Origin: Antechinus flavipes
Taxonomy: Eukaryota
Assembly: GCF_016432865.1 (NCBI RefSeq)
Contig: NC_067400.1
Span: 611,878,001-611,942,000 of the forward strand
DNA length: 64,000 bases
Reading direction: 5' to 3'
Shown here: positions 1 to 64,000 of the stretch, piece by piece
Layout of the letters: every line of letters begins with the position of its first letter
How positions within the stretch are numbered: the stretch's first letter is position 1
Program-made: the position numbers and the translations under genes
The notes under the pieces: model-generated
Told to the model about the DNA's origin: nothing
The model's input: the letters and a program-made list of their open reading frames with translations, nothing else
Databases searched by the model: none

Positions 1-377
1 GGGAATCCAGAAGGATCCAGCCCCGAGAGCTCAGGGGATCTGGTGGCTCTGCGCCTGGGGGGCTCAACTTGGCCATTTTTGAAAAGTGTTTGGTGACAGA
101 AGGGCACTTGGCTCTTGTAGGTTCCCTTTGGAATCCGGAGCATTTGATGGTTTAAAGGGCCCTCCTGAGGAGGGGCCCCAGGGGACCGCACATACCCCCC
201 CTTTAAGAGCCCCTCCTTTTGGTGGGTCAGAAGGCAGGAAGGGGGGCTGAGGGGGGTCCAGGTGAGCATTCTCAGTCTGCAGGGTGACCCCTGGGGACCC
301 TGGCAGGTGGAAGCAGACTCTGGATCTGGGGGTACGTTACCTTGGCCAAGAGCTGACCTGCCTCTCTCTCCCATCAG

Positions 378-3300
378 CCTTCACTTTCTTTGACCCCAAT
401 GACCCAGCCTGTCAGGAGATTCTGCTGGACCCACGGACCACCATCCCCGAGCTCTTTGCCATCATCCGCCAGTGGGTGCCCCAGGTTCAGCACAAGATTG
501 ACGTCATTGGCAATGAGGTGGGTGGAGGCCGCGGGTGGGGTGCGGGGGGTCCAGGACGGCCCTTCCCGGGGTGACAGCGGAACCCTTCCCCAGATCCTGC
601 GCCGTGGATGTCACGTGAATGACCGGGACGGGCTCACAGACATGACCCTGCTCCACTACGCCTGCAAAGCCGGCGCGCACGGCGTTGGTGAGTGGGCTGG
701 GCCCCCGGAGCCCCGGGAGCCATCTTTGAGTTCCTAAGATCCCAGGCCCTCGAGCTCCCTAATGCCAGCTCTCCTTAAGTTCTCGCCCCACCCCCGGCCT
801 GTGCCCACCCTGCCAACCTCCCCACAGGAGACCCGGTGGCCGCCGTCCGCCTGTCGCAGCAGCTGCTGGCCCTGGGGGGGGACGTGACCCTGCGGAGCCG
901 CTGGACAAACATGAACGCGCTCCATTACGCCGCGTATTTCGACGTCCCCGATCTCATCCGCGTGCTGCTAAAGGGGGCCCGGCCGCGAGGTATGGGGGAA
1001 GGCCCCGGCCTGTGGGGGAGGGAGGCCCAGACTGGTGGGGGGAGGGAGGCCCTGGCCTGTGGGGGAGGGAGGCCCAGACTGGTGGGGGGAGGGAGGCCCA
1101 GACTGGTGGGGGGGAGGCCCCGGCCTGTGGGGGAGGGAGGCCCAGACTGGTGGGGGGGAGGCTCAGATTGGTGGGGGGAGGGAGGCCCCGGCCTGTGGGG
1201 GAGGGAGGCCCAGACTGGTGGGGGGAGGGAGGCCCAGACTGGTGGGGGGAGGGAGGCCCAGACTGGTGGGGGGAGGGAGGCCCAGACTGGTGGGGGGGAG
1301 GCCCAGACTGGTGGGGGGAGGGAGGCCCAGACTGGTGGGGGGTGGGAGGCCCAGACTGGTGGGGGGTGGGAGGCCCAGACTAGTGGGGGGGAGGCCCCGG
1401 CCTGTGGGGGAGGGAGGCCCAGACTGGTGGGGGGTGGGGGGGAGTCTGGGACCCGAGGAGTCTCTGGCTACCCTGACCGGGCCCCTTCCTGCCCCCTCCT
1501 CCCTCTCCCCTCCTAGTGGTGAATTCGACTTGCAGTGACTTCAACCACGGCTCAGCCCTGCACATCGCAGCGTCCAACCTGTGCCTCGGGGCTGCCCGCT
1601 GCCTCCTGGAGCACGGGGCCAACCCTGCTCTGCGGGTACGTGAGCTGGCCCTAGGCCTGGCGCCCGGCTGCCCCCTGGGCCCGTCTCCCAGAAGCTGGGG
1701 GGGGGGTGCAGCCCGCGCCCCCTGACCACGGCTGTCCCCCCGCAGAACCGCAAGGGCCAAGTCCCGGCCGAGGTCGTCCCGGACCCCATGGACATGTCCC
1801 TGGACAAGGCTGAGGCCGCCCTCGTGGCCAAGGAGCTGAGGACGCTGCTGGAGGAGGCCGTGCCCCTGTCCTGCGCCCTCCCCAAGGTCACGTTGCCCAA
1901 CTACGACAACGTCCCGGGCAACCTCATGCTCAGTGCCCTCGGCCTTCGGCTCGGGGACCGGGTCCTGCTGGACGGCCAGAAGGTCAGGGGCCGCGGGAGC
2001 GGGGTCAGACGCGGGGGCGGGGGGCGGGCCTGGGTCAGCGGCTGGAAGGGGAGGTGGGAGTCGGCGTGAGGGGGGGCAGGGAAGCCCGCCCCCACCCTCA
2101 GTGCTCCGGATCTCTCCCCTCCAGGTGGGGACGCTGCGTTTCTGCGGGACCACGGAGTTCGCCAGCGGCCAGTGGGTTGGCGTGGAGCTGGACGAACCCG
2201 AGGGCAAGAACGACGGCAGCGTGGGGGGCGTGCGGTACTTCATCTGCCCCCCTAAGCAGGGTCAGTGCGGCGGCCCCCGGCCCTCTCCCGGGCTTTCTGT
2301 CCTGAACCTGGGCCCGACACCCCTGGGAGGGGCTGGGGGTCCCGGGGCAGCCCTGCTGACCCCCCTGCTCCCGCAGGGCTCTTTGCCTCCGTCTCCAAGG
2401 TGTCAAAAGCAGCCGACGCCCCTCCTTCCTCCGTCACCTCCACCCCTCGCACCCCTCGGATGGACTTTTCTCGGGTCACTGGCAAAGGCCGGAAGGAGCG
2501 CAAAGGTCAGAAGGGTCCCTGTGAGAGCCGGGAAGGCGTCCGGGGGGCTCTGGGGGGCCGGCTTCTGTCAGTCGCCCAGAAATGGCTGGGTCTGCTCCAG
2601 CTTCCGAAATAAGGAAGTGTTTGGAGCGTGGGGAGCCCTGGCTCACAGGCCCTAAGATCTGGGGGAGTCTCCCCACATTTAGATGTTCCAGGGCACACTT
2701 GAGTCCGGGGTTCGAGGAGCACCAGATGTTGGGACTGGGGGGTTTTGACCCTTTGTTCTGGGAAGTCTTGGGTGTAAGAGGCCCCCAAGGGAGGGAGGAA
2801 TTCTGCTCCCCGACATCCCGCCTCCTCCTTCCCCCTCCTCCAGCAAAGAAAAAGTCTCCATCATCCTCCCTGGGCAGCCTCCAGCGCGAGGGGCTGAAGG
2901 CCGAGGTTGGGGACCAGGTGCTGGTGGCCGGGCAGAAGCAGGGCGTGATTCGCTTCTATGGGAAAACGGACTTTGCCCCTGGTAAGGCAGAGGCTCCGGG
3001 GCGGGCGGGCGCTGGGAGGGTCGGAGAGGGGCTGAAGGGCCTCCCTGCGCCCCCAGGTTATTGGTTCGGCATCGAGCTCGACCACCCGACCGGGAAGCAC
3101 GACGGCTCCGTCTTCGGCGTCAGATACTTCACGTGTCCCCCTCGCCACGGGGTCTTTGCGCCCGCGTCCCGCATCCAGAGGTAAGCCCTGGGGCCAGAAA
3201 GCTGGGTACCCCCAGACCTGAGAGTCTCCCCCAAAAGTCAAAAACCCCAGAAATACATCCTGGACACGGGAAGCCCCGGAGCTGGATCAGGGTCCTCCCC

Positions 3301-4069
3301 AAAGCCTGGGAGCGGATTCTCGAGGACAGAGAAACCGGCACAGACCCCCCAGGTCCCCAGGAGGCCGGCAGCCCGTAGGGACTCCAGGCCCAGAGGCCGC
3401 CTCCCCAAGCAAAGGCCAAGACCCCCCCACCCCGGCGTCCCCAAGAGAACCTCTAGATCAGCGACGGCCGTCACCTCGCTCAGCCCCGCTTGTCTGTCTC
3501 CCCGGCCCCCTGACGCAGACCCCCTTGTTTCTCCAGAATCGGCGGCTCCACTGACCCCCCCAAGGACAACATCACAGCCAAGAAAGTCCAAGTGACCAGT
3601 GGGTGTGAGGGACTCGGGGGGTCTGGGGGTGCATGAGGGGGGAGGCCCCAGGAGGGGCAGGGGAGACTGGGAAGGGGGAGGGGGAGGGGAGACCCGGGAG
3701 GCCCCCACCCTGACCACCACTGCCTTTCCCCAGTGACTCAGCCAAAACGTACGTTCCCAACTGTCCGGACTCCCAAGGACATCACGTCCGAGAACTCCAT
3801 CTCCAGGTATGGGGGAGGGGGCGGTCCCTGGCCTGAGCTAGCTGAGGGGCCAAGGGGCGGCCGGGAGCGGAACAAAGATGGCGTGGGAGGGGTCGCGATC
3901 AGCAGGAGCGGGGCCCACTCGTGGCAGAGGGGATGGGCCAGGGGGCAGTGCCAGCGCTGGAGGCGGGAGGCCCGGCTTCCTGGGCACCATCCCTCCTCCC
4001 CTTCCTCCTCCCAGGTTACTCTTCTGTTGCTGGTTTCCTTGGATGCTTCGGGCAGAAATGCAGTCGTAG
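378..4069 (+). CDS. CLIP3: CAP-Gly domain-containing linker protein 3 (CLIPR-59), last 12 coding exons; the start exon lies upstream of the window
   Basis: Exons 378-517, 594-687, 828-989, 1517-1635, 1746-1982, 2125-2260, 2377-2505, 2844-2981, 3057-3180, 3537-3598, 3734-3806, 4015-4069, all GT-AG and phase-consistent. Ankyrin repeats ([28 protein letters not shown]), two CAP-Gly motifs (GKNDG, GKHDG) and the C-terminus [17 protein letters not shown] are present. Confidence 0.97.
995..1437 (+). repeat. G-rich VNTR in a CLIP3 intron (~25-26 bp unit)
   Basis: Tandem GGGAGGGAGGCCCAGACTGGTGGGG with an interspersed variant unit GGAGGCCCCGGCCTGTGGG. Confidence 0.9.
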
Positions 4070-4579
4070 GAGCCAGGAGCCGCGGTGGACTCTGGACCAG
4101 AGACCCTAATCGTCCCCCAGTATATGACCCCCAGCTCGCCCCGGATGTACCAGCCCCGAGTCCCCCCAGTATTCCACCCCTCCGGATCAGACCCCAGTTA
4201 ACGTGGGCACCAGTGTCAGACTTATCCCTTACTCATCACTGACCGCGCCATCCGATCTCCCCTCAGAGACACTGACCCCCGGTCAGCCCCAGACGGCCCG
4301 AAATGACCCCAAATTGTCCCCTTCCCCTGACCCTTGGTGACCCCCTCAGTGACTCCCTATAACCCCCAGTGCCTTGATATTCACAATTAGCCCCTCCCCC
4401 TTAGAGAAATCTCTATTTTTTAAGACACTACACCCCCGGGCCCACCCCCGGGCCCTCCCGGATCCTGGCCAAGCCCCACGCTCACATTAGGGCCCCCAAA
4501 GCCGCCTGGGGTGTCGCTCACTGACCCGCATGCCCCCTCCCCCAACTCAGCATGCCCCCCCCCCCCTCCGCCTGGCTTC

Positions 4580-4585
4580 AATAAA
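4580..4585 (+). terminator. CLIP3 polyadenylation signal
   Basis: AATAAA ~510 nt after the stop, followed by a G/T-rich stretch. Confidence 0.8.
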
Positions 4586-6409
4586 GACATTTCTATGGCC
4601 AAGGGTCTTGGGTCACTTTGAGTCATTATGGGGTTTGGAGCCCCCGGGCCCTCCGAGGCGGGGAGGGGACTTTGGGCCTTGTCGGTCTCCCTTCCCGCTC
4701 ACGGCCCCCTCGGGAGCCTCAGGGATGCAGGGGAGTGCTGCCGGGGCCCACCCACCCCTGGGGCAGGGAGGAGCTGGCAGGCTGGGCTGGAGCCCGTTCT
4801 GGCTGCCTTCCCACCTGGCATGGAACCATCCTTGGGCAAAGGAGAGGAAAAGGAAGAGCCCGGAGGCTGGCGGGAGCCGAGGCCTCGGCCTGGCGCTGCC
4901 CAAGGGAGACTTTGGCCGTGCTGGGTCAGCAGGCGGCCCAAGAGTCGGCTCCCCAGGGTCCAGCCCGGCTTCTCAGCCGGCCGTTTCCCCTGGCCCGTGC
5001 CCAGCTCCCGTCCCACGTCTCAGGCCCTCATCTCTCCCCGAGATCAGCCGCATCCTATGGACATTTCCACCTAAATATGGCTCCGCAAAACTCCACACTT
5101 ACAGACCAGCTCGTTCCCTTTCTCTAAAACCCATTTTACAGAATCCCCATTTAATCTCTGGGAGGCAAGTGGTGTGATGATACCCATTTACAGATGAGGA
5201 AACTGAAGCAGACAGGTTAGCCCATGTGCTCAGGGTTGCACAGCTGGTGAACATCTTACATCTCTCAAAAGACTCGGCTCTTTCTGGCCTCATGTTCTAT
5301 CCTCTGCATCACCTGGTAATTACTCTGCCTCTAAAGCCCCCCCCTGACCCTCCACTGACACAGCCCCTCCCCAAGTTCCCTGCCCCCTTCCCTGGACAAT
5401 GCCAGTCCTCCACCTGGCAGAGAAGCGTCTGGGTCTGTGTGCTTGTACCCCTCCAGACAGAAGGTAATGATAACTAATTAATAAAATAATCACAATTATA
5501 AAATCATTAATCATCATCATCATCATTAACAATACCTCTCCATACTACAAAAGCCTGGGAGAAATCATTGCCTCCAGTGACCTGGCCACGACTTGTTGTT
5601 CTTCAGTTCAGGTCCGACGGCAGAGACCCCGACTGCTGCCACGTTTCCCTCCCCAGCTCATTTTATCAGTGAGGAAACCAAGGCAGACGGGCTGAAATGA
5701 CTTGCCAGCTAGTCAGTGTCTGGGGTTAGATTTGAACTCGGGCCTTTTTGCCCCCAAGAGCAGGGCTCTGTGCACCGGGGCTCCCCCGGCTGCCCTAACA
5801 GCTGAGGAGACAAGAGGCCCTTCTTGAGCTGTTTCTGCACTCACAGAACCAATGGCTGAATCCTTGGCGGTTTTGTCTGTTTGTTTGATGGAAACAGACA
5901 CACGAGACCGGATTTGGGATCGGGTTTTTACTACCATACAAAAAAGTTGCTCTTTTATGAGCGCGGGCGTCTTGTCCCAAGGAAATAGTAGAAACTGTAC
6001 AGGGCACAAAAATCAGCATCTCCTGAATACCTAGAAATGGGTATCGTGCAGCCAGATTTAGATGCCAGATGCTCATTAACCTTCATAGATTAACAGATGA
6101 TAAAGCCCCGAGCTACAAATAGAGACACCAAACTATTTTGGAGAATGCTACAAATAAATTGTACTAAAACTGGAGAATTATCACAGAAAAGACTGCTGCC
6201 CACAAGCACCCAAACACGATATCCATGCAGGGATCATAACAATGATAATAATAGCATTTTATATTTTGTTTTATTTTTCTAAGTACAAAATGCTATTATA
6301 AAATATAAATAAATATAACTATAGACACAATGGTTGGTTGATGTCATTTAGGTGCTCTTTCAGAAGGAAGGACAACAGCCAACCATCGTCTCTATGTGAT
6401 TATATTTAT

Positions 6410-7370
6410 TTATATGTTATAAGAGCAGTTTATACTTATATTTTGTTTATATTTACATTTATAAGAGTATTTTATATATTACATATCACACAATTCATAT
6501 TTTTACAATAGCATTTGTATTTTGCTTTATTTATAATGGTATTTTTACAAATTACTTATGGTTTATAGTTCATATATTTATATTTTATAATAGCAGTTTA
6601 CTGACACTTATATTTTGTTTATATTTACATTTATAGTAGTGTTTTATATTTTATATATTATATATTGTATTTATATAGTTTATATTTTTACAATAGCATT
6701 TGTATTTTGCTTTGTTTATAATGGCATTTTTACAAATTATATTTTATAGTTCATATATTTATATTTTATAATAGCAGTTTACTGACACTTATATTTTGTT
6801 TATATTTACATGTATAATAGTGTTTTATATTTTATATATTATATATTGTATTTATATAGTTCATATTTTTAAAATAGCATTTTATATTTTACTTTGTTTA
6901 TAATGGCATTTTTACATTTTACTATAAACTTACAGTTTAGATATAACTTATAGTTTATAGTTCACATATTTAATTTTATAATAGCAGTTTACTGACACTT
7001 ATATTTTGTTTATATTTACATGTATAATAGTGTTTTATATTTTATATATTATATATTGTATTTATATAGTTTATATTTTTACAATAGCATTTGTATTTTG
7101 CTTTGTTTATAATGGCATTTTTACAAATTACTTATATTTTATAGTTCATATATTTATATTTTATAATAGCAGTTTACTTATATTTTGTGTTTATATTTAT
7201 ATTTATGATAGTATTTTACATTTTATATAGTTGATATTTTTATAATGGCATTTTGTATTTTATTTTGTTTATAATGGCAGTTTTACAGATTATTCTTTCT
7301 AGTTCATATATTTATATTTTATAATAGAATTTATATTTTCTATTTTTATGTTTTTATAATAGCATATTTG
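6410..7370. repeat. AT-rich degenerate tandem repeat, ~172-210 bp unit, ~5 copies
   Basis: CTTATATTTTGT(T/G)T recurs at 6435, 6607, 6788, 6998 and 7177, with shared blocks such as ATAATAGCAGTTTACT and TAGTTCATAT. Confidence 0.85.
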
Positions 7371-7629
7371 TAGTTAAGATCTGCAAAGCTCTTTTATTAT
7401 TCATGTTCTATATTACTTCATTTTATCTTTATGCCAGTCCTTCGTGGGAGGAAGATGCCATTATTATTTTTATTTTACAGATGAGGAAATTGAGGTAGAC
7501 AAAGACTGAGTCCAGAGTTCCGCCACTATGAAAATCTGAGGCTGGTTTAGAATCCAGGCCTTCCTGACTCCCGGTCTGCCGTCCACTTTCTGTCTTCCAA
7601 CGTAATACTCCATCTCTTAAGGGTAACGT

Positions 7630-8620
7630 GACGCCGGGGCCCCACTTTGTGCCTTCTCACTGTTGCTGAGGCTTAGGATGCCTCTCTCCCTCGCCCTCCC
7701 GGCTTCCTTTAAGGCTCGGCTCAGCTAAGTCCCTCCTACTGCAAGAAGCCTTCCCCGAGTCCGTCCCTGCCTCTGAGATGACCTCCTCATTGCCCCTTCC
7801 GTACTTCTTGCCCATGCGTAGTTGTTTGCATGTTGTCTCACCCATTAGATTCTAAATTTCTTTAGAATGGGGACGAGGGATACCCAGAGCTTAGTGCCTA
7901 ACACAGCAAGTATTAATAAAATAAATAAATAAATAAATTGAATGAAATAATAAAGAAACAGATCGTGTCCGACCGTCCTCCTCCCTCTTCTTTGCTGGGA
8001 CTTTCTTCGTCTCTCTCTCGCCCTCCCACTACAGAGGCCCCTCAGGGACCTCTTCTTTTCATACTATTTCACATGGGGATCTCATCAGCTCCCCCATAAC
8101 TCTCAATCTACCTTTTCTGTCTGTTGCCTCTGCCAACCCATCTCCAATCTCCCACTGCCTTTCAGCGTCTAGGCCGGAATGTCCAACAGACATATTAAAC
8201 TTAGTATGTCCCGAACCGAACTCCCGATCCTCCCCTTTAACCGGCCCATCTTCCCTTTTACGGGAGAGGGCAACCTCACAGCTCCCCTGCCCCAGGCTCA
8301 CAGACCCCTCCCCCTCCCAATCCCAGTGGGGCTGTCAGTTTCACCTTTGCAGAATCCCTTGTAGATTTCCCCTTCGCTGCGTCTATCCAGGACTCCCTCC
8401 CCCTTCCTCTCCCCTGACTGGCGAAGATCCCCACCTGGAATATTGCTTCTGGGGGGGGGGGGGGGGCGGGGCCTGCCTGGTTTCCCGACTCCATTCTCCA
8501 TCCAGCCACTAAAGTGATTTTCCTAAAGTTCAGGTGGGACTATATAGTTCCTAGAAGTTTACTTATACAGATTTATTTACTCTCTAAACTCCATTGTTTC
8601 CTCATCTTCAGAATCAAACA
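7630..8620 (+). mobile_element. L2 LINE 3' fragments (decayed)
   Basis: L2-like motifs (GAAGCCTTCCC, CCCATTAGATT...TTAGTGCCTAACACAG...AATAAA, ATGTCC..AAC.GAACTC), recognised by eye. Confidence 0.55.
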
Positions 8621-8635
8621 CAAAAAAACTGTTGG

Positions 8636-8784
8636 CTGTATTGGACTACCTGCCAGCTAGGGGAGGGGGTGGGGGGAAGGAGGGGAAAATTTGGAACAAA
8701 AGGTTTTACAAGAGTCAATGTTGGAAAAATTACCAATCCCTATGTTTTGTAAATAAAAAGCTTTAATTAAAAAAAAAAAAAAAG
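8636..8784 (+). mobile_element. 5'-truncated marsupial L1 3' end with poly(A) tail and target-site duplication
   Basis: GGAAAATTTGGAACAAAAGGTTTT...AATAAAAAGCTTT then an A-tract; CTGTTGG flanks both sides (8629-8635, 8785-8791). Confidence 0.75.
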
Positions 8785-8822
8785 CTGTTGGATATCCAAA
8801 AGCCTTCATAACCCGGCCAGTG

Positions 8823-9050
8823 AGGGGCTGCCCGGTGGTGCAGTGGATCCAGCACTGGGCCTGGAGTCAGGATGACCTAAATTCTAAACACAGCCTCCCA
8901 TTAATTGTGTGACTCCAGGGAAGTCAGCTTCTGCCTCAGTTTCTTCCGCTGTAAAATGGGAATAATAACAGTACATATCTCCCAGGATGGTTTTTTTTTT
9001 AAAACAATTGCAATATTTGTAGAGTACCTGGCCCATAATAGGCGCTTAAT
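8823..9050 (+). mobile_element. CORE-SINE (MAR1/MIR-like)
   Basis: GGTGGTGCAGTGGA..GCACTGGGCCTGGAGTCAGG head plus the CTCAGTTTC..CTGTAAAATGGG core. Confidence 0.75.
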
Positions 9051-9539
9051 GTTTATTGACCAATCGCTACTGCACTTATCCCAGAAATGCTTTCAGAGTG
9101 TTTTAAAGAGGAGCTCCCATGGCAAAAGCGAAGTCACTTTATCCAAGTGCCTTACAATCTATAACAAATAAAACCGAGAAAGAATAACAACAAAATAGGA
9201 GGTATTCGTTCCTGGAGCGTTTCTATTGGAACTCGGTCAAATATAAAAGATGAGAATGAGGTGGATGATGATGTTGATGACATCGCCATCTGGCTGTTAC
9301 CCTATCATTTTCATTTTATTTTCAAAATAAGGTAATACGGGTACCACGATGCCCATTTTACAGATGCAGGAACGGAGGGGCTTTGCTTTTTGCATTTGTA
9401 TAGTAGGCGTACGGTTACCCACCGTTATGGTCACGTGAGGGGTCGTAAGATGATGTTCTGCTTTCTCACTGGTCCTTGGGGTTGAGGCACTGACACGTGA
9501 AGAGAGGGATGGTAAGGGTAAGCTGAGAAGGACAAGCAC

Positions 9540-9922
9540 GGAGATTGGCCAAGATCTCAACAAAGCCCGCCTCTGTATTCTTCCGACCGACTGACTGAAG
9601 AGTAGGAGAAACAAGAAGGGAAGGCTTGGAAACTCTGGGATTGGACAATTCTAAGAGATTTCTCATTGGTCAGATTCTCTGGAACACCCTTTCTTTGGGC
9701 GGAACCGTAGAGAAGACGGTGAGGGGGCGGGGCCCCTTAGTATCTAGGCAGATGATTGGGCAAAGACTGTAGCCGCGAACCGTCCATTGGAAAGAACAGG
9801 TGACCGTCTCAGAGTCCGGAAGTCATGAAGGCCGTGGTCGAGACCATAGAGAGAGCAACGCAGGGGTGAAAATAGAATAGAGTTTGAGGGCCGAACCAGG
9901 CCGGGCCGCTGGCCGGCTGAAG
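9540..9922 (+). promoter_or_regulatory. ALKBH6 promoter and probable non-coding exon 1
   Basis: Five ATTGG (CCAAT) boxes at 9544, 9640, 9665, 9755, 9786; GC box 9724-9733; ETS site CCGGAAGT 9816-9823; donor AAG|GTGAGA after 9922. Confidence 0.7.
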
Positions 9923-10462
9923 GTGAGACCCGTGAAAACTAAAGGGCAGGAAGTGCAGGGGAAATCAGGGAAAAGATTAGTTTTGGGGTTATCAGTAAGT
10001 GAACTCGCCCTATAGAAGGAGGGAGAGAAGTGGGTTAGTCCAAGATTTGGGAATCAATTTAGTGGAATGAGGGGTGTATGTGGACGAATGGTTTGGTCCG
10101 GGATGGGTGGAGGACAAGAAAGGTTTGGTTCAGGGATGAGCGGGAATGGTTTGGTCCCGGATGGGGGTGGTGACGAAGAATGGTTTGATCCAGAATGGGC
10201 GGGGCAAATTTTTATGGGCGGGGCAAATAGGGAATAGTTTGGTCCGGGGTGGGGAGGAAGCGAGGGAATGGTTTGGTTCGGGGCGGGAAAAGGTCTGGGG
10301 ATGGGCGGGGAAAGAGAATGGCTTAATCTGTAAGGGGGGAGGGGAAAATGGGGAGGGGCGTGGAGTGGTCCAGGATGGGGAATAATGGGTTGGTCCAGGA
10401 TGGTAGGGGCAGGAGGAAGGTTGGGAGGGAGGGGAAGTTGTAGGACGAGGAGTTGGTCCTAG

Positions 10463-13480
<3,018 letters not shown>

Positions 13481-13494
13481 TAAGATCCCTGCTC

Positions 13495-13725
13495 ACTGAG
13501 GGAGGAGGCAGAGGCTGGGGGAGGGGGGAGACACCTGGTCACTGAGGGAGGATGCTGGGGGATGGGGCAGAGGGTAGTGAGGGAGGAGGCAGAGGCTGGG
13601 GGAGGGGGGAGACACCTGGTCACTGAGGGAGGATGCTGGGGATGGGGCAGACAGGTAGTGAGGGAGGAGGCAGAGGCTGGGGGAGGGGGGAGACACCTGG
13701 TCACTGAGGGAGGATGCTGGGATGG
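13495..13725 (+). repeat. ~80 bp purine-rich tandem repeat, ~3 copies, between ALKBH6 and SYNE4
   Basis: CACTGAGGGAGGATGCTGGGGATGGGGCAGA...GGAGACACCTGGT repeated at 13540, 13621, 13700, with a partial copy at 13495. Confidence 0.9.
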
Positions 13726-13878
13726 GAGGTGCATTGGTCATTGGGGGAGGGAGGAGACAGGGAGAAGGCAGGGGCTGGGGGACCAGGGGCTTGGGTCCCT
13801 TCAGGAACAGGGCGGCTGGATCCCCAGGGGCCAGAGGGAAGACCAGGCTTCAGGAATGAAGGGGTTACAGTTACTCAA

Positions 13879-16048
13879 ATGTCACCTGAGCTGGGCGTCA
13901 GGTTTCCTGGGTGCTGCCTCCGCCCCGGTTGGGGGAGGGGAAGGGAACGCTTGGGCCTCCCTGAGGAGACGCCCCCAGTCCTGGGTGAGAAGGGGCCCGG
14001 CCTTTCCTCGGAGCACAGGAAGCAGGGAAGTAAATGGGAAGCTTGGGTCCCCAGAGCAGGAGGTGGGGGGCCCAGCGAGAAATGCGCGGGCGCCCCCGGG
14101 CGGCCCCCAGGTACTGGCGCCCGGACTCCCGCCGATTCCCCCTTACTGCCCCCTCTCGCTTGTCCCTCCCCGCCAGGCCCCTCCTCGACGCCCGGAACCT
14201 TCCTGCTCCCAGCAGCAGATGCCTGGACCTTGGCCCCTGCTGGGAGCAGCCGCGGGCCCGGCCTGACTCGGCCGCTGCAGGTACAGGGGGAAGGGAGGAG
14301 ACGGCGGCTCCCGGAGTGTAGGGCAATGGGGACGATGGGCTCCGGGGGAAGGTGGGGGCTCAGGCTCCGCCCCAGGGCCCCGGAGGGGAGCCCCCGCTGT
14401 GGCTGCCGCTGGGTCTGGAGCTTTAGGGACACGGCTGCATCCCTGGCTCCCCATGGGAAGAGAGGGTCTGACCAGCCGGGTTTTTGAGGGGACGGAAGCC
14501 ACAGGTGGGGAAGAAGGGGGCTGGGGGTCCCAGTCCCCTGGGGACTGAGCGGTGGGGGTGGGCCCGGCCGACCCGGGGCTCTCAGGACTGGGGGGACTAG
14601 TCCCCAGTGTCCCGGTTCCCCCTAGGCCTTCCTGGTTAATGATCAGCCAGCAGCGGAGCCCGTGTCAGGGGAGGGCCTGATGCGGAGGAGGGAACCCCGG
14701 AGCTGGGCCACCCTTGAGGAGGGCAGGCCAGCCCCAGCTGCTCACTGTGAGGGTGTCCGGCACCGCGGCCGGCTGATCGCCTACAGCCTGGTATGGACCA
14801 CCCCGGCTCTGGGGACCCCTTCCTCAGGCCGCTGCCGCCCCTGCCCCTGATCCCAGCCCTTGCAAACGCCCACCGGGACCCCTGGCCCTTCGGAGCCCTC
14901 CCCCTCCCCAGCCACTCCTGCCTATAACCAGCCCTTCCGGCCCTTGACTTCTTACCCCTGACCTCTGCTTGCAGGTGTTTGAGGACCCTGCCTGGATCCA
15001 GGATTCAGATTCAGACACTGACTCGGAGGGGCCCGGGGCTGGCCCAGGGGATCTGGGCCCAAGGGTTGGGATTGGGGGTGAGAGGGGTGGTCTCCCACTG
15101 GAAGGTCCCGCGGCTGACCTGGAATGGGACCCCACGGGGGATGTGGGGTGGCTGGGTACCATCAGGAGCAGGAGAGTCTGGACACCCGGGTCCCCCTGTG
15201 AAGTGTGCGGACACGTGGAGCCCCTGGGGGTGAGTCAGAGCCGGGCCTCGGCCGGGGCAGGGGGCGGGCTGTCTGTCTGTCTGTCTGTCCTATGAGCTCC
15301 GCCCCCAGCCTGTCTGTCTCTTCTCTGGGTATTTGGCTCCCTGCCTTGTCCTGGCTCTTGGGGGGGAGGGGAGGGGCTCGGTGTTGGAGAATGAGGGGGA
15401 AAGAGACCCAGAGGGGGACAGAGACAGAGACACAAAGAGGGTCAGAGAGACAGACAGAGACAGAGAAAGTGAGAGACAAACACAAAAAGACAGGGTCAGA
15501 GAGACGGCGACCCAGGCAGACCAGGGTGGGGCCGGGGGCCCCTGGGTCTCGCCCCTCAGGCCGCCTGTGACCAGCATCCCGAGCATGGGGAGGGGTTTCG
15601 CCGAGGAGGCCCCTCCCTCCAGGTCCCGGGACTGCGGGGGGCCGAGGAGAGGCGGGGGTGGGAGGCCGGCGCGCCGGGACTGAGCCCCCTCCCGCGCGCT
15701 CCGGGTCTCGGGAGCCCAGAGAAATTTCCCGCGTGCCCAGCTCGATGTTTCTCGCTGCAGGCGTGGTCCCTCCGGCCGTGGGGCGCCCCCCGGGCTGTGG
15801 CCCCCCCGGACAGGAAGCAGCCCAGCCCCCGGGATGTGACCGTCCAGATCCACAAGGAGGGGGAAGAGCCGGCCGGGGGCGCTCAGCCCCCCCGCGCCCG
15901 CCGCCCCCTCCTCTTCGTGCTGCTCCTGCTCCTCCTCGGGGTGGCGTGCCTCCTGCCGCCCCCCAGGGGGCCTCACTGCCCCCCTCCGCGGCTCCCCGGG
16001 CCCCTGCACCTGGTCCTCAGCTATGTCAACGGCCCGCCCCCAACCTGA
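13879..16048 (+). CDS. SYNE4: Nesprin-4 (KASH-domain outer nuclear membrane protein), diverged; the 5' exons are tentative
   Basis: Firm exons: 14626-14790 (GEGL..REPRSWA..LIAYSL), 14975-15229 (VFE..LEWDP..PCEVCG), 15761-16048 (TM + LVLSYVNGPPPT*). Tentative exons: 13879-13984, 14177-14280, 15560-15622. Position between ALKBH6 and SDHAF1 matches human. Confidence 0.85.
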
Positions 16049-16077
16049 GCCCCCGGGGCCTCCAGGCAGACCCCCGG

Positions 16078-16083
16078 AATAAA
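16078..16083 (+). terminator. SYNE4 polyadenylation signal
   Basis: AATAAA 30 nt after the stop; a second AATAAA at 16320-16325. Confidence 0.7.
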
Positions 16084-18889
16084 GCTGACAAACCCAACTT
16101 GGTGCGGAGTGCTTGTCCCGGAGGTTCCCCCTCTCCCCGCCGGGTGACAGTTCATGCTTCCAGGCCGGAGGAAGGGGAGGAGCCCGCCCCAGGGCCCAGG
16201 GTGTTCCTGCATTTTCGGGGGTCCTTCTGGGGCCGCCATCTCCCGCCCCTCCCCCTCCTGTGCTCACAGTATTCCGAGCCCCACCCGAGGCTTCCAGGGG
16301 CCCCAGTTGTCTGGTCACTAATAAAGCAGCGCAGCCCCCGGTGGAGAAGGCCCTCCACGGGACCGCCGGGCTGGGCCCGGCCGCCTGCAGCCTCCCCCCC
16401 GCCCCCCCCCCGCCCCCTCTCCGGAGGCCGGCCGGCACCGGGCTGCTGTGGCCCTTGGGGTCAGTCCGGGGGTGGGGGTGGGGGGAGGTTCCCTGTTTGG
16501 AACCGGGCGGGCCCGGGCCCCAAAGAGCTGATACTCCAGTGTTTGGCTTTCCATCTAACCCCCTTCAGCGTGCCCTGAAGAGACCCCCTCCCCCCAACTC
16601 ACACGGCTACAACACACACTATCGCGCCTATGTTATTAATCTATTCGAATGATCACAAACATTTATTAAACGCCTCAGAAGCGCCTGAGCATGGGGGTCA
16701 CAAAGCGCGGCCCCAGCACTGTTCCCACACGGAATCAATGTGTCATTCTCCCTGCTAACAGACAACGTGCGCCATAGAAAACGTCGGAGAGACCGGTCCC
16801 GGGTGATCCATCAAACCCAGCAGATGATTCACAAAGCGGGTCCCTGCGCTCTCAAACGCCAACAATGAACCCAGCTTCCTCGCCCTTGGAAAGTGGGGGC
16901 GATCTGACTGGGTAACAATTAATGAGAAAAAGGATCATAATGAAATGTGGATTTATTCTAAAGCCACCATGGCTTCTCTTGGATAGAGACACAGCTCGTC
17001 CCCTGACTCGGGCAATCTAGACAAAAGGGTCTCTCTGCCCAGGCCTGGCTGAAGGGAAGACAAGGGGCTGGAACTGACCTTAGCCTGGGGGGGGGGGGGG
17101 GGCTCCAAGCTGGGAGAGCCAGCGCTTCATCCCCGCCAGCGTCCTGCAGGTCAATGTCCTCAACGACCTAGAGATCCTAAGTCAATAACTGCGCAGTGAT
17201 GGAAGAGAAACAATCCTCTCTCATGGCAGCACTAATTAAAGCCATACTCATCCTAGCAATGAAATCTTTACAATCAACTGGGTAAACATATCTTTATATT
17301 GTTTATTAGATGAGTTATTATCCGATATTTATTAACTATTCATCTCCTTGGGAACAAAACTATTTTAAATTATTTTCCCTATTAATCCCCTTAGGGACAC
17401 TATTTATTAATCTCTTTAGGGACAAACTGTCAAGCTCATTTCTTAGGGCCACGCGGTAAGCCGATCTCATGCCAGTCCTCAATGACAAGGGTCTCTCTTT
17501 GCCCACCTGGAAGCACCGGGTCTGCTTCCCCGGGAGCCTGGAAGGCCTGCAGAGCTTTGCCGGTCGGTCAGTCCTGCCTGAAAGCAAATCTAGGGAGGCT
17601 TGAGTCTCAAACGGGGAGAACCTCGGTCACCCAAGAGCAGGCTGAAGACCGAGGGTCTTTGGTGGGTGTCTACTGGGCTAGTTTGGCATTAAGTTAAATT
17701 CAGTGCTGAATTGATGACCTAAGCTTAGGGGGAAAGGAGAACATCTTTCAAAGAGTCCATCATTAGCAAGTGTTTAATTAGTGGTTTACCAGATTGGGGG
17801 AACAATCTCATGGGAGATAATTTTGATTACATTACATTAATAAGGTTTTGCACAAACAAAACCAAGGCAGCAAAAATTAGGACAAAAGCAAGAAACCAGG
17901 AAAAAAAACTTAGCTTCCTAAATCTGGTGTTATTAGTAGCTGTTTATCAAACCTAGGGACTACAAAGATCACTGCTAAGTCACCTTACTACAGAAAAGAA
18001 GGTGCTCATCAGTCACAAAATGCAAGCCTAAAACACAAGGAGAGAAGATGGAGGAGTAAAAAAACTCTCAACATTCTCCTCTAAAGAACTGCTTCAAGAT
18101 TATTATATGGATACTATGCATATATTTTTACCATGTTTAACAGATATTGGATTACTTGCATTGTAGGGGAGAGGGTGGGGGAAGAATTGGAGCACAAAGT
18201 TTTGCAAGGGTTAATGTTGAAAAATGGTCCATGCATATGTTTTAAAAATAAAAAGCTTTAATAATAATTTTAAAAAAGGATTGTCCAAAAATGGGGAGAA
18301 ACTGCTTTAAATTGAATTTTAAGCAAATAACCAGCAAGAAATCAGAATAATTCATGTTCCCATGCAGGGAATTCCAGGGCAGAGAAGGGCAGTCGTGGTC
18401 ATGAGAAAGGAGTGAACCTGGGAGAAATTCCAGGGCAAAGAGGGGTGGTGGTGAGAACAGGGGCCCTTCCTCAACAAGGACCAGGGGGAAGTGAACAGAA
18501 CCAGCCCCGTAGCACACCAAAAACTCACAGTTCCCAGCCCCTTCCCCCACCATTCTAGACCTAGCTGTGAAAGCTGCAGAAAATAAATCAGATGACCAGG
18601 TCAAATATCCTTGTAACTCCTCCAAATGACCAGAACCCAAATGTAACATGAAGTCCATAGTCAAGAAATGGGCTAGAAACCCGGGCAAACAAGAAAAGAA
18701 CCTGACCATAAAAAGTTATCACAGTGATGGGGAAGTTCATTGCAAATTCAGAAGACAATGATTTTAAAAATCTACAGAACCTCAAAGAAAAATGCAGATT
18801 GGAAATCTGCCCAATAAGAATCCCTAAAGAATGAGGGCTTTTTTATTTTTTTTTAAAAGGAGCAAAAAATGATTAAAGAATTAAATAAA

Positions 18890-19020
18890 GGAATAACTAG
18901 ATGGTGCAGTGGATAGAGCACTGGTCTGGAGTCAGGAGGACCTGAGTTCAAATCCAACCTCAGACACTAAATATTTACTAGTTGTGTGACCTGGACAAGT
19001 CACTTAACCCCAGTTGCCTA
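18890..19020 (+). mobile_element. WSINE1-like marsupial SINE
   Basis: GGAGTCAGGAGGACCTGAGTTCAAATCC..CTCAGACAC..GTGTGACC..GCAAGTCACTTAACCCC. Confidence 0.8.
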
Positions 19021-20070
19021 GCACCATCCCCCTATTTTTTAAATTAAAAAATATATAAGAGTGGAAGAGGAAAATTTGGGAAAGAAATGAGAGAAATGCA
19101 AATAGATTATGAAAAGAGAATTGACAGCTTTATAAAAGAGGCATAAAAATATTGGAGAAAATAATTCCTTAAAAATTAGAATTGCCCAAATGGTAAATTA
19201 TACAACTTTATTGAAGAAAATAACTCCTTAAAAATTACAATTAGTCAATTACAATTAGCTAATGATTCCACAAGACATCTAGAAACAATAAAAGAAAGTC
19301 AAAAACTGAAAAAAAAAAATAGAAGAAAACATAAACTATCCCATAGGCAACTGTCCAGGAAAATAAATCAAGTAAAGAATTTTAATTTAAGAATTATTGG
19401 ACTATCTAAAAGCCATGATCAAAAGAAGAACCTAGATGTCATATTTTAGGAAGTTTTAAAGGAAAAGTTCTTATTTTAGAACCAAATTATCAGTCTAAAA
19501 AATGAAAAGAGTAAATGCATAAGCAATGAAGATGAAATTAAAGTAATTATTAGAGCTTTGTGGTCCAATTACATGCTAATAAAACCGACAATCTAAATGA
19601 AATGAGTGAACATTTAAAAAAACATAAACTGCCCAAGTTAATGGAAGAAGAAAAACAATCCCATCTTTCAAAAATTAAATTGAACAAGCCATAAATATGC
19701 TTCCTAACCAAAAAGAAAAAAAGTCTAGGACTTGATAGATTTACGAGTGAATTCTACCAGATTTTAAAGGACAGTCCATTTCAACATTATGTGTGTTATT
19801 TGAAAAAATAGGTAAAGGAAGAGACATATAAAATTTCTCCTAAGACATAAATATAGTTTTGACTCCTAAACCAAAAACAGAGAAAGAAAACTAATTACTT
19901 TAATGAATATTAATACAAAAAATTTAAAGTAAAATATTAGCAAGATCACACATTATAATCAGGTGGGATTTATATATTTATATTATATATAATGCAGGGC
20001 TAGTGAAATATTAAGAAAACTGCCAGCATAACTGACTATATCCATTAAAAAAACCAACAAAAATCATAAT

Positions 20071-20615
20071 TGGTTTCACATATGGATGGTGTGGTGCTGG
20101 CTGATGGAGTTACCCGTGTTCTTGGTGTTAATTGTTAGACTGAAATTAGCACAAGCGGCAGAGAATTAATCTATATTTTGTGGAATTTTTAGAGACGGCA
20201 AACAAAAATATCGTGCACCAGCCTTCCTTCCATTATTAGTATTTCTTGTAGCCTTTTTCCAAGTTGAAGAATTTACCATCAAGGTGGTTACTGACTTTGA
20301 TGCCCTTGTCCCCAGTGAAGACATTTGACAACATGGCTAAAAAGCATGGAAGCAAGCTCCCAACCTTGTTTCACTCCACTGGTGACTGGGAATACACGAG
20401 AGCATCTCACGTTATCCAGAACTCGGGCAAGATGCTGTCACGAAACTGACGATGAATACTGACGAACTTCTTGGGCGACCAAATTTTGACAGAATTCCCC
20501 ATAAGTTCTCACCACTGATCGTGTAAAAGATCTCGATGAGATCAATGAACATTGTGTACGACCTCTGTTCCACTGGCATTTCTCCTGGTATTATTGGTGT
20601 TTACGAGTTGAAATG
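20071..20615 (-). mobile_element. RTE-clade LINE fragment (reverse transcriptase region) nested in L1
   Basis: The minus strand translates, with frameshifts, to YTMFIDL..LW.ILSKFG.PRK..GVKQGW.LASMLFS, typical of RTE RT. Confidence 0.75.
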
Positions 20616-23021
20616 ATTTACAGCTTTAGCAAAGTTGCAGGATATCAAATAAACCCACATAAATCATTACCATTTCAATAAATCACGAACAAAAACCAGC
20701 AGGAAGGGATAGAAAGAGAAATTCCATTTAAAATAACTGCAGACAGAATAAAATACTTGGGAGCCTACCTGCCAAGATATACACAGGAACTATAAATTAT
20801 AAAACACTTTTCACACAAATAAAGACAGATCTAAACAGCTGGAGAAATGTTCATAATGTCTGGGTAGACCAAACCAGTATAATAAAAATGACAATACAAC
20901 CTAAATTAATTTACATATTTTGTACCATACCAGTCAAATTACCAAAGAATTATTTTTTAGAGTCAGAAAAAAATAATTTGAAAAATTCATCCGGAGGAAC
21001 AAAAGATCAAGAATATCAAGGATCTCAGTTGGAGGGAAAAACCCAAAGGAAGGGATTCAACCAGACCTCAAACTATATTACAAAGCAATAGTCATCATAT
21101 CAGTCTGGAACTGAAAACTAAAAGATAGGGTGTAAGATTAAATATAGATTAGGCACCCAATATAAAGCTTGATAAACCTAAAGATTCAGGCTACTGGAGC
21201 AAGAACTCACCATGTAACCAGTTTTCTGGGAAAACTGGAAAGCTGTCTAGGAGAAACTAGGTATAGATCAATAATAGTAACTACCTCCCTGGATTATTGT
21301 GAAAATCAAGTGAAAAAATTGTTGTAAAGTCTTTAGCACAGTGTCTGGCACATAATAGAAAATATATGATATTAACTATTATTATACTATATTTAGTATA
21401 TATATAAAACTACTAAATAAATAAATTATTATTATATATTTATATATGAATAAATATATAAATATATAACTATTATTATGTTATATAAATTCAGTTTAAA
21501 ATGGAATCTTGATTTAAATATATATAAAAAGGGTGTTATCATAAGCAAATTAGAAGAGTATGGAAAATATTACCCATCAGATTTATGGATAGGGGAAGAG
21601 TTTATGACTAAATAAGAAATAAAATCATGGGAGATCAAATGGATAATTTTGATTACATTACATTAATAAGGTTTTGCACAAACAAAACCAAGGCAGCAAA
21701 AATTAGGATAAAAGCAAGAAACCAGGAAAAAAAATTTTACAGCAAGTTTCTTTAATAACTGAGATATTTATAAAAATAAAAGCTCTTTCTCCAGTGACAA
21801 AGGGTGAAAAGATATGAACAGGTAGTTTTCAGAAGAAATCAGACCTATCAATAGTCATGTGAAAAAAAAAATGCTGTCATCAATAATTAGTGAAATGCAA
21901 AATAGAGCAACTTTGAGATACCATTTTATATCCATTAAATTAGTCAAGATGTCAGAAAAAGATGACAAATGCTGAGGGAAGGTGGGAGAAAAGGGATATA
22001 ATACACTGTTGGTGGAGTTGTGAACTGGTCCAACCATTCTGGACAATTTGGAGCTATGCCATATCCATAAACCTGACAAGTAATATTTTCCATTCTTTCC
22101 TAATTTGTTAATGTCTAAATGATGAACCCATTTTGAGCTTATCTTGGTATAATAATAGCCTGAGCCAACTGGATGGTTCAGTGGGTGAACACTAGGCCTG
22201 GCTTTAGGAAAACCTGAATTCAAATCCAGCCTCAGACACTTACTGATTATGGGAGCCTGAACAAGTAATTTCACTTCCTCGCTTTCATCCGCTGGAGAGG
22301 GAAATGACAAACCAAGCTACGGAACAACAACAATAATTATCTCAGTATGTAAATCAGCACATGGTATGTTCATTTCTTTTTTCTGTTTTTTTATCTCTCC
22401 CATAGTTTTTCCCTTTTGCGCTGATTTTTTCTCCCAACTTGATTCGTAAAGCAATGCGTGTTAACAATAAAAAATTAAATTACATTTTAAAAAATTGTCT
22501 CAGTTGATCCTCATAACAACACGGGGAGGTGGGTGCATACTTTTTGACCCAGCAATAATTTTACTAAGTTTGTATCCCAAAGAGATGAAAGAAATGGGAA
22601 AAGGACCTATTTGTACAGATTTATAGCGACTCTTTTTGTGGTGACAAAGAATGAAAAATTATGGGCTGCCCATCAACTGGGGAAATGGCCAAACAAGCTG
22701 TGATATATGACTGTGATGGAATACTACTGTGTTATAAGAAATGACAAGTAGGTGATGCATGCAATTCCAATAGACTTGGGAGGAAGAACTCTGCAGACTG
22801 AACGTGGATTGAAAGAAAGAATTTTTCATTTTTTTGTTTTTTTCTTTCTCATGGTTTCTTTCCCTTTTATTTTATTTTTCTTGCCCAACATGATAAATAT
22901 GGAAATGTACTTAAAAAGGACTACATGTTTAACCTATATCAGATGGCTTATTGTTTTGGGGAGAGGGGAGGTAAGGGAGGGAGGGAGAAAAATTTGGAAC
23001 ACAAAAGTCATACAAAAATGA

Positions 23022-23291
23022 GTGCTGAAAACTATCTTTATATGTATTTGGAAAAATAAAATACCATTGAGGAAAAAAAATGACAAAGAGGATGGTTTTA
23101 GAAAAGTCTGGGAAGACTGTATGTGAACTGACGTAAAGTGAGGTGAACAGAACCAGAATGTTGCAATATAATAAGACTTAAGTATTCTGGTCAATACAAT
23201 GAACCTGAAGTCAGGAGGATCTGAGTTCAAATTTGACCTCAGACACTTAACACTTCCTGGCTATGTGATCCTGGGCAAGTCACTTAACCCC
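23022..23291 (+). repeat. 270 bp local duplication, copy 1 (chimeric L1/SINE segment)
   Basis: Matches 24761-25030 with 3 mismatches by eye. Confidence 0.9.
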
Positions 23292-24760
23292 AATTGCCCC
23301 AGGGGGGGAAAAAAAACTGGGACAGCTCATGATGAAAAATATTATCCACTTCCAGAAAGAGAACTGATGAACTCTTGAGTGCAGAATGAATTTTTTCCCT
23401 TTACTTTTTTTCTTGCAATATAGCTAATGTGGAAGTTTTGCATGATTTCACAGCTATAATTGGTATTATATTGCTTGTTTTTTCAAGGAGAGAGAGGAAC
23501 TGGGGAGGATAATTTAGAATTGAAAAAAAAAGAATATTTTTTATGTCAAGAAAATATTCTTACTCGTGCTAGGTGGAGAGGGAAATGGCCGAAATGAAAT
23601 AATTCCTGCCCTCTAAGAGCAAAAGGTCTATTAGTCAGTCAATGATAAACATTTATTAAGTGCCTACTATTGTCAGGTGCTGGGAATATAAAAGCAAGAC
23701 GGTTCCCTGCTCCTGAGGAGCTCATCATTTAGTCGGGGAGGCCATGAGGAAACAATCACATACAAATATAGAGGATAAAAAGATCATTTACAAGAATAAA
23801 GTGGGACTGGGGAGCGCTTCCTTTGGATGGTGGGATTTTAGCTGGGACTTGAAGTCAGGGAGGGCAGGAGACAGAGGAGGAGGAAGGGTGCTACAGGGAA
23901 AGGAGGCAGCCAGAAAAATGTCCAGGTCCAAGAAATGGACGGTCTTATTTGTGGAATAGCCTCCAGGAGGCCATGAGGGCCTGACAGGGGAGGAAGGCCT
24001 GGATGGGTATGTGCTTTATAGGAATATAACACTTTGGTGGCCCGATGAGGCTGGAGGTAAGTGGAAAGACTCGAAGCTGTCAAACCCTTCAGCAGCTACT
24101 GCAGTAAAAAAAGGGGGGAGATGAGGAGGGTGGAGGCCATGTCAGAGAGGAGGAAGATGCTCTAAGGACAAGCTTCAGCAACAGCTTGGGTGTGGAGAGT
24201 GAGAAATAATGAGGACTCCAGGATGGCTCCTAAGTTACAAGCCTGGGAAAGCTTTGGTTTACGTATTCAAAGTAGAAAGGACCATCTAAGTATTAATTTT
24301 CCATTTTACAACCTGCTTCAAAGTGAGTACTTGAACCCACAAAATAAATGCTCAGTTTGTCAGTCAGCATTTCCCAACCGAAGCCTTAACGAAGCCAGTT
24401 CAGAGACCCTTGTCAAATGGTTTATACTCTTTAAAATTTTATTAAAGCTTTTTATTTTTCAAAACACATGCGTGGACAATTCTTCAACATTAGCCCTTGA
24501 AAAATCATGCGTCCCAATTTTCCCTCCCTTCCCCCACGTCCTCCCCTAGATGGCAAGTAGTCCAATATATGTTAAACATGGTAGAAATATATGTTAAATC
24601 CAATATATATGTACAAATTATACAATTATTATGCTGCACAAGAAAAATCACATCATGGTTTATATTTCTAAGAAAAAAATTGGAACTCAAAATATTACAA
24701 AAGTGAATGTTGGAAAACAAAATATTTTGAAGTAAAAACAAAATAAACCTCCCCTTATTG

Positions 24761-25030
24761 GTGCTGAAAACTATCTTTATATGTATTTGGAAAAATAAAA
24801 TACCATTGAGGGAAAAAAATGACAAAGAGGATGGTTTTAGAAAAGTCTGGGAAGACTGTATGTGAACTGACGTAAAGTGAGGTGAACAGAACCAGAATGT
24901 TGCAATATAATGAGACTTAAGTATTCTGGTCAATATAATGAACCTGAAGTCAGGAGGATCTGAGTTCAAATTTGACCTCAGACACTTAACACTTCCTGGC
25001 TATGTGATCCTGGGCAAGTCACTTAACCCC
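24761..25030 (+). repeat. 270 bp local duplication, copy 2
   Basis: Matches 23022-23291. Confidence 0.9.
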
Positions 25031-25813
25031 TCTCGGCCTTCCTGGGGATAAGGCTTTATTTTCTCTAAATCAATTACTCAAGTCTTTACGAGGTGCCTTG
25101 TACAAGACAAACAAAAGAAAAAGCAGAAACACACCTGCCCTCCAGGAGGTTATGTATTTTATTTTTCCAAATAGTATTTTAAATAATATTTCACTTTTTT
25201 TAAAATAACTTTTAATTGACAGTACATATGATGCATGGGTAAGTTTTTACAACATTGTTCCTTGCACTCACTTCTGTTCCGACTTTTCCCTTTCCTCCCT
25301 CCCCTCCTCCCCTAGATGCAGGCAGTCCTATACATGTTAAAAAGCAACATTCACTTTTGTAAAACCTTGTGCTCCAAATTTTTCTTCTTCTCTCCCCCAT
25401 TCCTACACCCCAAACAATCTGAGAGAGGTTAAATACGTGCAGTTCTTCTAAACATATTTCCGTATTCGCCATGCGGCACAAGAAATATCAGATCAAAAGG
25501 GGAAAAAAATCCCAGAATAAAAAAATCAAATAACAAAAAAAGATAAAAATATTATGTTTTAATCCACATTCAGTCAAGAAATTTACATTCTAATCCAGGG
25601 AGCATATTCACAGTCAAGTTAGGAAAGACCAGTAATTCCTATGGCAGCTTGAGACAAGTCTTCTGGGACTGAATGAGAGACTATTCATAAAATGCATACA
25701 GCAGGCACTTAATGTTGTTCCCTTCCTTCTACTGCCAAACACTTCAGAGGGAAAAACAGCGCACTGAAGTTCATATAAGAAAAAAAAATCAACTTACAAT
25801 TAAGAATAAAATA

Positions 25814-25953
25814 GGAGCTGCTAGGTGGCACAATGGATAGAGCACCAGCCCTGATGGCAGGAGATCCTGAGTTTTAATCTGATCTCAGACACTTAACACT
25901 TCCTAACTGTGTGACCCTGGGCGAGTAGTCACTTAACCCCAATTGCCTCAGCC
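25814..25953 (+). mobile_element. WSINE1-like SINE
   Basis: GGAGCTGCTAGGTGGCACAATGGATAGAGCACCAGCCCTG...CACTTAACCCCAATTGCCTCAGC. Confidence 0.8.
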
Positions 25954-26269
25954 AAAAAATATATATATATATAAAAACTTCTCCTGTAATTGGGGGCATT
26001 GAAGACCTACAGGAATGAGGGTCAAGTATATTCTTTGGGTATCCCAGTCTTCAACTCAGCAGATACTGGCCCAGATCTGGGAAAAGGAGGGTAAGATGAA
26101 AAGATTCAGCAAAAACAGGAGTTTTTCCATAGCAACCCAATCTAACCTCAGTTCCAAGGCTGGAGTGGCCAAAATGTCCAAGTCAGAAGTTCCTATACGG
26201 TATCATCCATCTAGACCTAACCACGACCAAACCCTGCTCTTAGTGGTTTTATCTCCCTAGTTATGACAG

Positions 26270-26430
26270 GAGCAAAGCTAGGTGGACAAAAGGGATGAAG
26301 CTCCTGGAGTCGAGAGGACCTGAGTTCAAAAACAGCCTCAGACACTTCCTAGTTGTGTGATCCTAAGCAAATCACTTCACTCTGTCTCAGTTTCCTAATT
26401 TGCAAAATGAATCAGAGAAGGAAATAGCAA
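26270..26430 (+). mobile_element. MAR1/MIR-like CORE-SINE
   Basis: tRNA-like head plus the CTCAGTTTCCT..TGCAAAATGA core. Confidence 0.7.
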
Positions 26431-27150
26431 ACTACTCCAAAAACAAACAAACAAAAAACCAACCTCAGGGAGAGGGAGAAAAATTTGGAACACAAAGTTT
26501 TGTAAAAGGTGAATGATGAAAACTAGCTTTGCATGTATTTGGAAAAAGAAAATATTATTAAAATAAATAAATAAATATATAAAACCAAATGGAGTAGTTG
26601 AAAATGACAACAATGATGATGGGAACCCTTTCCAGATAATTCTGGGCCTAACCCCCAAAATAATCCTGGATCCGTGAATCCAGGCTTCCTTTCTCCTCAG
26701 GAAGCATATTTTAACATAAAAATATAATTATTTTAGGACCACGGTTGAGGGCCAAGGATTTGGGGAACTGGGGGCAGTTCTCCCACTCCCCAGGTGTTCA
26801 GTATGCTCCCTCTTCCCACTCTGTAAATCTTCAGGCCTGCGAAGAAACCCTGTATAGGAGAATCAATCGATAAGCATTTATCAAACTCCCACTGTGTTTG
26901 GGAAACAAACTCTAGGCTTCAGAAACTGGCATCTGAAGGGACCTGGGGGAAAGGAGAAAACAACATGGATGCAGAATAAAGCGCAAAGAAAAAAGGGCCG
27001 AATACTTTAAATACAAGGCAGTTTGGGTCGATCAGAAACTGCTTCCCATAGATTGGATAATCTAGAGAAGGGAATAGCAAACAGTTCTTTGCCATAAAAA
27101 CCCCAAATGGGGCTTTTTGTTAAAGAAAAGAAGCATTTGTTAAGCACCTG

Positions 27151-27485
27151 NNNNNNNNNNNNNNNNNNNNNNNNNNNNNNNNNNNNNNNNNNNNNNNNNN
27201 NNNNNNNNNNNNNNNNNNNNNNNNNNNNNNNNNNNNNNNNNNNNNNNNNNNNNNNNNNNNNNNNNNNNNNNNNNNNNNNNNNNNNNNNNNNNNNNNNNNN
27301 NNNNNNNNNNNNNNNNNNNNNNNNNNNNNAGGAAGCAAGGAAGNNNNNNNNNNNNNNNNNNNNNNNNNNNNNNNNNNNNNNNNNNNNNNNNNNNNNNNNN
27401 NNNNNNNNNNNNNNNNNNNNNNNNNNNNNNNNNNNNNNNNNNNNNNNNNNNNNNNNNNNNNNNNNNNNNNNNNNNNNNNNNNNNN
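27151..27485. other. N runs (27151-27329 and 27344-27485)
   Basis: Other N runs at 29512-30041, 44187-44321 and 50317-50478, mostly abutting GA-type simple repeats. Confidence 0.95.
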
Positions 27486-27616
27486 CGGACTATCCCCTGG
27501 GCCACACGGTGACCCTGGTAGCTTTAGGGGATCCTCCCCTCGGTCCCACCAGAAACCTGCAATTGCATGCGCCCTGCACCCAGAAAAGAAGCCAGACTCT
27601 TAGCAAATGGGGTTGC

Positions 27617-27622
27617 TTTATT
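27617..27622 (-). terminator. SDHAF1 polyadenylation signal
   Basis: TTTATT on + (AATAAA on -), ~175 nt after the stop. Confidence 0.75.
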
Positions 27623-27795
27623 GGGGGCGGGGGGAGAACAGCTGCCCCAGAAGTGGGCTCAAGGGCCCGGGACCTCAGAGCAGACTGGGCTCCAGGGGGG
27701 CCCGGCCCACCAGTGAGCTCCAGCCCCGTAGGGGCCTCCGGGGCTCGGCCTCCTTTTCCGTGGGTGCCGCGGGGCGCGGGCGGGGGCAGGGCAGC

Positions 27796-28170
27796 CTAGC
27801 GCGGGAGCCCGGACGGGGCGGCCGGGGCAGCGTGCCCAGAGTCTGCGCGTGCGCCCTGACAGGTGGTCCTGTCTGGAGGGTCCGGGTCCGGGCGGGTCTC
27901 GGGGCTCCCCGGGCCGGGCTCGGGCGCGGGCTCCGGCGCGGGCACGAAGACGCCCACGCCCGTGGTGTGGCGGCCCCGCAGCTGCTCCAGCTGGCGCCGG
28001 CCGCGCCGGTAAAGGTACTCGATGCGCAGAACGTCGGTGCGCGGCAGGCGCGCCTGCTCCCGGAACTCGGCTCGGACCCTGGCCTCGGCGCCCGGCTTTC
28101 CCCGGGCGGCGCGCAGCAGCTCGCGGTACAGGCCGAGGACCTGCTTCTGCAGCCGGCTGTGCCGGCTCAT
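27796..28170 (-). CDS. SDHAF1: Succinate dehydrogenase complex assembly factor 1 (LYR protein), 124 aa
   Basis: [50 protein letters not shown]; LYR motif; single coding exon. Confidence 0.97.
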
Positions 28171-28214
28171 GGCCTGGCGTGGGGCAGCAAGCGCAGGACC
28201 GGCGGCCGGGGAGA

Positions 28215-28320
28215 CCGGGGTTCAAGTCCCGCCTCGGGCACTGGCTGGCGAGTCACGTCACTTCTCCGGGCCTCAGTTTCTTCATCTGGAAAATGGGGAC
28301 GATGGCGCCTGTACTCCCTC
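28215..28320 (+). mobile_element. GC-enriched MIR/CORE-SINE remnant in the putative SDHAF1 5'UTR intron
   Basis: GGTTCAAGTCCCGCCTC..GTCAC.TC..CTCCGGGCCTCAGTTTCTTCATCTGGAAAATGGGGA. Confidence 0.7.
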
Positions 28321-28414
28321 CCTCCCTCCCTCTCAGGCTAAGGAGGAAAGCGCTGTGCGAGCTTCCAGGTATCTCCTTCCTTCCCCCGGACGCCCGAGCC
28401 GGCCTGTCACTCAC

Positions 28415-28660
28415 CCAGGGGTCAGGGCTCCGGCCCTGCGGTCTCGGGCCCAAGCCGGGCCTGGGAGTCCCGAGGGGAAGGGCAGACAGTTTGTCCCGGA
28501 GTTCCAAAAGGATCTCTCGCCATGCTTCCGGACCTCCCGCCACCGATTGGTCGCCGGGGCCCGTGACGTCACAATGGGAGAAGCGTTCCTGTCTCTCCGC
28601 CTGTGTCCTTGACCAGTCCGGGGAGGAGAGGGGGCGGGGCGGGGGCGGGGCCGAGCCTCG
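28415..28660 (-). promoter_or_regulatory. SDHAF1 CpG-island promoter and probable non-coding first exon
   Basis: CCAAT 28546-28550, CRE palindrome GTGACGTCAC 28563-28572, tandem GC boxes 28631-28650, donor TGG|GTGAGT at 28415/28414. Confidence 0.7.
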
Positions 28661-29314
28661 GGACGTCGGGGTTGCGGAGGGGCGAGCGTTTGGCCCGGCT
28701 TAGAGCCGGCTGGGGGGGTGGGGGAGCGGTGCTGGGTGACCCAGGCAGCCACGGGGCGGTCGCTTGCAGGCGAGCTCGGGGTTCTCCGCGTGACCCCAGA
28801 GCTTTGGGGTGGGAGCTTTGGTCAGCTGGGCCGCATTTCCTGCTCAGTCTGAGGTCAGGAAAACCCCAACGCGAAATAAGAGGAAGTCGGGGGTTCCCTC
28901 CCCGGCGGCCGTGCAGTAAAGTTGGCTGACCATTTATTTGTCTGCTACAAAGTGGGGAGGAGGGGCTGGATCAAGGAAGGGCCTTTCCACACCTGAACTT
29001 TGGGGATTCTGTGACTGGGTCCTTAGGACCTTAGTGGGGGAGGGGTGTTGAGGGCCGGGAGGACTGGACCCTCGGCCCGATGATGGGCGGGGCCATGAGG
29101 GGAGGGGGAGACAGAAGGCTGGGCCTCCTTGGGAAGCATAGAACGGGCCAATGTGGGGGGAGATGCTGGGCCGGAGGGGCTGTAGCACTGGGGTCCCAGA
29201 GGGGTAGGGGGCGGGGAGCCCCAACTCTCCAAGGAGAGAGCAGTGTGTGAACCATAAGGCAGGGGGAGAAAGTACGCTTGGGAGGCCACAAATGCTTCAA
29301 TTTGCCAAAACCCA

Positions 29315-29320
29315 TTTATT
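29315..29320 (-). terminator. FCGBP-like gene polyadenylation signal
   Basis: AATAAA on -, ~95 nt after the stop; a second one at 28933-28938. Confidence 0.7.
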
Positions 29321-29415
29321 GATGACTTCAGCAGAGGCAGACAGTAGTACCCTGGTCAGAGGTGCCCGGCCTCTGGGAGTGGGGCTGACCACAGACCCGA
29401 GCGGCTCCATTGTTA

Positions 29416-29467
29416 TCAAGTGGAAAAATAGTCCTCGTGGTGGACAGGAGGGGGCGTCTTCTTCATG
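29416..29467 (-). CDS. FCGBP-like last coding exon
   Basis: Acceptor ctctgccatag; TG|C gives Cys, then [16 protein letters not shown]; poly(A) signal follows. Confidence 0.7.
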
Positions 29468-32400
29468 CTATGGCAGAGAGACAGAGATGGACAGACAGAG
29501 ACAGAAACAGANNNNNNNNNNNNNNNNNNNNNNNNNNNNNNNNNNNNNNNNNNNNNNNNNNNNNNNNNNNNNNNNNNNNNNNNNNNNNNNNNNNNNNNNN
29601 NNNNNNNNNNNNNNNNNNNNNNNNNNNNNNNNNNNNNNNNNNNNNNNNNNNNNNNNNNNNNNNNNNNNNNNNNNNNNNNNNNNNNNNNNNNNNNNNNNNN
29701 NNNNNNNNNNNNNNNNNNNNNNNNNNNNNNNNNNNNNNNNNNNNNNNNNNNNNNNNNNNNNNNNNNNNNNNNNNNNNNNNNNNNNNNNNNNNNNNNNNNN
29801 NNNNNNNNNNNNNNNNNNNNNNNNNNNNNNNNNNNNNNNNNNNNNNNNNNNNNNNNNNNNNNNNNNNNNNNNNNNNNNNNNNNNNNNNNNNNNNNNNNNN
29901 NNNNNNNNNNNNNNNNNNNNNNNNNNNNNNNNNNNNNNNNNNNNNNNNNNNNNNNNNNNNNNNNNNNNNNNNNNNNNNNNNNNNNNNNNNNNNNNNNNNN
30001 NNNNNNNNNNNNNNNNNNNNNNNNNNNNNNNNNNNNNNNNNGAAACAGAGACACAGTCAGAGAGACAGAGAGAGACACAGGGTCAGAGAGAGACAGAGAC
30101 AGAGACAGACAGATAGAGATAGAAACAGATAGACAGAGACACAGAATCAGAGAGAGAAAGAAAGACAGAGAGACACAGAGAGAAGGTAGGGTTAGTGGGA
30201 CGCGTGGGGGGCTAGATCATCTGCCGATCTGTTTGTCTGGGTCCTGGGAAGGGCCTTCTATATGGGAAGGGCCTCAGACATTGGACTCGGGGAGGGAGTC
30301 AGAAAAGAGAGAGAAAATTGGGGGATTAATTCCCTGGTAGGGAGATTATGGAGCTGGGGTCCCAAAAAGGGTTGGGCTAAAGGTATGGACATGTGGGAGG
30401 GTGAGATCTCCCTGGAGGGGAGATTATGCTCCTCACCATTGACTGAAGGTTTGAGCTTGACAGGACCGGAAGACGTCGTCCAGGCTAGTAGCAGGAAGCC
30501 CGCCCCTCAGGCGAAGGTCATCTCGGGGGTCCCCGTTGAAGTCACCACAGGCGGCTTGCAGCTGCCCACCCAGGGCTCGGGCAGCCCTCAGGGCCACGGC
30601 ACCTTTTGGCCCCACCAGCACCCGGAGAAGGGGCGGTCTCTCCACTAGGACCTTACCTGGCCCAGCCCAGCGGACCCTGACCCCTTTACAGACCTTCGCT
30701 GGGAGCTGGGCCCTGTGCCCGTTCACCTTCAGAGGAGAAAAGGAAGCTAAGGGGGCTGGCCGAGGAGGGGCCAGAATGCAGGTTCCTTGGGGGTAGGGGA
30801 AGATCGTGAGATAGGACAAAATCACAGGCCAGCTCTTCCCAGCTTTTATGCGGCCATTTGAAGTAGTGGACGTGGCCCATCGAGGTCTAGAAGAAGCACG
30901 ACTCATTGAGGGGTCGGTGACTTACCCAGACCTCCCTGTTGGGCCCCACAGCCACACAGCCGTCCTGGAAGCGGGTGGTGACCCATGCCTCTGGGGCGGG
31001 ACAGGCTGAGCAGGGCAGGTATTCTGTGACCACGTGGAACCAGGCAGGATCCTGGGGCTTGGCCCCGGTTAAGATGGTCAGCTCGTAGGCGCCCGGGGAG
31101 GCAAGGACAGGGACTCTGCCTTGGAAGCCGTCAAAGGTGGTAAAGAGGCCTCCGGGCACCAGGCGACAGGTGGCACTGCCCTTGCCCAGAGGCCCCCTGC
31201 AGCGGCGGACCCCCCGGTCCAGGACGCAGTCCAGGCCTTGGGGACACTGGAACGGCTGGCACCTTAGGTGACCCCCCGCTTGGCAGACGCAGCGTTCCCT
31301 GCAGCCTGGGAGGAGCAGCGTCTCACTCACCTGTGGGGAGGGCGCCGAGTCAGCCCGGGCCCTCCCTCTCCGATGACCCACTCACTCCTGCGGGGCAGCT
31401 GTTTCAAGACTCCCTTCTTTTCAGGGGCCCCACCTGTCTCTTAAAAGACCTGCGTTTGGAGATTTAGCCCAAATTCCCAAGGTTTAGAGCCTTGGATGGG
31501 GAGGGCTCATAAATCTAGTCCATTTTGCAGATGAACAAAGTGAGGCTGGAGGAAATTAAGTTATTTTATCAAGGTCACACAGGTAATAAGTGAACTTTTC
31601 TACCCTATCCTTGATTATCTCATTTACAAAATGGAGAATGATCCTTGTAATTTGAGGAAGGTGTTAGGAAGCCTTAGAAGGAAAACCTTAGAAGCCTATA
31701 ATCCCTGCTCTCTGGGGCAAATTACTTCTTTCTGCCTCAGTTTCCTCAAGTGCCAAGTGAGGATAATAGCACCTATCTCCCAGAGTAATTATGATGATCA
31801 ATTAAGGTTAAGCTCTTAGCACAATGCTTTGTATGTAGCAGACCATTCCCTTCTCAGGACCTTCCAGCTCTCCCTTGCCAATGTGTGCCTAAAACATGGG
31901 AGGTTTTCCACCTCCCAACAAGCCATCTTTTGTTATATAGGAAGGCTAATACATCTAGAGCCTGACTCTTTAGTTCCATCACAATTTGGTTTCTACCCTA
32001 ATCACCACCTGAAATGTCTCACTTTTTCATTTTTTTGGTGAATTGGGGTTATCTAAGTTTACACAGCTAGTAAGTGGTGTCAGAGGCTGAATTTGAACTC
32101 AGGTCCTCCCAACTGCTTTATCTACTGCCTCAATAATTGGAAAATTAATTGGTCCTTTTTCTTAAAAAAAGGTTCTATTGATAACATTTGTTTTTATCTA
32201 GGGGGTTATTTCCATCTCTCATTTAAGGAGCCCCTCTCTCATGACAAAGGAAAACAGGACTCACCAAAGCTGATGATGCTCCTGTAGTGAAAGGGAGGAG
32301 CTGCATCCTTCCTTTCCTCTGCCCCTAAATCACCCAGCTTGGTTTGGGATCATTTTTTGGCCTAGCCATCTCTCTCCCTTCTGGACCAGCCCGAGACATT

Positions 32401-35400
32401 GGAGCTCAGAAACCTGTTCATCAGCCACGTGGTTCCCAGGTCTTTGCCATCCCCAAAAGTGGATGCTCGGGATAATTCCAGCAGTCTCCGCTCCCAAACC
32501 TTGGGACACTGCTCCCACTTTGACCACACTGTGTTCCTGCCTCTTCCAGCATCACAGATGCCCCATGCACCTGATTCTCCTCCCTTTATAATCATTCCTC
32601 CGCCATTGTCTTCTCAGGCTTCCAGACCATTAATGGGGGTTTCCCCAAGTCTCTGTTATTTTTTCCCATAGGGACCCTAATTAGAGACCCATCAGGCCAA
32701 TTTTACAAATAAGGAAACCGAGTCCCAGGGAGGGGAAGTCTATTTCATAGACAACAAAGGTGTTTCTTCTATACCATTTTTAGATTTATGTCTGTCTGGG
32801 TTTAGGTCTTTTTTCCCTCCACACTCCCCACAATCTACAACTGGGGTCCTCAAACTACGGCCTGTGAGCCAGATGCGGCAGCTGAGAGCAATTACCCCCT
32901 CACCCAGGGCTATGAAGTTTATTTAAAGGCCCACAAAACAAAGTTTTTGTTTTTACTATAGTCTGGTCCTCCAACAGTCTGAGGGACAGTGAACTGGCCC
33001 CCTATTTAAAAAGTTTGAGGACCCCTGACTAGAAGCACACACCTAGATTGAAAAGATGGAGGCTATCTAGTCCGATTCCCCCTTCTTACACATTCAGCCT
33101 CCATTCTCCAACTCCCTGGATGGTTCTCAAAGCAATATCTTCAGCCCTGACCTCTCCTGTCCACCAGTCTGGCTTCATTAACTGCCTGTAAAACTCAGGC
33201 TCCGAGTGTCCCAAACCTAGATTATTATCCTTTTATTAGTTATCCAGGCTGCTCTTGGCTGCAGAACTGCCTCAGTGTACACATCCTAAAAGCACACGGG
33301 GGCTTGCCTGCACACACACGCGCCAGCCACCTTCCCCAGGGATTGGGGAACGGGTAAAAATAAGGGGCAATCCCCCCAATCGAGGAATGACTGATTAATC
33401 AAATGGGGTACACGATGTAATGGAATCTTAATATGCCTTAAGAAAGGAAGGATTCCCGAGAGAGAGAGCCTGGCAGAGGGAAAGAAACCGTATGTGAGAA
33501 GACAGCGATTGTATAAATGTAAAGAACAATAGCAAATAAAGGCTGAAATTGAATGCTCGGTAATTGTAGAGAGCAAGATGTGTGGGCTCCCTTGGAATAT
33601 GTGCCTCCCTTCATTTGGCAGGTCTGGGGTTGTAGGTGTGGAACGTCACATTATTGGATTCACTTGATCTATTGGTAGGCAGGTGAAAGTACTGGGATAA
33701 TAAAAAAAAAATCTATTTAACTTGCCAAAAAAATGAAAAAAAAATTTCATTATTGGATTTTTTTTTTCTCTTTGAAGACAATTTTTTATTACAGAGGATA
33801 ATTCATTGGGCGGAGGAGAGGGTGGGAAAGATTCAGAAATGAAGGTGGGAAAAAAGATCAATAAGTTTTTTTTTTTAATTGTATATATTCTTAATGGGTG
33901 GGAAGAGGGAGAGAATCTAAAGCTCAACGTTTTAAAAACGTTAAAAGTTTCTGGGGAAAATATCAAATCAAATAAAAAAACAGCCTTCAGAACTCTCAAA
34001 TGAGGTCAGAACCAAATTAAAGTAGAATTGGGAAAGTTTAACAAAATAAAAATACAATACAAAAAAATTTGTATGTAATGATTACACATATATAACCTAG
34101 AAGGGGGAGAGTGAAGGGAGGAAGAAAAAGATTTGGAACTTCAAAATCTTATTTAAAAATGAATGTTGATTGTCAATAAAAAGCTATGATTAAAAAAATG
34201 AATATTGAAAACCATATTTACATGTAATTGGGAAAAATATTAACTTACCAAAAAATTGTATGTTAGATGAGAAATAAGAGATACTAAGTGAGCTCTTCTT
34301 GATCGCTAAGAGGCACAGTGGAAAGAGTTAGACTTACAGTCAGGAAAAACGAGTTCAAATCCATGTAGCTGTGAGGCCCTGGGACCAGCCACTTCTGTTT
34401 GCATAACACCTCCTACTTCACAGGGTTGTAGATCAGTCGAGATAAGATTTGTGCACAGTGCCTGGCACATTGTAGATGCTATATAAATGCTAAAATAGGA
34501 GCAGCTAGATGGCGCAATAGAACACCAGCCCTGAAGTCAGGAGGACCTGAGTTCAAATCCAACCTCAGACATTTAACACTTCCCAGCTGTGTGACCCTGG
34601 GCAAGTCACTTAACCCCAATTGCCTCAGCAAAAAATAAATATATAAATAAATGCTAAGTTGGATATGATAATTATTCAAATATCTTTGATGATATTTCCC
34701 AACCCTTCTCTGATGAACCTATCAATAAAAGAACAGCTAATTCGGAAGGACTGCCACGTAGTAGGTACTATATACAATGCTAAGCTACTAGAATTATTCA
34801 GTTATCTTTCTCCATCCCTTCCCTGATGAACAACAAAAGAACAGCTAATTCGGATGGAATACTTAAGATTTCTAAATATTTTCCTACATCATCTCAGTTG
34901 ACCCAACTGGTTTTTCAGGTGCGCTCCCCTGTGAGCAGCTTTTAACTTCTCCATCACTTTCTCGAGAAAGATGACGAAGGAGTTGATTGCTTCTTTATAT
35001 GACATCAACTGGTGCTGAAAGCTGTTGCCGCAGAGAGTTCTGGGGACTCTGAAGTCACCCGTCACTCTGAAGCAACACATTGTGTTCCTATGAAGTCCTC
35101 CCTTTCTCAATGGCTCCTCCAAATGGAGATGGCAAAGCCAGGCTGAGCACAGCCTGGGTCAGGGTGTCCATCAGCATTTGTTGTCTGCTAAGTGAGCCGG
35201 TAATTCTGTATCTCTATTCTGATTTCATCAATAGAGATCATGGATGAACATCCATAGCCATAAGTTCTTCACACAGAGCATTGTGGGAAGAGTTCTGGAG
35301 CTGGAGCCTCTGGATTCATATTAGTGCACAGTGATCTTGTGCAAGGTAGTTCATCTTTGGGGGATGAGGGACCTGGTCTAAAGGGTCCCTTCCAGCCTTA

Positions 35401-38400
35401 ATCTGTGGCCTCTGAGTGAGGGAGTGAATCTTTCCCCTCCATAGCTAAAAATACTCACTTCTGCGCCAGACCCCAAGTGACAGTATAGCCCAGCTTACCA
35501 GCCTCAATTGCATATTCCCTTTGAAAGAACCATCCCTTAAAAGAAAAAAGGCGTTTACAAGTCCCGCTTACTTCACTTTGCATTGGGGCCTGCAAGCATG
35601 CATTTGAAAATGATACCTCCCTACCATGCTCAAATTCACAGGGAAATAGGCCAGTGACCAGGATACAGCAAGTGCTTAATAAATGCTTGTTGATTAAGTG
35701 ATTGATAGCTTCCTAGTAAGTTCCCCCCCCTCACTTTCCCTATTAATCCATCCTTATTTTTGCATAAGCTAACTTCTTCACACAAAAATCTATGTCATTT
35801 CTCCCTAATGGGATAAAATCTATTGCTTTCCAAGTAAAATCCACATTCAAGGACTGACATGATCTGGGGCCATCTTAGTGTAAGATTCTGTGACAACAAC
35901 ACTGAAACGCTAAGGTCCAATGCATTCTGGTCCCTCACTCTTCCATCCCTGTATTTTGGGTTCCACTCTCTCTCCTAGTTTTGTGACTTCAGAATCATCG
36001 CAGAATTCTCTCTCCATCACTCCATGGCTGATCAATTCTAATTCCACAACATGTGTCCCACATGTGTCTTCTCTCCACCTCTATCGCTGCTTCATCACCC
36101 ATCACCTGGACATCGTAGTAGCCCCAGATGCATCTTTCTGTTCCCAATCTCTCCCTCCCCCCCCATCCAGCCTCCATATAGTTGCCAAAATAATCTTCCC
36201 GATGTGCAAATCTGATTTTGTCTCTAAGCTGCTCAGAAAGACTAGAGACTTCCTATTGCTTTGAGAAAAAATACAGATTCAGCCTGGCATTTAAAGCCTT
36301 CCACAGTCTGTCTCCCACCAGTCTTATTTGGAGAATTCTATTCTGCTCAAACTGGAACACCAGCCATTCTGAACTTAGGTCCAAGCCCTATCTGGGATCT
36401 ATTTTTTCCTGGTTGTCTTTCCAAATCCAAAATGATACTTGGCTCTGGGAAATTTTCAATCAATTGTTCCAGGGACCTTTCATCTGAAATGAACATATTT
36501 CCTTTCTTAGGATAAGAGAATGTAAGCTCCCTTGAGGACTCTTTTGTCTCAGCATTTAGCACAGTGCATAGTAGGTGCTTAATAATAAATACTGAAATGA
36601 ACATATTTCCTTTCTTAGGATAAGAGAATGTAAGCTCCCTTGAGGACTCTTGTCTCAGCATTTAGCACAGTGCATAGTAGGTGCTTAATAAATGTTTTTC
36701 TGATTGGGTTTGCCCCTCCTGACTTCATGCTCTATGTCAGGGACACTATTATTTGTTTAAACTCTTTAGAGGCAGTTACGTGGCACATTGGATAGAACAC
36801 TGGTATCTGGAGTCAGAAAGATAAGTTTAAATTTGACTCCTGCAATTTAATAATTGTGTGACCCTAAGCAAGTCACTTCACCATCTTCTGCTTCAGTTTC
36901 CGCAATTGTAAAATGGGGATAATAACATTTATTTCCCAAGTCTGCAGTGAGAACCAAAGTAGATCATAGTTGTAAAGTGTTTAGCATAGTGACTAGCACG
37001 TAGTAGGTGCAATTTATTAAAAATGCTTGCTTCCTTCCTTCCGTGGCTATAATCTCGGTTTGATTTTTTCATGAAATTATTGCCCTACAGCTAGAAGAGA
37101 CCTTAGAGATGACCTCATCCAACCACTTCATTTTACAAATGAGGAAAGTGAAGGCCGTTGTCCGAGCCACAAAAATTGTAGGAGTCAAGAGAAGGGAGTG
37201 GAACCTCAGAAGACCTCCGATTCCAGCATCAGTGTTCTTTCTCTGCACCGTTACCCATGTTTTCCTCTTCCTTTCCACTCATCTCCAAACAATCAGTTCT
37301 CCCACTTCTGTCTTCTCTTATATTTTCTACCTGTTCCCAGTGCCATCAGCCCTCTAGCCACTAGCAGAGCTGCAGGGTGAGTAGGGTACAGTAAGTACTT
37401 ACATTGACTGATTATAATTGACTGCCATTCAAAGTCTGACAATTCTGGTGCCATTGTACCTTGCCAGTCTGATTCTCCTTTCACATATTTTGAACAAACT
37501 GGACAGCTCCTTGGCCATTGAACATAAACCAACAGTGCCCTGAGAGCTTCTGCTTTTGTGCCTGTTCTCCCCTATACTTAGAGTAAGCTTTTCTCCTCCT
37601 CTCTTTCTATTAAATCCCTCCCCATGTTTTAAGCTCCACTGGTTCCCAGTAACGTATTTCATGAGCCCCCACCAGTGTATAATCATTAACAAACAGCTGC
37701 TAGAAAGACAACTTTTAACAAAGGCATTTTCAAAGACGATATAGTGAGAATAGCTGTCACAAAACATTTTCCTCTACAACTAGGATGCATTCTGTCACAA
37801 ATACAGCATCCATGGGAAGATTGAGCTTAAACTCAGAGTACAGAAGTATTGAGGCACAGGTATAGGAAACAGGTGAGACAAAAGACAGCTCACAACTACT
37901 AGTAATATCACAAGACCTAGAACGCCTTTTTTTTTCCTTTTCTTTTTTTTCCCCTGAAACATCCTCATTCAGATTTCCTGGGGCATACTGTCTGTGCTTG
38001 GTAGGCTACCCAGCTAGCCTCCCAGAGCCTGTGCCTTTCTTGAGTTCATTTTTCTGTGCTGTGAGGGAGTCATCCCCTGGATGACTATTTTCTATATCCA
38101 TATCTCTTCTCAGTTATACGTCTCAGTTTTTGGCTGAATGCACTGTTTCTTACTGGTCCAGTAGCTCTGATAACATGATCGATGTGAGGAGAAGGAACTT
38201 GCTCTCCTGGCATGGAGCACTCCTGGATCCTGGGATTTTTAGCCGTGTGTAAAATGTAATTGCTGAACTTCATCCAGATATTTAATGCCCTGAAAGGAAC
38301 GACTGAATTGTTTGCTCAGCCAATCTCTTCATCCACTCAAGAGGTTCTCACATCATAAAGAGATCATGGGGCACAGATCCATCTTGTTTATGTGTTAAAA

Positions 38401-41400
38401 CATCACCATGTATAAAATACATTCTGTGCTCAACGGTAGCTAGGTACAGCGAGTGGATAAACTGCAGGATCCTGCAGTGCAGGATAAATCTACCCTCGGA
38501 CACTTACTAGCTACGTGACCCTCTTTGCCTCAGTTTCCTCAGTTGTAAAGTGAGGATAACAACAGGACCTATGTCTCAGGATTGTAATAAAGATCAAATG
38601 AGATAATATTGACAAAGCACTTAGCACAGTGCAGGGCACATAGTAGGTGTCTAAGAAATACTATTACATAATAATAAAATAAAAAAATCTGTGTATATAT
38701 CTATGTATGTCTATTGTTGTTATTATATAAATGCTTGTTTTCTTCCTGTAATCACATCATATAAACTGAGAATGGAGGGAGGGGGGAATCATAATCTGCC
38801 TTTCCTTATGCTTTAAGGGCTTGGAATATTTTCCTCCTTACCTTTGATTTTAAGATCCCCCGGTTCCTCCAAGACTCAAATGTCAACATTTCTGACAAAC
38901 ATCCTGCCCCCTTCCTAGTTGTTAATCACTCCCCTCCCCACCAACAAATCATCTGCTATTTCTTGAGTATCTACTCATATATGTACATATTGCCCTCCTC
39001 GTTGGGAAGTAAAGTCTTTGAAGCACAGGGCTTCGTACATAGCTGTGCTTAGTAAACGCTTGCTGACTGATAGAGGATTTAAGCCCAATTAAAACATTAC
39101 TTCTTCCAGAAACTTTCCTCAGTTTTTCCAGTTGGTTATGACCTCCCACCGGCCCCCATCAATAGGTTTTTAATTTTCTAATACACGTCTCATGTTTTGT
39201 CACATTTATAGCTCCCTCTATTTCTTTTTTTACTCTTTTTTTTGGGGGGGGGAGAAAATGTCAATTGGGGTTAAATGACTTGGGTCACACAGATAAGACG
39301 TGTTAAGTGTCTGAGGTCGGATTTGAACTCAGGTCCTCCTGACTTCAGGGCTGATGCTCTGTCTACCGAGACATCTAGTTGCCCCCAGCTATCTCTATTT
39401 TTGATATTTTCGATGCTTTTACCAAAACTGTAAACTTCTTGAAGGAACGACTGTAGTAGCTAAACCCTCTGCCTCCATTTTTTCACAGAAATACTTAGCA
39501 AATGAGTTGAATTGAGTAGGATCCTCTCCCCCAGCAGCCCCTGCTCACCAGAATGTAACGACCACGGTGGAAGCAGCCACATCGCTCCTGGGATACGCAG
39601 CCAGCCCCATTGTACACGAAGCCGGGGTCACATTCACAGCCCTCGAAGCACTGGGGTAAGCAGCGAGCAGGAGCCAGGAGAGGGACACAGCCAAGGTCAC
39701 ATGTCCGGGCACAGGTGCTGTAGTGACTCCGGGGTGGGCACCTCAGGGCTGAGGGCAGAAGGCAAGGATCAGTGGCACAGAGGCTCCCCGGGTGCCCAAC
39801 AGAACAACGTTCTAATTGCCTTCCCGTCTCTTCCCAGCCCTCTCTACTTCTCAGGAGCCAATCGATCCCTCCCCCTAGCTCTGGTCTCCTGCTCCCCTTC
39901 ACAGTCTTTCCTCAGGGTTGAGCTGCTCGACCATTTCTTCTCAGTTAATCCTTTGCTCTCCCAACTGCAAGGCTGGCTCACCCCTCCCTCCGCCCCCAAT
40001 CTGCCTCCTCTGCTCCGACACGTGAGCTGCTGAACGTGGCAATATGTCAACCTAACGGCAATAACAGAGAAATCGATAGGTTTCCTGGGGCATGTATCCA
40101 AGATCTAAGAGAGTACCTCTCAAGACCTGTCGAAATGGATGAATACTACCGACTGGTGGTGATTCAGGGGGCACAAATCATTCCAGAAGAAACCCAGAAA
40201 GTTCCCTCAAAGTATTTGCCAAAGGGAAAAGCTTGGATTAGAAGGGAAAGACCCTGGGGGTCATGGGTCTAGTTTTAATCACTTCTGGCCACAGAAGACA
40301 AAGATGGAGAAGAGAAAAATTGGAGCTGGAAAGCAAAGTTGGAAGATGGCGCCCAAGAATGGGATTTATGGTTTAAAATATGGAAATAATGTAGTCCTGG
40401 GCAGAGACGGAGGGAATTTGACTTAAAGTCAGAAAGAATGGGTTTGTTTATTGTTCTGTGAGTCTTAAAGTGAAAAAAGGAAGGGAGAGGGGGGAAAACT
40501 GACTATTAATTCACCAAAGTGGATCCCATAGAGTAGCTCGAGTGAAGAAGGAAGAGTGGCAGATGTCCCCAGACGACAAAATCCAAGAAAAGATCATGGA
40601 CCTCAAATGTCTATTGACAAACGCCCAAAGTTTAGTCAACAAGGAAGAGGAACTGGAAGTCCTAACATGAAAAAAGGCAAGTTTGACCTCACAGGTGCCA
40701 CAGAGACGGGAATATCACCTTGGAGTGCGCTGGAGCTTGGAGTGACTTGCAAGAGCCGATTGTTAAATTTTCCATGGCACTGGTTATACCTTGGAAATTA
40801 TCAGTACTTACAAATCGAGCTTGATTTATTTTCTAGACTTAAGAAAGTAATGGAGAATGTGTCAGTGATGCATGTTAAATTTAGAAGCGTGCCATGAGTA
40901 TATTCCCATCCCAAGAAAGCCAGTTGTTAAACACTTATCAGCCCATTTTGCCACACAGGCGAAGGGGGGCGGAAGCGATTCTAAATTAAGGAGGGGGACT
41001 TCTGCATTCCGGTCACACTGGCCTACCAGCTGTTCCACAAACACGGCCTGCGAACGCCTCTCTTTGTGCCCCAGTTCTAGAATGTTCTCCCTCCCTCCCT
41101 TCAGCCTCGGAGGTAATCGGAGGCCCCTGGGCTTCCTCCAAAGCCCAAGCCAAGCCTCTTCTCCTCCCTGATTCTCTCCGGTTGCTATTGTTCTCTCAGA
41201 TAAGTGGATCCGGAGGAGGTGGAATCATTAGAGCCAAAGTAGTCATTAATGACTCATGGCCAACGTGGAGGGACCCTGTGGATCTGCCCTTGGCCCTGAG
41301 CTCTTCCTTTTTAACAGTCACACAGCAGGAATGATCCGTTTGCACCTTGAATTTTCAGATGGCATAAAGCCAGGAGGATGACAAAAGGAAAAAAGTCAGG

Positions 41401-44400
41401 ATACAGAAAAAGGTCTTAACAAGCTGGAAGGATGGGTTGGTCTAAAAAGCTTAAATTTAATAGCAGTAAGGGGAAGAGCTACACTTGAGCTCGAAAATCA
41501 ATTTCCTACCTACTAGATAACCATTTCCTTAAGAAAGATCTGGGGATTTTAGTGGACCACAAGCTCAATATTGATCACAGCAATCCCCAAAGTGGGCGCA
41601 GCCTTTGAATGAGGTAAGGAAGGCAATGTCTCAAATAGAGAAATTTGTTATTCTTGAGACTCTCTTCTTGGTTATTTTTGGCGGTTTTGCCTTTGGAGCC
41701 GCATTCAGTCCCAAGGGTCCCCCTGGAGGAAGATTATTGACAGGATGGAGATTGTCTAGGGAAGGATCACCAGGGTGGCCGAGGGCCCGAGATCAGACCC
41801 CAGGAGGGCCAAGAGGAGGCCCTGGGGATGCTTGGCTGGGAGCAGAGGAGACTCCCTAGGGATAAGAGAAGACATTCAGGGATTTGAACAACCGTTGTGC
41901 AGGATCAGCCCAGAAAGCAGAACGGGAGAGCTGCAAAGGGACACAACATGCGCAGAACAGAGTCTGTGGACCTGAGAAGGACGTGGCTCCCACGCACTCG
42001 AGAGACCTTGAAGGTAAAGTTAGAGCTGGTGGGTTGAGGGCGGGGTTTGAGATGGCTCCGTGTAGTGGGGAGCCCTTCTAGCTTTGGGGATCTGGAAAAT
42101 CCCGATGGGAGGGAGGAAGGTGGGAGCAGGGAAAAGGTAGGGGGCAGCCGAGTGGGATAAAGCACTGGCCCTGAGGGCCCGAGTTCAAATCCGACCTCAG
42201 ACACGGAGCACGTCCTGGCTGTGTGACCCCGGGCAAGTCCCTTAACTCCAACTGCTTCAGCAAAAACAAATAAAAAAGGAAACAGGTAGGAGAGCAGCCA
42301 GAAGCTGGCAGACACCGAGAGCTGCGAGATCTGCCGGATGCCCTGGGAGGGAAGCCGCCCTTTGCTGCTGGAAATCAGAAGAGATTAAAGGTGGAAGCCC
42401 CGGCCTCCACCTGACTCTCGGGGGTAGCCCCCCCTTTGGGGACACTTTTGGTCCAACCAAGGCCAGGCCCCTCCTGGTGTCCCCATCGGGCTGGGAAGCC
42501 ACTCACGGCACAGGCTGGGGCTCCTCCAGGGCCGCACGATGGCCCCGGCCTCCTGGCAGGCCTCCATGTAGGCGGTCAGCGAATCACACAGCCCCGGCCG
42601 GCCCCCGCGGCCCCGGCACATGTCTTGGAGACAGAACCCAAAGAAGGGATCGGGCCGAACCAAGCCGTGGCAGCGGCCGAAGGGCCCGCTTGGCAGCCTG
42701 AGCAGCCCGCAGGCCGAGGGCCCCGAGAAGGCAGCGTCCAGCCCCCGTGGACAGGGCGGGCAGGGCCCGGGGGGAGAGCAGGGGCCGGGCCCAGGCAGGG
42801 CCCAGCTGGTGGCAAAGCCCTCGAGAGAGCCCGCGGGGCCGAAGTCATCCAGGCCGCCGTCCCCGTTGAAGTTCCCGCAGAGCCCGGAGAGGCGGCCCCA
42901 GTACGTGGACGGCACGGTCAGCCGCAGGTGTCGGGCGAAGTCGTAGAAGAGGCGCAGGCCGCAGGCCGCCTGGACGGCCACTACTCGGCCCTCGCGGGTG
43001 GCCCACAGCCGCCCTCCAGACAGGACCAGGGGCAGCCGGCAGCGCTCTCCATCCACCTGGGGAGACACCGGAGGACGAAGCTGACGGCCAGCCGGGAGCG
43101 CTCCCAGCTGCGAGCCGGGGCCCGAGGGCCCGGGACCCACAAAGCGTCCGGTCCCTTGCAGGGACAGTCCCTGCTTAGTCCCTCCGGAGGTATTAAGCAC
43201 GAGCACAGAAGAGAAAACTGAGGCAGGGGTCTGTCCAAGGCTCGTAGCTGTTTGGAAGGAGGATTTGAACTCCGACCCTCTAGGTCCAAGCCGGCAGTCC
43301 CAGTGACTTGCCCATGGTGGGCAAATTCACGAAAGCTCCTTGAGTTGGGAATAATTAGTTGGACGTCGCCCCGGCTCCTCCCAACTTTTCCTGCTGAGCC
43401 CCAGGAGCTCACCTTTCCCCCTTTCCGCCTCAGCCCTCCCCCAGGCCGCGGGGAGGGAGAACCCTCGGCCTCCGCTCCTTCCCAGGACCCGCTGTGCAAA
43501 CTGCTGGGCCGGCACCGCCCGGGGACCAGAGTCTGGGCCCCAGTGTCCACGTCCCAAGGACCCGGGCGCCGGCTCTCACCCTGATAAAGCCGGGGACGCG
43601 ACGGTCCAGGAGCAGCCGATGCCCGTAAAGGCGAAGATGGATTTGTCGGGGACCGGCCTCGTCCTCCTCCACCTGCAGGCCAAAGGGCTCGGGGCCAGGC
43701 CCGGAAGCCTGGGCGAGCACATAGCCACAGCGTCCAGCCAGGCCTCCGAGGGCACGGCCGTCAAAGGTCAGGCCGTGGGCCGGCCCTGCCAAAAAGCAGC
43801 TGGCGCGGCTCTCGGGGAAGCAGCCTCGCACGCCGCCCCGGACGGCGCAGGCCTCGTGGGGGCGGCAGCGGCCTGGCCCGCAGGACACGGCCCCCCCCGG
43901 CCCGCAGCGGCACCGCCTCTCGCAGCCGGGGCCCGGGTACCACGTGGCCCCCAGCGCCCGGTAGCGGCCCGCGCGGAGGCAGCCGCAGCGGCCCCTGGGC
44001 ACACAGGCCGCCCCGCTCAGCACGAAGCCCGCGTCGCACACGCAGCCCTCGCGGCACCCGCTGCCCGCCTTGCAGCCCTCGGGCCCCGTCGGGGCCCCGC
44101 ATGTCACCGGGCAGTGTGGTCCACAGAGCTCGTAATGGGAATGGGCCGGGCACCGAAGGGCTGGGGGGCGGGAGGGGGAGGGAGGGNNNNNNNNNNNNNN
44201 NNNNNNNNNNNNNNNNNNNNNNNNNNNNNNNNNNNNNNNNNNNNNNNNNNNNNNNNNNNNNNNNNNNNNNNNNNNNNNNNNNNNNNNNNNNNNNNNNNNN
44301 NNNNNNNNNNNNNNNNNNNNNAGAGAGAGACACAGAGACACAGAGAGAGAAATAGAGACAGAGAGATAGACACACAGAGAGATAGACAGAGACAGAGACA

Positions 44401-47400
44401 GAGACACAGAGGGAGAAACAGAGAGACAGACAGATAGAGGAGCAGACAGGAGAAAGCATGGAAGATCAAATACAGAGAAACAGTCAAGGGAAAACGGAAG
44501 GTGGAGACAGAGAAGACAGGAGAGAAACATGGACATGGGAACAGTATCAAGGAAAGAAAGAGAAATATTCCAGTTAATCCCGTCTCAAGCAGTCAGCAGC
44601 TCTAAGGCTTCGGCAGGCCCCTCCCTGCTCCCCCTGCCCCGAGCCCGAGGGAGCCGGCTGTCCATCCTCTCCCCGCCAAGGAGTCGGGGGCTGGCTCCCT
44701 ACACCCTCCCCCCGGGGACCCCGCAGCTGGCCCGGTCACTCACGGCACAAACCGGGCGTCCTCCAGGGCCTGAGCTGGACCCCCCGAGCCTGACAGGCCG
44801 CCACGTAGGCCGCCAGCGCTCGGCAGAGAGCCCGGCGGCAGCCTCGGTGCTGACACACCTCCTCCACGCAGTCCTCCGTGAAAGGCGCGGGATCCAGGGT
44901 CCGGTGGCAGGGGCCCAGGGGCCCGGCCGAGGCCCCCAGCAGTCCGCAGTAGCCCAGCCCTCGGTAGCGGCCACGCCGGGCGGCCGGGCAGGCCGGCGGG
45001 CAGCGCGGCCCGCAGGACGGGCCGCAGCCGGGGACCTCGGCCACCTTCCAGGAGTGGGCCAGGCCCGAGAGGTGCGAGGTGGGTGTTCCTCCGGCCACAG
45101 CCCCACAGAGTCCGCACAGGCTCCCAGCCAGGGCCCGGGGGACCGAGAGCCGGACCAGACTGTCCCAGTCGTAGGTGAGAGACAGGCCCGAGGCCGTGTC
45201 CAGGCACAGCTGGCCCCCGCAGGAATAGGCCCGGAGACAGCGTCCGCGGAAGAAGGGCAGGGACTCAAGGACCCCGTCTACCTGTGGGGAGGGAGGACCC
45301 GGGCAGCTGGTTATTCGCCCAGGCCAGAGGACACGCGGCTAGTTATTCCAGGCCCGGGCTCGTACCTCGTCATCCCTGCAGGGGGGGCGGCCCAAGGACC
45401 CCGGCCCAGAGCTCGGGGCTCCCCCTTCCCCAGGGTCGGAAGCCCTTTTTCCTTTGGGAAAGCCCTTTCCTTGACGAGTCCCTGCATCGAGGGCACCGCT
45501 CTGGGAGCACGCCAACCTCACCCCGTTCCCTCGGTCATTCAGCGAGCAATTATTAAGGCCTCTCACATGCCGGCCTAGAATCTGAGGTACCAAGGCCGTA
45601 ATATAACGGTCCTCGGTCCGGAGAACTTGCATTCTATTGGGAGGAAAGTGTCCATCCAGGGAAGTCCACGCAAAGTGATTTGGGAAGACACAGGGGGCCC
45701 GGGAGGGATTTGGAGGCGCTGGCAGCCGAGCCTCGGAGGAGCTGGGGGTCCCAAGATTGGGAGGGGAGGGGAGGGCCCTCCGGGCCTGGGATACAGCTTT
45801 TGCAAAGGCTGGAGGGAAGATCCCAGAGGAGGGAGATGGAAAACGTGGGAAACCAGGCCGGAGCCCAGGGGAAAGGGGATGGGAAATGCAAATGCTCGCC
45901 AGACTTTGTTCCCCCATCTCCCCTTCCAAACGCCTCTTTGGGGACGGAGGGGAAACTGTGAGAAGACGAGCGAGGGCAAGGATGAATGGCAAGGAGTGAA
46001 GGGCCAGCGAGAGATCAGAGGGTCAGGGTGGTCCCAGTGAGGAATCGTGGGGGAGGGGGCTGGCCTCACCCGGAGAAGGCCGGGGTCTCCCGGGCTCATG
46101 TCCAGCCGGAGGCCACAGGCCCGCAGGGTCAGGGCCTTGGAGGAACCAAGAGGCTGGATCTGGGTGACCATGTCCAAGTAGAAGGGGCCGCCGTTCGCCC
46201 TCGCACCGCAGGGGCCGGCCAGCCGGTACACGCAAGAACCCGGGAAGCTGTATCGGGCTCCCCCAAAGGTGTGGAAGCGGAAGTTGCCGGATGCGGTGCA
46301 GGTGACGCGCCGGGGCCCGGCGCCCAGATGGGTCGGCCGGCAGCGGTGTCCCCCCCCGGAGGCCTCTTCGCAGCGGCCCTGGCACCGGGCGGGCCAGCAC
46401 TGGGGGCCCGCACTCCCAGGGTGCCCGGCGGGGGGGCAGCGACAGCGCCGGGCACAGCCCTCTGCCCAGAAGGCCCTGCCCGGCCTCCGGAGGCAGCCAC
46501 ACTGCTCGCGGGGCACGCAGCGTCCGGCCAGGAGCAGTCGGCCCGGCACGCACTGGCACGAGGGGGCACAGGGCTGGCCACAGCGAGCCGGGGCGGCTGG
46601 GTCGGCGCACGTGGCTGGGCAGGCTGGGCCACAGGGCACATAGCGGGAGTGGGGGGGACAGGCAGGGTCGGCGCCCGGGGCCAGTGTTGGGGTCGGCGAG
46701 CCTGGGGGCACCCGCGGGTGAGCTGTTGGGGGGGGAGAAGGGGGAGTCAGGGACCCTGAGCTGCAGCCCCAGCCCCCATTTCCCTGGGGACCTAGTTTGC
46801 TGCACCTCGTGCTTCCCTACCTTCAGGGGTCCCAGGCAGCCAAATAATTAGCTAGTTAATCAACCAACCAGATAATTGTGGAACATTTATTAAGGGCTTA
46901 GCGCAGACGCAGGGCTGGGTGCCGGGTTACGACTGTGAAGAATGGAAGGCTCCCTGCCCTGAGGTCACGCTCTGAGGGGGGCCGGCAGCTTCCTGCTGAA
47001 CGTTGGGGGTCCGCTCTTTCTGGCCAGCACTGCGCCTCCAGGCCCCAGCACAGACCCTGGGAGCCCCCCAAGGGAAGGGCCGCCGGGGTCACCTGGGCCA
47101 GCGCAGCGGAGGATCCCGTTGATGATGCTGCAGGGGAGCCCCACGGGGCAGCGGTGGGGGACACAGGAGACCCCCTCCCCGGGCTGGCAGGAGCAGGCGG
47201 AGGTGCACTGGTCAGTGAGGATCGTCTGGCCGGGCTGGAGGAGGGCGAGAACCAGAGCGGGGTGAGAGCCGGAGGCAGAGGCCGAGCCCGGGGGGAGCGG
47301 GGAGGGCCGGGCCGGGCGCTCACCGAGAAGTAGAGGCCCCGGTGGAAGCAGGGGCAGTTCTTCAGGGGGACGCAGGTCCCGGCTGCCGGGAAGTAGCCCG

Positions 47401-50400
47401 GGTCACACTGGCAGCCCTCGGCGCACTGGCCCGGGGTCTGGACGAGGGCTTGGAGGCCTGGGCAGGCAGCCGGGAAGGGGTCTGCACACAGGCTGTAGTG
47501 ACTGTGCTTGGGACAGTGCATGGCTGTGGGCACGGAGGTGGGAAGTCAGCTGCCAAAGAGTCCCGGGCTCCAGGGTCTCCCCCCCGGCCGGGGAGTCTCC
47601 CCTGGGTCTCCAGCCTCTCTGTCTGGGCCCCGACTCTGTCCTGGGTCCTGAACAGCCCGGCTCCAGCTCCTCTGGACTCCCAGCACCAGCCCTTCCACCC
47701 CACCCCAAAGGGCCAGCCCAGCCCCCAGCCCTGGTTCCCCCCGGCCCCCAGCCCTTGCTGCCGCTGCCCCCAAACTCACCGCAAAGCTTCGAGCTCCTCC
47801 AGGGCAGCACCTGGGCCCCTGCCTCCTGGCAGGCGGCCACGTAGCTCCTGAGACCGCTGCACAGGACACCGTGGCTCCCCCCGCCCCGGAGGACATCGGC
47901 CAGGCAGCTTTGGAAAAAGGGTTCTGGGGGCAAAGCCCCGTGGCAGGGGGCAAACGGGCCCTCGGCGGCCAGCAGGATCCCGCAGGAGTCGGGCCCCCGG
48001 AACGGGGCGCTGGCGGCCTCCCCCATGGAGGGGCAGCCGGGACCGGGGCAGGGCTGGGGCAGAGGGCAGGGCCGGAAGCCGAGGTCTGGGCCCAAGGACG
48101 CGAGGTCGTCTGCCCCGTCGCCGTTGTAATTCCCACACAGCCCCAGCGTGTGGCCCTGGTAAGCAGCAGGCAGAGCCAGGTTGAGGTGCGGGCCCTGGCT
48201 CAGGACCAGGCGGGGCCCTTCCTGGATCACGAGCACCATTGAGGACCCCTGCGTGAAGGCTCGGACGCCCCCGCCAGGCAGTTCAAAGGGGAGACAGCAT
48301 CGTACTCCATCCACCTGCGGTTAGGAAAGAGATGGGGTGGGAGAGACTCCCTGAAACTGGGGAACACTCCGGGGGCTGCACTAGGTCCGGGAGGAGAGGA
48401 AGGAGAAAAGGCGAGGAGGGAGGTGAGGGAAGGGAGTCGGGAGGAGGAGGAAGCACCGATGACAAATGGATGCACCTGAGACTGAGACACGTAGGAATGA
48501 TCCCCAGAGATCCAGCTGGAGAAAGAGGCTGGGGCCCCCAGAGACCTCAGGCCCTCCCTGGGATGCTCACCCGCTTCATCCCTGGCAGCCTCAGAGCCCT
48601 TGGTCCTGCCCTCTCTCCAGCCCCCAAGGCCCTCGGGCTGCCGGGGATGGCCCACTCACCATCACGTAGCCCCAGTCCCCGCGATCGAGAACAAAGTGGC
48701 ATCCGGCCGCAGCGAGGGTCACGCGGTTGACGTCAGCCCCGTAGGGCCCGTTATCCACCAGCACTGAGAAGGGCGGGAGGCTCGCTGGGCAGCTGGGGGC
48801 TGTGCTGGCCAGGGGGTAGGAGCAGTGCCCACCGAGTCGGAAGATGGTGCCATCAAAGGTCCGGCAATGAGAGCCGCCAGAGATCAGGCAGAGCCCCGGG
48901 CTGGAGCCTGCAGGGCCAGGGGCAGCCTCGGGGGCCTTACAGGGGCAGAATATACGGCCTCCAGCCTGGCAGATGCAGGGGCTTCTGCACGATTCCCCCC
49001 AAACCCCCGGGAGCTGGAGGCCCGGCTCGTAGTAGTGGCCAGAGAGGAGGCAGCCACACTGGTGCAGGGGCACGCAGGCTGCCCTGCTCAGCACAAAGCC
49101 GGGGTCACACACACATCCCTCTCGACACGGTCCGGCCTGGCAGCCTGCGGGCCCCGAGAGGCTCCCGCAGGTGACTGGGCAAGCTGGCCCACACAGCTCA
49201 TAGTGGGAGTGAGCCGGGCATGGCGGGTCTGTGGGGAGGAAGGCCGAGTGAGTGAGCGCTATCTGGGCATCCCCCCTTCCCTCTGAAGTCAGGTGCCCAC
49301 TGAAGTGGGTCCTGGGGGGATGGGGGCCTAGATGTTTGATCTAAAGGTCAGTTCCCCGAGTCACTGAGGAGACAAAGACAAGGGGCCCAAGTCCCTTGGG
49401 GCTGAGGGCCCAGCTGCCAGGCTCTGCACTCACGGCAAAAGTCTGAGGTCCTCCATGGGTAGATGAGGATCCCCTCCTCCTGGCATGCAGCAGCATAGTC
49501 CGCGATGATGGGGCAGGCGCCTCTCCCGGGGATGAGGCAGGCATCCCGGACGCAGGCTTCAAAGTAGCCCTGGGGGAGCAGCTTCTGATGGCACAGCCGG
49601 AAGGGTCCGTCGCGTGCTATGAGACTGTGACAGCCTCCAATGGCCCCCTGGCACTGGCCAATGGTGTGCTTCCAATTGTCATCGATCTCTTCTCTGCAGT
49701 CCTGGACAGTTCCCATGCGGCAGCTGTAGACCAGGGCCAGGGTACCAGACAGGTCAGAGGCCAGGGGGTATCCCAGCATGGGAAGCAGGTCGTTGGTCGG
49801 GTCTCCGTCATAATTCGCACAGAGACCGACCACTTGTCCTGCGTAGCTCTTGGGCAGGGCCAGCACCAGGTGGCTGCCCCCATCGAAGGCCACTTCCAGG
49901 CCAAAGGAACAGCTCACGACGGTGTTCCACCCCCTGCGGAAAACCAGGACGCGGGTGCCCAGCTGGCAGGGAAGGTTCCTCCACGCCCCATTCACCTGCA
50001 CATGTAGGGACAAAGGTCATGTCAGGGAAGACAAGGAGAGAGACCCAGGAAACTATGGTGGGGTGGAGATAGAGAAGGAATCTAGGGAAAGACAGAGAAC
50101 AGGCGAGGGAGACAGAGACAGCAAAACACTTGGAGACAGCAAAAGACAGAGCCATAGAGTGGGGGGGGAGGGGGGGAGATAGTGAGAGGCATAGAGATAA
50201 GGGGGGAGAGAGGCAAGAGGAGAAGGAAAAAGCCATACAGAGAGATGGGGAGACCCAAGGAGAGTGTGGGAGACACTTGGAAAGAGAGAGACACAGGAGA
50301 GAAAGAAAGGAGACAGNNNNNNNNNNNNNNNNNNNNNNNNNNNNNNNNNNNNNNNNNNNNNNNNNNNNNNNNNNNNNNNNNNNNNNNNNNNNNNNNNNNN

Positions 50401-53400
50401 NNNNNNNNNNNNNNNNNNNNNNNNNNNNNNNNNNNNNNNNNNNNNNNNNNNNNNNNNNNNNNNNNNNNNNNNNNNNNNACCAAAGTGGGGCAGGGCAGGT
50501 GGACCAAGAGACCAAGCCGCAAGGAGAAAAAAAGGAGCAAGAGGAGGGCGGGGCTGGGTTCCAGGGTCCAGAAGCCCCGTCGGCCCGGGGAGCCCTCCAT
50601 GTCTTACCAGAACCCTGCCAAACTGGCCCTGGTCCAGCCGGACATGGCCTCCGGGCACAAAGACCTCGACCCCTCTCGGGTGCCCGGCAGGCCCGGCGTT
50701 GAAGAGGACGCGGAAGGGGGTCAGGGGCTGCTCCCCGATTCGGCCGTAGCTCCTGAGGCCGCTGAGCAGATAGCTGCAGGAGCCAGAGAAGCGGTAGCGG
50801 TGGCCATCAAAGGTCTCGAAGTGGCCCGCGCCCGCGGCTCGGCAAGTACCGCTCCCGGCGGCCTGGCAGCCGCGCACGCCCCCCGTCACGGCGCAGTGCT
50901 CGCTGGGCCCGCAGCCCGCCTCTCGGCAGTGAGCCTGGCCCCCGCCGGCGGGGCACCAGCAGCGTCGGCCACAGCCCGGGCCCCTCCAAAGGGCTTCCCC
51001 GGGCGCCAGGAGCAGCCCCTCGAGGCGGCAGCCGCAGCCCGGGCCGTCGCGCCGCACGCACGTGGGGCCGCTGCGCACGAAGCCGGGGTCACAGGCGCAG
51101 GTCTCCAGGCAGGGCAGCGGGCACCGCTGGGGGGGGTCTCCCTCCCGGTCTGCACACGTGGCCGGGCAGGCGGAACCGCAGGGCTCATAGTGGCTGTTGG
51201 GTCCGCAAATCCGTGCTTCAGAGACAGAGGACACAAAGAGGGACGGGGATGAGTCCCTTCATCGCTCCCAGAGGCCCAAGAGCCGCGCGCCTCCGGCCTC
51301 CCATCACCCGGGGTCCGAGAGCCTCTGCCTGATTTCCTAGGACCCGCAACCCTCGGCCCCGCCACCGGCCCCGGACCCAGAATCCTCGGTTTCGGACGCG
51401 GAAGGAGTCTAGGAATAGCAGCCCACACTAGGGCTCCTTCACACTGGGCTTTAAGATGCGCCACAGTGACGGGACCGTTAAAGCTCCGCAGTTCAGGCCC
51501 TTCCTTGCTGGACAGCTCCGCTGCTGGGAGGCTGCTCTGGTAGCTGCAACTGCCTCCCTAATGCGCTGCCCCCGCCGGGTACTTCCTTCTCTGAGCCAAG
51601 ATCCTGCCTCCAACACTCTCAGGCCTGCGCCCCCACCCCCATCCCAAGCTTTCTCTTCTCCTGGCCAAAGAACCTTAGTTCCTCCAACTAATTCTTACAC
51701 AGTCATTTCCCCTGCCGGCCCTTCTAAAGCACGGCTCCTAAAATGAAAATACCCTTCTAGATGGGCTTGGAACAGGGCAGAGGGCAAAGGGGACCTCCTC
51801 ATCACTTGGCCTCCAGTGACCCAAGCACGATTTCCTGTTTGGACTGTTTTATTCCGCTCACACTTGGCTTGGTGTTACAATAGATAGAGGGGATCTGGAG
51901 TCAGGAGGACCTGAATTCAAATGTGACCACAGACACTTCCTAGCCGTGAGATCCTAGGCAGTCACTTAACCTGGTTTGCCTCAGTTTCCACAACTGTAAA
52001 ATGAGCTGGAGAAGGAAATGACAAACCCATCTAGTAGCTTCACCAAGGAAACCCTAAATGGGATCAGGAGAAGTCAGATATCACAGAAAAGTGACTAAAT
52101 AAAAATTAGCTGAAAGCCAATTTAACCCCACCAGACCTTTCACAGGATCTGACCTCCTGTTGGACTTGTTCTATTCTGCAATTGGGAAGCTGACTTTTTG
52201 AACCTAAGTCAAGGACTTCAGGTTTCATTCATTATTTTATTAAATGTAAATTTAATATTATCAGATTGGCCCCAGAATTCTAACTTGTTGCCTGGTTAGC
52301 TTAAGTTTTTAATATCCAGAATCTCTCCTATCTCTCAGCTTTGTGTCATCTGCAAACTTAATGAAAAAGAAAGGATGTGAAGGAGAGGGGAGATAGAGAT
52401 ATAGAGGAAAAGAGAAAAGGAGAACAGACTAGGAAAACAAAAAGAGGGAAGGACCCAAATTAATGCACAAATGTTAATCTCTGTTTTATATTATCTGCAA
52501 ATTTAATGAAAAAGAAAGGAAGTGAAGGAGAAGAGGGGGAGATAGAGCTATAGAGACCCCAAATTAACCCACAAATATTATTAGCATTTTATACAAAAGT
52601 AAAAACCTAGAAAGAAGTAATAATAGAAACTATTTAAAGTAACTTTAAAGTGCATAAATAATTAGGAGTTTTACCTACTTAGAAACATTCAAGATTCATA
52701 TAAATATAACTATAGAACCCTTTATAGGAAGAGAAATAATTGGAGAAATATTCGTGACGCATGGGAGATAGGAAGGAGAGGAGACTGGGAAGAGGAAGAT
52801 GGGGAAGTAACCCTCGGAGCTTTTTTGCCATCTAAAACTTTGATAGGCATCCCATAAATTCTTTCATTCAAGTCACTTGAGTACTAAGAAGCTGGCCACT
52901 TCCCTCCTGGTCCAGGTCAAAGGAAGTCCCGCCCACTACTTAGGATCCACTGCCCACTGGCTCAAGGCAAATCCTAGTTTCCTTAGCCCGACCTAATTGG
53001 CCTTGCATCCCAAAAGATCCCAAGGTCCAGGATCACGATATATTTGTGCCAAGACCCCCGTGCACTTACAGCAATAGGTCACGAGCCTCCAGAGGCCCAG
53101 GGGTACTGCCTCCCGCTGACAGGCATGGGCATACGTCTCCAGCTCTCGACAAATCACCGGTCTATAGCCAGGAAAGGCACAAGCCACTTCCAGGCAACTG
53201 AGTACAAAGGGCTTGGGGTCCAGGAGCGGGTGGCAATTTCCAAAGGGGCCCTTCGGGTTTTCCATGAGCATACACGCTCTCATCTCCTGCCCCCCAGGTC
53301 TCAAAGTGCACTGAGACCTCCACTGTGAGTAGCAGGGGTCATCCTTCGGCTCCAAGGCCCAAGCTTGGGCAAAAAGTCTGACAGAGGCAGAGGAACCAGA

Positions 53401-56400
53401 TATCCCAGGGCTCGAATCCAGGATAGGGCCCTGCTGTGTGAGGCTCAGGTCATCTGCTGGATTCCCGTTAAAGTTCCCACAGAGGCCCCGAACATGGCCC
53501 CAGTACCCACCAGACACTTTAAGAGACAAGGCTTGCTGCCAGTCATAGATCAGGCGGAAAGCAATCTGAGGTCCCAGTCCCATGCTGGTCCCAACTCTTA
53601 CCCTTGCCTTGGCTCCTGTTGCAATCTCTGATATGGTCCAGCTACTTGACGGTACCTCTGCCCCTGTCTGGGCTATAGTCCCAGATCCTGTTGTTTCTTG
53701 TGTCTTGGTTTCAGTCCAAGTCCCAGCCCCTGCTATGGGCTCAGTATCAGTCCCTATCCAAGGCTCAGACCCTGACTCGGGGGAAGCCCCGGCAGCTGTC
53801 CATGTCTCGGGCCTGATTCCTGCCCCTGCATTAACTGCAGCCTCTTCCATGGCTGTGGTCCCTGTCCCCGTCCAGAATCTGGACCCTGTCTCTTGCCCTG
53901 TCACTGTGGTCCCAATTCCTGACCCGGTTACTGCCTCAGCCTGGACCTCAGCCCACAGCTCAGTCCCGCGGTAGTAGAGTCGAAGCTTCCCGTTTGCCAG
54001 GATCACCGGTAGCCGGACTCTCTGCTGGTCGACCTGGGGGGAGACCCGTTTGTGAAGGACCCGAGAGCCTTCAGGAAGAGGGGCTGAGCAGGGGCTCTGG
54101 GGAGTCGTCCTAGTAAGGGACTGATTCCCTGCTCTCCGAGAAAGGAAGGGGAGCGGGTCACAGATACCTGGGAGGACAGACCGGACACCCAGGCCCTTAC
54201 CCTGACGAAGCCGTATTCGTTTTTGGCAGCAGTGATCATGTAGCCGAAAACACTCAGGGTGACGTGGCGGAAGGGCAGCTGGCCCCCGCTGCCACCAAAC
54301 CACACGTGGAAGGCTGGGAGCCCTGCTCCGGTGACTCCTTGAAGACAGCGACACACTATGTACGTACAGGCTCCTGGTACTGCAAAGGATTGCCCGTCGA
54401 AGGTGTGAAAGTAGGGGAGTCCCGAAGCCCAACAAGTCCCTGTGGCTGCAGCTTCAGACCCAGGCTCAGCTTCAGGAAAATCCTCAGCAACTATGATAAG
54501 ACCCAAGGTCAGATCCCCCCTCAGGAACCTTCATGGATTCCAGGCACAATTCCTCAATAGACGCCACTCCATACCCAAGCCCAGGTTCTGACACAGATCC
54601 CCCCAAGGACCCAATTTTGGATTGTGACACAAAGGCGGCAATGGGCCCAATCCCGGGTTCCAGTCCTGGCTGGTGCTCTGATTCAGACTCACCCAAGGGT
54701 CCACCCACAACAATAGGTCCTGGTATAGACTGCCCCAGGGCCTCTGCCACGGGCCCTGCTGCAGCCACAGTTTCCGAGATGGCCTCAGGTTTGCTCACAG
54801 CTCCTGAAGCTGCCACTTGCGCAGACAAAGGCTTAGACTCAATGACAGTCACAGGTTTGGCCACAGCTTTAGCCATAGCCCCTGGCAGCCTTTGGGGCAC
54901 ACACCGAGGGACGTTGTTCACCAGGCGACACGATGTACCCTTGCTGCAGAAATAATTCTTGCAGGTTGGGGAGTAGACAGAAGGATGCAGAAGAAAAGGA
55001 TGCGGGGGAGGCCGTGGCGATGGGGGCTGGGAATGAGGGAAGCGGTCGGGGAGGGGCAGAGTGAGGGAGTCCACTTGGGGAAGGGTCTTGGGCTGAGGGT
55101 GGGGCAGAGAGAAGAACCCAGAGAGGGGATCGGGATCTGACATCTGTGGAGAGTGAACCAAGGAGCTGAAAGCTTGCAGATGTTCCGAAAGAGTCCTAGT
55201 TTGGAGAACTGTCAGGGAGGAGAGGAAACAGCTGGAGGGAGAGTGGGATCCAGGTGCCCAATTAAAAGCTCCTCTGCCTATCGGGATTGTGCACCCCAAA
55301 CCCTCAGAGACACAGAGTCCCGCAGGGGCTGGGCTCCTCACCTCCCCATGGGACTCAGATATCCCCTCCCTTCCTAGTTCCCAGCCCCTGTGGGCTCACC
55401 TCTCCCTGGGACTCAGATGTCCCCTCCCCACCAAGTTTCCAGCCTCTGAGGGCTCCTCACCTCCCCGTGGGACTCAGCAGTCCCTTCTCTCGCAGTCCCC
55501 AGCCCCCATGGGCTCCCCACTTCCCACTGGGACTCGGCCCAGCCCTAGCCTCTCCATAGGCTGGGAGCCCGGCTCACCAGTCGGCCTCTCTGCCTGCGTT
55601 CCAAAGCCAGAGTTCGCTGAGGTCCCGCAGCTGAGGACCCCTATGACTTGGCCCCTGAGAGTCTCCAGCCGGTGGCTGCCTTTGTCTCCAGTGCCAAAGG
55701 GGACCTCCGCCCAGGAGAAGTTTTCGTTTCCACAGGGAATGAGCCGCCAGGTCAAGTGGGTCAGCGGCCGCTTATCCAGCAGCACCGAGCCCGGCACGGG
55801 ACCCTCTCCGGAGGCCACGAGCAGCGCCACGTTGGAGAAGCCCGGCAGCTCAATCAGGGAGAAGCTGGAGCCGTAGGAGTCCTCGGACGGCACCTGCGCA
55901 AACCAGGGGTCGTAGACCACGCCCTGCCGAGACCCAACCCCGGCCAAGAACAGCACCTGGAGCTCCACCGAGGACTGGAGCGCAAGGGGCCTGCGCCAGT
56001 CCACCTGGAACCGCAGGACCCGGCCGGGATCCAGCAGCCGCTTGCCCCGGGTCCCGCCCCTCCAGAAGTCCAGGTGGCCCTCGCTGTCCGCCACGACGTA
56101 GACGTAGTCGGAGGAGCTTTTCGTCCCGGGATCCCGCGTGGCAAAGGGAGGCACGGCGTAGACGCGGCCCCAATGGCCCGCGGGCAGCAACTGCTCGCAC
56201 ACAAGCTTGCAGTCGCGGCCCGCGGGCAGGCAGCTGTGGCCCGCGATCAGCGCCACGGGGTGCTCGGCGCTCACCACGGTCCCCGACAGGTTCCTTTCGC
56301 TTTGCACCTGCACCGCCCCGAAGGGCTCCAGGACGACGTCCAGGGGCTGTCTGGCCTCGTGGGTCACGTTGTCCAGAATCACGAGGCCCGGGGCGATCAT

Positions 56401-57152
56401 CCGGACGTGCGTGGGCTGCGGCCCCGCCACCACAGCAAACTCCTTGTACCGGTCCCAGTCCCGCAGCGCCGGCGTGACGACGATGTAGCGCCTGCCCAGC
56501 TGCTCGCAGGGCAAAACGTGCGCGGTGTCCTGGGAGCGCGGCCGGGAGTTCACGGCCAGTACGGACACCTCCAGCGACGACGTGACCCGCACGGCGCCGA
56601 TGCTTGTTCCCGAGCCGCGCAGCTCCACGCTCGATGGCAGCTTTACGCACAGCGTGCGCCCGGGCTCCAGGTTCAGCTCCTGGCGGAAGGCGGCCCCCGG
56701 AGCCACCACGAGCACCTGGGCCTGCTTCTGCTCCGAATCCATCACCTTCTGCGCCCAGGACACGCACAGGCGGAAGTCTGGCTCCGCCGGACCCCCATTC
56801 TGCAGAAAGGCCGTGAGGAAGCAGCGGCCCGCCGAGCCCCAGGCCGAACCTGGCGGAGAATGCGGAGAGAGCCGGGTCGAGTCCCGGGGGCAGCCCTCCC
56901 AGCCAGCATCCTGCCGCACGTCCAACTCCGCCGCCGGCTTCCCGATCTCACCTCCTCTGGCTCTGATCCAGAGCCCTAACCCACCGCCTCAGGTCCGAGC
57001 CAGCGACTCCCTACCCTAGAAGCTCATTGCTCAGAAGGAGCTCTCCAAGCTCAATTGCTCCGCCACCCCTTGTCTCAGAGGTCCCTTCCTTAACACTCAC
57101 CCAGCGGGAGCCAGAGGTAGATGAAGAGCAGGGTGGGTAGACAGGCAGCCAT
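29416..57152 (-). CDS. FCGBP: IgGFc-binding protein-like (FCGBP family) secreted VWD-C8-TIL protein, 19 coding exons, ~2,968 aa; ortholog or paralog status unresolved
   Basis: Signal peptide, IgGFc-binding N-domain ([30 protein letters not shown]), six VWD domains with C8/TIL modules, and an FCGBP-type terminal VWD. All exons are GT-AG, phase-consistent and stop-free (8,907 nt total). Confidence 0.9.
30437..30726 (-). CDS. FCGBP-like exon: terminal VWD6 second half
   Basis: [22 protein letters not shown]; 290 nt, phase 0-2; donor TG|GTGAGG. Confidence 0.88.
30926..31330 (-). CDS. FCGBP-like exon: Cys-rich module and terminal VWD6 first half
   Basis: [33 protein letters not shown]; 405 nt, phase 0-0. 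Confidence 0.9.
32841..33027. mobile_element. hAT (Charlie-group, OC1/OposCharlie-like) non-autonomous MITE, 187 bp
   Basis: TIRs CTGGGGTCCTCAAACT and AGTTTGAGGACCCCTG (15/16 match); flanks ATCTACAA and ACTAGAAG resemble a decayed 8 bp xTCTAGAx TSD. Confidence 0.8.
34498..34630 (+). mobile_element. WSINE1-like SINE
   Basis: GGAGCAGCTAGATGGCGCA..AAGTCAGGAGGACCTGAGTTCAAATCC..CCCCAATTGCCTCAGC plus an A-tail. Confidence 0.85.
36484..36693 (+). repeat. 108 bp tandem duplication of an L2-like 3' end
   Basis: CTGAAATGAACATATTTCCTTTCTTAGG...TAGGTGCTTAATAA at 36484 and 36592. Confidence 0.9.
39264..39385 (-). mobile_element. WSINE1-like SINE
   Basis: Reverse complement of the WSINE1-type sequence. 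Confidence 0.8.
39549..39748 (-). CDS. FCGBP-like exon: TIL
   Basis: [36 protein letters not shown]; 200 nt, phase 1-0. Confidence 0.92.
40560..41990 (+). mobile_element. CR1/L3 LINE remnant (endonuclease start and 3' region)
   Basis: [32 protein letters not shown] at ~40600-40710; GAAAGATCTGGGGATTTTAGTGGACCACAAGCTCAA at ~41533. Confidence 0.75.
42141..42261 (+). mobile_element. WSINE1-like SINE, GC-shifted copy
   Basis: Same scaffold as the other copies, with many A/T to G/C changes. Confidence 0.8.
42507..43056 (-). CDS. FCGBP-like exon: VWD5 second half and C8
   Basis: [20 protein letters not shown]; 550 nt, phase 0-1. Confidence 0.92.
43580..44160 (-). CDS. FCGBP-like exon: TIL and VWD5 first half
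   Basis: [40 protein letters not shown]; 581 nt, phase 1-0. Confidence 0.92.
44744..45281 (-). CDS. FCGBP-like exon: VWD4 second half and C8
   Basis: [40 protein letters not shown]; 538 nt, phase 0-1. Confidence 0.9.
46070..46722 (-). CDS. FCGBP-like exon: TIL and VWD4 first half
   Basis: [32 protein letters not shown]; 653 nt, phase 1-0. Confidence 0.9.
47093..47234 (-). CDS. FCGBP-like exon: Cys-rich (VWC-like) module
   Basis: [44 protein letters not shown]; 142 nt, phase 0-1. Confidence 0.88.
47324..47523 (-). CDS. FCGBP-like exon: TIL
   Basis: [33 protein letters not shown]; 200 nt, phase 1-0. Confidence 0.9.
47780..48314 (-). CDS. FCGBP-like exon: VWD3 second half and C8
   Basis: [24 protein letters not shown]; 535 nt, phase 0-1. 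Confidence 0.92.
48660..49228 (-). CDS. FCGBP-like exon: TIL and VWD3 first half
   Basis: [32 protein letters not shown]; 569 nt, phase 1-0. Confidence 0.92.
49434..49995 (-). CDS. FCGBP-like exon: VWD2 second half and C8
   Basis: [24 protein letters not shown]; 562 nt, phase 0-1. Confidence 0.92.
50608..51215 (-). CDS. FCGBP-like exon: TIL and VWD2 first half
   Basis: [34 protein letters not shown]; 608 nt, phase 1-0. Confidence 0.92.
51895..52100 (+). mobile_element. MAR1/MIR-like CORE-SINE
   Basis: GGAGTCAGGAGGACCTGAATTCAAAT..CTCAGTTTCC..TGTAAAATGAGCTGGAGAAGGAAATG.. Confidence 0.75.
53070..54033 (-). CDS. FCGBP-like exon: VWD1 second half with a large insert, plus C8
   Basis: [35 protein letters not shown]; 964 nt, phase 0-1. 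Confidence 0.88.
54201..54490 (-). CDS. FCGBP-like exon: VWD1 first half
   Basis: [21 protein letters not shown]; acceptor tcatag with a CTGAC branch point; donor AGG|GTAAGG. Confidence 0.8.
54693..55136 (-). CDS. FCGBP-like exon: Pro-rich linker, Cys-rich (follistatin-like) module, Ala/Val/Pro linker
   Basis: [24 protein letters not shown]; donor TGG|GTGAGT at 54693; the acceptor is uncertain (55136 or 55073). Confidence 0.65.
55331..55545. repeat. ~60 bp degenerate tandem repeat, ~3.5 copies, in an FCGBP-like intron
   Basis: GGGCTC(CT)CACCTCCCC.TGGGACTCAG at 55331, 55392, 55450, 55510. Confidence 0.8.
55578..56849 (-). CDS. FCGBP-like exon: IgGFc-binding N-terminal domain
   Basis: 1,272 nt, phase 1-1, inside ORF 55474-56925. 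Confidence 0.92.
57101..57152 (-). CDS. FCGBP-like coding exon 1: signal peptide
   Basis: [18 protein letters not shown]|gtgagt; good Kozak (GGCATGG); acceptor ...ctctcccccag two bases upstream of the ATG. Confidence 0.85.
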
Positions 57153-57426
57153 GCCTGGGGGAGAGGGAGGAGGATTAAGAAGACGCTCTTCCACTGGACT
57201 TATTCCCCGAATGACTGAACCTAGCTCGCAGCTCTCTAGTTGGGACCCTCCCCCTATCCCGAGTTAGAGCCCTCCCCCTATTCCGAGTTAGAGCCCTCCC
57301 CCTATCCCGAGAAGCATCCCTCTTAGACCCTCCCAGCTGCCCCTAAAAAGAAGGGCCAAACTGCCAGCATCCCGCTCCATAGCCGAAAGGGTAAAGGACT
57401 GGCCTAGACGAGGGCTGGAGCCCCAC

Positions 57427-57600
57427 CTGTCCGGGGAGCCTGGCTGGGGCTGCTCCTTCAGCGGAAGGATTTATACTTCTCCGCACTCGGGTCCAGCACC
57501 GGGTCCCCAGCCCCACCCTTTCCCTACACGGATGTCCCTATTAATGCTGGCTCCTGGCAGGCCAGGGTCGGTAATTAGCCTTAATGAGCTTAAATTACCA
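57427..57600 (-). promoter_or_regulatory. FCGBP-like TATA promoter with a ~19 nt non-coding first exon
   Basis: TATAAAT on - at 57475-57469; CA initiator at 57445; donor CAG|GTGGGG at 57427; intron 57155-57426 ends in a strong pyrimidine tract. Confidence 0.7.
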
Positions 57601-60299
57601 AACGTCCAGAAGGGCTGAGAGAGATGGATAGAGAGGCAGAGACAAGAAAGAGACTGGAATAGAAGGAGGGACAGAGACAGAGATGGTCAAGAAAGGAGAT
57701 CAGGGGAGAGAAGGAGAGACAGGGACAAGAGGCTGGTATGGAAGGGGAAGGTGAGAGGGAGAGACAGAAAATGGAGGAAGACCAAAGAAAAAGAAACGGA
57801 GGTAGAAGACATGGAGGGAATAAAAGCTAGACTAAGGATGGGGGGAGAAAAGGAAGGAAGACTGGATGGAGAGCTTACAAAAGAGAAGGAGCAGGGTAGA
57901 AAGAGGAGCCAGGAGAAGGACAAGGTAGAGGAAGACAGGAAAAGAAGGAAGGGTGAGAAGGACTGGAGAGAATCAGAGAGGAGATTAGGAGAAAGATAAG
58001 AGACAGGGAGAGATCCAGGAGGAAACAAAACTAGGTAAAAAATAGAGACTGCAAGGCAAAACAATTGACATTTAGAAAGCACTTTATTTACACTGTCTTC
58101 TTGGGCTCTCACCCTTAGGAAGAAAGTATTATTAGCCTCATTTTATAAATGCTGGGACTGAAGGTCAGAGAGGTTGAATAACTGGACCCTGATTGCACAG
58201 CTGGTAAGTACCAGAGCCAGATTTTCTGCCTTCAGGTCTGTTATTCTTTCTACTGCACTATGAGTCCTCCTTCAAAGAGACAGAGAGATTCAGAGACAGA
58301 GAGAGAGACAAAGAGAAAGCGAGACAGAGACAGAAAAAGATAAGAGAGAGAGAGAGAGACAGATACAGAGACAGAGACACATAGAGAAAGAAGACATAGA
58401 TGAAGACAGAGATACAGATTCAGAGAGACAGGAAGAGCCAAAGAGCCAGAGAGAGAGTGGGAGGGAAGGAGAGGGGGAGGGAGAAGAAAGAGAGATTGGG
58501 GGTGGGAGTGGGAACCAGGAGAGAGTGGGAGATAAGAATTCTTAGGCAGAAGGACCGTGAGGGGGCTGAGTAGAGCCAGAATTAGGTAGAACCTAGGGAT
58601 TGGGACCTGAGGGCCTGGATCCCTGAGAAGATTGGGGGATGATGAGGAACCTGTGTCCTGGCAAAGACCTGGCTGGCCTGGGAGGACTCGTTGTGCGGGA
58701 GGCTTGGTTGGGAGCAAGGAGGGGCAAGCAGGGACAATGGCCTAGATGTCACCCTTTGTCCCGGAACATCTCGAGCCAGAGAACAAAGATGCCGCACCCC
58801 AATCTGGAGCTAGGAGCACAGTGCCCCGGTCACTTGCTCAGGGACAAGGGGAAATGAAGGAGAAAGCACAAAAGATCATAGTGAGAGCGACACGGGAGGA
58901 CAAAGGGGGACAATGTAAAGGGGGAAGAAAACAGAAATAGTAGAAGAGGGCAGAGTTTGGATAAACATGAAGAGAATAGTATGAGGAAATATGGGATGAC
59001 AAAGAAAACAGTGGGGGGAATAACAAACAGTATGGATGATCGAGTGACAAAAGTATGGGGGGAGAGGTCTGTGGAGGGCCAAAGCAAAAGCAAACAGAAA
59101 GAATGAGTAGTAATGTGGGAGATAGTGTGGTGAGGAGAGGGGAGAGATGGGAAAACATAGGGGCAATGCAGATCCAAGGGGGACAGATGTGAGAAACAGT
59201 GATTGAGGAGCCAGCGTTGAAGAGAAATAACAATGGGGGATGGGCTGTGAGGGACCGTATGGAGGGCAGATGTAAAGCTAGTGCATGTAGGGAGCATGAG
59301 GGAGAAAAAGGAGATTGGATGTAATTGGGGGACAGTGTGTAGGGGATATAATAAAGAAGTTAGAGGAAAGGGGGGGATGGAGGAATCGAAGTGCCAGAGA
59401 GACGTAGAGGACGGCGAGAAGGTGACTTGGGAGATAATTTAGGAAAAGACACGGGGTCATAGTGTATTGTTCAAGGGGCATGGGAGCAGTATGGGAGATT
59501 GTAAGGGAACATGGAGAAAGGAGTGCTGGAAGTGTAATGAAGACAGTGTGAGGAGACAGAAGAGCTCAAAGAGACATTGTGGGGCGACCTGGTGAATAGA
59601 GGGGCAGTGTCAAGGATGGGAGGGAATAGTGGGAACGATGGGATGGAGCAGGGAAGACCCCTGAAAGGCTACCCAGAACTTAGACACTGCGGGGACACGT
59701 GGGGGAGAATGGAGAGGCAGCATGTGGGAGAGTGTGGTGGGGACTTTGTGGGCAGTAAGGGAAGGATTCCAGGATCCCTGAGAGGAACACGGGGACCCTA
59801 GGGAGGGATGAACCATGTGAAGTGTCTGAGAGGCAGACAAGAAAGAGACTGGGATTGAAATTGGGTGGGGAGAAGATAGATAGGGACAGGCAAAGAAGAG
59901 AATCAGAGAAAGAAAGAAACGGGATGGAAAGGCAAGAGAAAGAGAATGAAAGGGACACAGGAGAGGCAAAGGAAGGGGAATAGAAGCAGGCACAGTCGGG
60001 GAACAGTTCAGCAAATGGTGGGAAATATGGAGGACATGTGAAATAACACAATAGATAATGTAAGGGGACTGGATTGGAGTTATGGGGTAGTATTCTACTC
60101 TTTTTTATTATAGCTTTTCATTTACAAAACACATGCATGGGTAATTTTTCAGAATTGACCCTTGCAAAACCTGTTCCACCCCCCCCCCCAGATGGCAGGT
60201 AGACCAATAGTATTGTACTCCTTGTACAATATTCCCCAATTAGCCCCACACTAGTTGTGTTCCTGGGACAACTACATGTTAAAGTAATTGAAGTGCCTG

Positions 60300-60520
60300 T
60301 TCAGAGGTCAAGAAAATTCATCTTCTTGAGTTTAAATCCAGACTCAGGCATTTACCAGTTGTGCAATCCTAGGAAAGTCACTTCATCCTATTTACCTCAG
60401 TTTCCCCCTTTGTGAAATGAGCCGGGGAAGAAAATGGGAAATCAATCTAGTATCTCTGCCAAGAAAACTCCAGATGGGGTCATGGACAATCAGACATGAC
60501 TGAAAAATGACTGAACAAGA
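60300..60520 (+). mobile_element. MAR1/MIR-like CORE-SINE
   Basis: CTCAGTTTCCCCCTTTGTGAAATGAGC..GAAAATGG..CCAAGAAAACTCC..GGGGTCATG. Confidence 0.7.
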
Positions 60521-63479
60521 AAGTTGTATTCCTTTCCTTCTGCTCATCCAGCAAATTCTTTTATTTCCTTTTGCAGAGAACAATGTTTTACCTGTCTGCA
60601 CATGGGCAGTCTCTAGTAGCCCAAGATGGGTCTTAACCATGTGTTTCTTCCCAAAGCCCTGTGGGAAAGAGGAACTAGGAAAAGGTCTGCTTACAGCTGA
60701 GGAAGGGAAGGGAACAGGGAAGAAACTCCTTCCCTTCTCCCTCTTTACCAGTAGAATGTAAGCTCCCTGAGAGCAGGCACTTTTAAATGTCTCTAGCACC
60801 TAGTACAATGCTTAGCACATGATAGGCACTTAAGGATTGATTCATCAATCAAAAGGTGAAAAAAATGAGGTAGATGGAAGTAGAAAAGACTCCCAATAAT
60901 CTTCACTGTCTCTAAGGCTAGTTGAAGGGAGGGATCTCTCCGTGCAGGAAGGTCCAAAGCAGACTGGAGGAAGTCCTGCTTGTGGAAGGGCAACCCCTGG
61001 GGGGTCTGGGTTCAGATTTGTCCCATCCCCCCCCAGTCCCACGGCCTCAGCTCAGCTTCTCCCTGATGGAGTGAACCAGCAGTCAGCACCTGTGTCCTAT
61101 GGAATTCCCTGGGACCTTGTGAATGGGCTCACAGGTTTGGAACTGGACAAGATCATGTCCGACAGGCTCGCTTGACAAATAGAGACCCTCAAGCAGAGGG
61201 AGGCCATAGAACATGTGTTCTGCCTTCTCTGAGCCTGGATTTCAGACTGGATTTCAGAGCATGTGTGGGAGGGGGGGGGGCTTCAATCCCACTATTCAAT
61301 TTATAGACAGTCCAGATGGAGCCTCCAGCATCTCCCCAGCTCAGAAAACGTACCTTGGAATCAGTGGGCTCCCGTCCAAATTGCTCTGGAGTCAAAGCTC
61401 TCTCTGATCTGGATCCATTCTCTTTGGTGCTCTGTGCTCGCAGCCAAACTGGAGTCACTGCCCCCCAGTCTCCCCACATTTTCCTAGCGGCCCCTCAGCC
61501 TGGAAGGGCTGTCCCTCCACCGCATCTCACTTTCCCATCTTGGCCTAGTAGAATGCGATCCATCTCACACAACCTTCACGCTCTCCCCCAGTGAGGACCA
61601 AGGGACCACTGTCCATCCCTCCCTTCCCCTTCCACGACTGGCTCTGAGAGCCCAACGCTTCCCCAGCAGCCTGGCTCCCATCTCCCCGGGGACTCTGGGT
61701 ACATCAGCCTTCCGCACAAGGTCAGGAGAAGCTGTGGACCACAGCTGGAGAACTGGGGAGTTCTGGAGATGAGTGTTCCCTGGGGTAACGACCTGAATCC
61801 ATCATTGCTGATGAATTGGCTGGGCCGTGGCCGTCAAGAAACCACACGAGACCAGTGGGACAATGACAACGTTACTCAGTCTGTCCTTGCTGTGGCCGGT
61901 GCTATTGAACAGCCATCTTGGGGGTCCCCCAAATCCTTAGTGACCGCAGGAAAACCTCCTCTCAGCCACCCTTCCCAGCGGATCCCAGGAGCGTCTCCGT
62001 GTCACCATGGAGTGGGAGTACAAAACAGAGGTCAGGGTCCTGGAGCTGGAGTTAGGAAGATCTGGCTTCGGATCTCCCTCCTCAGACTCCGGGCGAGACA
62101 CTGAAACTTTTCTTAGCCTCAGTTTCCTACTCTGTAAAATCTGATAGGTTTGAACCAGGCAGCCTCGAAACTTGCCCAGCGGCCTGTGATCCTCAAATTG
62201 CCCCGTTTCCCCAGACCAAAACCATCTCCTGGGACTCAGAAGACCAAGCCCAGACTTTTCTGGCTGACCCTCAGCTGTTCGCCATCTAGAGCCACCCCTC
62301 ACGATGCGTCGCTCCCCCTTATACTCTATATATTCCAGGCAAACTGGAGCAAATGGCCTTTGGATCCCCCAGCTGCCTCCCCACCTGAAAGGTGGCCCCT
62401 CCAGCCCACACTGCCCCGTCCCATCTGTCCTTGGAGGCCCAGTTCAGGCACCTTCTCCCGGCACAACGTCCTGACCTCTTCTTCAGCCCGGAGCCTATCC
62501 CTGTGCTCCGGCCCTGTCATCCTAGCCATCACTTAGGCTCCTGGGGTGACTGTATCATGGACTCACAGGTGGAAGGGACTCAGCGAGCCATGGAGCTCAT
62601 TTTACAAGTGAGGGTGCTGAGCCTGAGAGAATGCTCCCTGCCCTGGAAAGAAGGGACAGGCCTGGGGAGAAGCCCCACAATGGAGAATCCTGGTATGGGA
62701 ACGTTCTCCTTATGTCCCCGGGCTCCAGGCAGAAGAGCCAGAAAACCAGGATCCCAGAGATGGGGCTGGCTCCTGTCAACTCTCCGAACGAATGAGGGTT
62801 GGCCCAAGTCTCTAAGCTCCTTCTAGCTGTGACATAGGGGATCCTGTCATTAGTCAAACCCAGCCGGGCTGACCCACCCCCCACCTTGCCAAATCAGGCC
62901 CTGCCCACCAGAGGGATGCCGTCCTGGGCCAGTCTCACGGCTGTCCGGTTCTGGTGGGGTTACAAGGGTGACCCCCCCTGACCTGGGGGACTCCCCCAGC
63001 CCCCGGCCTCGAGCTCCTGGTCTGGAGGGGAGTTTTCTAACAGGACCTGAGAGAGGGTGATGATCACCCCAGGTGGACAAACAGACAGATAAGGGAACGA
63101 ATGAGGCCAGAGATTAGAAAAATAGGTTTCTCTTGACATAATCTCCATAGTGTCCCCACTTTCCCGCCAAGTCCCTCGCGGGATTGTTAAAAATAGGAGG
63201 TTGGGCAGGAGTCGCGAGGTGGGCCAGCATCCAAGCATGGACTCCCCCCATGCCCCTTCTCGGCCCAGCCCCGGCCCCTGGCGTCTGCTCTGTCCACGTC
63301 CATCCCTGGGGCCGGGGCTGGGAGCGCCTGCGAGGCCAGGCCGGGCCAGGCCAAGGAACATCTCAGGACCAAGGCCAGGTCTCAAGGCATCCAAGGGGCC
63401 AAGATGGAGCCAGGCTGAGACTGGAGACATTCTAGGGAGCAGTCCAGATCTAGGGATGTCGGAGGGGTTTCCCTCGGGA

Positions 63480-63984
63480 TCACTGCCCTCCACGTTCATG
63501 AGCGAGTCGGCCCCGAGGGCCCCTCGAAGGCTCGAAGTCCAGTTGTACCAAGGTGTGCCCCTTGATGGGGGTCGGAGGCGTAGGGTCCGAGTCTGAGGCT
63601 GAGCTCTCGGGGCCTGGGGCCGGGGCCCCGCCGTTGGTCTGGGAGCAGACGCTGCTGACCCCTCCCCGAGTCGCGGGCTTGCCCGGAGGCTGGTCCCCAT
63701 GCACCTTGTATCGGAGCAGCAGTAGGAAAATGAAGCCCAGCACGGAGGCGACAATAACGCCCCCCAGAGCGATGATCATGGTGCCCCCGAGGACGGGCGC
63801 CCCTGAGTGTGGCGAGCGGCACGGCCGCAGCTCCGGTTCCGTGGAAAAGCGGGCACAGCCCACGGCCCGCGTGGCCGTCAGCCCGGTGGCCCCATCCTCC
63901 GACACTGCCAGCACGCAGAGGTCATAGGTGCGCCCCGACACCAGGTCCGTCAGGTGGAAGGAGCGGCTTCCAGCGGGGACCATC
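63480..63984 (-). CDS. LRFN3: Leucine-rich repeat and fibronectin type III domain-containing 3 (SALM4), last coding exon
   Basis: Acceptor ttgcttgcag|G; FN3 end [57 protein letters not shown]; no PDZ motif, as in LRFN3. Confidence 0.95.
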
Positions 63985-64000
63985 CTGCAAGCAAGAAGGG

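What the first reader, a model, noticed from the sequence alone, without database searches (positions are those of the whole stretch)
29416..57445. Intact ~2,968-aa FCGBP-like gene inside the LRFN3-SDHAF1 interval
Seen: 20 exons (19 coding), all GT-AG, phase-consistent and stop-free, with a TATA promoter, signal peptide and poly(A) signal. Established: human has LRFN3-SDHAF1-SYNE4-ALKBH6-CLIP3 in the same order and orientation, while FCGBP lies megabases away at 19q13.2; I know of no protein-coding gene in the human LRFN3-SDHAF1 gap. Inference: this is either an ancient FCGBP paralog lost or decayed in human, or a marsupial relocation or duplication. It is a candidate lineage-restricted mucosal, pouch or milk defence protein.
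Basis: partly seen in the sequence, partly recalled or inferred. Interest (0 to 1): 0.88.

Follow-up and report, generated by a model that had tools for sequence, protein, structure and literature searches.

The report
Uncleaved FCGBP sister gene beside LRFN3
This is a real, spliced gene for a large secreted mucus-type protein, a sister of FCGBP, but it is not special to marsupials: dogs' relatives, seals and another marsupial carry an annotated copy at the same spot.

Summary
On the minus strand I rebuilt 19 coding exons (ATG 57152, stop 29416), all AG/GT, phase-consistent and stop-free, giving 2,992 aa. The protein has an IgGFc_binding N-domain, six VWD domains, and C8, TIL and TILa modules. 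The gene lies between LRFN3 and SDHAF1. All three N gaps fall in introns.

An annotated "IgGFc-binding protein-like" gene sits between LRFN3 and SDHAF1 in Sminthopsis, golden jackal and harbour seal. A fragment lies beside LRFN3 in black rhinoceros. In the N-domain tree these proteins form one clade (100/100) next to canonical FCGBP, whose cat copy lies beside fibrillarin. So this is an old therian paralog, not a marsupial novelty and not the FCGBP ortholog.

RNA contigs from a related species are spliced at seven model junctions. dN/dS against Sminthopsis is 0.41. No ortholog has a GDPH cleavage motif. Both C-terminal dimerising cysteines of FCGBP are kept. A published dog-saliva peptide matches the jackal ortholog exactly.

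One caveat: the 202-nt exon 4/5 "intron" is read as coding in the orthologs. The window carries one extra base there, so only splicing keeps the frame.

The parts
57470..57475 (-). TATAAA box about 320 nt upstream of the ATG
   Evidence: It is conserved with its flanks in Sminthopsis. The transcription start and the non-coding exon 1 are not verified.
57101..57152 (-). Exon 2: ATG and signal-peptide-like start ([18 protein letters not shown]), donor in phase 1
   Evidence: 94% identical to the first coding exon of Sminthopsis.
55578..56849 (-). Exon 3: IgGFc_binding (FCGBP_N) domain
   Evidence: Pfam PF17517, E=1e-41. 83% identical to Sminthopsis and 63% to P0005.
54693..55208 (-). Exon 4: Pro-rich linker, small Cys-rich module ([21 protein letters not shown]), Ala/Val/Ser-rich linker
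   Evidence: Acceptor 55208 agrees with the Sminthopsis protein. No Pfam hit.
54491..54692 (-). 202-nt GT..AG 'intron' that Sminthopsis and carnivore annotations read as coding. The window has one extra base near 54497, so read-through ends at TGA 54486-54484.
54201..54490 (-). Exon 5: first half of VWD1 ([14 protein letters not shown], no GDPH)
53070..54033 (-). Exon 6: second half of VWD1 with a Thr/Gly/Ala/Glu-rich insert of about 130 aa, then C8
   Evidence: The insert is present with indels in Sminthopsis and very short in P0005.
50608..51215 (-). Exon 7: TIL, TILa, first half of VWD2
   Evidence: An RNA loose end of a relative matches its 3' end at 27 of 30 bases.
50317..50478 (.). Assembly gap inside intron E7/E8
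   Evidence: No residues are missing at this junction against Sminthopsis. RNA of a relative joins E7 to E8.
49434..49995 (-). Exon 8: second half of VWD2, then C8
   Evidence: An RNA contig piece covers 49433-49996.
48660..49228 (-). Exon 9: TIL, first half of VWD3
   Evidence: RNA joint 49227/49433.
47780..48314 (-). Exon 10: second half of VWD3, then C8
   Evidence: RNA joints 48314/48667 and 47523/47781.
47324..47523 (-). Exon 11: TIL
   Evidence: RNA joint 47234/47324.
47093..47234 (-). Exon 12: TILa. With exon 11 it forms a TIL-TILa pair that is followed by another TIL instead of a VWD-C8.
   Evidence: The reading that a VWD-C8 was lost here is an inference.
46070..46722 (-). Exon 13: TIL, first half of VWD4
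   Evidence: RNA piece 46068-46725 and joint 45279/46068.
44744..45281 (-). Exon 14: second half of VWD4, then C8
44187..44321 (.). Assembly gap inside intron E14/E15, 27 nt upstream of the exon 15 acceptor
   Evidence: No residues are missing against Sminthopsis.
43580..44160 (-). Exon 15: TIL, TILa, first half of VWD5
42507..43056 (-). Exon 16: second half of VWD5, then C8
   Evidence: The best solved relative is mouse FCGBP, 8rde.
39549..39748 (-). Exon 17: TIL
30926..31330 (-). Exon 18: TILa, first half of the last VWD (VWD6). It holds Cys2851, the counterpart of human FCGBP C5284.
30437..30726 (-). Exon 19: second half of the last VWD. Its donor overlaps an in-frame TGA (CAATG|gtga).
   Evidence: Best PDB match is residues 2491-2561 of mouse FCGBP, its last vWD.
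29512..30041 (.). Assembly gap inside intron E19/E20
   Evidence: Continuity is inferred from orthologs only.
29416..29467 (-). Exon 20, coding part: the split codon gives Cys2976 (counterpart of human FCGBP C5403), followed by a 16-residue tail and TGA
   Evidence: The tail is homologous in Sminthopsis and carnivores.
29315..29320 (-). AATAAA poly(A) signal about 100 nt after the stop and about 1.1 kb upstream of the SDHAF1 coding start

Best explanation
The window holds the ortholog of a little-studied therian gene that databases call 'IgGFc-binding protein-like'. It is a whole-gene sister of FCGBP and has sat between LRFN3 and SDHAF1 since before marsupials and placentals split.

It encodes a secreted, cysteine-rich protein of about 3,000 aa. 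The layout is a signal peptide, an FCGBP_N domain, a low-complexity linker, and then six VWD assemblies that match canonical FCGBP's D1, D2, D5 and D7 in order.

Inferred mechanism: it behaves like FCGBP as a structural component of mucus or saliva. It probably pairs tail to tail through two symmetric disulfides between the last VWD (Cys2851) and the C-terminal Cys2976. Unlike FCGBP, it stays one uncut chain, because none of its VWD domains has the GDPH Asp-Pro self-cleavage motif.

Shown: gene structure, domains, synteny, orthology, splicing in a relative, purifying selection, absence of GDPH and conservation of the two cysteines. Inferred: secretion, dimerisation, role in mucus or saliva, and function in this particular species.
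For: Structure: 19 coding exons, all GT-AG, no stop. Pfam finds IgGFc_binding, six VWD, five C8, TIL and TILa.

Orthology: the model aligns end to end with the Sminthopsis crassicaudata 'IgGFc-binding protein-like' protein at 86% identity. Carnivore proteins align at about 50% through to the C-terminus.

Synteny: LRFN3-like gene, this gene, then a Complex1_LYR gene on one strand in Canis aureus, Sminthopsis and Phoca. In Diceros the gene follows LRFN3.

Trees: in the N-domain tree this clade has 100/100 support and is separate from the canonical FCGBP clade of platypus plus eutherians (100/98). The two group together with a bird sequence at 91/95. Cat canonical FCGBP lies beside fibrillarin. 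The per-VWD tree pairs D1 with D1, D2 with D2, D4 with D5 and D6 with D7.

Transcription: RNA contigs of 2.3 and 4.6 kb from a relative, in two runs, are spliced at the model junctions from E7 to E14.

Selection: dN/dS is 0.41 (bootstrap 0.36-0.47) over 2,928 codons, with no stops in either species.

Motifs: there are 0 GDPH motifs in the window and in seven orthologs, against 5 in the 1,842-aa Myotis FCGBP. Both dimerising cysteines described for FCGBP (PMC11796319) are conserved in the alignment.

Protein evidence: the dog-saliva peptide VAGLCGNFNRDPADDVDGPDPR (PMC6279226) is an exact substring of the Canis aureus ortholog.
Against: No RNA run of the window's own species was found, so the transcripts come from a relative about 8% diverged in exons.

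The exon 4/5 junction depends on a 202-nt intron that the orthologs' annotations read as coding. The window has one extra base there, and unspliced RNA would end the protein after about 680 aa.

Exon 1 is unverified. The last junction spans a 530-N gap.

The saliva evidence is a single low-scoring peptide. The tissue of the RNA runs is hidden. A dN/dS of 0.41 indicates fairly weak constraint.

Secretion, dimerisation and lack of cleavage are inferred from sequence only.
Confidence: 0.82

Rival explanations
1. In this species the gene is a very recent pseudogene, or a null allele. Under this reading the exon 4/5 linker is one exon, as annotated in Sminthopsis and carnivores, and the one-base insertion near 54497 truncates the protein at TGA 54486-54484.
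For: The orthologs read the 202-nt stretch as coding. It is open in exon 4's frame for 67 codons. The window differs from Sminthopsis by one base just before the stop.
Against: The stretch has a strong GT donor (score 8.7) and an AG acceptor, and removing it restores the frame exactly. The 2,380 codons downstream have no stop or frameshift, with dN/dS of 0.14-0.68 per exon. An old inactivation should have left more damage. A base error in a gapped assembly would look the same.
Confidence: 0.12
2. It is the 1:1 ortholog of canonical FCGBP, moved to a new place in marsupials.
For: It has the same domain family, and its last VWD and C-terminal cysteine match FCGBP. No canonical marsupial FCGBP turned up.
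Against: The gene groups at 100/100 with carnivore genes that sit at the same locus, and carnivores (Zalophus, Vulpes, Felis) also have a canonical FCGBP. The cat canonical copy lies beside fibrillarin. The N-domain is only about 30% identical to canonical FCGBP against about 51% to the carnivore orthologs.
Confidence: 0.03
3. It is a marsupial-only duplication, a lineage-restricted pouch or milk defence gene.
Against: The same slot is occupied in jackal, seal and rhinoceros. The eutherian and marsupial copies are sister groups.
Confidence: 0.01

Closest known systems
RefSeq/GenBank 'IgGFc-binding protein-like' genes at the LRFN3-SDHAF1 locus (Sminthopsis crassicaudata, Canis aureus, Phoca vitulina, Leptonychotes weddellii, Callorhinus ursinus)
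   Same: Same flanking genes and strand, same domain order, no GDPH, and the same C-terminal tail exon. Identity is 86% to Sminthopsis and about 50% to the carnivores, and together they form a 100/100 clade.
   Different: The window removes a 202-nt stretch of the linker that those annotations read as coding. The Thr/Gly-rich insert in VWD1 is found only in the window and Sminthopsis. The carnivore models are shorter (2,119-2,744 aa), partly because of how they were predicted.
Canonical FCGBP (human 13 vWD, mouse 7 vWD; PDB 8rde, 8r0t)
   Same: FCGBP_N domain, repeated VWD-C8-TIL-TILa units, and a last VWD without C8 that ends in a cysteine. Both dimerising cysteines are conserved, and the units correspond in order: D1, D2, D5 and D7 (PMC11796319).
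   Different: Different locus: FBL-adjacent against LRFN3-SDHAF1. Separate clade with a long stem, and about 30% identity in the N-domain. It has no GDPH, whereas 11 of 13 human VWDs have the motif and are cleaved (PMC10880436, PMC8267560). It has six VWDs plus an orphan TIL-TILa, a longer low-complexity linker and a 16-residue tail after the last cysteine.
Rodent Fcgbpl1 (9530053A07Rik)
   Same: It is also named as an FCGBP-like family member. It is mentioned only in expression lists.
   Different: I did not obtain its sequence, so the relationship is untested. From my own memory it lies next to Fcgbp, not next to Lrfn3. No rodent protein appeared among relatives of this clade.
Other multi-VWD proteins: gel-forming mucins, VWF, zonadhesin, alpha-tectorin, otogelin
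   Same: VWD-C8-TIL assemblies. VWF, MUC2, MUC5B and MUC5AC are weaker PDB matches.
   Different: Pfam found none of their defining domains in the exons scanned: no MAM, NIDO, ZP, VWA, CTCK or long PTS domain. Those proteins lack the FCGBP_N domain (PMC4948705).

Membership tests
FCGBP family (FCGBP_N plus multiple VWD assemblies, as in Lang et al. 2016) | N-terminal FCGBP_N / IgGFc_binding domain (PF17517) | tested here: met
   E=1e-41 over profile positions 2-292 of 297. It sits directly after the signal-peptide exon.
FCGBP family (FCGBP_N plus multiple VWD assemblies, as in Lang et al. 2016) | Several VWD-C8-TIL units following the N-domain | tested here: met
   Six VWD, five C8 and seven TIL, with TILa scored in four of the scanned stretches. 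The best solved relative is mouse FCGBP, 8rde, at E=1e-190 for one exon summed over repeats.
FCGBP family (FCGBP_N plus multiple VWD assemblies, as in Lang et al. 2016) | Secretory signal peptide | tested here: inconclusive
   The hydrophobic start [18 protein letters not shown] was judged by eye only. No predictor was available.
Canonical FCGBP (orthologs of human FCGBP) | Falls in the canonical clade and lies at the FBL-adjacent locus | tested here: not met
   It forms a separate 100/100 clade. The window gene lies between LRFN3 and SDHAF1, while cat FCGBP lies beside fibrillarin.
Canonical FCGBP (orthologs of human FCGBP) | GDPH autocatalytic cleavage motif in most VWD domains | tested here: not met
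   0 of 6 VWDs in the window and 0 in all seven orthologs. Canonical and non-mammalian FCGBPs in the same data set have 1-8.
Canonical FCGBP (orthologs of human FCGBP) | C-terminal VWD without C8, carrying the two cysteines that form the homodimer | tested here: met
   Alignment columns holding Cys2851 and Cys2976 are shared with human, cat and elephant FCGBP. The cysteines are identified from PMC11796319. The disulfide itself was not tested.
LRFN3-SDHAF1-locus 'IgGFc-binding protein-like' orthogroup | Position between LRFN3 and SDHAF1 on their strand | tested here: met
   Window. Canis aureus, Sminthopsis and Phoca. Diceros on the LRFN3 side.
LRFN3-SDHAF1-locus 'IgGFc-binding protein-like' orthogroup | Monophyly and colinear full-length alignment | tested here: met
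   100/100 clade. A single 2,991-residue alignment to Sminthopsis, and carnivores aligned through to the C-terminus.
Gel-forming mucins | Long PTS domain and a C-terminal cystine knot | tested here: not met
   Pfam finds no CTCK or VWC. The only Thr-rich stretch is the insert of about 130 aa in VWD1.

The most novel reading that the evidence does not exclude
Therian mammals inherited two FCGBP genes. One is the self-cleaving FCGBP of gut mucus. The other is this never-cleaved sister gene beside LRFN3. Marsupials and caniform carnivores would still use the second one, perhaps as a salivary or oral mucus protein. Primates, rodents and other placentals would have lost it or let it decay, as the rhinoceros fragment and the anonymous decayed ORFs hint. 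That would give a natural experiment on what GDPH cleavage contributes to VWD-protein function.
Probability: 0.45. Interest if true: 0.5.

Novelty: new member of a known kind. Interest (0 to 1): 0.4.

Why it matters
FCGBP is one of the most abundant mucus proteins, and its function is still unsettled. Its hallmark is self-cleavage at GDPH in nearly every VWD domain.

This gene is a full-length sister that has kept the overall layout and the dimerising cysteines but has no cleavage site at all. It appears to have been lost from the best-studied mammals. That makes it a natural comparison for what cleavage is for. It also shows that human and mouse gene lists miss a member of the mammalian mucus and saliva protein set.

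For genome annotation, it shows that the LRFN3-SDHAF1 interval is not empty in all mammals.

The matter is modest. Automated pipelines already predict the gene in several species, and its biochemistry is expected to resemble FCGBP's.

Tried and rejected
- Searching the whole spliced protein was not possible, because no stop-free reference exists for it. I worked exon by exon and through orthologs' protein ids.
- A PDB search with the N-domain found nothing.
- Paper searches for FCGBP with marsupial, LRFN3 or SDHAF1 found no description of this paralog. Lang et al. 2016 treat FCGBP as one vertebrate family.
- RNA runs X1 and X2 held only a 31-mer repeat at 50156-50189 and show no expression. 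No RNA run held the 5' part of the gene.
- Context look-ups failed for Myotis P0177 and Varanus P0023. Look-ups for Zootoca and Pelodiscus showed no informative neighbours within 10 kb. So the sauropsid locus and the date of the duplication stay open.
- Hedgehog LOC107523584 falls in the canonical clade, not this one.
- I considered that the VWD1 insert or the exon 4/5 stretch could be ordinary introns. The insert is colinear and in frame in Sminthopsis. The exon 4/5 stretch remains ambiguous. Intron and exon identity to Sminthopsis are too similar (85-91% against about 90%) to settle it.
- I did not look up the letters of any N gap.
Full report
**1. What is in the sequence**

The window has five N runs. 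Three lie inside the finding. Stop-free stretches rich in cysteine line up on the minus strand from about 57,000 to 30,400. Pfam scans of these stretches gave:
- an IgGFc_binding N-terminal domain (E=1e-41);
- six VWD domains, each split into two halves;
- five C8 domains;
- seven TIL domains, with TILa scored in four of the scanned stretches.

I scored donors and acceptors and required matching phases, then fixed the remaining ends from the sequence itself. This gave 19 coding exons with ATG at 57152 and TGA at 29418-29416. All are flanked by AG and GT, none has an internal stop, and the product is 2,992 aa.

Junctions fall at the same places in each repeat. One is in mid-VWD, in phase 0 before a V(D/N)G. 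The other follows C8, in phase 1 after the PWR...C motif. That regularity is what a real repeated gene looks like.

The Sminthopsis protein supports 55208.

TATAAA lies at 57475 and AATAAA at 29320. The TATA box and its surroundings are conserved in Sminthopsis, but the proposed donor of the non-coding exon 1 is not. Exon 1 therefore stays unverified.

**2. The gaps**

All three gaps lie in model introns and are flanked by CTCTGT-type simple repeats:

| Gap | Intron |
|---|---|
| 50317-50478 | E7/E8 |
| 44187-44321 | E14/E15, 27 nt from the acceptor |
| 29512-30041 | E19/E20 |

I did not try to fill them. Three indirect tests argue that no coding sequence is hidden there:
- The global alignment with the Sminthopsis ortholog has no insertion at any of the three junctions.
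- An RNA contig of a relative runs from exon 8 straight into the end of exon 7, matching 27 of 30 bases.
- The 17-codon last exon beyond the largest gap is homologous to the C-terminal tail of the marsupial and carnivore orthologs. This includes the cysteine made by the split codon.

The corresponding Sminthopsis introns are longer for two of the three gaps. The estimated gap lengths are probably too small.

**3. Surroundings**

The flanking genes are as follows:

| Gene | Position | Strand |
|---|---|---|
| CLIP3 (ankyrin and CAP-Gly exons) | 1-3200 | + |
| ALKBH6 | about 10,800 | + |
| SDHAF1 | 28221-27799 | - |
| LRFN3, last exon | 63998-63483 | - |

Earlier notes of this scan place THAP8 before the window and NFKBID after it. 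That fits the order I recall for human 19q13.12. The gene therefore lies in the LRFN3-SDHAF1 interval, on the same strand as both neighbours.

**4. Relatives**

An exhaustive HMMER search with the N-domain exon found one representative at 63% identity. Everything else full-length was at or below 37%.

That representative (P0005, UniParc UPI0000D90EC8, species not named by the tools) is colinear with the model at 63-67% identity. Searching with it found annotated "IgGFc-binding protein-like" proteins of these species:
- Sminthopsis crassicaudata (3,065 aa)
- Callorhinus ursinus
- Leptonychotes weddellii
- Phoca vitulina
- Canis aureus

The model aligns to the Sminthopsis protein in one piece over residues 1-2991, at 86% identity. 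It aligns to the carnivore proteins at about 50% as far as the C-terminus.

Genomic context is the decisive result. In Canis aureus, Sminthopsis and Phoca the gene lies between an LRR/Ig/fn3 gene of 628-664 aa and a 118-119-aa Complex1_LYR gene, all on one strand. In Sminthopsis the upstream gene carried no Pfam record. In Diceros bicornis a 412-aa N-domain fragment, followed by VWD/C8/TIL gene pieces, comes right after the LRFN3-like gene.

A second search from the fur-seal protein found no further orders among proteins of 1.5-4.8 kaa. Two anonymous short ORFs (P0113, P0120) are closest to the carnivore copies but look decayed, including one lost conserved cysteine.

**5. Relation to FCGBP**

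A search from the Myotis "IgGFc-binding protein" returned canonical FCGBP from many placental orders, including man, cat, sea lion and Arctic fox. It also returned platypus, turtles, squamates, a bird, frogs and fishes. The cat gene lies beside fibrillarin. From my own knowledge that is the human FCGBP neighbourhood.

In a careful maximum-likelihood tree of N-domains:
- The window, Sminthopsis, P0005, the four carnivores and the rhinoceros fragment form a clade with 100/100 support and a long stem.
- Platypus plus placental FCGBP form another clade (100/98).
- The two clades and one long-branched bird sequence group at 91/95.

Carnivores therefore have both genes, and the window's gene is not the FCGBP ortholog.

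A tree of single VWD units pairs this gene's units with FCGBP's units in order:

| This gene | Canonical FCGBP | Support |
|---|---|---|
| D1 | D1 | 83/85 |
| D2 | D2 | 81/91 |
| D4 | D5 | within a 95/91 group |
| D6 | D7, the last | within a 100/100 group |

The duplication therefore copied an ancestor that already had many units. The TIL-TILa pair of exons 11-12 is followed at once by another TIL. It looks like the remnant of a unit that lost its VWD-C8, which is an inference.

Whether the split happened on the mammalian stem or earlier cannot be settled here. The long stem and the uninformative sauropsid contexts leave it open.

**6. Is it used?**

No RNA run of the window's own species was found. 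Two small RNA runs of another organism hold contigs of 2.3 and 4.6 kb at high word depth. These lie on the window only over exons, and their joints fall at the model's boundaries:
- Direct joints: E8/E9, E9/E10, E10/E11, E11/E12 and E13/E14.
- Loose ends matching E7/E8 (27/30), E12/E13 (21/27) and E13/E14 (24/27).

Their per-exon divergence from the window (5.5-12%) tracks that of the Sminthopsis genomic exons. The organism is therefore Sminthopsis or something equally distant. Its tissue is hidden.

Codon comparison with Sminthopsis over 2,928 codons gives dN 0.073, dS 0.175 and dN/dS 0.41 (bootstrap 0.36-0.47). Neither species has a stop. This is purifying but fairly relaxed selection, and strongest in the C-terminal half.

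A proteomic study of dog saliva lists one peptide for "IgGFc-binding protein-like" (PMC6279226). That peptide is an exact substring of the Canis aureus ortholog and differs in the seal copies. It is a single weak identification and should be treated only as a lead.

**7. The weak point of "intact"**

The only large difference from the Sminthopsis protein is 61 residues at the exon 4/5 junction. Sminthopsis and the carnivores read the linker as one exon.

The window's 202-nt intron has a strong donor (TTGG|GTGAGT) and an AG acceptor. It is also open for 67 codons in exon 4's frame. Relative to Sminthopsis the window has one extra base near 54497, and read-through then ends at TGA 54486-54484. 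In Sminthopsis the same GT..AG stretch is 183 nt, a multiple of three, so both forms would be in frame there.

Three readings remain:
- an intron inside a coding exon, which this species now depends on;
- a very recent frameshift allele;
- a base error.

The 2,380 undamaged codons downstream argue against an old inactivation.

**8. How it probably works**

By homology the product is a secreted, disulfide-rich mucus-type protein. Two features stand out.

First, none of its six VWD domains, and none in any ortholog, has GDPH. In human FCGBP, 11 of 13 VWDs have the motif. They are cleaved at Asp-Pro, and cleavage raises protease resistance (PMC10880436, PMC8267560). This protein should therefore stay a single uncut chain, and it cannot form the cleavage-derived reactive end proposed for FCGBP (PMC4948705).

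Second, its last VWD matches the last vWD of mouse FCGBP in the PDB (8rde residues 2491-2561). The two cysteines that make the FCGBP homodimer, human C5284 and C5403 (PMC11796319), align with Cys2851 and Cys2976. A tail-to-tail disulfide dimer is thus likely. This gene adds a 16-residue tail after the last cysteine, encoded by its own small exon and conserved from marsupials to carnivores.

All of this section is inference from sequence.

**9. Verdict**

The gene is real, conserved, transcribed and spliced in a close relative, and probably functional here, subject to the exon 4/5 caveat.

It is an old FCGBP paralog that is absent from human annotation as far as I know. It is neither marsupial-specific nor unannotated. 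I found no paper that describes it. It is best filed as a new, uncharacterised member of a known family, of moderate interest.

Noticed in passing
window 53566-53964 (-), inside exon 6: The Thr/Gly/Ala/Glu-rich insert of about 130 aa with periodic Trp in VWD1 is in frame and colinear in Sminthopsis, with small indels. In the more distant marsupial-type protein P0005 it is only a short TGTGTGT-like stretch. It therefore looks like a lineage-specific expansion of a short repeat between two beta-strands.
   Followed up: partly
window 55380-55570 (-), intron E3/E4: Tandem units of about 60 bp each carry a strong GT donor-like site (scores 9-10). The same intron is 369 nt here and 1,474 nt in Sminthopsis, so the repeat number varies.
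   Followed up: partly
window 30042-30210, 29470-29511, 44322-44590, 50100-50316: CTCTGT/CTGTCT-type simple repeats border all three assembly gaps in the gene. This probably explains why the assembly broke there. The Sminthopsis introns at two of these places are about 1 kb longer.
   Followed up: partly
proteins P0113 (75 Logan contigs) and P0120 (ENA): These are short ORFs closest to the carnivore copies of this gene (53% and 74%). They have lost a conserved cysteine and carry a deletion in the VCEQLLP motif. They may be decayed copies in unidentified, much-sequenced placental species.
   Followed up: partly
L001 (Diceros bicornis minor), 9500-27033: The rhinoceros copy after LRFN3 is annotated as three separate hypothetical proteins. 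It matches the model in short pieces in changing frames at 30-60% identity, and it has a long branch in the tree. It may be decaying or may simply be badly predicted.
   Followed up: partly
L002 (Erinaceus europaeus), 10001-67175: Hedgehog LOC107523584 carries several FCGBP_N domains in tandem and lies next to a 4,476-aa protein that also has several. Its first N-domain falls in the canonical FCGBP clade.
   Followed up: no
window 29315-28221 (-): The poly(A) signal of this gene lies only about 1.1 kb upstream of the SDHAF1 start codon, inside SDHAF1's CpG-rich promoter region. Read-through or promoter interference between the two genes is conceivable.
   Followed up: no
window 760-1540 (+), within CLIP3: A GC-rich tandem repeat in a CLIP3 intron is open in several frames on both strands (for example GGPDWWGE units).
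   Followed up: no

What the first reader, a model, noticed from the sequence alone, without database searches (positions are those of the whole stretch)
31100..54440. Every GDPH autocatalytic cleavage site is replaced, each by a different substitution
Seen: the VWD starts read [40 protein letters not shown] and C-RLV-PGGL. Established: internal VWD domains of FCGBP carry GDPH and self-cleave between Asp and Pro, forming a reactive anhydride that may cross-link; the terminal VWD normally lacks it. Inference: five different losses, with the flanking Cys and TF(D/G)G kept, suggest selection for a non-cleaving single-chain protein and so a different function.
Basis: partly seen in the sequence, partly recalled or inferred. 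Interest (0 to 1): 0.8.

Follow-up and report, generated by a model that had tools for sequence, protein, structure and literature searches.

The report
FCGBP-like paralogue without self-cleavage sites
This marsupial gene is an old duplicate of the mucus protein FCGBP, also kept in dogs and seals, that has lost every self-cutting GDPH site yet is still preserved by selection, so it is a natural uncut form of the protein; the loss is ancient and only moderately surprising.

Summary
Six VWD domains on the minus strand begin with GLPY, GAGH, GGSH, GNFR, GPAH and PGGL where GDPH would be. The preceding Cys and TF(D/G)G are kept.

The gene has 18 exons (57152-29416, about 3,060 codons) and lies between LRFN3 and SDHAF1. 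It is not FCGBP itself. It is a sister paralogue of eutherian FCGBP, with orthologues at the same locus in Sminthopsis, another marsupial and caniform carnivores.

None of these orthologues has GDPH, and the replacements largely match: GLPY, GPAH and PGGL recur unchanged in the carnivores. The losses therefore predate the marsupial-placental split.

At most four losses are specific to this gene. The fifth domain best matches FCGBP's penultimate VWD, which already lacks GDPH in amniotes. The last matches the terminal VWD, which never has it.

Both flagged N gaps are intronic. The gene is under constraint: dN/dS is 0.41 against Sminthopsis and 0.36 between seal and jackal, with no stop codons and about 98% of cysteines kept. 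One +1 base near 54499, in a low-complexity linker, is the only frame break; a candidate internal intron would bypass it.

Non-cleavage is well supported by inference. Selection specifically for non-cleavage is not shown.

The scan had already noted this gene as intact, on this same stretch.

The parts
29416..57152 (-). Whole gene: 18 exons and about 3,060 codons. It encodes a secreted FCGBP-family protein: signal peptide, IgGFc_binding N-domain, linker, five VWD-C8-TIL(-TILa) assemblies, one extra TIL-TILa, a terminal lone VWD and a tail.
   Evidence: Exon-by-exon mapping from the Sminthopsis CDS, with AG/GT kept at all 17 introns; Pfam hits.
57101..57152 (-). Exon 1: start codon and signal peptide.
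   Evidence: translation.
55578..56849 (-). Exon 2: IgGFc_binding N-terminal domain.
   Evidence: PF17517, E = 1e-41.
54201..55208 (-). Exon 3: low-complexity linker with an EGF-like Cys knot, then the first half of VWD1.
53070..54033 (-). Exon 4: second half of VWD1 (with a Thr/Gly-rich insert) and C8.
50608..51215 (-). Exon 5: TIL-TILa of assembly 1 and the first half of VWD2.
49434..49995 (-). Exon 6: second half of VWD2 and C8.
48660..49228 (-). Exon 7: TIL and the first half of VWD3.
47780..48314 (-). Exon 8: second half of VWD3 and C8.
47093..47523 (-). Exons 9 (47324-47523, TIL) and 10 (47093-47234, TILa). Together with the TIL in exon 11, this gives two TIL units between VWD3 and VWD4, a likely remnant of a lost ancestral D4 assembly.
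46070..46722 (-). Exon 11: TIL and the first half of VWD4.
44744..45281 (-). Exon 12: second half of VWD4 and C8.
43580..44160 (-). Exon 13: TIL-TILa and the first half of VWD5.
42507..43056 (-). Exon 14: second half of VWD5 and C8.
39549..39748 (-). Exon 15: TIL.
30926..31330 (-). Exon 16: TILa and the first half of the terminal VWD6.
30437..30726 (-). Exon 17: second half of VWD6.
29416..29467 (-). Exon 18: C-terminal tail and stop codon. It carries the Cys that aligns with the FCGBP dimerising tail Cys.
54411..54422 (-). VWD1 motif GLPY in place of GDPH.
   Evidence: Identical in both other marsupials and, in the carnivores, in all four protein models that include the VWD1 start.
50821..50832 (-). 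VWD2 motif GAGH.
   Evidence: Carnivores have GGGH. It aligns on the GDPH of mouse FCGBP.
48867..48878 (-). VWD3 motif GGSH.
   Evidence: This is the most variable site among orthologues: AGPY and DGLR.
46277..46288 (-). VWD4 motif GNFR.
   Evidence: GDFR in the other marsupials and GDFH in carnivores; the Pro-to-Phe change is shared.
43775..43786 (-). VWD5 motif GPAH.
   Evidence: GPAH in carnivores and GPTH in the other marsupials. This domain best matches ancestral D6, which is GGIH in eutherian FCGBP.
31145..31156 (-). Terminal VWD6 motif PGGL.
   Evidence: This domain falls in the D7-type clade at 100/100 support, a type that never has GDPH.
54496..54501 (-). One extra base relative to Sminthopsis. 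It is the only frame break in the gene and sits in the linker, about 65 nt before the VWD1 Cys.
54491..54692 (-). Candidate internal intron (GTGAGT ... ATAG, 202 nt). It contains the extra base and restores the reading frame. The same sites in Sminthopsis span 183 nt, which is also in frame.
   Evidence: with the alignment. Inference only; no RNA data.
44187..44321 (.). Assembly gap inside intron 12, flanked by a CT-rich microsatellite.
50317..50478 (.). Assembly gap inside intron 5.
29512..30041 (.). Assembly gap inside the last intron (intron 17).
27799..28221 (-). SDHAF1 (LYR protein), the downstream neighbour.
   Evidence: Pfam Complex1_LYR. It is the same neighbour in Sminthopsis, Phoca and Canis.
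63480..63983 (-). 3' end of LRFN3 (FN3, transmembrane segment, tail), the upstream neighbour.
   Evidence: ORF, named LRFN3 from my own reading of it, not from a Pfam or BLAST hit; an LRR/Ig/fn3 gene sits upstream in Phoca and Canis.

Best explanation
The window carries a functional, secreted member of the FCGBP family that is not FCGBP. It is a paralogue that arose from an FCGBP-like 7-VWD gene in the mammalian stem lineage, and it sits between LRFN3 and SDHAF1 in marsupials and caniform carnivores. After the duplication the copy evolved fast. It lost the VWD-C8 of one assembly, leaving an extra TIL-TILa, and lost the Gly-Asp-Pro-His turn in every VWD that had one. No VWD now has the Asp-Pro bond, and the Gln that hydrogen-bonds the Asp in FCGBP D10 is also gone. 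The Asp-driven autocatalytic hydrolysis therefore cannot take place. The protein should leave the cell as one uncut chain with no Asp-anhydride intermediate (inferred, not shown). The rest of the D-assembly is kept: cysteines, C8, TIL and an FCGBP-like predicted fold. The two cysteines that make the FCGBP C-terminal dimer are also kept, so a disulfide-linked homodimer is likely (inferred). The motif losses were complete before marsupials and placentals split, and the new residues have mostly been conserved since. The simplest cause is that cleavage became dispensable in the duplicate and the motif decayed early. Whether the loss was positively selected cannot be told from these data.
For: Architecture: Pfam hits. 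Closest solved relatives are mouse and human FCGBP, with GAGH aligned on GDPH. An AF2 model of the Sminthopsis D4 assembly has pLDDT 85, and its best fold match is mouse FCGBP 8rde at TM 0.86. Orthologues and synteny: Sminthopsis (82-93% amino-acid identity, all 18 exons and splice sites matched); Phoca and Canis aureus loci show LRFN3 - gene - SDHAF1; the window has the same neighbours. Paralogy: in the N-domain tree the clade (100/100) is sister to eutherian FCGBP (100/98), with a stem branch of 1.24 against 0.62, and Carnivora appears in both clades. Shared loss: motif table. Constraint: dN/dS is 0.41 (CI 0.36-0.47) over 3,028 codons, with 0 stops against about 22 expected under neutrality, 202 of 207 Cys kept, and in-frame indels apart from one +1 base in the window and a local 1+2-nt pair that nets to 3. 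Seal against jackal gives 0.36 (0.30-0.42), with 159 of 161 Cys kept. Cleavage chemistry: D4080A, D4080N and H4082N abolish cleavage, and Q4094 mutants reduce it (PMC10880436). Dimer cysteines are conserved (PMC11796319).
Against: One +1 base in exon 3 breaks the frame in this assembly if exon 3 is read as in the Sminthopsis model. The rescue by an internal intron is only a prediction. There is no transcript or protein evidence for this species. The only protein hint is a single low-scoring peptide in dog saliva (PMC6279226). dN/dS of about 0.4 is relaxed for a structural protein. One-to-one orthology of D1, D3 and D5 to FCGBP domains is unresolved: they cluster with each other amid composition warnings. 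The sister relation to eutherian FCGBP joins two long branches, and no marsupial FCGBP proper was in the data set.
Confidence: 0.72

Rival explanations
1. Adaptive loss. Non-cleavage was positively selected in each VWD because an uncut single chain serves a new function.
For: Every GDPH that could be lost is lost. The replacements are then conserved for about 160 My; GLPY and GPAH are identical in marsupials and carnivores. The gene is under purifying selection in two lineages. The post-duplication stem branch is long, which is compatible with a burst of change.
Against: A four-residue motif in which single substitutions at Asp or His were shown to abolish cleavage, and Pro supplies the scissile bond, is expected to vanish under mere relaxation on a branch of about 1.2 changes per site. 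GDPH is lost piecemeal in many family members with no sign of a common cause. No branch-site test could be run. Later conservation of the new residues only shows that the turn is structurally constrained.
Confidence: 0.2
2. The copy in this genome is a young pseudogene. The +1 base at about 54499 is real and disabling, and the intact look of the rest reflects recent inactivation.
For: The frame break is present in the assembly. The gene is patchily retained among mammals: only marsupial and caniform full-length proteins were found, plus a rhino fragment.
Against: It is the single lesion in 9.2 kb. All 34 splice dinucleotides are kept, there are no stops, and the other indels preserve the frame. 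The break lies in a variable low-complexity linker, inside a candidate intron that keeps the frame in both this species and Sminthopsis. An assembly error is also possible. Even if true, this would not change the reading of the motif loss, which is ancestral.
Confidence: 0.12
3. The protein is still cut near these turns, by another route such as a protease or a different labile bond.
For: Nothing was found here. It cannot be excluded from sequence alone.
Against: There is no Asp-Pro at or next to any of the six turns. Natural VWDs without GDPH are described as uncleaved, namely FCGBP's two C-terminal VWDs (PMC11796319).
Confidence: 0.04

Closest known systems
FCGBP (IgGFc-binding protein; human 13 VWD, mouse 7 VWD; PDB 8rde, 8r0t, 8qci)
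   Same: It shares the IgGFc_binding N-domain, serial VWD-C8-TIL-TILa assemblies, a lone terminal VWD with a tail, and both dimerising cysteines. FCGBP gives the best sequence and fold matches.
   Different: It is a separate locus and clade. It has six VWDs plus an orphan TIL-TILa. No GDPH is present at all, whereas FCGBP cleaves all VWDs except the last two. The dasyurid form has a long low-complexity linker and a Thr/Gly-rich insert in VWD1.
The two C-terminal VWDs of FCGBP (mouse D6/D7, human D12/D13)
   Same: They are natural, uncleaved FCGBP VWDs. Eutherian D6 reads GGIH and gecko D6 reads GGSH, the same type of replacement as GAGH, GGSH and GPAH here. D7 is the same type as the window's VWD6.
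   Different: In FCGBP they are the exception within a cleaved protein. Here the whole protein is of this kind.
Xenopus laevis IgGFc-binding protein XP_018083858.1 (P0174) and other family members with partial loss (Leptodactylus, Phrynosoma, Alligator)
   Same: They are FCGBP-family proteins in which GDPH is absent from all or many VWDs.
   Different: They are independent, non-mammalian lineages and not orthologous to this gene. None has been studied, as far as the searched literature shows.
Engineered uncleavable FCGBP D10 (D4080A, D4080N, H4082N)
   Same: The chemical consequence is the same: no Asp-Pro hydrolysis. The window's VWD4 (GNFR) carries the same Asp-to-Asn change as D4080N.
   Different: The mutants are less stable and more protease-sensitive than the cleaved wild type. 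The natural paralogue has had over 100 My to compensate, and whether it has done so is unknown.
Rodent Fcgbpl1 (9530053A07Rik)
   Same: It is another FCGBP-like paralogue in mammals with VWD, EGF-like and TIL domains (PMC1449887).
   Different: It lies in tandem with Fcgbp on mouse chromosome 7 and is noted in prostate, which is a different locus.
N-terminal D assemblies of VWF and gel-forming mucins (MUC2, MUC5AC, MUC5B)
   Same: They are VWD-C8-TIL assemblies that function uncleaved, and they give the next-best sequence and fold matches.
   Different: They are much more distant (about 22-26% identity in the fold-search alignments). The gene here has no PTS mucin domain, no CK knot and no IgGFc_binding-less architecture.

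Membership tests
FCGBP family (broad) | N-terminal IgGFc_binding domain (PF17517) | tested here: met
   E = 1e-41, profile positions 2-292 of 297.
FCGBP family (broad) | Serial VWD-C8-TIL(-TILa/E) assemblies ending in a lone VWD with a short tail | tested here: met
   Pfam hits on every exon. The terminal VWD groups with D7-type domains at 100/100.
FCGBP family (broad) | Closest solved relatives by sequence and fold are FCGBP | tested here: met
   8rde scores 1160 bits against 231 for VWF. Foldseek TM is 0.86 to 8rde.
FCGBP family (broad) | C-terminal dimerising cysteines (mouse C2462 and C2581) | tested here: met
   Both columns hold Cys in the window, Sminthopsis and three carnivores. Dimer formation itself was not tested.
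FCGBP orthologue (the gene itself) | Falls in the same clade as eutherian FCGBP | tested here: not met
   It forms a separate 100/100 clade that is sister to eutherian FCGBP, and Carnivora is present in both clades.
FCGBP orthologue (the gene itself) | Genomic position of FCGBP | tested here: inconclusive
   The gene lies between LRFN3 and SDHAF1 in four species. That FCGBP lies elsewhere is from my own knowledge of the human and mouse maps and was not checked here.
Autocleaving (GDPH) VWD domains | Gly-Asp-Pro-His in the turn between beta-strands 1 and 2 | tested here: not met
   It is absent from all six VWDs here and from all orthologues.
Autocleaving (GDPH) VWD domains | Actual cleavage of the chain | not testable with these tools
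   This needs reducing SDS-PAGE or mass spectrometry.
Gel-forming mucins | Long PTS domains, CysD domains and a C-terminal cystine knot | tested here: not met
   No such Pfam hits were found. There is only a Thr/Gly-rich insert of about 130 aa within VWD1.
Zonadhesin | MAM domains, a mucin repeat and a transmembrane anchor | tested here: not met
   No MAM domain was found, and the protein ends in a short soluble tail.

The most novel reading that the evidence does not exclude
Therian mammals ancestrally had a second FCGBP-type gene, at LRFN3-SDHAF1, that was remodelled into an obligately uncut single-chain dimer. All autocleavage turns were replaced and then frozen, one assembly was deleted, and lineage-specific mucin-like inserts were gained. 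It serves a distinct secretory role, possibly salivary as hinted in dog, and has been lost in primates and rodents. It would be a natural control for what GDPH cleavage is for.
Probability: 0.25. Interest if true: 0.55.

Novelty: new variant of a known kind. Interest (0 to 1): 0.38.

Why it matters
The purpose of GDPH self-cleavage in VWD domains is still open; the authors of PMC10880436 say so. This gene is a natural, selectively maintained FCGBP-type protein in which cleavage has been switched off in every domain for more than 100 million years, while the cysteine framework and dimer cysteines remain. Comparing it with FCGBP could show what cleavage contributes and which substitutions compensate for its absence; useful comparisons are stability, protease resistance, VWD-C8 orientation and the tissue of expression. 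The gene also documents an unstudied mammalian gene, known only from automatic annotation as IgGFc-binding protein-like, that is retained patchily in marsupials and caniforms. The result is not a new kind of system. Uncleaved VWDs are common, and piecemeal GDPH loss is frequent in the family.

Tried and rejected
1. Treating the gene as the FCGBP orthologue was rejected by the N-domain tree and by synteny.
2. Neutral decay was rejected by dN/dS, the absence of stops, and cysteine and splice-site retention.
3. Coding sequence hidden in the two flagged gaps was rejected. Both gaps are intronic, and Pfam profile coordinates are contiguous across them.
4. One-to-one orthology of each VWD to FCGBP D1-D7 could not be shown by tree. 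Only D6-to-D7 is firm. D2 and D4 sit in the D2/D5 polytomy. D1, D3 and D5 cluster together, with composition warnings. BLAST colinearity (D1, D2, D3, -, D5, D6, D7) is the only support.
5. The representative search with the N-domain returned no mammalian FCGBP in its top 150. Mammalian FCGBPs were obtained only through a later search on the D4-D5 region.
6. Two N-domain searches for more orthologues found only marsupials and caniforms. These searches are limited by length and by shared words, so absence elsewhere is not shown.
7. The hedgehog LOC107523584 (P0166) has the N-domain but no VWD by my model, and was left out.
8. Literature searches for a described FCGBP paralogue lacking GDPH found nothing relevant.
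9. The dog saliva peptide does match the jackal orthologue exactly. It is a single peptide with a very low score, so it is a lead only.
10. No codon branch or branch-site model could be run with the tools at hand.

Full report
**Observation.** They are [40 protein letters not shown] and C-RLV-PGGL. Each follows a Cys and precedes TFDG, or TFGG in the fourth. Pfam places a VWD start (profile position 1) at the first four sites. The fifth start is called by my own VWD model, and the sixth rests on alignment to FCGBP D7. Pfam also finds C8, TIL and TILa after the starts, and an IgGFc_binding domain (E = 1e-41) upstream. The only GDPH string in the region is in a non-coding frame.

**Gaps.** These were tested first, as the scan's program asked. 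I rebuilt the Sminthopsis crassicaudata CDS exactly (9,198 nt, 18 exons) and mapped every exon onto the window.
- Gap 44187-44321 lies in intron 12. Exon 12 ends at 44744, and exon 13 starts at 44160 behind a pyrimidine tract and cag.
- Gap 50317-50478 lies in intron 5. Exon 5 ends at 50608 and exon 6 starts at 49995.
- Pfam profile coordinates run on across both gaps: VWD 1-73 then 75-151, and C8 1-67 then TIL 1-55.
- A third gap (29512-30041) is in the last intron, and exon 18 is found just beyond it.
- The gaps sit in CT-rich microsatellites. No coding sequence is expected in them, and I did not try to fill them.

**Gene model and integrity.** The gene runs from 57152 to 29416 on the minus strand. 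All 17 introns keep AG and GT. Exon nucleotide identity to Sminthopsis is 85-95%. Every exonic indel is a multiple of three, with two exceptions.
- A pair of 1 and 2 nt in exon 13. Here the window has the canonical reading and Sminthopsis is the odd one out.
- One extra base near 54499 in exon 3, inside a low-complexity linker about 65 nt before the VWD1 Cys.

Read as in the Sminthopsis model, that base breaks the frame, and it is the only lesion in 9.2 kb. A candidate internal intron (donor GTGAGT at 54692, acceptor ATAG ending at 54491, 202 nt) contains the extra base and restores the frame. The same sites in Sminthopsis span 183 nt, which is also in frame. This is a prediction only. An assembly error or a very recent lesion are the alternatives. 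The read-through translation, with X at the break, is 3,059 residues with a signal peptide.

**Identity of the gene.** The neighbours are SDHAF1 downstream and the 3' end of LRFN3 upstream. Earlier notes of the scan place THAP8 and NFKBID further out. A whole-library search with the N-domain found one close relative, at 63% identity; everything else was at or below 50%, and full-length matches at or below 37%. Word-indexed searches named the following relatives, all labelled IgGFc-binding protein-like:
- Sminthopsis crassicaudata;
- a second marsupial entry (UPI0000D90EC8);
- four caniform carnivores: Callorhinus, Leptonychotes, Phoca and Canis aureus.

The Sminthopsis, Phoca and Canis loci have SDHAF1 immediately downstream, and the two carnivore loci show an LRFN3-like gene upstream. 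This is therefore a conserved therian gene at LRFN3-SDHAF1.

In a maximum-likelihood tree of the N-terminal part, these sequences plus a rhinoceros fragment form a 100/100 clade. That clade is sister to eutherian FCGBP (100/98), inside amniote FCGBPs. Carnivora occurs in both clades, so the two are paralogues. The stem of the new clade is twice as long as that of FCGBP, 1.24 against 0.62 changes per site. One caveat is that two long branches meet at this node, and no marsupial FCGBP proper was in the set.

**Age of the GDPH loss.** None of the orthologues has GDPH, and the replacements correspond across species.

| VWD | Window | Other marsupials | Carnivores |
|---|---|---|---|
| D1 | GLPY | GLPY | GLPY |
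| D2 | GAGH | GAGH (Sminthopsis; start missing from the other model) | GGGH |
| D3 | GGSH | GGSH, AGPY | DGLR |
| D4 | GNFR | GDFR | GDFH |
| D5 | GPAH | GPTH | GPAH (GRAH in Phoca) |
| D6 | PGGL | PGGL (Sminthopsis; model of the other ends before D6) | PGGL (LGGL in Canis aureus) |

The losses therefore predate the marsupial-placental split. Most of the new residues have been conserved since: 14 of 20 motif positions are identical between the window and carnivores, against 49-65% identity over the assemblies as a whole.

**Number of independent losses.** Canonical 7-VWD FCGBPs of fish and frogs have GDPH in D1-D6. Eutherians have it in D1-D5, with GGIH in D6 and none in D7. Reptile D6 reads GGSH, AGSH or GDSH, and a turtle paralogue still has GDPH there. 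This agrees with the published statement that all but the two most C-terminal VWDs are cleaved (PMC11796319; PMC8267560).

BLAST of the window's assemblies against three such proteins gives a colinear best match: D1, D2, D3, (none), D5, D6, D7. The PDB search shows the second assembly matching mouse D2 best. The two TIL units between VWD3 and VWD4 fit a deleted ancestral D4 VWD-C8.

The domain tree firmly supports only VWD6 as D7-type (100/100). D2 and D4 fall in the D2/D5 polytomy, and D1, D3 and D5 cluster with each other under composition warnings. My reading is as follows.
- The terminal VWD never had GDPH.
- The fifth VWD may have inherited a non-GDPH turn.
- At most four losses are specific to this gene.
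- Their full independence is not proven.

**Constraint.** The window against Sminthopsis gives dN = 0.074, dS = 0.18-0.20 and dN/dS = 0.37-0.41. The bootstrap 95% interval is 0.36-0.47 and never reaches 1. Further measures:
- 853 random substitutions on the same CDS give a mean of 22 stops, and never fewer than 9 in 1,000 trials; none is observed.
- 202 of 207 cysteines are conserved, against 85% identity for other residues.
- Seal against jackal gives dN/dS = 0.36 (0.30-0.42) over 2,478 codons, with no stops, in-frame indels only in exons 3-15, and 159 of 161 cysteines kept.

The constraint is moderate: strongest in exons 12-13 (about 0.14) and weakest in the linker and VWD1 (about 0.6).

**Mechanism.** GDPH cleavage is started by the Asp side chain attacking its own carbonyl. 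In FCGBP D10, D4080A, D4080N and H4082N abolish cleavage, and Q4094A/E reduce it (PMC10880436). The window's five turns have Leu, Ala, Gly, Asn and Pro at the Asp position, and none keeps Asp-Pro. Sminthopsis and carnivore D4 keep Asp, but it is followed by Phe. The residue aligned with Q4094 (the Q of FQG) is Pro, Ser, Gly, Pro and Leu/Ala. The chain should therefore stay uncut and form no Asp-anhydride. This is inferred, not shown.

The fold is kept. An AlphaFold2 model of the Sminthopsis D4 assembly, which is 91% identical to the window's, has mean pLDDT 85, with about 90 over the first ten residues. Its best structural match is mouse FCGBP 8rde, at TM 0.86 and 45% identity. Both cysteines that make the FCGBP C-terminal dimer (mouse C2462 and C2581) are conserved in the paralogue. 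A disulfide-linked homodimer is therefore likely (inferred).

Engineered uncleaved D10 is less stable and more protease-sensitive. Whether this paralogue has compensated for that is unknown.

**Cause of the loss.** On a stem branch of about 1.2 changes per site, a motif in which single changes at Asp or His abolish cleavage is expected to disappear as soon as cleavage is no longer needed. GDPH is also lost piecemeal in many family members, and completely in a Xenopus laevis FCGBP. Relaxation after duplication is therefore sufficient. Positive selection for an uncut chain is possible but not shown, and no branch-site test could be run here.

**Novelty.** The gene is known only from automatic annotation. 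Full-text searches found no paper on an FCGBP paralogue at this locus or on one lacking GDPH. Rodent Fcgbpl1 is a different, tandem paralogue. A single low-scoring peptide assigned to IgGFc-binding protein-like in dog saliva matches the jackal orthologue exactly (PMC6279226). That is a lead for expression, not evidence.

**Verdict.**
- This is a new variant of a known kind, of moderate interest as a natural uncleaved counterpart of FCGBP.
- The scan had already noted this gene as intact, on this same stretch.

Noticed in passing
window 54491-54692 (-), extra base near 54499: There is a +1 base relative to Sminthopsis in the linker of exon 3. It lies inside a candidate GTGAGT...ATAG intron that would keep the frame in both species (202 nt here, 183 nt there). 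It could be an exitron-like alternative intron, an assembly error or a real lesion.
   Followed up: partly
window 53566-53964 (-), inside exon 4: A Thr/Gly/Ala/Glu-rich insert of about 130 residues with spaced Trp lies between the two halves of VWD1. It is coding in the Sminthopsis model too, with five in-frame indels between the two species. It is very short in the other marsupial model and absent in carnivores, so it is a dasyurid expansion, possibly an O-glycosylated stretch.
   Followed up: partly
window 46900-47523 (-), exons 9-11: Two TIL(-TILa) units lie between VWD3 and VWD4. Together with the colinear BLAST pattern that skips ancestral D4, this looks like the remnant of a deleted VWD-C8.
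   Followed up: partly
window 29416-29467 and 30926-31330 (-); alignment: The terminal VWD and tail keep both cysteines that form the FCGBP C-terminal dimer. They also carry several extra cysteines not present in FCGBP D7.
   Followed up: partly
L001 (Sminthopsis) exon 13, CDS positions about 7426-7441: Sminthopsis has a local 1+2 nt frame disturbance that replaces the conserved HEAC-A-RGG stretch of a TILa and removes one Cys. The window and the other marsupial keep the canonical reading.
   Followed up: no
window 44322-44420, 50100-50316 and 30042-30216: All three assembly gaps in or next to the gene are bordered by CT-rich (TCTC/TGTC) microsatellites in introns. The matching Sminthopsis introns 5 and 12 are about 0.9-1 kb longer, so the gap lengths are probably underestimates.
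   Followed up: no
L003 (Canis aureus) 20202-24010; L002 (Phoca) 35930-40134: Automatic annotation splits the carnivore orthologues. Assemblies D2/D3 in jackal, and the terminal VWD in seal, are called as separate genes. All exons are nevertheless present and in frame, so the published protein lengths (2,170-2,744 aa) understate the gene.
   Followed up: partly
PMC6279226, table of dog saliva proteins: [quoted passage not shown] The identification score is very low.
   Followed up: partly
window 42000-51000: The coding part of the gene is 60-70% G+C, and the proteins are rich in Gly, Ala, Arg and Pro. The tree tool flags their composition as deviant, which may distort the placement of domains D1, D3 and D5.
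   Followed up: no
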